Positions 1-64,000 of a stretch of DNA of 64,000 nt are shown here, one piece after another; positions within the stretch are counted from its first letter, which is position 1, and each line of letters opens with the position of its first letter. The notes beneath the pieces were generated by a model, which saw nothing but the letters and a program-made list of their open reading frames with translations, was not told the origin of the DNA and searched no databases. This DNA comes from Ginglymostoma cirratum (lineage: Eukaryota): NCBI GenBank assembly GCA_024137785.1, contig JAHRHZ010000009.1:27303874-27367873 (forward strand), read 5' to 3'. The translations under genes and the position numbers were made by a program.

Positions 1-3000
1 GAGAACTTCTAATCTCATGGCTTTCCTTCATGAGGACAACTGATGAAACATGTACTTTCTTTTTTTGCAGTATCCTGGAACTCTGGATCATGAATCCTTT
101 CATTTTGGCAGTAATATTTCCTGGATTTTCAGTCCAAGCGGTTTCTTGTTGATGGTATCCTGGATCTCAGAGTCCGGCAATTTCTTCTTGTACATGTCAT
201 GAATCTGTAGACATTGGTCACCCCATCTCATTGGTGGGTTACATGGCGTTGTATGCACCACATCTTCATTCTAAAGGAGCAGATATTTATTCTCAATGTG
301 CAAGCACATCTGTGTTGAACTGTTTAGTCTCTCTCCTTCAACATGTTCATAAGTTTGAATGCTTTCGTTTGTACATGGTGATTGCATTGCTGGTAGAACC
401 ATCATCTCTCTTTTTCAAATATACTACTTGTGAACTGCTTCTTATTTGATATGACCTCTGTCACTCATACTAAGGTTCTTCCTTGGAATATACAGGAATA
501 ACATGTTCCATTTAAAATGTAATCTTCTCAACAACTGGCCTTGTGCTCCAGTCTATCATTACTGTCTCTTTGCATTGTAGCCTGAATAGCATGAGTTAAA
601 GATTCAGCAATGAGCTCAAATGAGTTATATTGCTTATTTGCTGTCTCAACATTCACATTTCCTTGAAAAATTTGCTGATTCTTGCATTTTGAACTTTCCT
701 TAGAGTTGATAGCAATGTAAAACATTCTTGCCAACGCAGTACAATAACAGATTCTCATTTTACCAACAACATAAACCAAATTTCTGATGCCAGAATAACT
801 AACCTCAATGGAATCTTGGTTCAGTTTAGATTCTATTGTGAGCCTCGGAAGCCTTATGAAATCTTATCCCACTTGTCCCTCAATAGATTGTCCAGTAACT
901 AAAATTCATTTCACCTGTTGTTCCTGCTCAGCAGCTTATTGACCACTGGTTTCTTGACATCAATGGTTTCCACTGTTTGAAGTAGATTCAGGTCAAAACC
1001 TGCATTTCATTCTCAAGAGTTGATTCCATGATTGTGAAATATGGGCTGCAGCGTTGCTTGTAGCATGCATTTAATTTTAAGTGTTATGCCTCCTAATTGA
1101 ACTGCTGTTGGCTACAAGCAATGTTTCTTCAGCCATGGCATACTCCCTGCTAATAGTAACCCTGCATAAAGCTTAAGGTTACTGAGAAGGCCATTGACAT
1201 AAATAACCTTTTGCCAAAATCTAGCTTTGGACCCTTTATTTCTGTACAGGATTTGTTTGGGTTTTCTTCTGTTGTAGACTGTTTACTTCATGAATAGCTG
1301 TTTGACTTCTTGCTGTTCTGTGGTTATATTATACTTCAGCATATTTTCAGAAAGTGATCTATTTTGTTACAAATTAAGTGTTTTTTTAAAATCTTGACAC
1401 TGGTCGTGGCTGAGAGGTTTCCTTGCTCCAAAGCACTGACATTTGACTTTTAATATCTGATGTCTGTCTTTACTTGCTGCATTGCCTTTTAATGTACATC
1501 TTTAGGGGTTTAGTACCTTAAGATATGAATGGATTCCACTTTTGCTCTGTCATAGTATTAATATTTCTCTCTCAGGATTGATCAGTGGTGCTTCTGGGCT
1601 TCTGCTTGACTAACCAATTGAATGGCTTTCCCTAGAGTTAGATCTCCTCTTGACTTAGTATATCTGGCAAAATTCATAAGCAATTCTGACAATAATTCTA
1701 TCTCATATGAACTCTAGCTTTAAAACACTGTTGTTGTAACTTTCTGCTAAACTATAGAGAACATAAATGAAATTATCTATGGACTTGCCTTGACACTGAA
1801 CTCTTCAATTAAACCTTGCTCCTTAAAGAATTTGATTTGTTCTAAAGTTGAAGTAACAGTAAAGTGCTTTCAGAACTTGATCAAAAGTGTCTGTTGTGTC
1901 GTTTACTCGATGACAATCTATAATCTTATCATCTACAGCCTCTTTTGAATATTAGAGAGCATTTTTGTGCACAGCTTCAGATTCAGTATCTCATTTGGAA
2001 GAAAGATTCTCTAATTTGTATTCTATTCATCCATCTCTTAAAATTAAATCTTCCTGGCAATATTGTTTCTGCTATTATCTCTTTCTAATGTGATTATTTA
2101 TTTACATTTGAAGGAACAGGCTCCTACTGCAATATAACAATGCTGGTACTGCGTACTGCTGCACCAGAGTTTTCCCACTTGTGTAGTCAAAACGACGATT
2201 CCCATCTTTTTTCAGTAAAATAAATTATTCCCACCTTCTGAGTTAAGTGGACGATTGCGGCCTTCATCCATGAATTCCACGAATAAACAACTCTTGTTCT
2301 TTAATAACTTTACCAGATGAATCCCACTTCTCATGCACTACAAAACAATTCCTGCTCCTCTGCCAGATTTCTCAAGGTGATTCCTACTGTCCAACGCTAA
2401 TAATAATCCCTGCTGCTTCATTTTCTTCCTAAATGAATCCTGCTCTCATCAGTTTGCGTAAATGTTCCCGCCTTTACGGCACGTTAAATAATAGATTTCC
2501 TGTCTTTTCTGCTGCATCAATAGCTTCCTAACTTTTTCCATTTGCCAGTTTAGGCTTCTAATTTGCTCTGTTGTCTCTTCAGTTCTGGGTTTGTGACATT
2601 TTCATGTGTGTCTTGATTTTAAATAACTCTGTGGCCTTTGATTTTCAATGCAGCTCTGCATCTTGTAAGTATTTTTCTTACTTCTAACTTTCCCAGCTTG
2701 TACTGTTGCTTCTCTTTTGAAGTTCCTTTTCCTTGCCCACCAGGGATTTCAACTATACTCACTCTGCATCAGATGTCCCTTCACTCTCCAGCTGAACTTC
2801 AACTCAGGACTGTCCCTACTGATTATCAAGATGCAAATGCATCTGTTACCATCTAGGTATGACCAGTGTTCTAGCTCTGTGGAGTTTTAAGTTCACGCTG
2901 TCACAGTTGTACTTCTCTTAGCTGCCCAGGTCTGACATGCTTGTTACCATTGAATGTGGGCTTTGCCTTATTGAATTTTACCACAATATTCTTTCCTGAA

Positions 3001-3505
3001 GGTTTCTCAAATGTTCACCTTGTCTAGATTCTGATTGCCTGCTCAAACAGCCTTTTTAAAGCTGTGTGGGAAGGTTCTCAAGATCTGCATGGTTGCCAGT
3101 ATTTCACATGCTGCAGCTAAATGCAATCCACATTGTGCTTGCTGCCATGTGAATGCTCACCACAACTTATCAGGGTATAAGATTGGTCTGATAATTTTGC
3201 AGCCATCATCTTCTTCCTGGTAGGTATGCTTTTACTAATGTGATACAGGAGAACCAAGCGCTCATCTAATGAGAAGCGTTCTTTTTATCTTAAACAAGTT
3301 CTAGTTAGTTACGTGATGGCAACTATGTACAATTTACATGTTGGAGGTTGTTACTGAGGTCACAAGGAACACTGTGATGTTACGTTGTACTCCTGAGATC
3401 TGAGCTGTTCCCCAGTCCAAATGAACATAACATCGTCACATTGACTTAATGCTTAATGAATTCCTCAGCTTTAATTCTTTCAGACCTTTACGCCCTTATA
3501 CAACA
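1..3505 (-). mobile_element. Decayed Ty3/Gypsy LTR retrotransposon: 5' LTR (~3240-3505), gag relic and pol 3' relics
   Basis: Minus strand ~1600-1910 reads TFDQVLKALYCYFNFRTNQIL*GARFN*RVQCQGKSIDNFIYVLYSLAE...DRIIVRI...DLTL, which is Gypsy gag-like. The LTR begins TGTTGTATA on the minus strand. DNA similarity to the element at 44600-47390. Confidence 0.7.
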
Positions 3506-4559
3506 TTGAGATTGGAAGCCACATCCTAAGAGATGGAATGTTGAAGGGATAATTAGGGGAATTACCATTTGCCTGTTCTCATGCATTCACAGATTAATGT
3601 GCAGCTTTTTCATTTATTACAGAAAACAAGCTTATGTTTCAGTCAACATGATGTTAACAACACTTATTTAATGAAGAAATATCAAGTCATCACAACTATG
3701 GTAAAAGATCACTTTCAATCATGTTCTGATAGCAAAAATGTCCATGCGATCCAAATATGGCAGCTTTCTAATTTTTGATAAACATACATTTACCATCCTG
3801 TTATTCTGACTAATTCATTGTGGGTTTCACTTTAAAAGTCACATGATATGGGAATAGTTATTTTAATAAACAAGGATTTGCTTCACCATAGGTTATACAA
3901 AATATGAAGTTACAGAGCTTAGCAGGAAGCAGTTGGGTCAGCTGACAGTCTCTACAATTTTCAACTAATTTTGGTTGTACCAAATTGTCAGATCACCCAA
4001 TCTAAGTAAGTTTCATTATCTTTTGTTTTGGGTATTTAGATGTGCAGAACACCAGTAATCTGATGAATTAGGGCCCTTTGTGATAATTGTCCTTTTTTCT
4101 TACTCACTCATGGGACGTGGGCACCGCTGGCTGGTCCCGTAACTGGGAGCTGTCTAGTTTGCATGAAAAGGTTTATCTATTTCTGCTACAAGGCTTGTAG
4201 CACCTTGCGTGCCTGTTCACCACCTATCAACCACCGCTAAACATAACAGACTGCTTTTAGTTATTCCAGATTTAACGTGATTTCAGGCTACCCAACGATA
4301 ATCAAAGATTAAATTTGCACGTTTGCAAACACAATGGGCAGTACTGTTTAAATAATCTTCACAAGCTAACAGTGTAAGTTCAATTACTACACCAGCTGAG
4401 AAGGACTCTCTGCCCTCATCTCAAGTAAGGTCACCTTTAGGTTAAGCCACTACCAGTCACCTGCCCCTAATAAGGGGGCAGCATTATCATTCTGTAGGAC
4501 AATGGCTATTTTATCTTTACCTTTTACCTTATAATGGCAATAAATCATATAGACATGGT

Positions 4560-5030
4560 CAGAGATAGTAAGAGGTGCCAATGCTGGAGTCAGAGATAAC
4601 ACTGTGTGGAGCTGGAGATGGTTCTAAAGCAGGCCAGGTGACATCAGTAGAGCAGGAAAGTTGATGTTTTGGGTCAGGACCCTTCTTCAGAAATGGGGGA
4701 GGGGCAAGGGAGCTCCGAAATAAATAGAGAGAGGAGGGGTGGGACTGGGGAATGTGGGTGGGATGGTGATAGGTGACAGCAGGTAGGCAGTGGTGGGGTT
4801 TGGTCAGCGAGGTGGGAGGAGCAGATAGGTGGAAGAGAAGATGGATAGGTTGTGTCAGGTCAAGGAAGCGGGGATGAGAGGGAGGGTTGGTCATGGGATG
4901 AGGCCAGAGGGTTGGGGAGATTTTGAAACTGGTAAAGTCCACATTTAGGCCATTGGGCTGCAGGCTCCCAAGGCGGAATATGAGGTGCTATTCCTCCAGT
5001 TTCTGGGTGCATCAATGTGACACTATGCAA
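4560..5030 (-). mobile_element. Penelope-like retroelement 3' end: GIY-YIG endonuclease C-terminus plus tail with hammerhead-like motif
   Basis: Minus strand encodes QKLEE*HLIFRLGSLQPNGLNVDFTSFK, the PLE endonuclease C-terminal LxPxGLN motif. A pyrimidine-rich UTR follows, then CTGAAGAAGGGTCCTGACCCAAAACATC at ~4663-4690. Confidence 0.8.
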
Positions 5031-6609
5031 CATTGTGACATTATAGAAATGGTTGCGGTTATGGCAAGTATGCATGCTTACCTTCTAAAATGATCTTTCT
5101 TGAAAAAAATATTTACTGTCCCTTTCTGAAATGATAAAACTCTCAATTGTAAGTTTTACCTTAACAGATGTATATTTGAGATATTTTCATAATGTTCCTT
5201 CAGATATCATCCTAGCAGAGATTAAACATATTTAAAATGGATGGATTAACTGCTGAAAACTCACTTTCATGTTAACCGTTAATTTTGTTTTGAACCATTA
5301 TGCTAATTAGACATGAGTGTAGAAGAAGTGTACATGTTTGCAAACATTATAACATAAAACTCGCATCGCAGAAAAGATAAGAGTGTTGTTTATTTTTGCC
5401 TGAATACCTTGTGCTTCATTTAATTCCAAGCATGTGATAATTAATCTTTGTCCTAGTTGCCAACCCTGTTTGAATGTTGTTTTTGGAAATTCTCTGCTTT
5501 CGTAAACAGTAAAATTGTTAAGGTCCAGTTTTGAGGCATAGTTGTGACTTTGGATTGATCATCTCAAGTATTATTTTAATTTATTTTAATAATATTTATA
5601 CTGTTCTATTGTAATGAAAGGATTACACTGGCAGTAGGAAAATGTTCCAACAGGCTTGCATTTTGGTTTTTGAGAGCACAACTTGGTGAGTTGAAGCTGG
5701 AAATTCATATCTAAATACTCAGATTCTCAAAACTCAGTTTAATACACAACCGAGCTTGTGGGGTGATATTCTCAACTCTTGGTGCGCTGTTTACAGAATT
5801 ACTTAACTGTGAGTATTCTTCTTTCGAAACAAGCTGTTGAAGAAATCCATTACCTGGCTGACACCTTGAGCCAGATTTTTATTTCCAAGGCAGGCATCTT
5901 GAGTTGAAACATTTCCTGGTTTGAAAGACATACCTCAGATAAATTGCCACAACCGTCTTCATTTAGATTCCAGAGGAGTGGGTAAAGAATGGTGGCGGAC
6001 CCACTGTTCCCAGGTGTAAATCAGAAGTGGCCCCAGGGGCTACTGAGCAAAGGATGGGTTGTTTACAGGCCCACTTTGGTTCTCTGAAGCTTCATCTCTA
6101 TTGTTTCATTGAACATTAAGCCCTCTAGTGCTCACACCCCTTCAACTCCCCATCTACTGACTGTGTTCCTACATGGTCAACTAATGCCAACCCTTGCTCC
6201 TATCCATTTTATACCTATGCCAATTTAGTGCTAACACATACAAAACCATGACTCACCAACCACTTCTCCTACACCCTCCAAGCTAATTCACCCCATATCT
6301 ACCATAGGCAGACCTCAGGAGCCATGCTAATGCAAAATAAATAAAGTTTTTAATAGTTACTACAAAGTTCACAATATAAAAATAACATATTCATGAAAAC
6401 CTATTCAATACAGTTAAACTCTCTTGAGTATATAAAAATCTCTTGTAAAAACATTAGTATTTGTAATCCTATATCAAAGATAGCTAATTCTTTAATAACC
6501 TTTTTCAGCTGCCAATCAAATTTACAGTCAGCCACTCCCCCCTCCCACCATGATAATGTTAGATTGTGAAAAACGGCCAAGTATTAAATATATATTATGT
6601 AAGTACTTA

Positions 6610-7361
6610 GGGCTGAATCTTACCAGAAATCAGTGAAGTGTCAATTTTAGTGAGTCGTATGGAGGGTTTTTCTCTCTGAGGCCTAGCAAGTCTTTTCGGT
6701 CTACTTTAGAAAACTTGCATCATTAATAACATGATATGTTCCATGGAGCACCACTTGTCATATTCTATGACTAACCACAAACAGAAATACTGACTACTGC
6801 CAGAACGTTGCAGAATTCCTGGCACTTTAAAGCCCGGCCATGGACTCAGTGAAACACTAAAAGGCTACAGCTGCCCTGAAAGGTTTGTGGTATTTGCCCC
6901 AAACATGTGAACGAGGGCAATTGGCAACTCATTTTGCTGATGAGAACCTGGAGGTCTTGCTGGCTTGGGGGAGCGTACAGTCGCTGCTAGTGGAGTGTAA
7001 CCTGAGATCATTGTACCTGATGGAGGTCTCCAGGAGCAAGTAGCAAAGTGGTGTTGCTAGGCTACTACTCTGACTTGCATGAGGCGAATTGATGCTCTCT
7101 AGTTTCTATGCCAAGGGAGAATGGGAAACTGCGAATCCATGAGGTGAGGTTACACAATAATGAATTATCAATGGATGTTAATGCATGCAAATAATCTTCT
7201 TCCACTCATTAGTGAGAATCTCATCTCACGGTCCAATATTTGGTTGGAAAATTGAATATTTTGGTGTCGATGTTGGGAAGGTCCTCACTGCTAATCTCAG
7301 GCAAATCTTTGAACTTTCTTACCAATATGCATGTCACTCAGGGGCTGGGAAGATTCTGCCC
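6610..7361. mobile_element. PIF/Harbinger-like non-autonomous DNA transposon
   Basis: Terminal inverted repeats gggctgaatctt (6610) / aagattctgccc (7361) with TTA and TGA flanks (3-bp TNA-type TSD). An internal HFADENLEVLL relic resembles the start of a Harbinger Myb/SANT ORF. Confidence 0.6.
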
Positions 7362-8296
7362 TGAGAGTTAATTGAAAAAGTGAGAAAGTGTTTTTTCAAT
7401 TCTCACAGGAAGTTCTTTTGTGGTTGTAGAGAACTATCAAATTAGCATCAATTTTTTTTTTGTTTGTTTTTAATCAATTTAGCCTGACTGCTCTATAAAC
7501 TGATCAAGAATAATTTAAGAACATTTACACCCTCGCTGAAGGTCTGTCACTCTCACAGTGCAGAATTGGAACCTTGCTGCAATAACATTTAAAAATGGCC
7601 CCACTGTCCATCTTGGAAATCATATCCCACCCCATTCAGCCACCATTGAAAATAGGACCTGACAGAAATTGGGTTAGGTCTTGCACATCCCACTTGCCTT
7701 TGCTAAAAGGTCCCTTTGACTGAAAAATCTTGACTTTGGGGTTAGTTTTAAACAGATTGAATAATGATATTTTACAAATATTGTTTCAACGCTGTGCTGA
7801 ATGATCAAAGCAGAAAGATGGAAGAAAAAAATCCATTAAAAATGTTTTTGAACTGTTAAAAAATTCAGAATCATTAAAGAAAAGTGAGCAAAAGTAGAAT
7901 GGAATCAAAGTAGAATGATGTAAATGATCATTTCAGTTAAATAAGAGATAAAAACATTAAAACATTAAAAAATGTGTGTCTAAATAATAGTTAGTGAGAG
8001 ACCACATTTGGAAAGGGAAAATCTTGCGCTCAAAATATAAAACTTAAACAGTATGATAAATGAGAATGTCACTGAAATTTAAAGTCAATAGTCAGAGATG
8101 AGGGGTTTCAGCCAGCATGCAGAGATCAAGGTAAAATAAGTCTAGATAATTGGAAGTGGAATCACAATGTCGGATTAACATTCATCCGTTTGTTGCAATT
8201 CAAAGAGCACACAAATGTGGTGTTTAGTTAAATGATAGTGATATCCAGTTAGATGCGCTGTTGCATGTCTGTGCACGTCAGCAAGGGGATGAAATA

Positions 8297-8433
8297 CATA
8301 GAGTTATAGAGTGATACAGTACGGAAACAGACCCTTCAGTCCAGCTTGCCCGTGCTGACCAGACATCCTAACCTGACCTAGTTCTATTTGCTAGTATTTG
8401 AACCATATCCCTCTAAAGCCTTCCTACTCATAT
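8297..8433 (-). mobile_element. CR1 LINE 3' tail fragment
   Basis: catagagttatagag...cagtacggaaacagacccttc is the reverse complement of the CR1 3' end seen at 45990-46037. Confidence 0.7.
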
Positions 8434-9559
8434 GTGAGGTGGATGCCACTTAAAGTGAGCCAGAATTACTTAAAGTTAGCATGCACCTCATAAAGGGGAA
8501 GTATAAATTAATCATAGCAAAAATTGGGTGAGCTCGTGGAAGACTATCTGGCAAGAAGAGTAAAAATGGCTCAACATTTCAGGTAGTGGGATCCAACGTT
8601 TTTTTGATTCAGCATTTGAGGCTTTGTTCAGCGGGGTGGACAGGATTAGCTAGGTACTTTATCCATTGTGGACCAGGGATTCCTTCCGGACAGACATTGC
8701 GAAGGCATTGGGATGGATAGTTTAGCAAAGAATGCTAGAAATTTAGCCTAGCAGAATGTAGTATTGAAATAATTTCAGTTAACTTATAGGAGTGCTCAAA
8801 GTCATTGGATAATGCATTTTCAAATAGATCATGTCTCAGAAACAATTCTTGATACACAACCAGATTTAATGATAAACATTAAAAACTATAATGTTTATTT
8901 CCAGCTTTTAAAGCATTGGCCTATTATACCACTAATGTTGAAAATGGGAAATATTAGCCTTATTTATTTCTAGACATGCTGCCTTCAGACATGTTACTGA
9001 AGGGCTAGAAGGATAATAATGAATGATCCATTATCTACAGAGAATTTCATGCTATTATGTATATGTTAAGGCACTAAGGCTTCTTTCTTTCGAAGGATTT
9101 TTTTGTTGGCATTAATTCTGGAAAACGAATTTTATCCTTTTTTGATCACAGCCACAATGATGCGCCTGATGCATTGAAGCATCTGACTGACGCCTACTTG
9201 ACCTTGTTTAGTCTGCAGCAAGAGGCAGGGTTAGATGGCACTGGTTCGAATATACACAAATACACAGGAAATAACTGAACAGTACAACTGCTGTATACAG
9301 TGAGAGCCCTTTCACATGCCATTTGTCAGGATTGACAAAGTTATTTACAACCAAACTTTCCACTGATTCTGAAATGACTGAAAATACATATCAGGAAGAC
9401 TTTCCAACTTTATTCTCATTCACTGGGAATGTAATTGTGAGTCTATTTTTATTTTGTTGGAATTGCCAAGAGGTATGTTTTATTTCAATTGGGTATGTGC
9501 TTGTTTAACCTAACTCCTAGTAGAACTGTTCTATATTCTGTTGTACTCTGGTCAAATTT

Positions 9560-10290
9560 CTATCATCAGCTTCTTTCTGATTTTCATCTACATGGTGCTC
9601 TTTCATAATGTCATGTGAAAATACAGCATCAGTTTCCACATATATATTAATGATGCCCAGTGCTGCTACTGCCTCTGTCAGCCCCTCCCGTGTACCAGAA
9701 TTGTCAGACTGCTTGACCAACATCCAGTACTGCATGAGTAGAAAATTTTCTTTAATAACATGTCGAGAGTGTCAAAGCAATTTGCAGATATGCATTTATA
9801 CATCGCACACTTGCGGCTTACCACTGTCACCTGACCTTTACAGTAACTTGCTTTCACTGTTGAATGAGTAGCCATTAAACACATTATATGAAACAGCCTC
9901 ACGCTGACTAACCAACATTGGCTCATGGTTAAGCAATGGCTTGATTTTAAAATTCTTATCCTTTTTCATGGCCTCAACCGTCTGTATCTTTCTAATCTTT
10001 TCCAGTTCCATAACCCTTTGAGAAAACTGCATTCTTTAACCTCTGGCTCCTTAAGCATTCCTGATTTTAATTGCTCTACCATTCATTGCTGCCAGAATCC
10101 TAATCTCTAGAATTCCCTCCCTAAACTGGCCCATTCCCTCTACCTTGCCTAAATCATTTAAGACATTTAACCAAATCTGTCCCTGTAACCAAACATTTGG
10201 CTATGTGCATGAATATTTTCTGTTTTGTTTTATTGGCCATTGTGAAATGTCTTGGAGCAGTTTATCAATTTAAAGTCACCATATATGAAA
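9560..10290 (+). mobile_element. Decayed L2 LINE 3' portion
   Basis: HWLMVKQWLDFKILIL...HGL...YLSNL is the L2 ORF2 C-terminal motif (LHWLPV..RI.FKIL), followed by an L2-type 3' tail. Confidence 0.7.
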
Positions 10291-10329
10291 CAGAATCAGA
10301 TCAACCTGTAAGTACTGTGGCTTCAAGAG

Positions 10330-10790
10330 AAGGTCAGAGGTCAACAATGTTGCAATGAGTAATTCATCCCCTTAGCTGATTCCCCCAAAACTTGTACACT
10401 GCCCATTAAGCGCAAGTCAGAAATATGATGGAATACTGTCAGTTTCCCTGGATGGGCACAACTTCAACCATGCCCAAGAAGTTCAATGCAATCCAGAACA
10501 AAGCACCTTGCTAGATTGACTGAATTAGCACCCCATCTGCCACATTCACCACCATATGGAAGTTCCACTTCAAGCCACATACCATCCTGATTGGTTAATA
10601 TATCTTCATCTCTTCACTGTCACTGACTGGGTCAATGTCTTGGAACTCCTTCCTAGCAGCGCTCTGGGTGTATCTAAGCCCCCAGCAGTGGTTCAAAATG
10701 GCAGCTCACTGTCATCTTTTCAAGAGTAATTAGGGATGATCAATAAATGTTGCCCTACAAACAACACTACATCCCATGCACACATTTAAA
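10330..10790 (+). mobile_element. CR1/L2-group (Crack/Daphne-like) LINE 3' end
   Basis: KAQVR.MMEYC...W......KKFNAIQNKA RT C-terminal motif and tail taattagggatgatcaataaatg. Homologous to 39455-39845 and 50590-51300. Confidence 0.65.
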
Positions 10791-11956
10791 AACATTCTTA
10801 AGTACAAGTTTTTGTTGCATTGAGAAAAAACATTTACTCACCTTAAGTTTGGTCTATTTCTTAGAACCACTTCAAATATTTATCAACTATAATGCTCTTT
10901 TTTTCTTCCCTGGTGTCCAATTTAGTCATGGAGCAAAAGTTGATACTTTTAAAAGAATTGCATATTCAGAACCAACTTTAAAGGGTTGTCTTGTGGCTAA
11001 GCATAAGTTCCTATTTACATAATCATATCACGATGGACTGAGCAAGTTTAAGATTAATGATTACGTTTGTTTTACTCAAGTATCTCACTACAATCCAATG
11101 ACATGTTGTAAATCATATTTGCTCAAAAAGGGTCTTCATAAAACCTATTTGATATTTCATTGAATAAAGACAAAAAAATTGACATTTGTGTGTTGTAATT
11201 ATCAGTCACTTCACACCATGAAATGCAGGAAGGTTGATTGGAAAGCACTAAACAGCATCTGCAGGTTGGAGCAATTGATTACAATGTCAAGTCTCAATCA
11301 AATCCTTGTGGGTCCCAAATCCAACAACGAAGCTAAAGTTAGGTTTATTGGGGCATCCTGTCCTTTGAAAGGAATGTTCAAGCATGGTTCAATCTGGAAG
11401 ATGTTAAATGTTCTATGGGACTATTCCAAAAAGAATAGGGATGTTCTGACTGCATTCCTTTGTGAAGCAGCCGTGGCATCCTATAACCAGGTGAGGAAGA
11501 ATGCAATTGGCTCCCCTCTTTTAACACCTCTTGTTTGGTTGAAACAAATATTTTTGTTTCTTGTTAGCATGCATATCAATTCAATCTCACATCAATCCAA
11601 AGTATAACTAACCAAATGAGCCAATTGCAATGTTTTCTTAAGTGAAAGAATAATAAATTTTATTACCCCCTAACCCCAGAAAAAAAATAATAAAAATGTG
11701 ACAGAAACACAGGTCACAAATTTACAAAAGATGAAAGTGTCTCGTACTGACAGGAAGAATAAAAACAACACTGTTTAAAAGTCCTTAGAGTCTTTGACGA
11801 ATTACATTTTTAACCTGAGATCACATTTGCTTAATTATTGACTGGTATTGTCAGCAGTGTTGAGGCTTGTAGATACCCTTGAGTTTTCAGTGACTGGTTA
11901 TTTCTCCAACTTACTTTTCCACCAAGAATTGGCTTCTGAGTTGAGAGAAACAGGGG

Positions 11957-11982
<26 letters not shown>
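11957..11982 (+). repeat. (GA)n microsatellite
   Basis: About 13 perfect GA units. Confidence 0.95.
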
Positions 11983-11988
<6 letters not shown>

Positions 11989-12582
11989 CATTTTTTACAT
12001 ACAATTATTTTTCCTTCTCTCTTCCCTGCTGCTAAAACTGGTTTGCATATTTCCAAGATGGACTCCATTGTCTTTCCAAGCTGAACAATTGCAGGCCTCC
12101 TTTGATACATGCACTTATCATACAAGTGTGGATTAAAATAGGAGGTTCAAATTTCTTGACTCAGTTGGCTGGTTTTGCTGTTTTCAGTTAAAATAGTCAT
12201 TTTAGCATAGATAGTTGTGTTTATGGCCTCCTGACCTGCTTCAATCTGTGGTCAATTTATCACAGCACCATTTTAAGTCAACATTTGCTATTCCCTACCC
12301 CTGCTACTTTTAAAAAAAATTTGACATGACATTCAGAACAAGTACCTGGCAGATCCAGCTTGACTTCTGCTCCTCTAGGTCTCAGCCTTGTAGAGCAGTC
12401 ACAAACATCTTAAGTTAAGCACTAATTGCCTCCATTCCCCATCCACAGCGGTTAGTGTTGGACAAGTGCTAGCCTGTCTGCATTATCAAGACCAGCAGCA
12501 ATGGAATGAGGCCCTTAAATTGGCATGAAGTGACCCTTTGGTGGGTAGGGTAGGGAGTGCCTAACACTGTCCCCTACTTTTG

Positions 12583-12817
12583 CATGGGATATGGGCTTCA
12601 TTGGCTCGCCTGACATTTATTGCCCATCCCTAATTGCGCAGAAGGGATTTTCCTGACAATCGGCAACAATTCCACAGTCATCATTAGACTCTTAATTCCA
12701 GATTTTTTTATTGAATTCAAATTCTGTGCTGATGGGATTCGGACCTGGAACTTAGAACACTACCTGGATCTCAGGATTAGTAGTTTAGCAATACCATGAC
12801 TCGGTCATCGCCTCCTG
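12583..12817 (-). mobile_element. Shark tRNA-head SINE with Crack-like LINE tail
   Basis: Minus strand starts ggaggcgatgaccgagtcatggtattg (A-box-like head) and ends aattagggatgggcaataaatg, the same tail as the LINE at 10330-10790. Homologous to 26705-27075 and 52508-52730. Confidence 0.7.
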
Positions 12818-12999
12818 CCAGAATTGTCGCCATTCAGTTGCTCTCTGGTGCGCAGAAGAATAAGAAAATGCATTCAATGAGGTGAGATAATGGACAAAAA
12901 TCATGAAACTGCAAGCAAGTAGTTCTCTTGCCATTCACTAACAAGATTTTCATCTCACTGATTCAAAACCTGATTACAGAATCAGACTTTTCTTGATGT

Positions 13000-13520
13000 C
13001 GAGAATCTCCTTCCTGTTGATTTCTCCATTTTTCCCCAACTGTCTCACCATTGCTCACATCATTCAGGGACTAGAAAGATTCTGCCCAACTACTCCAATG
13101 ACTCCTTGGCTGATTTCCCACATTTATTGCTCTATAAACTTGAGGGCATTCAAAACCCATCAGCCAGTGACTTATCAAACGTGTGCTCACTGATATACAT
13201 TGTTTCTCAATAAAACACACCTTGATTTTACATATTTTCAAAGCCATTCTGAGCCTTACTGCTACCGATATTTGTAATCTAGTTCAATCCCACAACCTTC
13301 GGAAATCTCTACTCTCCCCAAATACTATCATCTTGAGCATCCCCATTTTAATCACTCTACCAGTGATGACAATATATTTAATTACCTGGGTACTGAACTT
13401 TGAATTCCCAGCCCGTGTACCAACCTCTGCCCTCCCTCTGTCTCTACCTCACCTTCGTCCTTTAAGATTCTCCTTAAAGTCTACTTCTTTGACCAAGATT
13501 TTGATAATCTTGCCAAAGAT
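13000..13520 (+). mobile_element. Decayed L2 LINE fragment
   Basis: Similar to the 9900-10200 L2 3' region (ttgattttacatattttcaaagcc...ctacttctttgaccaag). Confidence 0.55.
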
Positions 13521-15192
13521 GCCTGAGGGATTGAAAGTTAACACAACCTTGATACAAATCCAATAACTGTATTGCTAACAGTGTAAAACTTAAGTTACAA
13601 AGCAAGTTAAACAAAAAAATTACCCTCAAGATAGTGGGTCTACATTAACTGCAGACTGATTAGATTTGATTTGGTTAGGACTGACCCACGTACAGTGAGG
13701 CTGATGGTCTCTCTATCATCAGGATTGGATAATTGAGGGTTCTTAAATGTTTTTTATCCTTCAGCTGTGCAGCAACTGTCCTTGTGTCCAATCTTTCTGA
13801 CCTCCTTGATTGATATCTGGATATGTCATTAGTTCTGTATGGTCTACATTGAACTGAACTTAGTCCAATATGTCATGCGTAATCAATTTTCCTCACATAT
13901 TCCTCCTGTATGTAATTGTTTAACTTAAAAATATCTGGTGCACTTGCCTTTTGTCTGCTTCAAGTTCAAACATCTCACAACGATTTCTTTCTACAACCAG
14001 TTTCGAGCTATGTGCTGTGGTCTGCATCAAAGTTCCTTTACAAAACACAACTGGAACACTTATTTAGAAAAGTGTTTTACAAGCCAAAACATGTTCCAAG
14101 AATTTTCAGCTTTATTCCTTCACACCTTTGGAACAGATTGGCATATACCTGCAGGCCTGATATCTCCTTGTTGGTTCGGTTTTATTAATCTGTATTAGAA
14201 TACTGGTGTGAAGCACTTTTGACAAATTTTATTTTGATGAAGAAGCTATATAAATATGCATTGTTGTAGTTATAACTTCTGCCTGAATGTTCAGACACTG
14301 TTATCAGCATTGTGAACCCAATATCTGTCAATGTTATTTGCAATTAAAAGGTATTTCGACTCTATCTGGAAAACAAAGCTGAAACCATACCGAGACTTTT
14401 TCAAAAACTTTATTATTTTGAAACATGGTTTTGTTTCCAGTGCACAACCTCCTAGTAACTGATTATTTCCTGAAGGACTTTCAAATAAAAACATTGTGTA
14501 TGTGTTCTGCTTCTCCAGAATGAATCTACTTCACTTTTCTATGGAGATGTGATTTAGGAAATAACAACCTAGATTGTTTGTGTGTTGGAAATCAGCAATA
14601 GTTTGCTATTTTGCTCAAAGTTTTCCACTCCTCAACATTGCTTCTCATTTTCTCTAGAAATGTGGAAGGCAATATCCATTGAAGAAGTCCATGCAGGGTC
14701 AATGGGAAAAGTGGGTACACCCTTTCTACACTACGAACTAAGATGTGGAAAGTTTAAAGGTCCAATGTGAATGTTATTGAATGATTGAACAGACGAATGA
14801 ACTAATTGATAAGGTAAGATGGTAGGTTGGTAGGTTGGCAGGTGGCTGGGTAAGTGACAAGGCAGTCAGGCTGGGTCTGGTGGCTGAGGGTATTCAGAAC
14901 TAGTCAAAGTTAATGGTTAAGTAGTTGAACGTAGCATTGCCAGGAGGCACAAACAGAAAGAGTGGTGGGAGGATCAAGAGGAGCTAAGGGGTCAAAAGGA
15001 ATAGACAGGTCGTTGGAGATTATTTGGGTTGAGCCAGGAGGTAGTTGGGGTATAGGGGGAAGGAGAGTGCTAGGTGTTCAGGTGCATTTGCAAGTTCAGT
15101 GTGGGGTGTTTGTGGAATGAATTTGGTAATTATCGAGAACTTTGACTAGGTTTTAATTGATCTAACATTTCGCTTAACTATTCAGGTAGAAG

Positions 15193-15498
15193 CATAGAAT
15201 GCCTATAATGTGGAAACAGGCCATTGGGCCCATTGGGTCCACACTGACCTTCCGATGAGCTTCCCACTCAGCACACACCAACACCAACACCAATCCCTGT
15301 AACCCTGCATGTCCCGTGACTAATCCACCTAACCTCCACATCTTTGGACTGTGGGATGGAACCAGAGCACCTGGAGGAAACCCACATTAGACATGGGGAG
15401 AATGTGCAAGCTCCACACAGACTGTCGCCTGAGGGTGGAATTGAACCCGGGTTTCTGGCACTGTGAGACAGTAGTGTTAACCACGGAGCCACTGTGCC
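15193..15498 (-). mobile_element. HE1-type (V-SINE) tRNA-derived SINE
   Basis: Minus strand ggcacagtggctccgtggttaacactactgtctcacagtgccagaaacccgggttcaattcc (A/B boxes), the V-domain tgtgtggagcttgcacattctcccc, and a CR1-like tail. Confidence 0.85.
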
Positions 15499-17326
15499 AG
15501 ATGAACTGTCTTGCTCTAATTCAGAGTCAGTGATATTTGTACAGAGTCCTGGGAGCAAGCGTTTTGCCCATTGGAAGCACAGGCTTCCTGGGCAATTCCC
15601 TCAAACATTAGTGCATTGGGACTTTTGTATTGTTCGAGATCCAATTTTAGAGCCAATTTCAATGTTTTCAAAGCAGTATAATTACAATGCATCCAAGCAT
15701 TTTTAATCAGCTGACAGGCATTTAATGATTAGATTTTTTTTAATGGACGAAAGATAAATCAATTTCAAAATCAAGATTAGCCTGCAGTGCAATTGGACAG
15801 CATGTAATAGCAAAAGAATGTAAGAAATCAGTGGTGTGTATGAGATGCATGTTACTTTGTGCTTTCCTACTGCTATTTAGTCAACAAAAAACACACATAA
15901 CTAATTGTTTGTACTAGCATAGCTGTCAGTCCCTTTTAAAAATCATTTCCTTTGGAAACCTTTCAATATCCGTCACATAACCACTTGCTCAGCTGAGCAT
16001 GAAATGTTAACCTGCACACAATCTGCATCATTGAAAGAGAACAGCAGCCTGAAGTGCCTGGAAACATCTAAAGCAAAGCTATGAAGGATGCAATAATTTA
16101 CAATGTTCACTTGCATCTTTCTTAACAGATTAGCCTAGCCAATTACCGAGAGTAGATCTGATGTAAATGTCATTGTTGGTACAATTTTGAGGCTCAGACA
16201 TTCCCTCTTTAAAAATGATTTCAGTCTTGACCAACAAATCTGCAGGAAAGAACATTGTGAGGAAAGAGCATTGTGCACCTGTGACTTTTGGAATAGTAAG
16301 TTTATTTGCTTTCCCACCCCATTCACTAAAATGTCAGAACAGTAACTTTACTAAAGCACCACTTAATGAGACAAGAGCCAAACCATTACCTGTGGATCCA
16401 AGCGTAAAGGAAGGAAATTTCTACAGGATGGAGGAGAGAAAATCTGGATGCAAAGCCTAGAGGGATTCTTTCACTGGTGTGAGGAAGCACTAAATTGGAC
16501 TTTATGAAGCTTAAGGAGATCATACCAGCAATTAAATAGTATGCTTGACGTAGGAAGAGATCACAGAGACTGAAAGCGCACTAACAGCCACAAGCTGCAC
16601 TCCGAATTAATGGAGAAAAGGAACTGTAAGAACATAACTGAAGTACTTAGTACTGGAAAAATACCGTTGCGAATGACCTGAGCAACCTGTATGCAGCCAT
16701 CATGGAAATTTGTCATTTCACGCTGCTACAATACAAATAACAACAGAAGTTGTCCACTAACAGAATGCTACTATTAAACCAAAATGACATTATTCCCATC
16801 AAATGAGTAATATGATTGATGAATTTCAGTGCCTGCGTAATGTCAGGTATATAACAAATGACTAGTGGATCATATCTCTGCAACTGTACACAATAGATAC
16901 AGTAGTGACTGTATTCAATCAGCCTATTCCTTCAAAACTCAGAACGTAATACCTAACATCAGATGTGATCAGTGGCTCTTGCTGAACATTCATGGGTGCA
17001 CAAGAATTAGGTTAAAGACAAATTTATAAATTGGCTTACAATGTGGCTCATTGAAAATAGTGCTTGCATAAGTAGCAACAGGTCCTCTGCAGGAGAAAAG
17101 AAATATGTCTGAGTATCATACCTTTTTGTTTTGGATTAAACAAAAGCACGAGGCATTTTCTGTGGCAATACTTTGACCAATCAGAGTCGGCTTGCCAACC
17201 AATCGGCTGACTTTCTTCATGTAGTTGCTGCTCCTTTGAAAGTTGGCATTCTGTGTTTCAGTCCTGATAAGTGCCTGAAGAAAAGCTTTAACAACATAAA
17301 ACTGATTTTAGAGTTGACCAATCTAT

Positions 17327-17425
17327 AGTTCCGAAGAAGTCATATTCGACTCAAAACATTAACTTTGTTTCCCTCTTCACTGACTCCAGACCTGCTGATT
17401 TTCTCCTGCGCATTGTTTTCATTCC
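17327..17425 (+). mobile_element. Short Penelope-derived insert with decayed hammerhead motif
   Basis: AGTT-CCGAAGA-AGTCATATTCGACTC-AAAACATT-AACT, followed by the family tail ccagacctgctga. Confidence 0.6.
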
Positions 17426-17886
17426 ATTTGCAGATTGGTGAATATTGATAGATTTCACTTCCATGCTGAAGAACCTAATCTGTGATAACAGCTTTTCTAA
17501 TTCTATTTAATATTCTTCCAAAACTTTGATTTGTAGCATCAGAAGTATTACGTTTTGTGAATTATAAATCAGTCTCTTTCACCGCAATCAGTTTTCCTTT
17601 GTTTTGTTCTAACGTTAATGATTTTCATTCTTAGGCTTGCTTGTTGATAAATGCAAATGTTTTCTTCAGGTGTGATTAAGAACTCAAATAATACTAAATT
17701 AAATATTTTAAAAGATGTGAAGTATGTAAGCACTGCAAGGTGCCGTGAATTGCTGTCTTTTAAACTCTTGTCATTTGAAATTTGAACGCAGCCCAGAGAG
17801 ATCATGTGAAAATAGTCTCCAATTTATCTACAGGTGATAAGTTTAAGTATTTTGAATTAAATGGATAGAGTCAGTTGAACAATATT

Positions 17887-18830
17887 GAACATAGAACAGT
17901 ACAGCACAGTACAGGCCCTTCAGCCCACGATGTTGTGCCAACCTATTATCCTACTAAGATCAAACTACCCTGCATACCTTGCATTTTACTATCCTCCATG
18001 TGCCTATCCAAGAGTCGCTTAAATGTCTCTAATGTATCTGACTCCACTACCACTGCTGGCAGCGCATTCCACATGCCCACCACTCTCTGTGTAAAGAACC
18101 TACCTCTGACATCTTCACTATACCTTCCTCCAAACACCTTAAAATTATGCCCCCTCGTAATGTCATTTCCGCCCTGGGAAAAGGTCTCTGGCTATCCACT
18201 CTATCTATGCCTCTCATCATCTTGTGCACCTCTATTAAGTCACCTCTCATCCTTCTTTGCTCCAATGAAAAAAGCCCTAGCTCCGTCAACATTTCTTCAT
18301 AAGACCTGCCCTCCAGTCCAGGCAGCATCCTGGTAAATCTCCTCTGCACCCTCTCTAAAGCTTCCACATCCTTCCTATAATGAGGCGACCAGAACTGAAC
18401 ACAATATTCCAAGTGTGGTCTAGCCACAGTTTTATAGAGCTGCAGCATAGTCTTGCGGCTCTTAAACTCAATTCCCCTGCCAATGAAAACCAACACACCA
18501 TACGCCTTCTTTACAACCCTGTCAACTTGGGTAGCAACTTTGAGGGATCTATGGACGTGCACCCCAAGATCCCTTTGTTCCTCCACACTGCCAAGAATCC
18601 TGCCATTAACCCTGTATTCTGCATTCAAATTCGATCTTCCAAAATGAATCACTTCACACTTTTTCCAGGTTGAATTCCATCTGCCACTTCTTTGCCCAGT
18701 TCTGCATCCTGTCAATGTCCTGTCGCAACCTACAACAGCCCTCCACACTAGCCACAATTCCACTAACCTTTGTGTCATCAGAAAGCTTACTAACCCACCC
18801 TTCCACTTCCTCATCCAAGTCATTTATAAA
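17887..18830 (-). mobile_element. CR1 LINE (HER1-like), 5'-truncated and frameshifted RT C-terminus
   Basis: FINDLDEEVEGWVSKLSDDTKV, CEVIHFGRSN, RPHLEYCVQFWSPHY, RGDLIEV and FFTQRVVGMWNALP are spread across three frames. Tail gttctatgttc. Confidence 0.93.
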
Positions 18831-19269
18831 GTATTTGCTCAGGGTATGGCACAAATTGACACATGGGTGGCTTAAGAACCATGGGCAGGACATTTGTTCC
18901 AGAATCAGAACATAGATGTTAGGACTGTGCCTGTGTCCTGATTCCTGCCTGCACAACATATGCCTGGGTAGACACAGTCACAATTCCAATTTTTCACAGA
19001 AGTAGACTGTTAATTGGTTAAAGGGCTGGTTGGGTGGCAAAGTAGCAGCTATGGGGATGAAAACAGAGGTGGGATTGTGAGGAAGTGGGCCCAATTTAAG
19101 CACACAATGGCAACCATCAGTGTGGCTGTCACCTCCTGATGGTGGAAAGACGTCATTGTAGTATACTGGACATGCTGCCTCTCTGTTGGGGAGGAGCAAA
19201 TCAGCAAGTTTAATATGGCTGCCAGCTGCAAGCCCATTCGTCAATCATTTCTTGCAGCTCAATACAAAG

Positions 19270-20100
19270 CAGTCTGAAGAGATAAAGTCCCAAAACCCCA
19301 CGGCAGGAACAACCTATTGTTCAGGAATATGCACCTGGAGGTCCTCTTTGAGACAGTGAGGGACAAGGATGGATTTCCTCCTCCCATCGTGTAGCAGGAC
19401 TAGGCTAAGCCAGCAAAACTATCAGGCTTGTAGAGACAGAGGCTGCTGTCAGTGAACAGACATAATGTGATTTGCAGAAATTGGATCCAGTGTCAGATAA
19501 AATTAACTGGCCAAATTTGACCAAATTTATAAAGTGAGTTCAAAGCAGACGGGCCTGAACAAGTGTTCACGCTACAGCAGACACTTTAGCTGAGGAAACT
19601 GAGGTGCACGTTGCCCCCAAACATGGGACCAGTGTGTGACGAGGTTACTTCCTGATGCCACCCAGAAGGCCTGGGAGTCTTTGTGCAGTTTTGAACTTGC
19701 CAGCGCTAAAGATATGTCACTTCTAATGAATAGAAGTAGCTGACATTGAGACAATAAGCACTGCAGATGCTGGAAGCCAGAGTATAGAGGGGTGAGGCTG
19801 GAAAAGCACAGCCGGTCAGACAGTGTCCAAGGAGCAGGTCATTCAACTTTTCGGGCCAAAATTGACCACAGAGATTTGTGCTGCCATATCCCTCTCTAAC
19901 TCTCTATGCCTTTTCTTTGTCCTTTCAGGTAAAAGAAAAACAGCCTTCTAGTGCCCAACACAGAATCCAGATGAGGGATGGGTTCGAGACCAATCTGTCA
20001 TCGCCACTTTGGAGGTGGAGGGCATGGACTTTACCAGAGTCACTAACCACATTGAAGTCGAGAAAGGTAGGATGAACCATGCTGGGGATGGGGATGAGGA
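19270..20100 (+). mobile_element. Harbinger-like transposon relic (Myb/SANT ORF)
   Basis: FRNMHLEVLFETVRDK and VNRHNVICRNWIQCQIKL resemble the Harbinger Myb/SANT domain (R.W.QC.KK.N). Interrupted by frameshifts and an inserted PLE tail at ~19750-19860. Confidence 0.5.
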
Positions 20101-21899
20101 TTAGGGAGTGCAATGTTGAGGGGTTGAGTTCATTGAAGAGTTGCAGCTATGACTGGTTCCCCACCGTGTTGCTGTCTCCGTACAGCTGAGCTGCCCAGGC
20201 AACACAATCAGCCTTTACATTCCTGACAAATTCTAAACAAAGCCCTCAGTAAGTTCACGGTGAGTACATAGGCACTTTTACCACCTCGAGCAGTTCCTCA
20301 GCACTACCCTCCACCTACCATGCTGAGAGTCACCAAAAGTGGCAATGACAATGAGAAGCTGTAATGTCAGTTGGCCCTAATGTTTTTGTCCTTGTCTGCT
20401 TCTGTTCCCCCAAATGGCAGATACCTCAGAATGCAGCCCTATTGTTTTGAAACTGGAGCTAAGGTTGCTGGATGCAAGCAAATTTAAAATTACACAAAAG
20501 GAGATTTTCCATTGGCTACAGTTTACTCTGGAATGATCACAGTTATGGAACTGTCCTACGGGAACAGAAGAATGAAGAAAAGCTGAAGGAAAATTAATCT
20601 GAAAATATTGTGAAAAAGGAATCATTAAATCCTTTAACTAAATTGTGTAAAATTCCAGAAGCCATCAACATCCCATTATGCAAGGGCATCCTGAAGGTAG
20701 GCGCTATGAGAACTTGAATGTAGACTATTTGCATTAAAATCTCCATATGTTAAGTAAACCCTCTTATGTCTTCACAAACCGACTCAAAGGTGGAAATGTA
20801 TGTTCCGCTAAAATGGGAAGAGATCTGGAATGGCCAGACTGTTCACTCCTTTACTCCTGTTAACTCAATTTACATTAAAGTAGGGAATGTGCCCTCAATG
20901 ATGTTATGTTATCCTTGATTTTTTACATAGAGCTGGCATTAAATATCAACATTAAGTTCACAAAATTGGTGGTAGCAGTTCAGTTAGTTCTGATACAAAT
21001 TACCCATTTTTTTTCATGGATGCTCCAAAGTGTACCCTGCAATTCTTCATTATATATTCAAATTGACACTTTAAAGGCCAGTGCTGGAATCTAGTGGTGG
21101 AGACAGGGATTCCTGCTGCTGACTAGCCCTGCATCTTGTCAGGAAGGCCTGCCTTATACTGTAAAGCTGAGGCACTTGACAGGCTAGTGGCAAGTCTCCT
21201 GAGTTTAAGGACATCAGGGACACAAGAGCTGGCCTTTGAGAACTGATAGTTACTGATTGATTTTGTGGCTGCTACTGCATCCATCCAACGTCTTTGATTA
21301 AAGGGGGACCCAGTACATGTGAGTGACAACAGGGAGAAGTTTGCAGGGAGGTTGAGGTCATGGATCATCAACGAGGACAAGAATCACTTTCAGTGGGACA
21401 CTCTTCCTGATGCTAAATCCCTTTTTCAGGACTTTCATTGAAGGACATACAACAGTAAATGTGCCAGGGTTACTTTTTATGCTCCCAACATGGTCGGTGA
21501 TTGTTGTCTGGCATGATGTCTTATTATATATTATCCAAGTTAGCATGCTTTGTGATGATTAGTTGATAAGCTAAAGTTCAGATACATATCTATCTATGTC
21601 TTTGCAGGACTTGACTGTTGCTCTTTACAATGTCATATGATCACGGTTGGATACAATGACATTGTACCTTTCGACAACTGCATGTGATTGTATAAAAGTT
21701 TCAAACTTGTATTTTTTTCTCCTTGGTTCAACTTAGTATAACTGTTGGCATGCTCATTGATCATAATTATTTGATTTGAAACATGATTATGTACAAATGT
21801 TCCTCCCAGTCTGCCATTATCCTATGACCTCTACCATGAGGCAATGTAGGCAGATATCTTAAGCTCACTTCAATAAAGCTGCCATGTTGAGCACACTGC

Positions 21900-24800
21900 T
21901 ATATTGTACACTCAAAACAAATGCTAGATGTGGGATTAGGTGACGGCTGTAGAGTTGTAAGAAAGTGCAGCTACTGACAAGGAGACACAACTATATGAAT
22001 TGCTTTGAGCCGCCACTAAAATAAATGAAACACTGGTTAAGAGAAAATAGTAGCAGGTTTTCCCCTTCCAGCTCCTGTTCTCTATTAGGGGATATGAAAC
22101 AAAACTGTCACTTCTTCCACGTGAAATGGCGGAACTATGAAGCAGCAATAGATTTGTTGAGCAAACCAAAAAAATTCCAAGTTGCCATAGTGTTACACTA
22201 TTGCTGTCTGTCTGTTTCCATTTCTTTATTGGGACTTTGTAGCAATTGATACAACTGAGTGGCTTGATAGACCTGTTCAAATGGTAGTTGGGGATGAACC
22301 ACATAGCTGTGGGTCTGGAGTCACATGTAGGCAATACCAGGTGAGGATGGTAAATTTTCTTCTCTAAAGGACATTACTTAACCAGTTGGTTTATTTCTGA
22401 CAATCAATAATGGTTTCATGGTCATCATTAGATCCCTAATTCCAGATTTTATCAAAGGCACGCTTTGACCCCCCAAGTGGATGTTCCATTTGAACAGTAG
22501 GCATTCAACATTGGGGAACAAAGTGTAAAAGCATCAGTTGATCAATTATGTAACTTCATTAACTCAGCTCTCAGAAACCTCTGATTTGCACAATTAAAGG
22601 ATGATCTATTTAAAAACAGGATTGAATTAGGCGTAGTTCAGGAGTGAAGTCATGGGTCACTGTGAGAGGAGGAACTGGAAGAGGAAGTGACGTTTGCAGC
22701 AGAGCTGAATTAACAGATAGAGCATAGTCATGTCAGAAAGACCTGATCTAGTACTATGCTGACAGATCCTCGTAGAAAAAAGAGGCAGAACAAACAGAGA
22801 CAAAATGAAAGATGCAAATACTACAAAGGGGCAGAAGGCATGGGGAAAGTAATGTTCTCGCATTTTCACTGCAAAAAGCCTAATCATTCTGCACAAAAGG
22901 GTCTGGCTAAAAAGGCACTCAACACACCAGTACAGATGGCCACTGGCAGATATTGGATGAAGATTCCGACGAATCAGTCTACACTGTACAACAGGTTGGT
23001 TCAGTCAAGTTGATAGGTGAGACAAAATTTATAACAGTTGAAGTGAGAACTGCAGAAAGAGAATATCAGCTAAACGTAAAATGTTAAAGACTGGCGCATG
23101 ATTCAATATCTGCTTCACAGACCTTTGTGAAGCAGCTCAATTTGGCATTCCAAAAATGAAACCCTCAAAAGTAAGATTAAAGCTGTAACGTGCCACCATA
23201 CTCATGCTGAGAAGATAGATTACTCTATGGCTAAAATTGAAATACTGCAGATGCTGAAATCTGAAATAAACATAAAAAATGCTGGATAAAGTCAGGATGC
23301 CTAGCTACATCTGTAGAGAGAAAAATAGAGGTAATGTTTTGAGTCTGATATGATTTCTTTAGAACTGTGGATCCATTCAAACAATATGATTGAGGATCTC
23401 AAGTGCCAGACCATAGATGGAAAACAAGTGCCACTCACCTCAATCGCCACAAGCCTAGAACTTGGATTGATAATGATTAATGTTCCAAAAGAGATTTGTG
23501 ATGTGTCGTAGCACATTAAACTCTTCACCATTGAACCACATCTCAGAGAAGTACAGTGAAAAGTTAACAGTTTTAGGAGGTCTTCCAGGAGACTACTATC
23601 TTGATGTAGCTGAGAATGAAAGACCAGATTAGCGTCTGCTGAGGGACATTCTGGCTATTCTCAAGGCCAGCCCGAAAGCCAAGGTAGAAGAGCTGGAAAT
23701 GAAGGAAGTAATTAAGAAAGTGAAAACTCCGACATTATTAGCATTAGCATGAAATTATTAGAATTTGCAGCATGGTGACAATGAAACAACTTGGAAAGCT
23801 GAGACTTTGCACTGAACTAAAGGTCTAAACAAAGCTCTGAAGAGATCTTACTGCCCCATACATATTGAAGAAATTTGGCACAATTAGCACAAGCAAAGAT
23901 TTTCCCCACACTAGCTGTGAAAGGTGGTTACTGACAAGTGAATCTGGATGAAAGCAACAGTTTTCAAACCACATTCAAGATGCTGTTCAGAAGATACAGA
24001 AGGTTGTGCATGCCATTTGATATTTGCAGAATGTATTTTTGTAGACAACATGAGATAGGCAGTTCTCTCCCTGAAGTGGCAGGTACAGGAGATAATCTGC
24101 TAGATTATTGACGAGGAGACTCAATGGAAGAAGCTATTGCTAGCCATGGTCAAAATCTAGTTTGACTCACCAAATGAACCTGAAGATGAATGAGGAAATA
24201 TTACAATTAATAATATCTGAAGTCAAATGCAAAGGCAATATATTGATAGCAGTAGGTCTTCACCTGGATCTCGAGAAAGTGAGAGTTGTAGCAGAGACCA
24301 ATAGGTGTAAGAGTGGTGCACCTTTTTTTTGGATTAATCAGCAATTTGACAGAATTCTTGTCCAATTCAAAGCAGAGAAAAAGAAACAGCATTCACTAAA
24401 ATCCAGCAATAGCGATGGCAATGCCAGTGCTGATATAATATGATGTAAATAATGATGGTACCCTGCAATGTGACACCAGTGAGACAAGACATGGTGCAAC
24501 CCTAAAGCAACAAGTTTCAACAGTTATATTTGGAGGGTTGACACAATCAGGCCAATGTTACGCATTGTCTTTATGATCATTTCCTTCAATACCTACCAGG
24601 AGGATACAAAGTGACACAAGCCACTTCAAACCATTTTCCTCAAGCCCATTCTGTCACCTCCAAGTATTTTCAAGGAACATTACTCTGGTTATAGAGATAT
24701 CCTCTGGATGTGACATAAAAGCAAGAGAAACAGAAGTATATTGCAGACCTGGTGTCAAGAGCTACATTCCCAATGAAGAAAATAGAGGATGTTATGATTG

Positions 24801-25700
24801 AATGTGACATTTTCCCGGATTGAATGTGAAGCTAATTATGCTCTGGAAGTCATCAATTCAGCAGAAACATTGAATCTAACTGTTTGTAAATGTCTATGAG
24901 TCTATAAAATACACATGTACACATCTTAATCTCAATTCAATAATCCCTGAACTAGTACTTTTGCACCATTTTTGCCATTCTCTCAAACAATGCATCGTGC
25001 ATATTTGGTTAATTGTTGAGAGTGTGGGACGGAGAAACTGTGTGGATCCACACAGTCTAGTAAACAGGAGAGATGCTGGTGTGGATAAACCATTGCCTAC
25101 AGGAGTTATAGACAGGAGTTAATACAGCTATCCAAAAATCTTGGCAAATTGTTTTATATTTAATGATTGTGAATTTTATGGTACAAGTAGCGCATTCTGC
25201 AAAATCCTTCAAAAGAAGGTAGCCAGGAGAGAAGGTGATATGTTGGGCACCACATTTCTTGCAAGTGCTATGGAAGGGTGCACTAGTGATCTTCATACTG
25301 TTGTCAGAACCAATTTGTTGATTTACACTGAACGTATTGAATATGGTGGTCAATGCGTCGACAAATGTTGTGCTCACGGAATCATTGATTTATTGCACAA
25401 AAAGAAATGTAATTGTGCATTGGATATGGAAGATATCAATTACAATCTAGCCTCATGGCTCATGTTCATAGAATAGGTCAAAGAATGTGGTAGGGAAGAT
25501 TGTTGAGGTTGATGGAATTGGTATGGGGCACATAGGCTTGATGGTGATTGGTGTCCTATATATGGCAGGACATTATATGGATCCAAGCATTGATATCTGG
25601 AATTTTTTCTGTGTCCCTGGGACTGCTATATATAAGCTTTAATATATTTGAATGTATATATTGCGGAATTAAAACTTATTTGTCTTTCATTATTACATGT
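21900..25700 (+). mobile_element. Decayed Ty3/Gypsy LTR retrotransposon(s): gag, RT, RNase H and integrase relics
   Basis: gag-like RFDPQVDVPFEQ*AFN...LKDDLFKNRIELGV at ~22460-22640. RT AQLAQAKIFPTLAVKGGY*QVNLDESNSFQTTFKMLFRRYRRLCMPFDI at ~23880-24025. RNase H PLQTIFLKPIL at ~24620. PPT-like tagggaaga then a TG...CA LTR candidate at 25501-25697. Confidence 0.7.
23240..23368 (-). mobile_element. Short Penelope-derived insert within the Gypsy relic
   Basis: Family tail actgcagatgctgaaatctgaaataaa. Minus-strand AGTT-CTAAAGA-AATCATATCAGACTC-AAAACATT is a decayed hammerhead. Confidence 0.6.
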
Positions 25701-28700
25701 TTGGAAGGTCTAACTTCATTCTGAATGACCAAAAATGGCATACGAAGGGACCTGTTTGATGGATCCATCCAGTTGATGATGATATTCTTGAACTCTTTAA
25801 GGCATTCATCATCTGAGGCATTTTACTGAATCTATCCTTCTTGACTGTGATCAAAGCATGTGAGATTAATTTTGCAGTCTGAAATCTTTAGTTTTGAAAC
25901 CAATGGATTTATCACCTGATGGGTCGTAATAATATATAGATCTGTGCATATTGGCAGACTAGTAATGAGTGGTCTACCTTTCTCAATGGTTAATAAGAAA
26001 TAGGAACAGGAGTAGACCCCTCGAACTGAAGAGCAATGTAGTGATGTAAGAAGTTTTAAGTCAACATCCCAAGGATTAATATTTGAAGTTAAAATGGACG
26101 ATATCAGTGCATAGGATGTGGGACCCATGGTAAGCAGTTAGCTTATCCTTTGTGGACTGTACCACATTGTGCTGCTTTGTGAGCTCATCTCATATAAATT
26201 GCATAAAGGAATTCTATTTGTACTGGCATCAGTGCCAATTTTGTCATACTGTGTATGACTAGATGCCTATTCATTTTGAGATATACATTAGATGGAGATA
26301 AAGGTTTCAGTTTTTCTGACAGCATTCATATGGTGTTTTGAGTTAACCACCCTTCTGACTGGGGTCTGCATGTAGTAGCAGAAATATATTCATGTCAATA
26401 TACCTTTAAGAAACATACTCATGACATAGTTACTGTATCATAGAATGTGACCTAAATGGGTAAAGGTTTCATACGTCATCTTCACTTGGAGCCACTTGAA
26501 GCATGACAGTCTACTAGAAGCATGTATCTCTGTTGTAATCCAGTAATTTAATGTAAGCTCAGATAATAACATTTTTGTGAATGTGGTGTTTGTACATGGC
26601 TAGCCGTGTTAACTGTCTGTTGGTTTTTTTTCTAACCATGATATCCACATTTCTTATGTTTTGAGAAGTAACATAATCATGGCCACATCAAGTAACCTGG
26701 TGGGAATTTTTTTATTCATTCACGAGATGAGGATGTCACTGTCTAGGCCAGCATTATTACCCATTCCTAATTTCCAGAAGGCAGTTAAGAGTCAGTCCTA
26801 TTTTTTTCTGACAATTGGCAATGGATTCATAGTCACCATTGGACATTTAATTCCAGATTGTTTCTAAATTGAATTCAAATTCCAGCATCTGCCATGGCAA
26901 GATCTGAACCCAGGTCCTGAAGAAGGGTCTAGGCACGAAACATCAGCCTTCCTGCTCCTCTGCTGCTGCTTGGCCTGCTGCGTTCATCCAGCTCTACACC
27001 TTGTTATCCCCAGAACATTACGTGGGTCTGTATATTAACAATCCAGCGACAATATCACTAGGCCATCACCTCCCCAAATAACCCCAAAAGGGGTTAACTA
27101 TTGGACTTTACTGACATGCTCACATGCTATGGGTGGAATTTTGGATTCTTCTTTGGCATTTTTCTTTAGTTGGCCATTCTTCAGATGTTGCTGTGGCACA
27201 TTTTGATGTTTGTGCTTTTCTTTGGGTGAGTGGAATTCTGACACTTTTTAGCCAATATCATCTAATCGACCGTAGCTTTCACATGAACATACAAAATGCT
27301 GGGCACTGTCTTCGTAGCTGAGAATAATTCACATCTCAAACAAAATTTTGGATGTTGCACTGAACTTGTTGATAGCTCCAATGGTTAGTCCAGTGTAAAG
27401 CACTTACAGATGCTATTAGTCTTCTACAATTGCTTTGGACATTTGTCCTTCCAACTGAGCAGCAATGATATACTCGATGGGTTTATCCAAAAATGCTTTA
27501 CGAAAGGATTTGACGGATGTAGAGGAAATGACCAGTTCTAAATCCCTTTCAATTAAGTTAGCTTCAGTAAAATCATGTTCTGTCCCTTAGCATCGATTTC
27601 CACTTACAAACTGGTTGATCATTGAACCTGGCTGTTATCAGTATGACGTGAACTCAGGCCTGTATATTCTAAAATTGACTCAAACTTTAAGTTGATCTTT
27701 TAAAATCTGATATGCTTTGGCAAGGTCTTTTCAGTCATCAATGCAACTACTGCATGATTTTATTCTTCTCAACATCTTACTTCCCAAAGCAAGAACATTG
27801 ATTGCTTTTCTTTCTTTGTCAGTTATCTACAATTGCTGGTAAAGATTGATTTTTCCATTAAAAAAAGTGGAGTTCTGGCAGAACATCAATGGGTTTGCCA
27901 GTCTATCGTTAGGGAATTGCTTTCCATCTTTTTGCCAGTGAAAGAATCACAATTGCAGTGTGTGCTTTTCTGTGCTTTTGTTGGCTTCTCTGCTCTTTTC
28001 ATTTATTACTGAAGATTTAAAAGTTGCTGCTCCCGTAAAAGTTGTAAGCTTGTGCCTGGATGCAATTTCTGTCTGAGAGAAGCAGTATTGACCTCACATA
28101 TACATTTGTTAAAATGTTTTCGTAAAAGTAAAACAGCAGAATCAACTAACGTCCTGAAACACATAAGGCCTCTTTAATTTATTAAATTGAACACTTTATT
28201 GTAGTGTTTTCTCCTCTCTGTATGTTAATTCAGGTTTGCTTGCTTAGTCTGGGGATGTTTGTCAACTTTTAAACAGCTGGTTTTTGGAATTGGAGCTATC
28301 CTGCCCTCATGTTAAAAAAAAGTTCTGTTTTTTTGGAAGATAGGAAGAAAGATCAAGTATTCACTGTGCTTCAACACAGGTTTGTAGCCTTTAGATTTGG
28401 TTATCACACTTCCACATTGGTTGTATTTGTAGCTTTCAAATGGACTGAGACAAATTGATGAATGACTATTTACAACTGCACACTGCTGCCACATTTTCAA
28501 CCTTCACTTACTGCCACTAAATAGCTGTCAATAACTAGGTTTGAGTGCTGACTTGCTGTGCTATGATATGCTTTATTGTTTTCAATATGTTACTTAACAT
28601 AATGTATACTTAAAAGATTTCGGTTCTTGTTGAGATGTATGTCTCAAAGTTTACGTACAACACAATTAAACGACTACACTATCACACGCATACATATATA

Positions 28701-28840
28701 ATCTACTTTCATTGCTAATTGATGTTACTGTGCATTGCGCACAAATGAATGGTGACTGAAGACACTACACTGACTCCATGACCCAGAAAGAATGACTGAA
28801 AGAGAGCTCTATACTTTTATATCTGAATGTCATATATTGT
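25700..28840 (-). mobile_element. Decayed Ty3/Gypsy LTR retrotransposon: 5' LTR ~28565-28840, gag, protease and pol relics
   Basis: Minus-strand LTR has TATAAAAG (~28815) and AATAAA (~28572). gag-like NFRIYRPEFTSY**QPG...ELVISST at ~27500-27700. Protease-like KIGTDASTNRIP at ~26210-26245. pol-like CLKEFKNIIIN.W...KQVP...PFWSF at ~25720-25820. Confidence 0.6.
26705..27075 (-). mobile_element. Shark tRNA-head SINE with a nested Penelope-derived insert (26915-27008, + strand)
   Basis: Homologous to 12583-12817. The SINE head gaacccaggtc|cccagaacattac is split by ctgaagaagggtctaggcacgaaacatcag...ttgttatc. Confidence 0.75.
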
Positions 28841-29040
28841 TAACTCTCCTCCTAAATGTGCGGGTCTGTCTGGTCTGGAGTCTATGCAATATGCAATAGA
28901 CCTTCACTTATTGCTCATCATCCTCATCAGCAGCAGGATGGGGCCCTTAAATGGGCATTAAGAGACCACTTAAGGGCTTCAATTTATGACAGGGTGGTAA
29001 AGCCACAAAAGGTCATTTTACACCAGACTTAATTGGGGTT

Positions 29041-29218
29041 GAACAAAATTAGAATTTGCTGGAAAACTCAGCAGGTCTGACAGCATCTGTAAAGGGTCAC
29101 TGTACCCGAAACGTTAACTCTGATTTTTTTCTTCACAGATGCTGCCAGACCTGCTGAGCTTTTCCAGCAACTTCTGTTTTTGTTCATGATTTACAGCATC
29201 CGCAGTTCTTTTGGTTTT
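29041..29218 (+). mobile_element. Penelope-derived insert with inverted 5' arm (hairpin-forming)
   Basis: Left arm aacaaaattagaatttgctggaaaactcagcaggtctgacagcatctgt is the reverse complement of acagatgctgccagacctgctgagcttttccagcaacttctgtttttgtt. The centre keeps GGGTCACTGTACCCGAAACGTTAACT. Confidence 0.8.
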
Positions 29219-30005
29219 AATCAGGATGGAGATGGGAAGTTGGCAGAGTCTCTGCTTTTGCATCTGATTAAATGCATGCTTGTCACCAAACATACCACAG
29301 GCGAGTGCCCTCAGTTCTGCTTCAGGAAATTTATAACGTGCCTTTAGGTTTTCACCATGTCAGTTGACCTAACCAAAGCAGCCAAAGTATACGGATTTCA
29401 GGTGCCTATGGATTAGAGAAAGGAAAATCGGCCAGCCTTCTTTTTCCTATTTACTATTTGGAAAGATCTGTCAGGTTGTCGTGTGAGTAAGCTATATGAT
29501 TGTCAGTGTGTCGATGTTGAGTGAGTCTAGGATTAGACTTTGCTCTGTTGACAGCATCATTGAATAGCTTGCCAACACGGTGCTTTAGGGTCTAGTTTTG
29601 GCAAGTTATGGCATTGCATTGCACGGTGTGGATAATGGACAAGGAAGTTGAGGACGTCCAGCACCCAAGGAGTTTTGGCCATCAAGGCAGTCAGCACCTT
29701 TTTTTTATTTGGGCAGGAAATAGTTTACAAGGAAAGTTTGCCTTTGTAGAGATTAGCATTAGTTATGTAATAGGAGCAGTTTGGATAGGTTTCAGCTGAG
29801 GGGAGAGTGGTGTCGTTGTTAAGAGTACTGTAGAAGAAAGTTTAAAATGTTTCCCCTTGTGAGGGAGACTAGAACAAGCCACAGTTTAAAAATAAGAGTT
29901 CTCCAATTTAAAACAGAGACAACAAAGATGTTTTTCTCACAGAGTGACATGATTCTTTAAGACTCTCCCATGTCGTGGGGAGGCAGGGTATTACAAGTCA
30001 TACGA

Positions 30006-30334
30006 TCACAGAATCCCTACAGTGTGGAAATGAGCCATTTGGCCCATCGAGCATCCCACCCAGACCCAGACCTCCACACTGTCCCCATAAGCCTATGTTA
30101 CCATGGATAATCCATTCAGCCTGCACGTCCCCGGACACTATGGGGTGATTTAGCATGGCCAATCCATGCAAACTGTATGCCTTTGAACTGTGGGAAGAAA
30201 CCAGAGCAGCCGGTGGAAACACATACAGGCACAGGAGAACGTGCAGACTCCACACAGCCACCCAAGGCAGGAATTCAACCAGCTTCCTGGCGCTGTGAGG
30301 CAGCACTGCTAACCACTGAGCCACTGTACTGCCC
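30006..30334 (-). mobile_element. HE1-type (V-SINE) SINE
   Basis: Homologous to 15193-15498 and 54084-54422. Minus-strand head gggcagtacagtggctcagtggttagcagtgctgcctcacagcgccagg. Confidence 0.85.
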
Positions 30335-30860
30335 AGTCCATCCCACCAATCATTTTGTTCATCAAGGATCTAACCACCCCTGCTTGAAAAATTTTCAATT
30401 ACCCAGCCTCCCCATGACATGGGAAAGAAAGTCTTAAGGAGTCATACCTGTCTGTGACAAAAAAAACCTTTGTTGTCCTTTTCTAAATAGGAGAAGTCTT
30501 AGATTTACGTTGCTTGTTCTAGTCTCTCTCAAAAGATGAAACATTTATTTAGCACCCACACTTTAAAGCTCTGATAGGATCTTGTATGTTTCCAAGATTA
30601 TTGTGCATTCTTCCAGCCTGTTCAACCTTCCAACGTAAGATAATACACCCCACCCTGCACCCACTCACGTTCTTCAAACTACCTCCAAAGTATTGACATT
30701 TTTTTACAAACAAGCAGAACAAAAGTGCACACTGGCCTCCAGATATGGTCTCAATAATACCATGTATAACTGTAGCAAAAGATCTTTACTTGTACAGTCC
30801 ATACCCCTTACAATAAACAACATTCCATTTGCCTTCCAAATCACTTGCTGTACCTGTATA
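30335..30860 (-). mobile_element. Old CR1 LINE fragments
   Basis: actggcctccagatatggtctcaataataccatgtataac is the reverse complement of the Y...LRP.LE..VHF RT motif. Similar to 40300-40450. Confidence 0.5.
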
Positions 30861-31379
30861 TGAACAAATAGCATTCAAAGAAAACTGGAGAATTAGAATT
30901 AATGACTAAAGAGGCATACAATATGATGTTTATAACAGAGATGTTTTGGTTTTAACAGAACTGGAAGATTGATTTTATCTGGATATGATGTTTTCAGGAG
31001 GGGTAGAAACAGGAGAATGTTACTTTTGGGAATACAACTAATAATTAAAAAATTATATCATGCTGCTATAAAGCAACATTTTAGGGATAGCAAATCCTTA
31101 TGGATACATTTATGCATCAGGATGAAATATGGTGGAGATGAAGGAAAGGGAGACATGTACATACAGTTTAGAAAAAATGTGATATGACCAGTTATGGGCG
31201 ATTTAGACCATTAAAAGTCAGTGCAGGACTAAGATGAATTAAGTGGTAAAAGTGTAAAATATTCTTTTGAATGTCCTAAACTGGAATGCTTTTGGTTTAA
31301 CAAAGGCCAAAGCTTGATTTCCTTTCTGGAAAGCACTGTGGGCTAGAATAAAATCATGAAAATCTTAGTGGACAATAAG

Positions 31380-31562
31380 CAGATTTCACATCAGAGAGAG
31401 ATAACTGATGGTGGTCTAACCTCAGGATCATCATGCCTCATGTTAAGGAAGAGGTTGATAAAAGAGTCCTTCATGGTAACCTCCATGAAGTTGAATCCAC
31501 GCTGTTTGCATTACTCTGCACTGCAAACTAACCATGCAGCCAACTAAGCTAACTGAGCCCCT
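31380..31562 (-). mobile_element. tRNA-head SINE (different family), decayed
   Basis: Minus strand gggctcagttagcttagttggctg...gcgtggattcaacttc has A/B-box-like motifs. A related body is at ~4390-4520 (+). Confidence 0.5.
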
Positions 31563-31785
31563 GAAATGGAATTAATGATCAATAAACAGGACAATTGCAA
31601 AAAGCTATAACTAAACTGTTGAAATTCATGTGAAAATTATAAAGATAACAAATAGTGGTTGGTGAAAACACAGCTCAGTGAGATAAGGTGTGATCCATCC
31701 AGCATTAACCAGAATGAAATGTAAAAAAGCATAAGGTATCAGCTGTAGACCATCTTGAATAAGAAAATATATAAAATAAACTATC

Positions 31786-32153
31786 AGAGATAGCAAGAAC
31801 TGCAGATGCTGGAGTCAGTCAATACAGTGTGGAGTTGGAGGAACACAGCAGATCAGGCAGCATCAGAGGAACACAAAGTAGACATTTTGGGCCAGGACCC
31901 TTCATCTGGACTTGGGAGGGAGAAGGGAGCCGGGAAATAAATAGAGGGAGGAGGGGTGGGGCTGGGGGAAGGGAGGTGGGATGGCGATATGTGGATGCAA
32001 GTCGGGAGTGGTGGGGATCAGTCAGTGGGAAGAGTGGGGCAGATAGGTGGAAGAGAAGATAGACAGGTTGTGTCAGGTCAAGGAGGCGGGGATGAGAGGA
32101 AGGGTTGGACATGAAATGAGGCCGGTTTCAAAATCGTCTCACCCCCGGCCACT
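31786..32153 (-). mobile_element. Penelope-like element 3' end with short inverted 5' segment
   Basis: Clear homologue of 4560-4930. Hammerhead relic AGTC-CAGATGA-A-GGGTCCTGGCCC-AAAATGTC-TACT on the minus strand (~31878-31912). 32124-32153 is an inverted copy of the adjacent element sequence. Confidence 0.8.
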
Positions 32154-32769
32154 CTAATATTCTGAAATCCACAATTTTATTTAAAGAAGGTGGAAAAGAG
32201 CTGACAGACTGCCAAAAAATGTACCGTCTTCTCAAAAATAAAAAAATGTAGTTGGAGATGTTGTAACCATTCATGCTTGATGAGAAAGGTGATATAGTAG
32301 GGATACTAAACAACTTATTTTGTGTTAAGTTTTTACAAATGATAGTGCGATTCTATTAGAGGAGAACATGGAACAATCCTTAGAGATAATTCTGGAAAGG
32401 TATTATTACTGGCAGTGGGGCAGTTACAGTCTGATGGCTTTCACCAGTGATGCAGAAGGAAGTCCAAAAGAAAGCAATAGAATCTTTTGCTATAATTTTC
32501 TAATCTTCCTTAGTTTTAAAAATTATGTTGACGGAAGCGACTTCTATTCTCTGCTCACATAATGCTAATAAACCAGCTGTGTGTTACCAGCATTTTGCAT
32601 TCCCGGTTCTTAAATTATTAATGATAATCATTTACACTGCAGTTTGATATTTATTTACAATGTAGTTTGTTTTTGTAGCAGTTTACATGGTGGACAATCA
32701 AATAAAAATTGATATTTCATTGTTGGTTGAATCTTCTCACTGAAGAAATTAGTTTCAAATTTAAGGCAA

Positions 32770-34434
32770 AAATAATAAATCACAATTTATTTTGTATGAA
32801 ACATTCACATTTGTAGTGTATTAAAGGCATTAGAAAGAAAAAACAATGCTTTACAATAAAATGAATATAAGAAATACACAGAAGAGAAAAATAAGCATAA
32901 AATGTCACTTTCAGAATGATAACGTTATTGTCACATTTTCACACGTGGGATTCGATTACATTTCTGGCATATAAGAGTAGCAGAAATAATTGCTGGAATA
33001 AGGAAACTGTAGTCAGGACAATTTATATTTAGAAATGCACTAGAGCTAACTCAATTCAAGAAAGTTGGTGTCATCTCAACAATATATACAAGAAATTCAG
33101 AAAGAATTCTCATCAATGATGTAATAACGCTGAATCCAGCTATGCATTAATTAAATGTTAAATAATTGTGTATTTTGAAATGATTTTTAAAAAATATACA
33201 TTTACTATTTTAACAAAATAATACTGAAAACCTTGCTGTCAAATGCATTTTAAAAAATGGACAGGAAAGATGTGACTTAATTTGCTGAAAATCTGGTGTG
33301 TTCAATGAAAATGAAGCTTTTTGCACTTATGGTTAGAGCCATGATGGTAAAAGATAAGTCCTAATAGTTGCAAGTCCTAACATAACTGGGTAATTCTTAC
33401 TGCATGGTTGTGACAGCAGGCAGAAGGTGGGATTGGGAGGGGGGGAGGCAAGTTTCCTTTTTGCTAGTTGTAGTGAAATTTTAAGCATCTTTGCTGTTGC
33501 TGCATTCACAATTTTCCTCCAAATAGCAAAGCAAGAAGAAATTTCCATCCTAGTTCTTCTTTCAATGAGAGAATATTCATTGAGGAACAGCAATGCAAAT
33601 TGTATCAGTTTAACAAAGTCAACTTCAGCACATCAAAACCTTCGTTACAGAATGTTGTGGGGGATCAATGTTTTTGTTATGGGTTTCAATGCACGTGTGA
33701 CTATTCACAGCTCAGTTGTATTTTTTAAATAATGTGATTTAAGTGCTTTACTTATGCAAATAATTGCTGTGTGTCTACTGGTATCACATGCCATTATGAT
33801 GTTGATGCAACATCCAAGGATGGTGTAATAGAATATCTTTACCATGTATGCAGCTATATGAGTAAAATGCAATTATGAATAAAATGCAATTAAAGTAAAA
33901 AGGGCAATGGGTCCGGCCCAAAATCCATTTTATGACCATTGCTCGTGAAAGGTTAAGAGGATCTAGAGACTATGTCCTATTTAACTTACTGATACCCACG
34001 TATTATCAAATAATATATGATACTTGAAAGCTGGTTATCTTATCTTGTGGCTCAGGCTCATTAATCTGTAATACATTTTGCAAATGATTAAGAGTTTGGG
34101 ATGATGTGGTGACCCAAAAGTGCAGAGTTAGACCATTCAAGTGCCTTAACAATGGTTTTCCCTATCAGCTGGTCTGTCTTCATTTCCTTCCATCCTTATT
34201 TACTCTTTAGGCTGCAGAGAATGCTTAAAGGCTGTGTGAGTTTTTAAGACGGGTCTTTCCTTACATGAAGTATTTATCTCAAATAGACTGCAGCATCTGC
34301 CCTTTCTTTGGGAAAGCTCTATGATTTTCAATTTGGACTTCTGTCGTTCATGATAACAATAAGATCTTTTTGCACAGTATTTGGCACTGCCAGCATTCTT
34401 TCTGGAGATGGATGTGTGGAACACGGCCTCTGTT
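32770..34434 (-). other. Probable 3' UTR of the endothelin receptor gene
   Basis: AT-rich stretch with no recognisable repeats between the stop codon and an AATAAA followed by U-rich sequence. The end position is inferred. Confidence 0.6.
32786..32791 (-). promoter_or_regulatory. Candidate polyadenylation signal AATAAA
   Basis: tttatt on the plus strand, followed on the minus strand by U-rich atttattatttttgcc. A second AATAAA sits at 32650-32655. Confidence 0.6.
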
Positions 34435-34587
34435 TTAGGATGAACTGTATTTATTACTGGAACGTGAATTACTGTGGTCTAGCCCATGGTCGATACCATT
34501 TGACTTCCATTTGATGCAGGACTGCTTTTCATCCAAGGGCAACACGTGCATCATTGTCTTCCTCTGGAACCAGCAGCAAAGGCAGGA
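34435..34587 (-). CDS. EDNRB: Endothelin receptor type B family, last coding exon 7 (C-terminal tail and TAA stop)
   Basis: Hand translation [50 protein letters not shown]. Acceptor tatacag|. It ends in the ETB-family SNKYSSS terminus. Confidence 0.96.
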
Positions 34588-36070
34588 CTGTATATAACAA
34601 AGAAAGCTTTATAACTCCCATTCTAGTAAGCAAAAGAGAAAGTCTAGAACAGCTTAGTTAACATCAGTTGACTAATGTTCTTCAAAGATGGACACAATGA
34701 AGCAAACCCACAAGAGACTATATGCAAACCACTTTGAGACAATTGGAGAAACAACGCAAATTTACGATGTGGGGCACTTTATATTTCTTTTCAGGTATCT
34801 ATTACTTTTCTCTCTTTCTGTTATTTTTGTGTGTATTGCCTCAGTCCTAGGCTATACCTCTGTGGCTTTTTCTAAGGCTATTCTTTCATATGTAAATGTA
34901 ACGGCTTTCGAGGGTTACTCGCCCACTTATTCCCTTCTGCAACTTACTGGGAAAGCCTAGCTGTACATCCTGTGCCTCTGTCCTCTCAACCAGGCCTATC
35001 AGTGACTTCAATTAGTTTGCTATGTCAGAAATTTTGCGCATTAATTTATATGTCTAAATGGACTATAAGATACTCTGTTGATCGAAGGTAATAATGTTGC
35101 AAACTCAGGTCAGCAACTACACCTATAATACTCCAATTGGCTGTCAATTTTCATTGATAAGTCACGTAAGTGAATCATTAATGCACAGGAAGCCATTTGA
35201 ACAATTGGGCCTATGTCGACATTTTGATAATCATTCTACTTCCTTGCTTTCCCCCTACCCCAACACCCTGCAAGAGCTGTTATCGTTCTTAAGATTTCAG
35301 TTAAATTTCATTATTATAATTCCGTTTAAATCCTCAGACAGAGTTTATCATTATTGACACATTTGACTAATGTGGTTAAGTTGACTACTGGATGAGACAC
35401 AAAAGCATCCATTTAAGTCTCTATAACTAACTGTATACTATTTTAATATTAAATATAGTTAATGCTAATGAAATTATTTGCATTTGTAGCTAAGGCAATA
35501 GAATTATGACACACAATTTTCATTTTCTTTATGAGAAGCATTTTATTCTCAATTTGTCGTAAGTATTTTTATTTTGTGGAAAATAGTTACAAATCTATTG
35601 CAGCATAAGATTGGAATATGATTGAAGCAGGTTAAATAAATTAGTCAGGTCACCAGATAGTTCATCACCAGTGTTTCAGAAAATACAGACTCCCTGCAAT
35701 ATGTAGCTAAAAGCATGCATGCACAGTTAAGAATGTTGCATTTAGGTCTGCTGCTCGCTGAAGACTCAAGTTTGACATTTTAATCACTTTTAAGTTATTT
35801 AAAATCTGCTATTGTTTCAAAAGGAAATGAGTAGAATCCTATTTTTTACAGAAGTTCACATTATGTTTGCCTGAAAGTAAGTGGCTTGCTTCGATGGAAA
35901 TATAAGGCACTGTCAAGTTTCCATGTACCTTGAAGGACTAGTAATGCCCCCTATAAATGTTTGCAGTTTATTTATTCTGTTTAGGGGCACTAATATTGTA
36001 ACCAAGTTCTGTGCTATCCTTGATCACTGTTCCACACATGGCTACTCTAGGAGTCATGACTTATTGAGGT

Positions 36071-36208
36071 ATAGTCGGAGCAAATTATTGCAGAAGCTGG
36101 AATCTGTACTGAAAACAACAAATGCTGGGAATCACAACAGGTCCGGCAGCATCTTTGGAGAGAGAACAAATGAATGTTTCGAGTCTAGGTGATTCTTCAT
36201 CAAAGCGG
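36071..36208 (-). mobile_element. Short Penelope-derived insert in intron 6 with 10-bp TSD
   Basis: TSD ttattgaggt at 36061-36070 and 36209-36218. Minus strand TTGATGA-A-GAATCACCTAGACTC-GAAACATT. Confidence 0.75.
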
Positions 36209-39200
36209 TTATTGAGGTGGATGACCAGGGTGGTCAATTAACACATTAGTGGCTGAGATTGTAAACTGGAACTATCCTGGTCTTTTGTTTCTGAGCATTT
36301 TACCACGTAATACATAAAAAATGTTACATAAAATGTTTTGAGTATGCTTTACTAATTTAATTTAAAAAATAAAAATGCTGTCTTACAATACTGCTATTTA
36401 TTTTCAGGCTGCATCAGATACATTACTGACATTGAAAACTCCAGAGTGATCGTTAAATAACTTGTACATTATACACTGAGGTGTGACTTTCGAAATAATG
36501 ATATTTAATGAAGCAGTTCAGGTAGAACTCCTCTCATCAGTTTAGTGAAAAATACACATTGTCAGACCACGTGACTTGGATTATCATCCCTGAAGTGGGT
36601 TATTGAAACGAAAAAAAACACAATTGTAATGAGTAATTACATTTAGTGTCATTAACTTGCAATGAAATGTTTGCTAGTAAAGCAATAAGAGGTGCTTTAC
36701 AGACCTACCTAATAAGATGGAACTTAGTCTAACATTGGCAACACAAAACCTATACGTGAGATTGTACCGTCATTTGCTTAATTCCACATTGGTAAAACAA
36801 GAACTATTTGTGAATTAGCTGAAAGAGTGCACAGTACATTGTTCTACCTGCTGGGTGGAGATTTGTCAATAAAACCCTTCTTCCTTCACCGTCTCTCATT
36901 CTCTTTTGGACATTATCTGCCATAAGAGGCAAGTTACTAAAGTTCAGCCTTTACAGACATTTGAAATTGTAACTCATTGCTCAAAAACTATAAACGTGAC
37001 TGTTTTTACTTTGGAAAACAGCTTAACCATTTGAACTGATGGTAGCGTCCAGACTCTTAAAGTCTTTGAATTATTAAATAAGCAAATTATTACAGTTGTG
37101 ATCATTGTGCATTGGCACCAGACCCACCAATGGGAAAATTGTATGTTTCATTGACAATAATGCATAAATGGGTTCCTTTGTAACACGGAGAAACTAAGTC
37201 TGCAGGAATCAATTTATAATAGCCTCAAAAACCTTATTGTCAAGCAGGGACACTGGACAAAATTTTAGTCTCCCACACAACATGCATGCAGACATTCTGT
37301 TAGATTGTCAAATGAAGCAACAGCCAAGAATGCCAAATTGTTACTTCATTCTATCCCTCTGCGGCTTCTAGCCAGTGGTCCATTTGGACTTTTGAAAGTT
37401 CCATCCAAATCAAGTTGTTTTCTTAAGATATTCAGAGGAGGCAGGAAAAAAAGGTGATCTTCCATTATGCATGCGATGGTTGCACTGGATGCTGTGTACT
37501 TTAGGAAACCTCTTGATTTTCCATGCTTTAGCAGCCATAGCTTTAGCTAAGTTATTCTCTATATTTTTCTGTATTTCTGTATTTTTCTCTATTTACATTT
37601 TCAAGCTAGTCTCCTGGATGTCTATCCTTACTATTCTCCTGGATGTCCATACTCATTCAATTCTGGCCTCTTGAACACTCCAAAGCTCCAACTTTTGATG
37701 GCTGTTTCCTAAGCTGTCTCCATCCTCTCCTCTGTAATTTCTGACCCAACCTCTTGGCTTCTATCTCTCTCCACAAAACCTACTTCTTTGATCAAATTTT
37801 AGGTTTTTTTTATCGTGGGTAACCAATTCATATAAGTACACAGGCCCTTCCAAATTTTTTTTTGTCACAGTAACACATGGATGGTAACTTAAAGAGTTGG
37901 TTTGTGTGGCTGGGCAGCTTACAGAGAACAATGATCATCAGTCCCCATATCACTTGTCCAGATGTCCAGTGTCAAGTTCTGTTTGATATCACTTCAGGAA
38001 TTTTACTGTATTAACGGCACTAGATACATGCAAGTTGTTGTTGATGGATGGTCCTCTTTCCAGAGGAGACTGTGCCAACCATTATGCTGTAAGGATCTTT
38101 GGAAATAGCAAAACATATCATGTTAAGCTTTATGTGATCCTGCACTAGAGACATACTAGTGATTAAGGGAGAATGTTGCCAACTAAGTCTTAGTGTAGGT
38201 GCTGGCATATCTTGTTGCCAATGGTTGCAATATTATGGCCATCCAGACTCTAGGCTATGGTACATACAGATACAGATACATTTTCTGTAAGCATATCTGC
38301 AGCTGTAATGCAGTTAACATCTTGAACTCGCAGGGGTAGTAAGAGTCAGCTTGTCCTAAAATTTGGTTGCCTCTTTTGGTAGCCATGTTTCAAAACTGTT
38401 TATAAGTGTGGAACCTGAAGTGGCAGAGAGGGCCAACCTCCTCATAAGCATTCCATCTGCAATCGCTTCTAACTTCAAAGGATATGAATTAGTGGCTTTA
38501 TTTGTTGTTCAATTGCCTACAGATCTGGTTGAATTTTGGTTCCTTTTCCTTAATTTTTCCCTGTTGCATCTTGTTCACTCATATTTGCAGCTTTGACAGA
38601 TGCCAATGATGCTTTGCAATGCTTAACAGGTGGCTTTCTGAAAACCAGTTGAAATTATGCCCACTTCTCATTTTGTGGCACTGCCCTATTATTGTCCCAT
38701 CATTTTGCACGCCACTTACACAATGTCTTTCTCTCTTTCTCTCTCTCTCCACATTCCTTTCAGCCCTAGACTTACATGAATCAGTGTCTGGTGTTGTGAA
38801 TAAATTATGTTAATGACTTTAGCCCAGTGAATGGAATGCTCCTTGCACATGGTCTTTCAGATGGGATCTGCGCCAGCTCTACTTTGAGATTTGAAGATTG
38901 ATATAAGCCCTTTGACGGATTATGGCACAAAAGACAGCCATTCAGCATGTCAAGACAATGCTGAGTCTCTGCATATTTGTACAACTGCCATAAAAAGTCC
39001 AGACATCCTTATATGATGTATAATTTATTATTTGAATTATTAATTTTAAAATATATGGTTATTTAAAATATATGAATCATAAGTACGTTTTTGATTAGAT
39101 AATTGTCAGATAAATCTGAAAATGATTAACACTTTAAGTTCTATCATTAAATGTATACTTTTATCATTAAGCTTCAACTTTAGGAGCAGCTCTGAATCAA

Positions 39201-39248
39201 ACAATAAATGTTTTAGGATGAAGATCTTCAAAACAATTATGCTGCTAC

Positions 39249-39357
39249 CTGAAAGCAGTTCTTGAATCTCTTGCTGACAAAGTAGAGTGCGATCGGATTG
39301 ATGCAGGAATTGAGGGAAGCCATATTAATGCCAATGTAGTTCATCACCAGGAGAAAA
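39249..39357 (-). CDS. EDNRB: Endothelin receptor type B family, coding exon 6 (TM7-helix 8)
   Basis: Hand translation (S)[36 protein letters not shown], containing the NPxxxY-type motif. Acceptor atccag|, donor |gtagca, 109 bp. Confidence 0.97.
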
Positions 39358-39454
39358 CTGGATGCCAAAACAAGAACATTAGAAGTGGCTATTTAGAGAT
39401 TTAAAGTATTTTGTTATATATGTAAGTACACATTAAAGAATTTCTGAGGTTAAT

Positions 39455-40978
39455 CTTTCCCGCTGCTTGGATGAGTGCACCTGTAACAACATGTAAGAAG
39501 CTTAGCACCATCCAGGTCAAAGCAATGTCTTCAGCAACACCCTATCCATGACTTTAAAGATTGACTCCCTCCACCTTGGACAGTGGCAACAGCGTGTACC
39601 ATCTCTAAGATGCATTGTAGCTAATTCTGAAGATTCCCTCAGTAGCACCTTCCTTGAATTTTCCCAAATAAAAGGATAAGAACAACAATTGCTAGTTTTC
39701 CTTACAAACTTGGAATAATATAATGGCTCTTTCACTGTTGCTAGGTCAAAATCCTGGAACTCTCTTTCTAATTGCTAGCTAGGGATTTATTGACATCAGA
39801 TGGACTATAATGGCTCAAGGAGGAAGTTCAGCACCACCTTTTAGAATAAATAAGCTAGGAGAAGGAGTAGGTAACTCAGTCTTTTGAGCCTGCTCCACCC
39901 CCAATAAATGCGATCATGCCTGATCTCTACTTGACTTCAACTACATTTTCCTGCCCCCTCTCCATAACCCTTCAACCCATTACTAATTAAAACTCTATAA
40001 TCTCCTCCTCAAATTTACTCAATTTTGCAGCAGCCACTGCACTCTGGATAATGAATTCCACAGATTCACAACCCTTTGAGAGCAGTAATTTGTCCTCACC
40101 TCCATTTTCAATCTGCTACCCCTTAGCCTAAAACTATGAGCCGATGTTATCAACCCCCTTTACCATCTTATATACATCAATTAGGTCTCCTGTCATTCTT
40201 CTAAACTCCAGACAGCATAGGCCTAAATTGCTCATAACACAAACCCCTCAGCCCTGGGATCAATCTCACGAACCTCCTTTGAATTGCTTCCAATCCCTCT
40301 TCTAATAAAGGGCCCAAAACTGAATGGAATACTCCAGGTGCAGTCTAAGTAATGCTTTGTGCAGTTGCAGCTACACTTCCCTCCTTTTATACTCTATTCC
40401 TTTAGCAACAAATGCCAAACTTCCAAGTGCCTTCCTCACTACCTATTGAACCTGCTAACTAGTTTCCTGAGACTCATGCATGAAGATACCCAGATCCCTC
40501 TGCACCAAAGCACTCTGAAGTTTCTCTCCATTTAGATTATAAGTTACTTTTCTATTTTAACCAAACTGTGCAATGTCATACTTAGCCATGTTAAACTCCA
40601 TCTGCTAAATTTTGACCAATTTACCCAACCTATCCATTTCATTTGTAAATTTCTTATTTCTTCATTGCAACTTACTTTCCCACCCATTTTAGTGTCGTCT
40701 GCAAATCTGCCTAAAGTATATTCTATTCCTACATCTAACTCATTGATAGCAATTATAGATAGGTGGAGCCCAAGGACCGAACCCTGTGGCACCTCTTAAG
40801 TCACATCTTGCCAAGACATTTCTCTCCCAACTCTCAGTTTTCTGTTGCTTCTCCATCAAATCGTCTGTTGAACATAATGCATTACCCCAAACAGGGGTAA
40901 TTTCAACAGTAATTAGGGATGGGCAAGAAATACTGACCTTGCCAGAGACACTCAAATCCGTGAAAGAATAAAAAAAAA
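39455..40978 (+). mobile_element. Crack-like LINE 3' end split by a CR1 insertion
   Basis: AWMSAPVTTCKKLSTIQ RT motif at ~39465. The body stops at caccaccttttag (~39843) and the tail taattagggatgggcaag...aataaaaaaaaa resumes at ~40900-40978. Confidence 0.65.
39850..40800 (-). mobile_element. CR1 LINE, 5'-truncated, in intron 5
   Basis: PQGSVLG...INELDVGIEYTLGRFADDTKMGG RT core (ORF 40544..40792) and LRLHLEYSIQFW further 3'. Confidence 0.9.
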
Positions 40979-41521
40979 GTTTTATATGTTACAAGTGCTC
41001 TAATGATTCAAAACATGCAATTTTTAAAACTTCTAATGTTTTCATTTCTGGCAATGATGATCTTCAACATGAAAACAAAATTTAATTCATTCCTGTGTCA
41101 TTATGAGGATCGATATTACAATATGTAAGACATTTATACATTGGTTATTGCTATTTAGCCAATCAGAAAAATAGATATAATTATTTGTAATTATAAAACC
41201 TTAGATATAGCTCATAAATCCTTGGCAACAAATTACATAGCCAGCCAAATTATTCTTTATAAAATTTGAAACTGGATCCAATATCGTCATGCCTTTTTTT
41301 CTGCATATAACATTTGATGAGTTTTAAGTTGTCATTTGCAAATGAAATGAAGACCAAAATACTAAATTTTCATATAGGTTAAAAATATAAAATCTCACAG
41401 TATCCTAATTCTCAATCAGAAACCAAGCTTTAACAGGAGTTGGTAACTTTCTCTCTGGTATTTGTTATGCTTACTGCCCTCTTATGGTAATCTGACATCC
41501 TCACTTTCCATTAATTCTTAC

Positions 41522-41655
41522 CTCAGTAGTTCACATCTGTTCGGATCATTTTCATCATAGAATATCTTCATTAAAATTCTACTAAGATGAAGTGGAAGCC
41601 AACAGAGGGCAAAAACAAGCACCAAGCAGAATACAGTCTTTGCTACCTCACGACG
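41522..41655 (-). CDS. EDNRB: Endothelin receptor type B family, coding exon 5 (TM6-ECL3)
   Basis: Hand translation [44 protein letters not shown](S), containing the CWxP motif. Acceptor ttgcag|, donor |gtaaga, 134 bp. Not in the ORF track. Confidence 0.97.
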
Positions 41656-43962
41656 CTGCAAGTGAACAAACAGAGTGTTACTTATACTATTGAGCCCTTT
41701 GTTTAAAAGAGCTTCAAGATCACAACCAACAACACTGTGAGAGCACTATACCATTCTAATGATAAACCTTACTTGAATGCAGTTCAATAAACCATTTCCA
41801 CTGCAGGAATACAGTAAGGCACATTCAATAATTTAGCATATCACTCTGAGTACTATGATTGATTGCATACAACCCATCAAAACTGTAGCTGCACCACAGA
41901 ATTGATCTTGGCAGTTTCTGTTTTCATGTAAATATTGTTTATCGTTACCTTCAACAATGAGTTTATGCAATGGTAAAGATGGAAGGTGGCGTCTTTATAA
42001 ATTTTTATTGTAACTTCATAGCTGGTGAAATGGACAGACAGATGGCAATACAGTTCAATACATCAAACTGTGACATGTTATAGTCTAGGAGGAAAGGAAT
42101 TATGAAAGGATTATGCTCCAAATAGTAACATTTTAATTTGGGTGGGTAAAAGTGGAAATGCTGATATTAATAAAAACATAAGATGCATACAATTCTGGAA
42201 CAAATAGTTAAGGACCATAAATAAAAAAATCATATAAATGTTGATTTTTATGCAAATTCTCACTGTCTGAGTATTCCATAAAGTTCTGGGTACCTGTTAG
42301 TAGAGGTTTCTAACAGCTAGTTTAAGGAAGCAACAAAAATATAGAAAAAAATAATAAGTTCTACATTTGCAGAAAGGCTCAAAACAGTGCAATGACTTGC
42401 ACTGTAACAAATAGATAGAGATAAAATTAAAATTTTCAAAATGATGCAAGATTTTTGAGATGGTTATTCAATAAAGATTGTTGGCAACAGTTAATGAATT
42501 AGCAATGATGAGACACAACAGAAGACAGGAAGAACAAAAAGGAAAATTTAAAGAATTGTTTTCAAAATGGAATTAGTAAACATATACTTTAGTCATACTG
42601 AGTCACTTAAAAAGCAATTGCAAAGAAAGGATAGAAAAACATGTGGAGAAAGAATAGGGAAATGGAATTACAAAAGATAATTCCAGTTAAAGATCTGATG
42701 TAAGAATGACAAGAAAACTACACACTTCTGTTGAGATCTGAGCTTATGCAAGATCAGGGATGGCAGGTGTGGGTTTGTGAAGCAATTGTATTCTTCTTGT
42801 TCAAAACTGCATGTGTATTGTTGAATGATTATCAGTTAAATCTTGATTTGGAGATTAATTTACTAACTCTTAATTAACTTCAATTCAACTGGAACATTAT
42901 TTTGTGAACAAGTTGTATTTTACCATCATTTTGCAATATTGAGATAGTCATTATTTTTAAGCTGAAGAAAACAAAATTATATTTTCACCTTCTAAATGAA
43001 CAATCAGTTTATGTCTGTACTGTGAAGCAACAATCAGAAAACATTGTAAACTTTTCCTGGATATCTAACCATGAATGATGGAATTCAACTGTAACTAGAA
43101 GATTACGTGCAATCTAAAAGTTGATCTTTTAAGGTAAAGCACTTGATTTTATTAATTAACTGTTTATTGTTGTATTACTACAAATATGTAGATTAGAGTA
43201 TCAGTACAGATGATTGCTCCAGGAAACAGTTTTACATTATGCAAGTGTAAATTATTTTCATCATTTTCAAGGATAAACTGATGGGAGTAGATTCTCATTA
43301 TAGCTTCAGGACTTGCCAGTGGGAGCAAATAGAGAGGCTGAGTGAGCACTTACAGGCAGGGTGTACAACAGATTGATTTTCATGGAGGCGGCCTTCGCAT
43401 TCAACATTCAATTAAGTATGCTTGACAGGCCTTTAATCAGGAGGTGCCTTTAATCAGAGGGTCAACTGAGAGAAATGCATGTGGCTGTTGCAGGTCAGAA
43501 AATGTAAGGGTATTTGGCTGTGTTCTGAATAAGCCTTCTGTAACTATCAAGTTGTGGAGTGTGGCTCGACCTCTAAAGTCTGGCTCAGGGGCAGGGATAC
43601 TACCCATTGCAACAGAAGACCTCCCATTGAGAGGAACTGAAGGAAATAAAATGAAATGAAATTAAATGCTGATAGACATTTTTTTGAAAATGGACGCCCT
43701 GAAATTCTGACAAGAGTTTTGCTGAAATCCCAAAGTAACTCCAGCTCAATCCCAGTGAAGGCTCAAATTAATTTAAAAGTAATACCAACCATTTTTAAGT
43801 GGGGAAAAGACTTAAGTCAACCTAAGAATGTTAAGCAATAATATTTGGTGGGCAACATATTGTTGAAGCTAACCACTGATTCGGTTTAAGCTATTTTTTT
43901 ATGAAAATAAATTGTTCTGTTGAATATTTTTAAAAAATGGAAATTAATATTTAGATGCTTAC

Positions 43963-44112
43963 TTGTTTCAGATGGTCATTCAGAGCGATCTGCATCCCAC
44001 TTTTCTTTCTTAGCATCTCACAAGTCATTAAAGAGTAAAACAGAGCTGTGCACGCCAGAGGCATACAGAAATAAAAAGCAAAGAGCCACCAGTCTTTTGC
44101 TATCTTGTAGAA
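43963..44112 (-). CDS. EDNRB: Endothelin receptor type B family, coding exon 4 (TM5-ICL3)
   Basis: [50 protein letters not shown]. Acceptor ttttcag|, donor |gtaagc, 150 bp. Confidence 0.97.
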
Positions 44113-45411
44113 CTGAAAATAGTCATATAAAAAAACACACATTAAAGCAATGAAAGACAATCACATTAAAAGAATCATAACTGCCACAGTCCTGATTCAA
44201 TCCTATCAACATAAAACATTTTACACACAGCACGCTGAACATTTGAATCATACAAATGATTGCATCCAACATTCCAGAAATCTAGATTTGCCTAGGGCTG
44301 CCAACTTTAGACACTATACAGTGGGAATCCTCCATTTTGACTACAAAATGTAGGAAACCCTTCACTGGAGCAACACAGTGTAGCATTGCTGCTATTGCTC
44401 AAAAATAAAAGCCTTTTAAACAAGGAAAATAATCACATTAAGTAAGCGTAGCATCAAAAATAATATTACCAGGAAGATATAACTTCAGAAATGGCACAAG
44501 TAAATCACAGAACTGGACATCTTAAAGAAATCATCCTTAAGATACATAACATCTTCTAAACTGGATATTAAATCAGAAGCTGAATAAGTAAATACACATT
44601 TATATAGAATTAGAATACAGTTGTTGTTGTTATTCCTTGCCAAGTTGTTAGAGAAGCAACACATACATTTGAAGAAATATAAAATCTCTGGTAATTACTT
44701 TAACCACAGAACAAATAAAAATTCTTGAAAGAACAATATTGCACAGAAGAGTTAAGCATCTAGGTGAATCAACAGATTATTTAATTATTGAAAGCAACAG
44801 ATTTGCTGTGAAATGTGACCACGGTGACTTCAAGTCAGAATTCATAACAGACTGAATTATTATAGGAACTGATAAGACTTCATCAGATTTATTACAGTTA
44901 AAAAGAAAGTTAGTGAATGAAGCACAAGTTCAGAAGGAACACAGATCAAACATGGGAGAGAGTCAGTCTTAACACAGAAGGTCAACAGAATCTTTTTTTA
45001 AGTGATAAAACCATGACGGAAATACATGAGAAATAGTGCTGTGATTTTGACAGACACAGCACGGTAAAAGATCGTTGTCAGCACTGTGGAGCAGAGAAGC
45101 TTCATAGGCATAGACACAGGCCATCAGGCCACAGTTAGCTCAAACAGATCCAATGTGGGGGTAGAGTGGAAACTAGGAATGACACACAACCATTGTATCG
45201 TATCAAATAATGGGTGAACCATAAGCTCAGTGGGTTGGCCATGAAAACATATCTTGAGCACCAACAGGTCCTTGCAATTATAGAAAACATACTGGTGTAT
45301 GATGAATAACTATTCATTCTGGCTTCACTTCAGAAAGGTGCTCTAGGGAAACTGCACCAAGAACATTGTACAATTATGTACATATACAATACCTTTATAG
45401 AATTAGAGACA

Positions 45412-46037
45412 GGGACTTGGGCAGTGTTGTAGTACAGAGAGACCTCAAGGTTCAGGTAAGTAATTTTTTGAAGTTTGCATTATATATAGGTAGGGTGGTT
45501 AGAAGGCATTTCCCATGCTTGCTTTCCTTGCTCAAACCTTTGAGTAAAGGAGTTAAGATGTTATGTTGAGCTTGTGCAGGACATTGTTGAGGACTTTTCA
45601 GGGGTATTGTATCCAGTTCTGGTCACCCAGTTACAGGAAGAATATTATTTAGCTGGAGAGGGTTCAGAAGAGATTTACCAGGATGTTGCTGGGAATGGAG
45701 GCTTTGAGTTATAAGGAGAGGCTGGAGAGACTGGGGATTTCAAGGCAAGGGAGAAGATTTTTCAGTTGAGAGGAAACTGATTTAAAAAAGACATGAGGAG
45801 CAATTTTTGGTTTGAGAATGGTTCCTGTGAGGAATGAGCTTCCAGAGGAGATGGTGGATGTGGGTACAGTTAGAATGTTTAAAAGACATTTAGATAAGTA
45901 CATGAATAATAAATTTTTGGAGGGATATGGGCCACGCGCAGGCATGGGGGACTAGTTCAGTTCGGGGTTATGGTTGGCATGGAATGGTTGGACTGAGGGG
46001 TCTGTTTCTGTGTTATATGGCTCTATGACTCTATGAC
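45412..46037 (+). mobile_element. CR1 LINE 3' portion nested in the Gypsy relic
   Basis: YCIQFWSPSYRKNIILAGEVQ/LERVQKRFTRMLLG motifs and terminal ctctatgactctatgac repeats. Confidence 0.88.
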
Positions 46038-46244
46038 ATTTGGAGATCAGGATATGTAGTGCCAGGGCTTGGTCAATGGTTTGATAGCCTTAGATCTCCA
46101 AGGACTTTCAAGATATCATAGCTGATTGTGAAAGCGTGATTAAACTGGTTTGGCAGAAATGTTGCCATCACTTTCAACACTGAAGACAGCTCAGACTGCA
46201 AGAATCAGCTAAGTTCGCTGTGAAGCATAAGCACAAAACAGCCA

Positions 46245-46372
46245 TTTTCTGAAGAAAGGCCCTGACCCGAAATGTCAGGTTTCCTGCCCCTCTGATGCTG
46301 TCTGGCCTGCTGTGTTCATCCAGCTCTACACCTTGCTGTCTCAAACTCCAGCATCGGCAGTTCCTACTATCT
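46245..46372 (+). mobile_element. Short Penelope-derived insert with 11-bp TSD
   Basis: TSD caaaacagcca / caaaatagcca (46234-46244, 46373-46383). Begins ttttCTGAAGAAAGGCCCTGACCCGAAATGTC and ends gcagttcctactatct. Confidence 0.8.
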
Positions 46373-49258
46373 CAAAATAGCCAATAAGTAGTACACTTCT
46401 ATTGAGGCAGTGAACAATGTAATAACTGAAGTGTGCAATACAGCTTGGTGAATGAGTAACTGTGGCAGATACAAGTTTGATATTAGATGTTGAGATGACT
46501 TAGAAGAGGCAAGTTGAAACAGAATGTTTCACTTCCTTATTTTCCCAGTAAGTGTCCTCAGTAACAGAGACAGAGGTCATTGCAAGCAAGGAGCAATTCT
46601 CAAATAACAGAAATTTGGAAGTGAACATGTTCGTTTTATTCATAATGTAATCATAGGGAATGAATGAGAGTCTAAACCAATCAACATGTTCAAGTAAAGA
46701 GTCTACATTGTTCAACACAAAACTACAGGCAGCTAAGAACAAAAATCTGTTGACAGAGATTGAAGATGTGGTGTATACAACTCTATGGAGGCCACAACTC
46801 AGAAAGGACAACCAATGGCTAATGATTCAAAATACTGCAAAAAAGAAATCTCCTCTTTTATCAATGATGATATTCCCCATGAAGGAAACCCAAGCGATTA
46901 AAGGTCCTCCTTGTTTGAAGTGGCCTATTGATATCAGACTGTTAGGAAAAGGATCAAAGACAACAGTCTTCCACCTAGCAAATTACCAGCCCACCAGTCT
47001 GAAGAGAATACAATCAAGAAAAATCATGAAACTCATAGATCACTTGAATTTGTAAAGTCAGACTTGGGGAGGAGATGGGATAGTGATGAATGAAGCATAT
47101 ACATCAATGCGCTTGAGCGGCGATATTGTATACAAGCCTCAAAGGGTTAATACAGAGCAGTGCCATTTGCATAACACACCATGATGATATCATATGGACA
47201 TGTAGGCAGAACAGCTTAGGATCTTGGTGGAGTATAACCTAGTTTCCAGACACCCCTTCAAAGTGTCTGTAACAATGTCTATCATATCAACATAACCTGT
47301 AATTATTTACTAACACGGAATAAAGTAGATTTTGTCAACTTTCAGGGACTCTTCTAGTTAGACTTCAGTGTGATTTTCCTCTACTGCAATAAACTATGCA
47401 GACCCTGTAGATCCCTATGCTTAAAGATGATGGTAGCAGCAGATCTATCACATTGTGGGGTGCAGACTTAGTTTAGCTGCACATACAAGTCAAATGACCT
47501 TCATCTGTGTTGTAACCATTCCATGTCGCTGTGATTCGATGAGAAACACAAATATTTAAAAGAAAATGAAGAACTTTGTAATTGTCTGTGGGCTGGAATT
47601 TATACTCACCCACCAGTGAGTTTAAAGGTGACTGGGGCAAATTTTCACTGTCACTCGCCCACTCATGACTTTTCTGCAATTTAATGGGAACACTTGACAG
47701 CTAGCAAGGGCCTTATTCTGCTGTCATCAATATCTTTACTGCGGAGCCAAGCAGGAAGACCAGCAGCTTTAGCTCTGTGCGGATGGGGTGGGGATCAGCT
47801 ACCTCCTTTGAGAACCCCATGGAACAAGTGGAGGATGTCCCACATCCCCACCCCTCCAAGTTGAACCCCCACATTTAGACCTCCACCCTGCCTTTTGAAC
47901 ACAGCCTCCCCAATCCTCTCTCCAGGGCAGGCCCCAGTGAGATACCAGAGGTACCTGGGCTTCTTAGTTCCTTGATGTCCCGGCAGTAGCAGTAGCTGGC
48001 TTTCACTAGCGCCAGTGAAATTACAGAACTACAGCTAAGTGGCTTGGTCAGCAGTTATCTAAGATAGCACTTCTTCCTGAGGTAAGGCAGATGTATCAAC
48101 TTAAAGCTTTTGATACTGCTCCCAGCATTAAATTGCTGCAGGGTAGTCATTCAGATGATGGGATAGCTCCCCTCTACTTTTTTAGCCGGAGATTGGTTGG
48201 ACTGGTAGTGGGATCGGGACCATTGTAGCCTTTTGGAATCAGCCTTATGAGTTGTCTCGCTGCACTCTGCAAATTTATTCCTGGAGATCCAGGTCAACTG
48301 TGGAAAGTTGCCAACTGTACCATCCATACTGTAAACATGCTGGCTGTAAATTTGCTGGGATTGCAGCATGAGCCTTTATTACTCTTGAAAAATTTTTGGC
48401 AATGGAGAGGGAGCGACCCTCTTGAAAGTCCCTGCAGTCATTTTACATTTCTAATGTGGTGGAGTGAATTTCATTTTTGGTAATACAAGATCTGACAGAG
48501 CTGGGAAAAATATTCACTTTTTGGAGTCCACAGTCAACACAATACATTCTTAGGTTAATTATTGCATAAAATAAAAGCAGACAATTTACAATGCAGAACA
48601 GAGTTGGTATTTTTCACCACAATTTTTCTAACTATCTTATTTCAAATTGTAGTGGTTGTGCACAAATCTTTTCGAACTTGGGCTGCATTCATACTATGGG
48701 GTCATGGTAACAAAGAATGACTTTCCACTGTACAAATCAGATCTATATTCAAACTGAAGTGAAACAGGTGTGTCATAATAGACCTTAACTCAGTATACCC
48801 TCTGATTGTGAATAATGTTTCATGGGGGAATGAAATTCTACAGAGAATGCGTCATCATCCTAGGAATATTTCTAAACATTGATAGTACTTTAAATGTACA
48901 GGACAGAAATGAAGCTCCAAATGCTGATACATGTGGCGAGTACATAAGCATGTGAATGATAAAAGGCATTTGAGGAGTCTTTCTCCAGAATGCAATTCTA
49001 TCTTAAACAGTCCGTTCCTACTCAAACACCCAATCCAAGAAACTGGTTGTCTATTAAAATTCTGTGATTTTATTAAAGCATTTAATGTAATATTCTGTTT
49101 GGTTAATTTTATGAATTAGTTAACTTGCAGCAATTTACTCAGGTAGTTGTCACTTTGCTACATGGTTGTAGACTAAACTAGCTGTACTCTGACCAAATCT
49201 GATCAGAAAAGTGTATTGCTTAATATTGTCCATAAATAAAAATGATGGATCCACATAC

Positions 49259-49463
49259 CTGCATAAATGGACTTTTTTGAACAGGATGGAGCAAGCAGAC
49301 ACTGAATTTCTTTCCTCTGTAGTCCGTATTTACCAGATCAAAGGCTATAGTCTCAGGAACTGCCAGAATAATTGACACAACCCAGATGAGAATAATTTCA
49401 ATCACAGTCCACATGGGAACTCTGATTCCTTGAATACGGCTCCAGGATGCCACAGCTCGATAC
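49259..49463 (-). CDS. EDNRB: Endothelin receptor type B family, coding exon 3 (DRY/ICL2-TM4-ECL2)
   Basis: (R)[68 protein letters not shown]. Acceptor ctcag|, donor |gtatgt, 205 bp. The phase-2 junction with exon 2 makes AG|G = Arg of DRY. Confidence 0.97.
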
Positions 49464-49582
49464 CTGAGATTGGGTTCATGCATTAGAGAAAAAAAGGCAT
49501 TATGCATTGAAATGCCTCTCAATAATAAGCAGTGAGAGAGGTAGGACAGAGAAAAATATGTTTGATTGCTGTGTTAAATTAC

Positions 49583-49695
49583 CTGTCTATACTGAGTGCA
49601 CAGAGACTGAGAACAGTGATTCCAACAGATGCCTTTTGCATAAATGGCATTAGTTTGCATATTTCCACCCCAAAGGGCCAGTCTTCAGCATGGAG
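49583..49695 (-). CDS. EDNRB: Endothelin receptor type B family, coding exon 2 (ECL1-TM3)
   Basis: Translates [38 protein letters not shown]. Acceptor ttcag| at 49696-49700 and donor |gtaatt at 49582. The 113 bp length matches human EDNRB exon 2 as I recall it. Confidence 0.97.
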
Positions 49696-49899
49696 CTGAA
49701 AAGAAAAGGATTAACTGCAAATTAATTTCTGAGATGAACACGTTTTAAAAAGTGACTTCATCAATACAGTCCCGAAATCTTGAAAGTGGAGTGGTACCAA
49801 TTTCCCAGACTTCTGTGTATGCAGGAGGCTATCCACTTTTGTTTCTTCTTTAACTTTTCTACTTTTTCTATTCCGATGGCATCATTAAGAGGTACTAGA

Positions 49900-50390
49900 T
49901 CTGCAATCCAGGCCCTTGGACTATGATCCAAACAAATGAATTTAAATCTAATCAATTGAATAATATTGGAAGACACAGCTATCAATAATAGTGACTATGT
50001 AACTATTCGATTGTAAAGCAAAACCATCTGATTGATTAACATCCTTTAAAGAAGGACAATTTCCATCCTTGACAGATAGTAGGAACTGCCAATGTAGTTT
50101 TTCTGAAGAAGAGTCCAGACCTGAAACATCAGCCTTCCTGCTCCTCTGATGCTACTTGGCCTGCTGTGTTCATCCAGTTCTACACCTTGTTATCTCAATT
50201 TCCATCCTTACCTGACCTACATGTGACTTCAGCAACGTGACTAAATCACTTCTCTCTATGAACATCTAACAAATTACCCAGTGGTACTTAAGAAGACAGT
50301 ACCTTACTCCTGTCTCAAGGACTAACAGACATCAGCAATAATTGCAGGATTAGCCAGTAATGAACATATCACACAAATGAATAGAAGTCA
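49900..50390 (+). mobile_element. Decayed tRNA-head SINE with nested Penelope-derived insert (50071-50195, 14-bp TSD)
   Basis: TSD caatttccatcctt at 50057-50070 and 50196-50209. The insert has an inverted tail piece agatagtaggaactgccaatg, then CTGAAGAAGAGTCCAGACCTGAAACATC. Confidence 0.75.
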
Positions 50391-50589
50391 TTCTTGAAAT
50401 TTGCAATTCTTTCTCTTTTCTTTAGTGATGACTGTAACTTATACTTTGCAATCAGTGTTTACGCTTTAGTTTCTCAATTCAGAAGCTGCTCTCCGTACAA
50501 GACCAGATGTTGCGGGTCAACAGCTGACACCGACTGGAGGGCTTAGCGGTGGGCTTAGAACAAAATAATCCAATCGCACTCTAAATTCA

Positions 50590-51300
50590 TTCCGGGGATG
50601 TGGGCATAGCTGGTTGGACTATCATATGTTGCCCATCATTAACTGCCCTGGAAAAATTGATGTTGAGCTTTCTTCTTAAACAGCTGAAGTCTTTGAGTGT
50701 TAGTTCTCCTGCAGTCTATATGAAAAGGAGTTTCAGCATTTTGTCCCAGTGACAGTGAGGGAATAGTCGTGTAATTTCAAATCAAGATGGTGCGTGGATT
50801 AGGAGGGAACTTGCAAGTGATGGTGTTCTCATGTGCATTTGTTGCCATTGCCTGTCTGGGTGGTAAAGAGACACATTTGAAAAGTGCTTTCAGAGGATGA
50901 TTTACATCTTCTAGATGGCACTTGTTGCCATTGTGCATCGCTGATGAAAGGAGTGAATGTTGAAGGTGGGCGAAAGGGTACCATTCAAGCGAGACGCTTT
51001 CGTTCTGGATGACATCAAGCTTCTTAAGTGTTGCAATAGCTGGAAGCATCCAGGTAAGTGGGAACATTCCATCATGTTCCTGACTTGAACTTTGTCGATA
51101 GTGGACAGGCTTTTGGAAGAACAAGGGATGAGATACTCACCATAGAATTCCTTACCTAGGGCCTGTTTTTGTGCCATGGTATTCGTATAGCTACTCCAAT
51201 TCAGTTTCTATTCAATGTTGACCCCAAGGATGTTGACAGTGACAGATTCAACAATGGTACTGCTGTTGAATAATAAGGAGCAATGCTTGGATTCTGATTG
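50590..51300 (-). mobile_element. Crack-like LINE 3' portion
   Basis: LSTIDKVQVRNMME and LTWM.....TLKKLDVIQNE (ORFs 50911..51177 and 50777..51124). Same tail as 10700-10790. Confidence 0.7.
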
Positions 51301-52211
51301 TCCTAGATTCTAAGACTGCTAGTGAACAAGTAATGGAAAGTTGGAAAGATCTTTGAATCCTATTCTTGGGACAACAACCAAACTTGGCGGTTTTACAATA
51401 GGCACTAATTGAAAACACAGCGTAGGTTAGTTTAACTCCTTCTTTAGCCTAGTGGCATAATGTCTATGAATAGACAGGCATCCCATATAGTTCTATACTT
51501 TGCTACATTCTTTAGGACTATACCAACTTTAATAGTGTATCAGCAGTGCATCAGTGTGGCAGAGACTAATGTTCAAAACTGTCACCAAGTTATCCCCAAA
51601 GCAGTCCCTGGGCTGAAGAAGAGCTAAAAATCAGCACTTCAAATTGTTCTGACCACCACCAGTAGCAGACCTATAATTATCAGCGCTTCACCCTAATATT
51701 ACACAATTCAAAGTGCCTTCTTAAGGAAACACTCAAATTTGCTTAGAAATTCAGCTGCATATACAACAATGTATAAAGTTTCTCTGTCTGCAAATTAAAG
51801 CCTGTTTAAATAAGTTAGGGCCTTGCATAAAGAGAAATTTCATGGGAATGCATAAGTATGATTGAAGTCATACTGTATGATTCCAGCCCCAACTCTGTAA
51901 GTGCATTGCTGGATGTTTTTAATTTTTTACAATTCAAGTAGGCATAGTGTGGCAAATTCAGTAAGGCACTGCACCTGATTCAAAAAAGCTCAAATAATCA
52001 ATCTGAAGCCTTCAACACCCGCCCACCGCCATCTGGCAGCATCAACTCACTGGCGTTGACACAATATTAAATTTCACATACAATGTTGTGTTATTTCAGC
52101 AAATTCATGGAAATGATCCTTCAACTTATTTTCATCTGTAAGTGATACACTATCCTTAACCCATTCCCATGAATAAAGGCATCTTAATCTGGCACTGCTC
52201 CTTTCTGAATT

Positions 52212-52310
52212 AAAACAGAAGTTTCTGGAAAAGCTCAGCAGGTCTGGCAACATCTGTGAAGGAGAAAACAGAGTTAACATTTTGGGTCCGGTGACCCTTC
52301 CTCAGAACTT
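52212..52310 (-). mobile_element. Short Penelope-derived insert with near-intact hammerhead fold
   Basis: TSD-like ctcctttctgaatt / ctcctttgggaatt. Minus strand 52309-52272 reads AGTT-CTGAGGA-A-GGGTC-ACCG-GACCC-AAAATGTT-AACT. Confidence 0.8.
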
Positions 52311-52507
52311 CTCCTTTGGGAATTGTTTAATTTCTGCAAAATAATTCTTTACACAAAGGGGGAAAGCTGTTTCAGGAGGTTGTGTGCAATTAGTGAGGGA
52401 TTAAGGACCTTGTCTACTTTGACCTGAACAAAGTAGCAAAGCTAAATCAATGGATGTGGAGCAGGAACCTCTTAACAGTAAATAGTAAGATGCAGTTGGA
52501 TTCTGCT

Positions 52508-52730
52508 AGGGGGAGGCAGTAGTGTATCGGTAATCGCAGGCTCATATTCTGGGAATGTGGATTCAAATTCCACCTTGGCATCCCATTGATTGTCATAAAA
52601 ACCCATCTGGTTCACTATTGTCTTTTAGTAAAGGAAATCCTTAACTGGTCTGGCGTACATGACTCCAGGCTCTTAACTGCCAGGTGGGGAATAAATGCTG
52701 GCCTAATCATCAAGACCTAATTAAATAAAG
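52508..52730 (+). mobile_element. Decayed tRNA-head SINE (same family as 12583-12817)
   Basis: ggggaggcagtag...ggattcaaattccacc head, aaaacccatctggttcacta body and ggggaataaatgctggcc tail. Confidence 0.65.
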
Positions 52731-53638
52731 GCGGATAAGCAGTTTTTTAAAGTATTGATGTGATCTGAGAACTACATATAAATGTCAAATAACATTCAGC
52801 GAGATGTATCGTACAGCTCCAATGCTTTGTGCTGTTGAGACGACAACAAGAACAATGAAAAAAATTTACATCATTTCAACATAAAATGCTTTGAACATTA
52901 TTCTTTTCAATTAGTATAATTTAGTGCTGATAGCTGCTGTTGTTTATAGCTTTCATTTTTCCAAAGACTGGAGTGTCAAAGTCAACGACATTGAACAAAA
53001 TGAAAAGAGAACCGAAATAAGTGGGCAGAAAGAGAAAAGAAAAATTCAAACCCATTTAAAGTGATCAGTAGAAGAAGATGTTAAAATGCAAACAGCACGT
53101 GTGGTGTTTCAAATGGTGAAATGCACAACGAAATTCAAAGCAAGGTCATATTGACTAGAGGAATAAAAATTTGGCACAGAAGGAAAAATAAATCAAGTTC
53201 ATTTCATTCCAACAAATTTACTTCTGCAATTAATCCCAGGAGCTATCCACCAACATCCTTATTCTACACACCATAAATCTCTAAAGCTACTTCATTAGTA
53301 AGTTCCATTAGATTGAAATCTTTTAAAATGCAAGAAAAAATGGGTTGAATTGTCTAGGGATTATTCACTGCTAGCAGGAGAAAAGAAATTGCATTTATAT
53401 GGCATGTTATCACATTTTTGAGCAAATCCTAAACTAACAGGTTAATATTGAAAGTGGTCATGGTTATGCAGATATATTCAACTTACGTTCACATAATGCC
53501 TTTAATCTAATAAAACATCCCGAGGCACTTCACAGGAACATTGTCAGTCCACATGAAGAGACAATGGGGTCGGATGACAAATCATGGTCAAAAAGACAGG
53601 TTTGATACAGTGTCTTAAAGAAGGACATCCAATTACAG

Positions 53639-53818
53639 CAATTGTTGGAAAAGCTCAGCAGGTCTGGCAGCATCTGTGGAGAGAAATCAAAGTTAAAGTT
53701 TCAGGTCGAGTTTTGAGGAAGGGTCACAGATGCTGCCAGATCTGCTGAGCTTTTCCAGCAATTTCTGTTTTTGTTTCTAATTTACAGCATCTATAGTTCT
53801 TTCAGTTTTTATTTGTCT
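53639..53818 (+). mobile_element. Penelope-derived insert with inverted arms, nested in L2
   Basis: aattgttggaaaagctcagcaggtctggcagcatctgtg and cacagatgctgccagatctgctgagcttttccagcaatt form an inverted pair. TSD tccaatta(c/g)ag at 53628 and 53819. Confidence 0.8.
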
Positions 53819-54083
53819 TCCAATTAGAGAGGTACTGACAAAAGACCTCAGAGCTTGAGGCCAAGGTAACTGAAGGTAAAACCACCGATGGTGAAGTCAT
53901 TATCATTAGGAATATACAAGAATCCAGAATTAGAGGAGCTCAGACACCTCAGAGGGTTGTGGAGTTGGAGGAGGTTGCAGAGATAGAGAGGGGCCAAAGC
54001 TTTGGAGGGATTTACAAATCAGCACGACAATTTTAAAATAAAGATGTTGTTTGACTGGAAGCCAACTGGGTCAGCAAATACAT

Positions 54084-54422
54084 GGTTGGCACAGTGGCTC
54101 AGTGGTTAGTACTGCTGCCTCACAACGCCAGGGACTCAGGTTCAACTCCACCCTCGGGTGACTGTGTGGAGTTTGCATGTTCTCCCCAGGTCTGCATGGG
54201 TTTGCTCTGGGTGCTCTGGTGTCTTCCCACAGTCCAACGATTTGCGAGTTTGGTGGATTGGCAATGCTAAACTGCCCATAATGTCCAGGGATGTGCAGGC
54301 TAGGTGGATAAGCTATGGGAAATGCAGGGTTATAGGGTAGGAAGATGGGTCTAAGTGGGATGCTGTTTGGAGGGTCAATTTGGGCTGAATGGCCTCCTTC
54401 CACATTGTAGGCATTCCATGAT
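54084..54422 (+). mobile_element. HE1-type (V-SINE) SINE, near full length
   Basis: ggcacagtggctcagtggttagtactgctgcctcacaacgccagggactcaggttcaactcc head, V-domain and CR1-like tail gggctgaatggcc...cacattgtaggcattccatgat. Confidence 0.87.
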
Positions 54423-55419
54423 AAAGAGAAATGGGACTTGTTGAGAGGTAAGACACAGGCAACAAAGCTTTATATGGCCTCAAGTTTAAGGAGGATAGAA
54501 TGTGGGAGATTTGCCAGGAGAGTATTGGCATAGACAAGTCTAAAGGAAACTAAGGAAACATTGAGGCTTCAGCAACAGATGAGCTGAGGCAGTGATAATG
54601 TCCAGCAAACAGAGATTAAAAATAGGCAGTCTTACTGATGCCAGGAATGAGGTTGGGGACTCAGATGTGACACCAAACTTTATTTAAAGAATGCCTTAAT
54701 CTCGGACTGCTGCCAAGGACAGGGGTGGAACCTATATCTGGGGAATTAAGTTTGAAGTGTAGACTGAAAACAATGGTTTCCGTCTTCCGATTATATAATT
54801 GGAGAGCATTACTGCTGATCCAATATTGGCTGTCAGAGAAGCAGATTGATATTTTAGCAACTGTGGGCAAGTTGAGAGAGATGTTGGTAAGGTAGAGCTG
54901 GGTCATCAGTGTTCAAATAAAAAAAAATGCTTTCCTTCAAATGATGTCACCAAGAGGCATCCCATGGATGAGAACTAAGAAGAGGGAATGGATAATTCCA
55001 TTAGGATAGCAGAGTTGAAGGTGCAGGAGCAGAAAAAGTCATTGCAAGTGGTTTTCTGCCTGTAGTTAAACAGAAGAGAATGGATCTAGCTGAGACCAGT
55101 CCCACCCAGTTGAATGAAGGAGGAGAAACATCAGAGGAGGACGGTGTGGTCAACCCTGTCAAGGGTTGTAGACAGGCCAAAAAGGATGATGCTGGAAAGT
55201 TTACCTTTGTTACAGTTACTTAGGCTGACGTTTCAGATTTTGATAAGAACCAGTTCAATACTGTGACGGGGCAGACTGATGATTGTAGGATTCAAGCATG
55301 GAGTTTTGAGAGAAATATGAATGGACCTAGGAGGTGACCACACACCCAAGGAGTTCAGGGATGAAAAGGAGGTTGGAGGAGGGACATTAATTTGCAAGGT
55401 CAGAAGTATTTAGGAATAA

Positions 55420-55640
55420 AAGGGAAATACTGCAGATACTAGAAACCTGAATAAAAGCAGAAAATGCTGGGGAAACTTAGCAAATAACTAAGAACTCAAC
55501 GGTTATGCCAGAATCTGTAGAGGGAGAAACAGAATTAACTGTTGAAGAGACATATTGGAATCAAAATGTTAACTCTGTTTCTCTCTCTACAGATGCTGGC
55601 ATAACCGTTGAGTTCTCCAGCATCTTCCTTTTTTTTTATT
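55420..55640. mobile_element. Older Penelope-derived insert with inverted arms
   Basis: ctcaacggttatgccagaatctgtagagggagaaacagaattaac and gttaactctgtttctctctctacagatgctggcataaccgttgag form an inverted pair around a decayed hammerhead centre. Confidence 0.7.
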
Positions 55641-55688
55641 TTAAGGGGATCTAGAGTTTTTGTTTCAGAAAAAGAGGTACTTCATTAA

Positions 55689-55892
55689 ATCATAGAGTCC
55701 CTTCAGTGCAGGTAGAGTCCATTTGGCCCTTCAAGTCTGCACTGACCTTCTGAAGAGCATCCCACCCATTCCCACCTCCACCCTATTCCCACAACCCTGC
55801 ATTTCCCATGGCTAATCCACTTAGCCTACACATCCCTGGACACTAAGGGGCAATTTAGCATGACCAATCCATCTAACCTGCACATCTTTGGA
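55689..55892 (-). mobile_element. HE1-type SINE, 5'-truncated
   Basis: Homologous to the 3' half of 54084-54422. Confidence 0.8.
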
Positions 55893-57248
55893 TTTAAAAT
55901 GGATTAAAATGCATTTAAAAGAGAAAGGAATAACAGTGAAGAGAGAGACCATTTACAATGTAAGTTAACATGGAAATCAAGGGAATAAGATATTATCTCA
56001 CGGACAAGATGAGCACTGAGAGGTGATAGGGTGAGGTGATACAGAAACTGAAGAAAGATACAAGTTCAGGACCAGGTCAAGGCGATATATTAAAGGAAAC
56101 ATGGCCAGATGGGCTAGTGGAAGAGAAGGATACAATTGATTGAAGAGGCAAGTAATTGGATTGTTTCAAACGTAATGACAAGAAAATCCATGAGCTCCTC
56201 ATATTTATTGTTGGAGGTGAGGGTGAAGGGAACAGGAGAGAACAAAAGTATGCACACAAGGCCTCACAAGCAGAAAATGAATGAACAGACAGCCTACATC
56301 TGGTAATATTGTTAGAGGAAAGAATATTTGTCAAGATAGGGAGAACTTCTTGCTTGTCAAATAGTCAAAGAGGATCTTTTTATTCATGTGAGCAGACAAG
56401 TAAGGTTTTTGTTTACCAACTCTTTTCTTTTGAGTTCACTGAAAACGAAAGGCTATGTATAACAATCTGCTATTGCTAGTACTAAAAGCTCAAATCTACT
56501 GTTTCTGCCAGGTTAGATGTAAAGTTAAAGCTGCTTGCTCGGATACATTTGTTGCAGATTACAGTTTGTCTTCTAGCATTTTAATAATCCATATTTTGCC
56601 AAATATTTAGGCATATTTCGTCAATCTAAATCAGTAAATCAGTGAATGTGATGTCTTGGCTCCTGTCTTTGGTTACAATTCTTGATTAGTTTCCACAGGT
56701 GAGAAAAATGTTCTCATTCTTTTCTGCTGAGAATACAGTAAATTGTGATACATATTGTATATGCTCATGGCAAACACCCAAATGGCTGGTTAATTAGATG
56801 ATACTTGTGTGGGAGATTCTAGATGGGCATTATCTTGGTCATAAAACAGCTTGTAGCAGCTTTTCCTGATGTAGTCACGTGCAAAATTTAGTGGATGCCT
56901 TGTCCAACATCACAAAATATGAATTAATTAGTTAATTTCTGTAAATTTTATAAGACATAAGGAGCTAGATTTTTCTCCACCGATTTTAACAGCAACTAAT
57001 CAAAGATGACAAATGGGCAAATATGTGTTTTAATGCAATATGAAAGCAGAAGGAATTTTTAAAAAGTCACATTTGCAATATCATAGCTGTCACAGTTAAA
57101 TGATTTACACACATCAAATCAGGAGCATTTTGTGGATCCACTCTGACAGAGAGTTGCACAGAATGGGGAACACCATTACGCTAATGAAAGCAGTGTTAAT
57201 CCAGCCCTGTAAATCTACAAAACTGCAGACTGTGGGTTCAGGGAAGGT

Positions 57249-57455
57249 GTAGGACTGCCAATCCTCTAGGATTCTCCTGGAATCTCCTGGAATTAAAGAT
57301 TAACCTCCCAGAAACTGCTGGAAGCAAACAAGGAGAAAAATCGAAGGGGTGTTCACAAAATGGTTTTGTTTTCGTCGGCTGGGCACTTGGAGGTGGGAGG
57401 TCATGTAAAGAAATCTCCAGGATTAGGAGCAACCAAATAAAACTGGCAGACCTTA
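57249..57455. mobile_element. Possible hAT (Blackjack-like) MITE
   Basis: Ends taggactgcca and tggcagacctta are imperfect inverted repeats of the TAGGGT(T/G)GCCA type, with internal tctcc(a/t)gga repeats. Confidence 0.4.
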
Positions 57456-58200
57456 GCAAGCATTCAGCTCCTGGGAAGGATTACAGAGACAGGAGCTAAG
57501 TGAAATCCAATTACACTTTAGAGACGGCTTACAAATTCCAGAAGATCTGATTATAAAAAGGGTGTGAAAAGTGTAATAAACCCTGAGACATCCTTCGCTC
57601 CACTGGCTCCCATGTTACTGGTTTAATCCAGTTGCGGATTGTGCAAATATTGTGTCAGCAGCAGTTTTAGTAAGGCCTGACTGATCCACATTGTTGGTTT
57701 TGTGCACTGTGTAAGGGATATACTCCATGACCTTTACTTTTAGGTATGTCACATTGATAATCGAAGGAGACAAAGGGTTTGGCAATATGTCACAATGCAG
57801 CTGAACCCATGCTCAAGCATAGACACCAAATGGTAGCTGGTGAAGGACATTCTTGATTTCAAAAGGATCATTATAAAAAGACAAAAAAAATTGTAAAATA
57901 GAAGTAGAAAACAGTTCAGGATATTAAACTGAATTTTGTTCATTTCCCCGTATACAGGACTACTGGTTAAAATTGAAATTAATGCACTTAAGAAAATATG
58001 TTTGCATAATGCAACTAAGAACCTTACAGTGAATGTGGAACATTATAACCATATGCCCATGATTTTTGTTCTTGGCAGATAGTCATCTTGACAGTATAGA
58101 AAGAATCCAGCCTGTTCAAAATGGCCACCCAGTTACTGGGATATAAAGCAGAGTGGAACATTGATGTCTGCCACTGAATGTTGTTATTGCATTCAGTAAG

Positions 58201-58418
58201 TCAAAAATCACAATAATACCAGGTTATAGCCCAACAGATTTATTTGAAATCATATGCTTTCGAAGCGTAGCCCCTTCATCAGGTGACTCACTTCACCTGA
58301 TGAAGGTGCTATGCTCCAAAAGCTTGTGATTTCAAATAAATCTGTTGAACTATAACCTGGTGTCATGTGATTTCTGACTTTGTCCACCCCTGTCCAACAC
58401 CAGCAATTTCACATCATG
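58201..58418. mobile_element. Palindromic Penelope-derived insert with two back-to-back hammerhead motifs and 12-bp TSD
   Basis: Inverted arms of ~85 bp around a ctcact loop (~58286-58291). TSD gcattcagtaag at 58189-58200 and 58419-58430. Confidence 0.85.
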
Positions 58419-58514
58419 GCATTCAGTAAGCATCAACTCGAATCATTACTTGTCAAACTGGAGACATACCAAGAAGGTAAAAATTGTTGTTCCAGTTCTA
58501 ACTTTTTCTAACAG

Positions 58515-58620
58515 TTTTCTGAAGAAGGGTCCAGACCCGAAGCGTCAGCTTTCCTGCTCCTCTGATGCTCCCTGGCCTGCTGTATTCCTCCAGCTCCACA
58601 CCTAGTTATCTCTGACTCCG
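58515..58620 (+). mobile_element. Short Penelope-derived insert
   Basis: ttttCTGAAGA-A-GGGTC-CA-GACCC-GAAGCGTC-agctttcctgctcctctgatgct..., the same tail as 46245-46372. Confidence 0.8.
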
Positions 58621-60063
58621 TGTTGCTTCTTTAAATCTAATTCTAGATTTTTAAAAATTGTGAATGTAAAGATAAATGGACTAAGCTATTTTAATACTAA
58701 GTTGATACAATATATTCAATGCTTTTTATCGATTAAACATATGAACATCAGATATAATCTAATTATTCCAGAGGTCTTGCGTTATCAATACGATATCCTT
58801 TAAATATTTGCTGTATGATCCATCAACTTTGTGGCAACCAAAATTCCAACAACTCTCATTACACTGATCAATCGTGGCAACAGAAAATGTACATTGTGAT
58901 GGTAATAAGACAAATCACACAAAAATAGTATTCTCTTGAGAAAGAAAATCTGATGCCACATAATAGATTTAAGACAAAGATTTAATGTCCAGTGTTGATT
59001 ATTGGAACTAAATGCTCCAGAGATGTCCGATTTTATTTCCCCATTTTTGATCAAATCATTGACTTGAAATAAGACAGATGCAAATAAATATGTCAACTAA
59101 TTCTACCACTCACATGCTAACCAGGCCACATTTATCACAGATAATCTACTGCTTGGGTTTTCTATCAACTTTTAAGCTTTTTGAGCTGATAAACATGATG
59201 CATATCATATGCACCACATCACTCACAGTAGCACTAAAGTTTTGAGATAAGGAGAGCTTGCTGCAGAAATCATTTCAGTGTAGCCCACATACCTGGCTAC
59301 ATTCATTATTCAAGGTTTTTGAGAAGATTCATTATCTTTAGTACTGGCTCATGGTCTTACTGGCCTGAAAGGTTGTTATAAGGTTAAGACAGAGTGAGGT
59401 CTTTAAATATTCTCCATTCTAAGATCTTTACAGCTGTGGTAGCTTTACTCCACTGTAAGATCACAGCCATGGGTGGCTCAGAGAAAGTGGAGAGTGATTC
59501 AACTACCATATCATGTGTTTTATTCAATGTGATATGTTCATAGCCACAGTTAATACAGCGGAAACTTAAAATTATTGACAAGTGATTCACATCCAATGCT
59601 TCCTAAAACTTTTTTTGTTATTAATTACATATTTTTACCTCTAATTCCCATTTTGATTTAATGGAGTATCTGTTCTCTTCATCAATGAGAGGGAAAAAAA
59701 AAACTTGGCAATGTTTTCCTGCAGTGAAACTTGGCAATTTTCCCAATACCCACTCTCCATGTCAATTATAAAAGTAAAATATTACTGATTTTCAAGTCCG
59801 TCAAAGCCGATTAAGTTTATTATTTTCTGCATATAAATTTAAGAAAACTTTTTTTTTCATTTGAGTATGAGTCTGTTGGACAATTATACAGCATTAATGA
59901 TCACAATTTGCATGATTTTTCAGTGCTGTAAATTGTCAAGTTTTAGAACTTTGTCCAATTGGACTGGTTACATGTTAGCCGGATACATTTCCCGCTATTG
60001 TCTGAAATGTTCCAGAGTTGGAAATGTAATGTTATTTTAATTGTTGCATTACAAATGCTATGT

Positions 60064-60425
60064 CAGTGGTGGCACAGTTGTTCTAGCCTCCATCTCTTAC
60101 TCCAGGGCTCCAAAACAAAAATCAAAGCTGGCATTTCAGTGCAGCACAAAGAGTGCTACACTCAGATGAAACATCAAATCAAGTCTCTGGCTACAGTATC
60201 GGGTCGATCCCTTGTGTCTGGGTCAACATTTATCCTTCAATCGGCATCTCAAAAAAAGATTATTCATTTCACATTGCTGTTTTGGGACTTTGGTGTGGAC
60301 AAAATCAGTTACCATGTTGCCTACATTACAACAGTGATGACATTTAAAAAGTATTTAATTGACTATGAAGTGCTTTGGTATAGCCAGTTGTAAATGGAAG
60401 CTACTATATAACTACAACTTCTTTT
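60064..60425 (+). mobile_element. Decayed Deu-domain SINE (SacSINE1/AmnSINE-like) with L2-type tail
   Basis: cagatgaaacatcaaatc...tgtgtctgggtcaacatttatccttcaa...cacattgctgttttgggactt...cctacattacaacagtga...gaagtgctttgg...ctatata pattern, recognised from memory of Deu-SINEs. Confidence 0.55.
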
Positions 60426-60974
60426 ATATTGAAAGCTACATTATCTCTTTGCACTCAGGCCATTTATTAGTTCACTGTCCACTTCATGCAAGAAAACAAA
60501 CAGCCGGCGTCTGTTTAGCATCTGGGTTAGGGAAAGGTAAAGATTCCAATGAAAAGAGAACGAATGCAGAACTTTATTGAGAACTTCAAGGGCATATTTT
60601 CAACTGGCTGCTCTTTAATATAAAACTTCAAACCAATTAAATATGATACAATTTGAGCAGACAATGCTTATACAGAATATTGATTTATTTTTCTCTATTT
60701 CCTCTCCCTGCTGTCCCCAAATCATTTCATCCATAGAACCATCTCTAACTGCCATAAAACTCTTGACCACCAGCTTCTCCTGTGGCCACTATGGTAACTT
60801 ACACTGCAGATAGCTCCATCTCCTTAGACACTGCCTCCCTTCCTCTGAAATCCATCAGCAAAACCTGATCAAAGAAGCCCACTTTCAACATGGTTCAACA
60901 TGTAATCCTCCTTGTCCTCTTGAACCCTGCTGCAGACTTTGACGTGGTAAAAGCTCACAACCTTTCTCTAACAG

Positions 60975-61207
60975 GTTTACACACAGAGGGTGATAGGTCC
61001 TTGGAATGTGCTGCCAGGGCAGGTCATAGAAGCAGATATGACAGCAATGTTTAAGGGGCACTTAGACAGACACATGTACAGGCAGGAAATAGAGAGGTAC
61101 AGACCACATGCAGGCAGATGGGATTAAGTTTAGGATAGGTTCGTGGTTGGCACAGACATGGAGGGTTGAAGGGCCTGTCTCTATGCTATACTGCTGTGTT
61201 CTATGTA
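60975..61207 (+). mobile_element. CR1 LINE 3' end nested in L2 remnants (~60700-61640)
   Basis: YTQRVIGPWNVLPGQVIEADMTAMFKGHLDRHM and tail gggttgaagggcctgtctctatgctatactgctgtgttctatgt. Confidence 0.85.
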
Positions 61208-63841
61208 CTGCTGCATCTGATGCATTAGCCTTGACTTTTGTCTTCATAGATTTCTGCACTCCCAAAGCTCTGCTGCCTGTTAGCCATGCATCATCAAGTT
61301 TGTTTGCCCTCTCCTGAAGGATGCAACAAACTTGTAATTCATTTTTAAGTTTAAATCCCATCGTAGTCTTGGTCCTTCCTAACTCTCTAATCTCATGCTA
61401 TGTTATAACCTTTTCCAACAAACTGTAATTTTCTCTGACCATTTCACCTCTAGACCTTACGTTTCTCTGTTTCTTTAAAAGTCGAATTAAACCCAATCCA
61501 TTGACAAAACATGTGGTTATCCCTTCCAATCTTCCCTTTCATAAATTTATGTGTGGAGGATCTTTTCTGTTTCTCTATATTAAAAGGTGCTACATAAATA
61601 ATATCAACAGAATGAGGTAAAGTGCTGCTTTTAGGATTTTCTATCCAAAACACAAGTAACATTATTGAAACGTAAAGCAGCATTTTGCTTGCTAAGAACT
61701 TTTAAATAGTGATTATTAGCAAATTATATGCAATAGTGGGGAAAAGAGATAATGGAAATGACTACTAATCTTGGTGTCCTACCTGCTTGGCAATCACGAA
61801 GATTTCAAAGTATATTTATAGCAATAAAGTTGTTATAGCAGGAAGGTAGGGTTTTCAGTAATCCTCGTAAATTAGTGCACCTTCATAGCAAAGGTGGAGG
61901 AAGTGAACATCTGAAGAATTTAAATAGATTCCATTTTACAGAGCATGTAGGTTCAAATCTGCCCTCAGCTACATTTGTCAATGTGTTTAGATTGCATTGC
62001 TAAAAGCTAATACACATACATGTTCAGAAATGCTTTGCAGGCTGTCAGTAGGATTCTTACTGGTGGTCAGGAAGAGCTGTAATTCTTGTTTACTGGGCAG
62101 AGGTGGAGTAAAATGGTAAAGCATCAGAAGAAACATGAAATAAAAATAAATGCTGACAGCATGAAAGAGTAGTTACAAGAATTATAACTGATTTAGGAGA
62201 ATATCAATATACATCAGTTCAGGCACAACTATCTTGCGCTGCTGGCACGTTTGATTTTCTATTCATGTTCACCAGATAGTTTCACATTACTATCTCAGTT
62301 TGGAAGTTGTCCTTTGATCAAGATGAGTAAGCAAGTTGTCATAACATACTACCATCTTCAGTTCCATTTCAGATTCTAGGCACTGCCACACTGTGCCTCA
62401 GTTGTACTAACTGACACATTAAGCAGACAAGATCTTGGTATCTGCTGCCGCACACCTGTGGTTGACTCCTGATTAAAATGATTACATTTAGGATGAGTCC
62501 AGTCATGGTGATCCCATCATTCTGAGAATATCAAATGATGTGTTTGTGGGGAATATGAGTTATGTACAAGTTTGGAACGCAGCCAAAGAACAAATAGGCC
62601 AACTTTAAAATATAGGTGAACAACAGTACCACGGATGATAACAAATGGATATCAGATATATTTAGAGGAACATTAAGAGCAAGTACTTTTTGATACCACA
62701 CTTGCATTTTAAAAGTCAAGTGACCATACTTTTTCAAGCTGTGAGGAAGCAAACATAAAAAGTGAAGAAAAGAAAACGTGAATTCAGAAATTGTTGCACT
62801 ATTTAAGTTATACATCAACATTTTTCCTTATGGTTTGCACATGGCAGAAGTGCAGGTATTTATTAGAATGCTCTACAATCTGCAAACCTGAACAAGCATT
62901 TTTAATATGAGTGATTGTTAATTTTTATTAAAATGAAACTGGAATTTCCTGCAAAATCTCAGGGTATCATCACCCATATATGATAACTGGATGCATTAAC
63001 ATAAACAATTTTTAAAGTACACAATACAAAATATATTATCTTAATATTCAAAATATTTCATATATTCATAATTCTCAACATTGATATTTGTCAGTTTAAA
63101 CAGTTTATAATGTTTAAGTTGAAGGTTTTTCTCACCCCCATGAAAAGTACACATACACATCTCATTGGCAAGAACTAATAAAATTGGAATTTGGAAGCAT
63201 CTCTAACAAAGTTTTGCAGCAAATAAATTCTGCTAATAATAAACCATGCCCTTGCTGGGTGCTAAGATTGATGTAACTTCTTTTAAATTTTGCACAGTTT
63301 TAAAACAGAAAACGCTTTGCATTGCTATCAAGTTTAAAGGCTGTTGACATAATGAAAAGACATAATGACATATTGACAAGAGCAGTACACATTCTTTTCT
63401 GACTTCTTGGACATTGCAATGACCATGCAGTGGAAATGTGCTACATGGATCAAACAGAATTTTCACAATTTCAATTTAGCTGTCTCAAATTTTAAAAAAA
63501 ATGTACTGTCACAGCCAGGCATTGATGAGTACATCAATGTTTGGGGCATGAAAATAAATTACAAGAACGTTGTTAATGCTATTATGTGATATTTCTACAA
63601 TTTATGCTAGATTGGCTGATTAGAAGTTCCATATAGCTAACATTTCATTACCTGCTTGTCATCAATACCTTAGCTCTAATGAAGAGAAGTCTAGAATGTA
63701 AACTAAGTTTGCATCGATAAAGTAATGCTGTAGGATTCAATTATGTAAATATGCTATTCTGATATTTTGTTGCAATACAGTACAACATACAGCTGACAAC
63801 ACCTGAGATATAATGCAGGCTGTGCTGGACTGTAAATCAAA

Positions 63842-63958
63842 ACATAAATAAATAAATAAAAAGTTTTCCTGTTCCTATGATGCTGCTTGACCTGCTGTGT
63901 TCATCCAGCCCCATGCTTGTTATCTCGGATTCTCCAGCATCTGCAGTACCTTTTATCT
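63842..63958 (+). mobile_element. Short Penelope-derived tail insert with 12-bp TSD (no hammerhead core retained)
   Basis: TSD ctgtaaatcaaa at 63830-63841 and 63959-63970. Tail gatgctgcttgacctgctgtgttcatccagc...ccagcatctgcag. Confidence 0.75.
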
Positions 63959-64000
63959 CTGTAAATCAAACTTTGTCCATTGTGTAAGAACTCTACTGTA

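Follow-up and report, generated by a model that had tools for sequence, protein, structure and literature searches.

Probable Penelope-like inserts with decayed minimal hammerhead motifs in a shark genome

Introduction

The closest described counterparts of the sequences discussed here are the minimal hammerhead ribozymes of metazoan Penelope-like elements (PLEs). The motifs treated in the available sections of Cervera and de la Pena (2014; PMC4209133) share with the shark copies a CUGANGA box followed by an extra nucleotide, a helix II with G10.1-C11.1, a GAAA box, a palindromic 15.2-16.2 segment, and a short helix I; they too fall into many sequence families per genome, occur mostly as single motifs from truncated elements, and include close opposite-strand pairs. 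The shark copies differ in being decayed and in having a helix II of 4-5 bp rather than the 7-8 bp of the schistosome families in those sections, and the 56-motif alignment given there draws on lamprey, teleosts, coelacanth, frog, turtle, and snake, with no cartilaginous fish.

Further likenesses are with endonuclease-bearing (EN+) PLEs. As far as the accessible text of Arkhipova et al. (2013; PMC3846280) and Craig et al. (2021; PMC8557442) goes, these share 5' truncation, a head-to-head inverted 5' copy, a 30-40 bp tail at one end only, as well as a GIY-YIG region at the C terminus, and their target duplications are 8-10 bp long and sometimes absent; nearly all of the shark inserts, in contrast, retain only the terminal repeat. 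Published accounts of PLEs in other species have an RT/GIY-YIG protein nick the DNA, with reverse transcription from two internal sites yielding an optional tail, and describe hammerhead cleavage as weak and dimer- or protein-dependent. In PAc/Poseidon of Anolis (Frangieh et al. 2024; PMC11167929, available in part), two 3' end positions follow the hammerhead by about 100-130 nt, as in the shark; the tail there is the distance between two reverse transcription start sites, and the main template is uncleaved RNA. The PAc ORF starts inside helix II, whereas no conserved start codon is evident there, by eye, in the shark copies. Animal non-LTR retrozymes, in the accessible part of a preprint (bioRxiv 10.64898/2026.07.22.740005), likewise have a type I hammerhead, a PLE origin, and dispersed monomers, but they are defined by tandem units that each carry a complete hammerhead, and none occurs in the stretch analyzed here. 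PLE expansion in introns has been reported for the whale shark.

Repeat inserts in the window

We analyzed a 64,000-nt stretch of the Ginglymostoma cirratum genome (GCA_024137785.1, contig JAHRHZ010000009.1, positions 27,303,874 to 27,367,873, forward strand), here called the window; inserts were examined inside it only, and all counts are of within-window copies. Self-BLAST and nhmmer over the whole window recovered 16 short inserts, ~1 per 4 kb, in family A (n=8), family B (n=7), and family C (n=1). An earlier note, made from the sequence alone, had listed 13 insert positions at about one copy per 5 kb; all 13 lie inside genuine repeat copies, the density was about right, and the inserts at 19746, 53636, and 63842 are three additional to its list. 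Families A and B are related (63-67% identity), and family C is unrelated to both outside the ribozyme. A tRNA scan of the window returned none, the 7 tandem arrays detected in it (all periods 2-23 nt) include no array of the insert unit, and the window holds no partial tandem with two pseudo-LTRs around a full ORF.

The longest family A copy (4559..5015, minus strand) is laid out as a 5'-truncated PLE: ORF end, ~220-nt spacer, hammerhead (4657-4696, minus), downstream repeat, and long tail. Its ORF remnant (4913..5008), on the same (minus) strand as the hammerhead and containing an in-frame stop, comprises the last 32 recognizable codons of what appears to be the C terminus of a GIY-YIG-like endonuclease region, and over 32 aa it matches P0001, a predicted protein, at 84% (E 5e-8). 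Upstream of that match, P0001 carries RT-like and GIY-YIG-like motifs as read by eye; its Pfam values are E 0.048 for GIY-YIG and E 0.16 for reverse transcriptase (Atlas, 0.93), and its Atlas neighbors, GIY-YIG/HTH_animal and RVT_1 clusters at 0.93-0.94, are leads only. Reverse transcriptase was seen only in P0001, a chimeric gene model whose N-terminal part looks LINE-like on our own reading. At E<=0.001, 23 library proteins match the remnant; for 19 the match spans the N-terminal 25-34 residues of the remnant, at 68-93%. Pfam, run on 14 of the 23, gave no GIY-YIG match, and P0078, P0089, P0091, and P0100 among the 23, plus P0088, look like unrelated repeat-protein matches. No full-length PLE protein scored among 21 candidates, and no solved structure in the PDB matched. 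Because the Pfam GIY-YIG score is below the cut-off, we regard the support for a C-terminal GIY-YIG ORF upstream of the 3' repeat, on the same strand, as moderate, and it concerns family A only; family B is tied to PLEs by its homology to A, and family C by motif and architecture only. The ORF remnant, the motif, and the insertion architecture together support the earlier attribution of PLE sequences with minimal type I hammerhead motifs to this shark.

Hammerhead core and its decay

The CUGANGA and GAAA boxes, with G10.1-C11.1 and a UH cleavage site, are present in 12 arms, which retain 10-13 of the 13 positions of the minimal-hammerhead core; these 12 are the basis of all pair and core counts, and arms with one box missing (19858, 29092, 53713, 55539, 63862, and four inverted A/B arms) are excluded. 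Twelve of the 14 motifs originally listed have both boxes in register, but 29090 and 55540 have lost the 5' box where an inverted arm joins, and CTGANGA is exact in 8/14. The "extra A" after CUGANGA is there in 12/12 parsed arms and is part of the published 2014 consensus.

Among the family A arms, the core scores 13/13 at 26917 (26915..27008, plus strand; short 3' end; within another repeat), 12/13 at 46249 (46243..46373, plus; long tail) and 58519 (58515..58619, plus; 3' end at +101), and 11/13 at 31908 (31784..32123, minus; long tail); a diverged arm at 19746..19858 (minus; long tail) starts inside helix II (+15). The single family B arms score 12/13 at 36203 (36071..36208, minus; long tail) and 52305 (52205..52310, minus; helices I and II fully paired; short end), 11/13 at 17331 (17321..17436, plus), and 10/13 at 23362 (23232..23372, minus; long tail), with helix II out of register in the last two, where its 5' strand is 2 nt short.

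How far could chance account for such motifs? A score of 12 or 13 of 13 is reached at nine places in the window, every one of them within a repeat; 10 dinucleotide shuffles yielded 0-2 such sites each. The strict bare descriptor gave 2 matches, 1 of them in a repeat, versus 0-1 in 12 shuffles, and the relaxed one 9 versus 3-10 in 12 shuffles; it is weak, not discriminating once mismatches are permitted. CTGANGA alone occurs 52 times (39+/-6 expected). The proposed check against Rfam hammerhead models came back negative, with no hammerhead even at E<=10 in the window or the two best loci (18, 10, and 4 matches).

The earlier statements that no copy is intact and that most changes are CpG decay both hold. 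Intact hammerheads number 0/12: in the sole 13/13 copy (26917), helix III is broken and decayed, and there are mismatches in both other helices; 16/24 core and helix III changes are CpG decay, 7/15 core changes fall at C11.1-G12, G12 is lost in 6/12 parsed arms, and CA or TG replaces the helix III CG in 9/10 A/B copies. Across the three families, all catalytic letters are kept. Selection for RNA structure, which had also been proposed, is unproven: copies decay through the catalytic core, and 2/60 non-CpG core positions depart from the family A majority, versus 40/341 in the downstream repeat (p=0.064, not significant). Any selection would have worked on the source elements, not on the window copies.

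Helices and covariation

Several of the helix sequences given in the earlier note need amending. Helix II of family A has 4 bp, not 5, because 5 bp would leave a 2-nt loop; the A of the reported family C stem II, GG(A)GC, is in neither arm (GGGGC and GGTGC); and the helix III palindromes AACGTT and AAGCTT are intact only at 29092-29117 and in the 58297 arm, respectively. Family A has a helix III of the 4-nt ACGT type. ACGT itself is intact in the 29092 arm and AGCT in the 58297 arm; elsewhere they are CpG decayed or one change off.

Helices I and II are each paired in 35/48 cells, compared with a 38% background; most family A copies have a weak helix I (16/24 cells), and helix II is paired in 8/16 family B cells. 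Between families B and C, helices I and III change sequence yet remain paired. Permuting hand-parsed strands gave p=0.008, driven largely by the single family C insertion. Pair counting on a MAFFT alignment was negative (414-484 of 500 shuffles as high), but the family C rows stood one column out of place and one of the pairs involved a gap column; since the alignment was misregistered, this automated test speaks neither for nor against covariation, which is suggestive only. By monomer folding energy, no arm beat its shuffles (z -1.03 to +1.05, 12/12), and the full helices I and II formed the minimum fold only in the 52305 copy among the 12 arms folded.

Insertion architecture

There are two 3' end positions, separated by 30-41 nt (about 32 in A, 35 in B, and 41 in C), the interval that constitutes the PLE "tail"; in family A, 3/8 main arms end at +92 to +101 and 5/8 at about +125. 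Five of the 16 inserts are head-to-head inverted pairs, and in 5/5 the tail is on exactly one arm. Four of them have no single strand. In family B, these are 29040..29221 (inverted arm 29040-29095, short end; main arm 29092-29221, plus, starting at +7, long tail), 53636..53818 (inverted arm to ~53711, short end; main arm from ~53709, plus, with an internal deletion after the helix II 5' strand and a long tail), and 55417..55637 (inverted arm 55417-55539, long tail; main arm from ~55540, plus, short end). In the family C pair (58201..58418), both arms start at helix I (-4), the cores at 58282 (minus) and 58297 (plus) score 12/13 each, and a 41-nt tail is on the plus arm only. The family A pair (50071..50195, plus) combines an inverted piece that is tail alone (50071-50094) with a main arm of core 12/13 at 50103 and a short end.

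Target duplications of 10-14 bp flank 4/16 inserts (chance 0.7% or less each): 14 bp at the family A pair, 12 bp at the family C pair and at the family A arm 63842..63958 (plus; long tail), and 10 bp at 36071..36208. Two more are weak (chance 8-23%), with 7 bp at 52205..52310 and 8 bp at 53636..53818, and 10/16 inserts have no convincing duplication.

The 5' edge coincides with that of the ribozyme, at helix I, in 12/16 main arms, which are just 90-140 nt long. Only 1/16 starts at the predicted cleavage site: in the arm 63842..63958, homology begins at 63862, the first base past that site, after a 20-nt A-rich run. Two family A copies, 31784..32123 and the longest one, extend 215 and about 320 nt upstream, one of them into the ORF, and have the same 3' ends as the short copies. 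For family A alone, the significance of the 5'-edge clustering depends on the null chosen (a uniform null gives p=0.003, exponential nulls 0.03 or 0.33). In total, the 5' edges, with one at the cleavage site, and the one-arm tails suggest that uncleaved RNA was the template for the shark copies.

Proposed explanation and alternatives

We posit that the inserts are, very probably, dead, 5'-truncated copies of endonuclease-bearing Penelope-like retrotransposons, consisting of the pseudo-LTR end of three source families. The source RNA would have carried a minimal type I hammerhead with CUGANGA, the extra A, a 4-5 bp helix II, GAAA, an ACGU/AGCU palindrome, and a short helix I; its helix III would not close alone, and cleavage would need a second copy. 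Most copies would derive from uncleaved RNA, with copying ended at the 5' edge of the ribozyme; neutral decay would have followed insertion, and the present copies are unlikely to cleave.

Could the motif instead be a catalytically dead relic, kept as a protein-binding or promoter/RT-stop signal, with no cleavage even in the sources? The weak helix I of family A would fit, and so would the helix II that is short by 2 nt in the same way in two family B copies, as would reports, in the text available, that ribozyme-dead mutants of the anole PLE insert normally in vitro and give no reads ending at the cleavage site (PMC11167929) and that Naiad PLEs proliferate without canonical hammerheads (PMC8557442). 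However, three families keep every catalytic letter, helices I and III vary while still pairing, the scissile bond is the start of one copy, and related PLE motifs are reported to cleave weakly, as dimers or with protein; we consider a dead relic rather unlikely.

Or are the short arms a non-autonomous family in their own right (SINE-like or retrozyme monomers), with its own short transcript and mobilized in trans by a PLE protein, as opposed to truncated copies of the full element? Their length and common 5' edge at helix I are what such a family would show, and the accessible part of the retrozyme preprint (bioRxiv 10.64898/2026.07.22.740005) describes non-LTR retrozymes as PLE derivatives with dispersed monomers and finds them in the one chondrichthyan sampled. 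Against this, the unit forms no tandem array in the window, two family A copies run far upstream with the usual 3' ends, and a self-cleaved monomer would start at the cleavage site, as a single arm does. This reading seems unlikely to us.

The window also contains an EDNRB-like gene (best-identity match, epaulette shark, 96%), and individual inserts might be active or host-selected ribozymes acting on its transcript. The family B insert 36071..36208 is within the last intron, and 9/16 inserts lie 5' of the last exon and would be intronic if exon 1 is beyond the window; their orientations relative to the gene are 2 sense, 4 antisense, and 3 pairs, which are few. Such a role is very improbable, given that no arm is intact and half have lost G12, that density is similar off the gene (7 in 34 kb outside versus 9 in 30 kb inside), and that head-to-head arms on opposite strands leave one sense ribozyme per transcript and no dimer in cis. 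That ordinary repeats resemble a short, degenerate motif by chance is barely credible: the relaxed descriptor, Rfam, and folding energy offer this reading some comfort and same-family copies are not independent evidence, but three families, one unrelated outside the motif, fit a consensus already published for this element class, the motif is placed and oriented as expected with respect to the ORF, and the independent PLE evidence refutes chance in substance.

Returning to truncated PLE copies, we speculate further that the hammerhead mainly marks and pairs templates, cutting not being its main job, a model that as a whole is a long shot. Reverse transcription would begin at two internal sites and stop at the helix I 5' strand, either at the RNA 5' end or by stalling at a ribozyme dimer; the ACGU/AGCU palindrome would join two RNAs, and a dimeric PLE protein would copy one RNA per nicked DNA strand, one from the long start site and the other from the short. 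This would explain the fixed 5' edge, the pairs inside one target duplication, and the one-arm tails. In the openly readable literature, subscription papers aside, we found no prior description of it. If true, it would dispense with the antisense self-priming proposed earlier, and shark genomes would offer very many natural product records for testing it.

Implications

As judged from sequence, the finding is largely real: the shark inserts appear to be of a known kind, and the association of PLEs with minimal hammerheads would extend to sharks. In the literature searched, we found no description of minimal hammerhead motifs of shark PLEs. The regular starts and the pairing of pieces may be new information on PLE insertion. 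The 5' edges and tails of many copies would be a cheap genome-wide test of how PLEs integrate and what the ribozyme does. In coelacanth and Xenopus, the published counts come to about 4,000 and 9,000 motifs, respectively, with a descriptor that would miss decayed copies; if the density in the window is typical, such copies would be very numerous in shark genomes.

Decayed hammerhead motifs in three repeat families

The data outlined below indicate that the window holds a real and dense set of decayed ends of Penelope-like elements (PLEs) that bear a known minimal hammerhead. Self-BLAST and nhmmer in the window recovered 16 short inserts in three families, A (n=8), B (n=7) and C (n=1, the sole insert being an inverted pair); A and B are related, with 63-67% identity downstream of the motif, and C matches neither. 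Six A arms share a mean pairwise identity of 79% and six B arms one of 68%, so that the copies are either old or of multiple origin. When every window position was scored on the same 13 core positions, nine sites reached at least 12, all of them within the repeats, compared with 0-2 in each of 10 shuffles; minimal hammerhead motifs in dense repeats, as the earlier note proposed, are largely borne out. Core positions and pairing were counted in the 12 arms that still carry both boxes (CUGANGA and GAAA). Each has 10-13 of the 13 core positions, and an A directly follows CUGANGA in 12/12. As the note also held, no arm is intact (0/12) and CpG decay is evident: CpG transitions at C11.1-G12 account for 7 of the 15 core changes, and the helix III CG is gone from 9 of 10 A and B arms. 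Three results weigh on the other side: a bare descriptor with mismatches gave a window count inside the shuffled range, Rfam returned no hammerhead match at E<=10, and no arm had a better folding energy than its own shuffles.

How do these motifs compare with published ones? The metazoan PLE consensus presented by Cervera and de la Pena (PMC4209133) comprises CUGANGAH, a G..C helix II, GAAAN, a palindrome and NUH, and a conserved nucleotide between 9 and 10.1 is pointed out there; the "extra A" once offered as distinctive of the shark copies was therefore already known. That account describes mostly single motifs from truncated elements, plus opposite-strand pairs, with no cleavage of PLE hammerheads as monomers and low cleavage as dimers; its motif alignment is without cartilaginous fish. 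A whale shark preprint describes Penelope-like elements expanded in introns (10.1101/443036), and a 2026 preprint reports PLE-derived retrozymes in its one chondrichthyan (bioRxiv 10.64898/2026.07.22.740005). The window inserts lack the tandem units by which retrozymes are defined and on that count fall outside this class. In the literature searched (subscription papers and repeat databases excepted), we found no description of these shark motifs.

Host locus and neighboring repeats

The window is of shark origin. One exon, at 49259-49465 (-), matched endothelin receptor B structures in a structure search, and the highest identities among 76 database hits were to sharks (96% for Hemiscyllium ocellatum, 91% for Heterodontus and 90% for Cetorhinus). 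Six exons of this EDNRB-like gene lie on the minus strand, running from 49701 down to 34438 with 95-100% identity to the H. ocellatum protein. Residues 1-132 have no match anywhere in the window, and thus the first exon probably lies beyond position 64000.

Self-BLAST also revealed a separate ~300-nt repeat family (15190-15499, 30049-30327, 54087-54420 and 55688-55892), which we take to resemble shark HE1/V-SINE. Around one SINE-like copy sits a MITE-like element with 146-nt inverted arms at 78% identity (29845-29990 and 30400-30546). A LINE-like reverse transcriptase fragment (18047-18977 [-] and 45605-45701; Pfam RVT_1, E 0.075) is presumably of the CR1/L2 type. A 300-nt dispersed repeat pair lies in opposite orientation at 200-498 and 46533-46829 (68% identity), and a small repeat family occupies 12648-12724, 22390-22456 and 26801-27060; its copy at 26801 was the target of the hammerhead arm at 26917, which inserted without a clear duplication.

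Identity of the elements

The architecture of the inserts is evidence for PLEs that is independent of any reading frame. Relative to C3 of the ribozyme, the main arms of family A have their 3' ends at +92 to +101 (3/8) or about +125 (5/8) and the arms of family B theirs near +91 to +101 or +131 to +137; in family C, one arm runs 41 nt further at its 3' end than the other. Head-to-head inverted pairs make up five of the inserts, and in 5/5 the longer end is on exactly one arm (chance 0.03, assuming independent arms at one half). Flanking duplications are 10-14 bp at four inserts, weak (7-8 bp) at two and not convincing at ten. PMC3846280 and PMC8557442 characterize PLE insertions by a tail of 30-40 bp that is optional and confined to one end, by a truncated 5' copy in inverted orientation and by duplications of variable length; all three features occur among the shark inserts.

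The longest copy, 4559-5015 (-) in family A, has a broken reading frame at its start. This remnant (4913-5008 [-], with X for stop) matches the predicted protein P0001 at 84% over 32 residues, and it also matches 23 library proteins, most at 68-93%. By eye, the matched part is the C terminus of a region with GIY-YIG-like motifs, with RT-like motifs upstream; Pfam gave E 0.048 (GIY-YIG) and E 0.16 (RT) on P0001, whose Atlas neighbors fall in GIY-YIG/HTH_animal and RVT_1 clusters. Given that P0001 is chimeric and that no full-length PLE protein was found among the candidates examined, the reading frame is moderate evidence for a PLE.

The family C pair (58201-58380) forms a ~85-bp hairpin that miRNA precursor models scored by shape only; intronic hairpins of this kind could give rise to small RNAs.

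Pairing and constraint

Helices I and II are each paired in 35 of 48 cells, against a background of 38%. For the co-varying stems of the note, the evidence is suggestive. Family B (helix I AGUU/AACU, helix III palindrome ACGU) and family C (UCAC/GUGA, AGCU) differ in sequence yet pair, and when strands are swapped between them only 0-25% of helix I remains paired. With the 3' strands permuted across copies, 74+/-4.6 pairs formed versus 87 observed (p=0.008), which is suggestive of compensatory pairing because the signal comes mainly from family C (one insertion) and the copies are related. A column-shuffle test, run on an alignment in which the family C rows were misplaced, gave no excess of covariation. 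Helix I of family A is weak (16/24 cells paired), and variation in this family is lower at non-CpG core positions (2/60) than in the downstream repeat (40/341; p=0.064). Relative to 36203 and 55545, the family B copies 17331 (+) and 23362 (-) lack the same 2 nt from the helix II 5' strand; they may form a subfamily whose ribozyme is altered or dead.

Insertion mechanism

In 12 of 16 main arms the 5' edge lies at the helix I 5' strand, from -10 to +7; in families B and C, six edges were set by a duplication or inverted-arm junction and two by mutual similarity alone. Of the other four arms, two carry 215 and about 320 nt of upstream sequence; a third starts at +15, and the fourth at +29, immediately past the predicted cleavage site. 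Since a self-cleaved template would start at +29, the shark copies were probably made, as a rule, from uncleaved RNA. Clustering of family A edges has p from 0.003 to 0.33, depending on the null. The edge may mark a transcript start, or else a stall; in Drosophila Penelope, the transcript is described as starting 46 nt upstream of an intron that extends to helix I.

A 20-nt A-rich run at 63842-63862, within a 12-bp duplication, precedes the only arm that starts exactly at the predicted cleavage site. Self-cleaved RNA to which bases had been added could have given rise to this arm; alternatively, the run could be a microsatellite grown at that spot.

How might both ends be made? An earlier proposal derives head-to-head pairs from self-priming on an antisense template (PMC3846280), which may hold for the shark pairs as well. 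In the anole element as described in PMC11167929, a protein predicted to dimerize nicks both DNA strands, reverse transcription starts from two internal RNA sites whose spacing corresponds to the tail, the ribozyme cleaves only with protein, and insertion is equally efficient when the ribozyme is dead; the shark copies are consistent with this scheme. In our boldest reading, the helix III palindrome would pair two templates for double-ended insertion. The main interest of these inserts is that their regular 5' edges and one-tailed pairs constitute a testable record of PLE integration.

Follow-up and report, generated by a model that had tools for sequence, protein, structure and literature searches.

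A hammerhead-bearing palindrome in a shark endothelin receptor intron as two inverted ends of a Penelope-like element, with twin priming as its proposed origin

The analysed window comprises 64,000 nucleotides of shark genomic DNA and carries, on the − strand, part of an endothelin receptor gene. The exon at 49223-49573 showed its best match to endothelin receptor type B (E 3.5e-29, versus 1e-18 for type A), the preceding exon was found at about 49600-49700, and the first coding exon lies about 1.4 kb past the window end. Exons 2 and 3 of this type B-like gene are located at about 49220-49700 (−). The insert described here, a hairpin of 218 bp (58201-58418), is placed within intron 1, as the earlier note on this DNA had presumed, and the first coding exon is about 7 kb away from it. 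Elsewhere in the window, we observed two further short palindromes with 49-nt arms, at 55491-55616 and 53630-53773 (94% and 90%, respectively), which belong to another repeat family; isolated arms of this family also occur near 23300, 29130, and 52210, and the palindromes are possibly similar stubs from another element. A broken LINE-type reverse transcriptase fragment was found at 18047-18977 (−).

The insert is flanked by an exact 12-bp TSD, gcattcagtaag, at 58189-58200 and 58419-58430 on the + strand, as clean on both sides as had been claimed. It is characterized by two inverted arms (58213-58286 and 58293-58366; 74 nt, 86% identity) which, beyond one 1-nt offset, run on as 58198-58212 and 58366-58380. 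The arm-to-arm alignment spans 88-89 nt, with a divergence of 12.8%, or 10.3% without CpG columns. Folding, performed on the + strand only, gave a hairpin of -115.1 kcal/mol (z -16.7), and none of the 200 shuffled sequences folded equally well.

From left to right, the insert consists of an inverted, tail-less copy of an element end (58201-58286, −), which begins at position +4 relative to the inferred RNA start and stops at the proximal end point; a head-to-head junction (58287-58292, +), made of three bases matching the upstream sequence of the element and of an Inr-like start, with the A at 58290 as the inferred +1; a sense copy of the same end (58290-58380, +), recognized as part of a pLTR by sequence comparison with the family; and a tail of 38 nt (58381-58418, +) with a terminal ATG, at which the element ORF begins in copies that continue further. 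The right arm starts at -3. The arms of about 85 bp proposed earlier are thus real, at the slightly greater length given above, but the 6-nt loop between them is not a designed feature, because the left arm ends at 58286 and CTC together with ACTTCACC belongs to the upstream sequence of the element itself, which 5'-extended copies also show. Similarly, the tail, described as a unique sequence of about 40 nt, is indeed one-sided, with no mirror partner, but it is the standard tail of the family. The junction exhibited no untemplated base and no extra G at -1, and the arms were unmixed, both being of the TA loop subtype. The last 3 nt of the left TSD copy also match the end of the inverted arm. 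Indeed, the target bases adjoining both ends (58198-58200 and 58419-58420) match the continuing sequence of the element over 3 nt and 2 nt, respectively; comparable end overlaps were observed in many sister copies, which suggests microhomology at priming.

Each arm contains a minimal type I hammerhead motif, and the letters were found to be as the earlier note had read them: on the + strand (58293-58329), G12 is replaced by A at a CpG (58318), and on the − strand (58286-58250), the cleavage-site U is lost (U16.1 to A). Both motifs fail the core test, the core being broken on each arm, and are presumably inactive. In passages of PMC4209133, the minimal type I hammerheads of metazoan PLEs are described with the same extra base between A9 and stem II, the same G10.1-C11.1 pair, and a palindromic 15.2-16.2 without loop III, whereas each window motif lacks one core base. 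This type is reported there to require a second same-sense copy and to cleave poorly. The two short hammerhead pieces folded alone gave no ribozyme fold, an outcome that says little about a motif type reported to need a dimer. An Rfam search over the whole 64-kb window (E ≤ 1) returned no hammerhead match and four weak unrelated matches only.

The two hammerheads had been called divergent; they do differ now, but by decay only, as the left and right majority letters of 82 sister palindromes differ only at CpG columns. Both cores are intact in 8 of these 82 palindromes. It had also been suggested that a ribozyme motif would be available whichever strand was transcribed. There are indeed two motifs, one per strand, but no design value of this arrangement is supported, because both cores are broken, because the minimal type is a dimer-needing, poor cleaver in the passages of PMC4209133 cited above, and because the motif is buried in the 88-bp stem of either transcript. 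The motif that is sense in the host pre-mRNA (58250-58286, −) is, in the predicted hairpin, stem-buried and without its cleavage-site U. Judging from their sequences, both ribozymes of this copy would be dead, and the copy is most likely neutral.

An empty orthologous site, proposed earlier as a check in related sharks, was found in organism D (run X19), where one 3,554-nt contig carries both flanks of the insert. This contig aligns from 58420 onward, and of the 30 letters directly before this point, 25 agree with the left flank; the empty site holds one TSD copy, with 11 of 12 letters aligned (one contig from one run). The exact TSD and the empty site with its single TSD copy support the arrival of the palindrome in one insertion event. 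The flank in organism D is about 90% alike (47 differences out of 451), and the arm divergence would be in line with decay that began soon after organism D split off. A second repeat beside the insert, at about 58515-58620, is apparently absent from the organism D contig too (139 letters there versus 496 here). A right-flank search of runs X18 and X9 gave no match, which has no bearing on insert presence, and one contig of run X1, which is only guessed to be RNA, spans 57919-58249 with 1 difference.

Use of the hairpin by the host, as a dsRNA element in the receptor pre-mRNA (an ADAR or Dicer substrate with a regulatory role), was considered in the light of these comparisons. The predicted + strand hairpin is very stable, it is intronic, and a second species carries it: in organism B (run X3, about 97% alike), contigs extend into both ends of the insert. 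However, it is absent in organism D, its arms are 10-13% apart, as neutral decay since about the split from that organism would give, and there are thousands of like copies. Such a host role appears extremely improbable.

The family search of the source genome yielded 4,494 first-look candidates, and 39 other scored copies were 82-87% alike, this set, like one further copy set, being biased toward the query. With the tail and the distal arm as the query, 29 other loci were found; an inverted arm was present at most 600 nt upstream in only 10 of them, and many instead extend upstream in shared sequence. Followed out, this shared sequence leads to a GIY-YIG-type frame. In 24 out of the 25 loci found with this frame, the same end was located 307-1,069 nt downstream of it, in sense, its last base being that of the arm or that of the tail. 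An inverted arm lies upstream in 7 of the loci. Two near-full copies, L086 and L087, exhibited broken RT, cysteine linker and GIY-YIG frames. On the 5' side, both carry the end in inverted orientation and with its tail, and L087 has a TSD around the whole copy. In L086, a Cys-x4-Cys-x2-Cys stretch, resembling a Zn-finger linker, separates RT and EN. The GIY-YIG endonuclease was identified by motifs in decayed frames; a Pfam search with six decayed frames of L086 and L087 and with the endonuclease piece gave no match. The relatives of the RT piece of L087 were shark proteins, two of them with RVT_1 (E 2e-11 and 3e-6), and a PDB search with an RT piece gave no meaningful match. The tail ends at the ATG of the ORF, and L088 continues into the ORF start (81.5% to L087).

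Some copies were unusual. In L044, the tail is directly followed by about four telomere-type TAACCC repeats, either through insertion into an interstitial telomeric tract or through telomerase-like healing. In L022 and L153, the tail is repeated in tandem, partly or wholly, at the 3' end. L088 also includes a compact rearranged copy (1263-1764) in which each outer end bears a tail and the centre contains an inverted ORF-start piece. The locus pairs L052/L053 and L111/L112, which have common flanks, are local duplications, each locus carrying a copy.

Overall, RT is followed by GIY-YIG in one parent ORF, the pLTR end is found both behind EN and running into the ORF start, and the family includes an inverted 5'-truncated copy, a one-sided tail of 30-40 bp, a short variable TSD and a minimal hammerhead in the pLTR, all of which are characters of EN+ PLEs. 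The insert is almost certainly the hammerhead-bearing end (pLTR, minimal hammerhead, and tail up to the ORF ATG) of an abundant PLE with RT and GIY-YIG, an affiliation missed in the earlier note. The Zn-finger-like RT-EN linker of L086 is a character expected of Neptune, and passages of PMC8557442 give it as common to Neptune and Nematis; this putative linker points to one or the other. Among the candidates rejected were the TIRs of a DNA transposon or MITE, which the earlier note had raised together with a matching transposase and a fixed TSD length: the same end stands behind GIY-YIG in 24 of the 25 loci, the ends are those of an RT/EN element, TSD-type repeats range from 8 to 20 nt, and junctions vary. 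A non-LTR retrozyme was also rejected. Retrozymes, as described in part of 10.64898/2026.07.22.740005, are likewise short, non-coding, hammerhead-bearing and derived from PLE pLTRs, but they form direct tandem repeats of monomers bounded by hammerheads, whereas a single, dispersed inverted pair with a tail and a TSD was observed here.

The EN+ PLE insertions described in passages of PMC8557442 and PMC3846280, including Pen2a_Av of Adineta vaga (PMC3846280), resemble the shark copy in having a head-to-head inverted pLTR with a tail at one end; a TSD of 9-12 bp, with one TSD copy at the empty site; and a pLTR with a TATA, a TCACT Inr-like motif and a hammerhead. In contrast, the shark copy consists of the two ends only, in 218 bp, and such minimal palindromes are numerous, making up 38 of the 100 sampled motif matches. 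The Poseidon element of Anolis carolinensis, PAc, is also similar: according to passages of PMC11167929, it has two fixed 3' end points that bound a tail and a hammerhead near the ORF start, and its copies include the uncut hammerhead. In PAc, as given there, the ORF begins at stem II, with RT initiating 111-118 nt further in, whereas the shark tail ends at the ATG, about 90 nt past the hammerhead, and the shark element has a cysteine RT-EN linker of the Neptune/Nematis type.

A genome-wide junction search had been proposed to distinguish between a fixed palindromic unit and one regenerated at each insertion. The 18-nt junction of the window copy occurs once in the 4.36 Gb genome, and 55 junction geometries were observed among 82 sister palindromes. 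As junctions vary, the palindrome is likely regenerated. The 82 palindromes were obtained from 84 by dropping L142 and L089, which had duplicated junctions; 5 out of 142 loci were removed as repeats of the same place, and L111/L112 are not independent. TSD-type repeats (8-20 nt) were found around 47 of the 84 palindromes and in 0 of 300 mismatched flank pairs.

If the palindrome were a fixed, MITE-like or retrozyme-like mini-element spreading as a unit, its junction variety would come from later deletion at the hairpin centre. The narrow size range (about 210-225 bp) and the recurrence of one junction in 8 out of the 36 junction-selected loci are in line with this possibility. However, of the 82 palindromes, 8 had this commonest junction in one orientation with respect to the tail and 5 had it in the other; it was also observed with both loop subtypes, and no fixed left/right differences were found. 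Moreover, arms of the same copy were closer to each other (15.1% apart) than arms of different copies (17.5%; 0 out of 2,000 permutations). Inversion points formed a graded series: in 10 of the 29 tail-selected copies, their distance to the distal arm was 23-473 nt, and in L059 it was about 1 kb. No tandem arrays were seen. The fixed-unit reading, already largely refuted, is highly improbable; the palindrome was very probably built de novo at insertion. All copies are old, at about 7% from the majority sequence.

Counts bearing on the mechanism were mainly made on a sample chosen blind to the tail and to the upstream sequence: of 1,719 copies matching a 16-nt motif on the 5' side of the hammerhead, the first 100 were used. 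Three types of copies were observed: upstream-extended copies (33), palindromes (38), and other short copies (29). Among these 29 'simple' copies are several palindromes with short arms and about 5 upstream-extended copies that were missed; the latter would contribute C rather than G to the non-extended class. A tail was present on exactly one arm in 37 of the 38 palindromes, on both arms in none, and on neither in 1, versus about 19, 9, and 10, respectively, expected under independence (p 5e-9); in passages of PMC8557442 and PMC3846280, by contrast, the tail of EN+ PLEs is called optional. In the junction-selected set (n = 36), 28 palindromes had one tail, none had two, and 8 had none, four of these 8 being borderline.

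In the same sample of 100, 67 copies stop within a few bases of the A (+1) of the Inr-like TCACTT. TATAAA was present at -29 to -35 in 10 out of 31 non-palindromic copies reaching +1. With TATAAA about 30 nt upstream and the Inr-like TCACTT, the position of this 5'-end pile-up would correspond to the pLTR transcription start. Passages of PMC3846280 note the TATA and Inr-like motif pair in a rotifer pLTR, and part of PMC2377424 reports that transcription of the Drosophila element starts within the pLTR. A G was found at -1 in 29 of the 67 non-extended copies and in none of the 33 extended ones, all of which have C or T (p 8e-7). The extra G was carried by 24 of the 37 tail-less arms that reach +1, and, among junctions with at least 2 spacer bases, G stood at -1 in 16 of 21 non-genomic cases (hand count). 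Two of the 29 'simple' copies have a TSD able to prove the G untemplated. The start-site pile-up and the G at -1 fit a run-off to a capped 5' end. We lean slightly toward the G being a cap-templated base, although microhomology to the G-rich end of the opposite arm confounds this reading.

The loop II subtype agreed between arms in 45 of the 49 typed pairs, 33 of the 82 pairs being not typable; 4 pairs were mixed, versus 21.6 expected if arms were independent. These mixed pairs occurred in both directions and at four different junctions, and 1 more was found among 10 newly typed pairs in the sample of 100. Rare variants were common to both arms of a copy in 33 cases, versus 12 expected. Among the 82 palindromes, the arm reaching further 5' was the tail-less one in 27, the tailed one in 35, and neither in 20, where both were equal.

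Twin priming, whether from one RNA or from two, is the likely source of these palindromes, and we consider it reasonably probable that both strands of a staggered cut prime RT in one insertion, at a distal and a proximal RNA start site. One strand of the staggered target cut would prime at the distal start site of the element RNA and the other at the proximal one; both cDNAs would run off the 5' end of this RNA, often adding a base opposite the cap; their ends would then be joined through 0-2 nt of microhomology or a few untemplated bases; and gap filling of the staggered cut would leave the 12-bp TSD. The two arms of the window copy were probably identical at insertion and have decayed since. 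In passages of PMC11167929, the Anolis Poseidon protein is reported to cut and extend both strands in vitro, starting at two sites that bound the tail, and to use mainly uncut RNA as its template, which matches arms that hold the whole hammerhead. A more detailed version is offered tentatively and is somewhat doubtful: one complex would prime both strands, always at the distal site on one and at the proximal site on the other, in the 5' copy of the pLTR; the cDNAs would run off the capped end, with a cap-templated G, and be end-joined; and about 1 in 12 events would use two subfamily RNAs.

A fold-back of a single cDNA would also produce an inverted pair. In this case, after running off the RNA, a tailed first cDNA folds back and is extended on its own sequence as far as the proximal site; alternatively, an antisense template primes itself, as proposed for the inverted structures of rotifer PLEs in passages of PMC3846280. 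Fold-back accounts for the maximum of one tail, for the concordance of arms (45 of 49) and for their common rare variants, and the commonest junction is compatible with a 2-bp snap-back. Arm concordance alone fits both mechanisms, since fold-back, or arm-to-arm gene conversion, predicts it as well. However, fold-back does not lead one to expect a tail-less arm that reaches further 5' (27 of 82), the extra G on tail-less arms, or the 5 mixed-subtype pairs, and it gives no reason for a stop exactly at the second start site, which also ends tail-less long copies. The one-tail rule, the mixed pairs and the longer tail-less arms would fit two-site twin priming better, and we regard fold-back as unlikely. 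Later decay may nevertheless account for some of the junction variety and some of the 'longer arm' cases, the copies being old and palindrome centres easily deleted, and the window copy itself has neither a G at -1 nor mixed arms to set in favour of twin priming.

As a variant of twin priming, two separate RNA-protein particles might each supply one arm, their two RNAs generally deriving from whichever single source locus is active at the time. The mixed-subtype palindromes, of which there are 5, require either two templates or subsequent conversion; the same segment of the RNA is copied in both arms; and a dimer is predicted for the Anolis protein in passages of PMC11167929. However, independent RNAs would give two-tail and no-tail palindromes, which were seen in 0 and 1 of the 38; the two primings thus appear to be coupled. 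One RNA and two RNAs are not separable with old copies, and the two-particle variant seems quite unlikely.

In L1 elements, twin priming occurs when both target strands prime, which results in a head-to-head inversion within one TSD. The arms of L1 inversions are different parts of one RNA, whereas the shark arms are the same segment with two adjacent starts. In PLEs, the origin of the tandem and inverted structures and of the tail is stated to be unresolved in passages of PMC8557442. Our searches of the openly available literature returned no paper dealing with Penelope palindromes of sharks or with PLE twin priming.

The architecture and the hammerhead motif are already published, and the locus itself is ordinary, being one decayed copy among thousands. 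The copy nevertheless carries a warning for annotation, as such hairpins should not be taken for MITEs, miRNA precursors or working ribozymes. The family counts (the one-tail rule, the start pile-up with its extra G, the rare mixed arms, and the fact that either arm may be the longer) separate twin priming from fold-back, and they are testable in the existing in vitro PAc system described in passages of PMC11167929. If two-site twin priming is true, the inverted pLTRs, the tail on one side and the abundance of 90-130 nt stubs would all follow from one rule.
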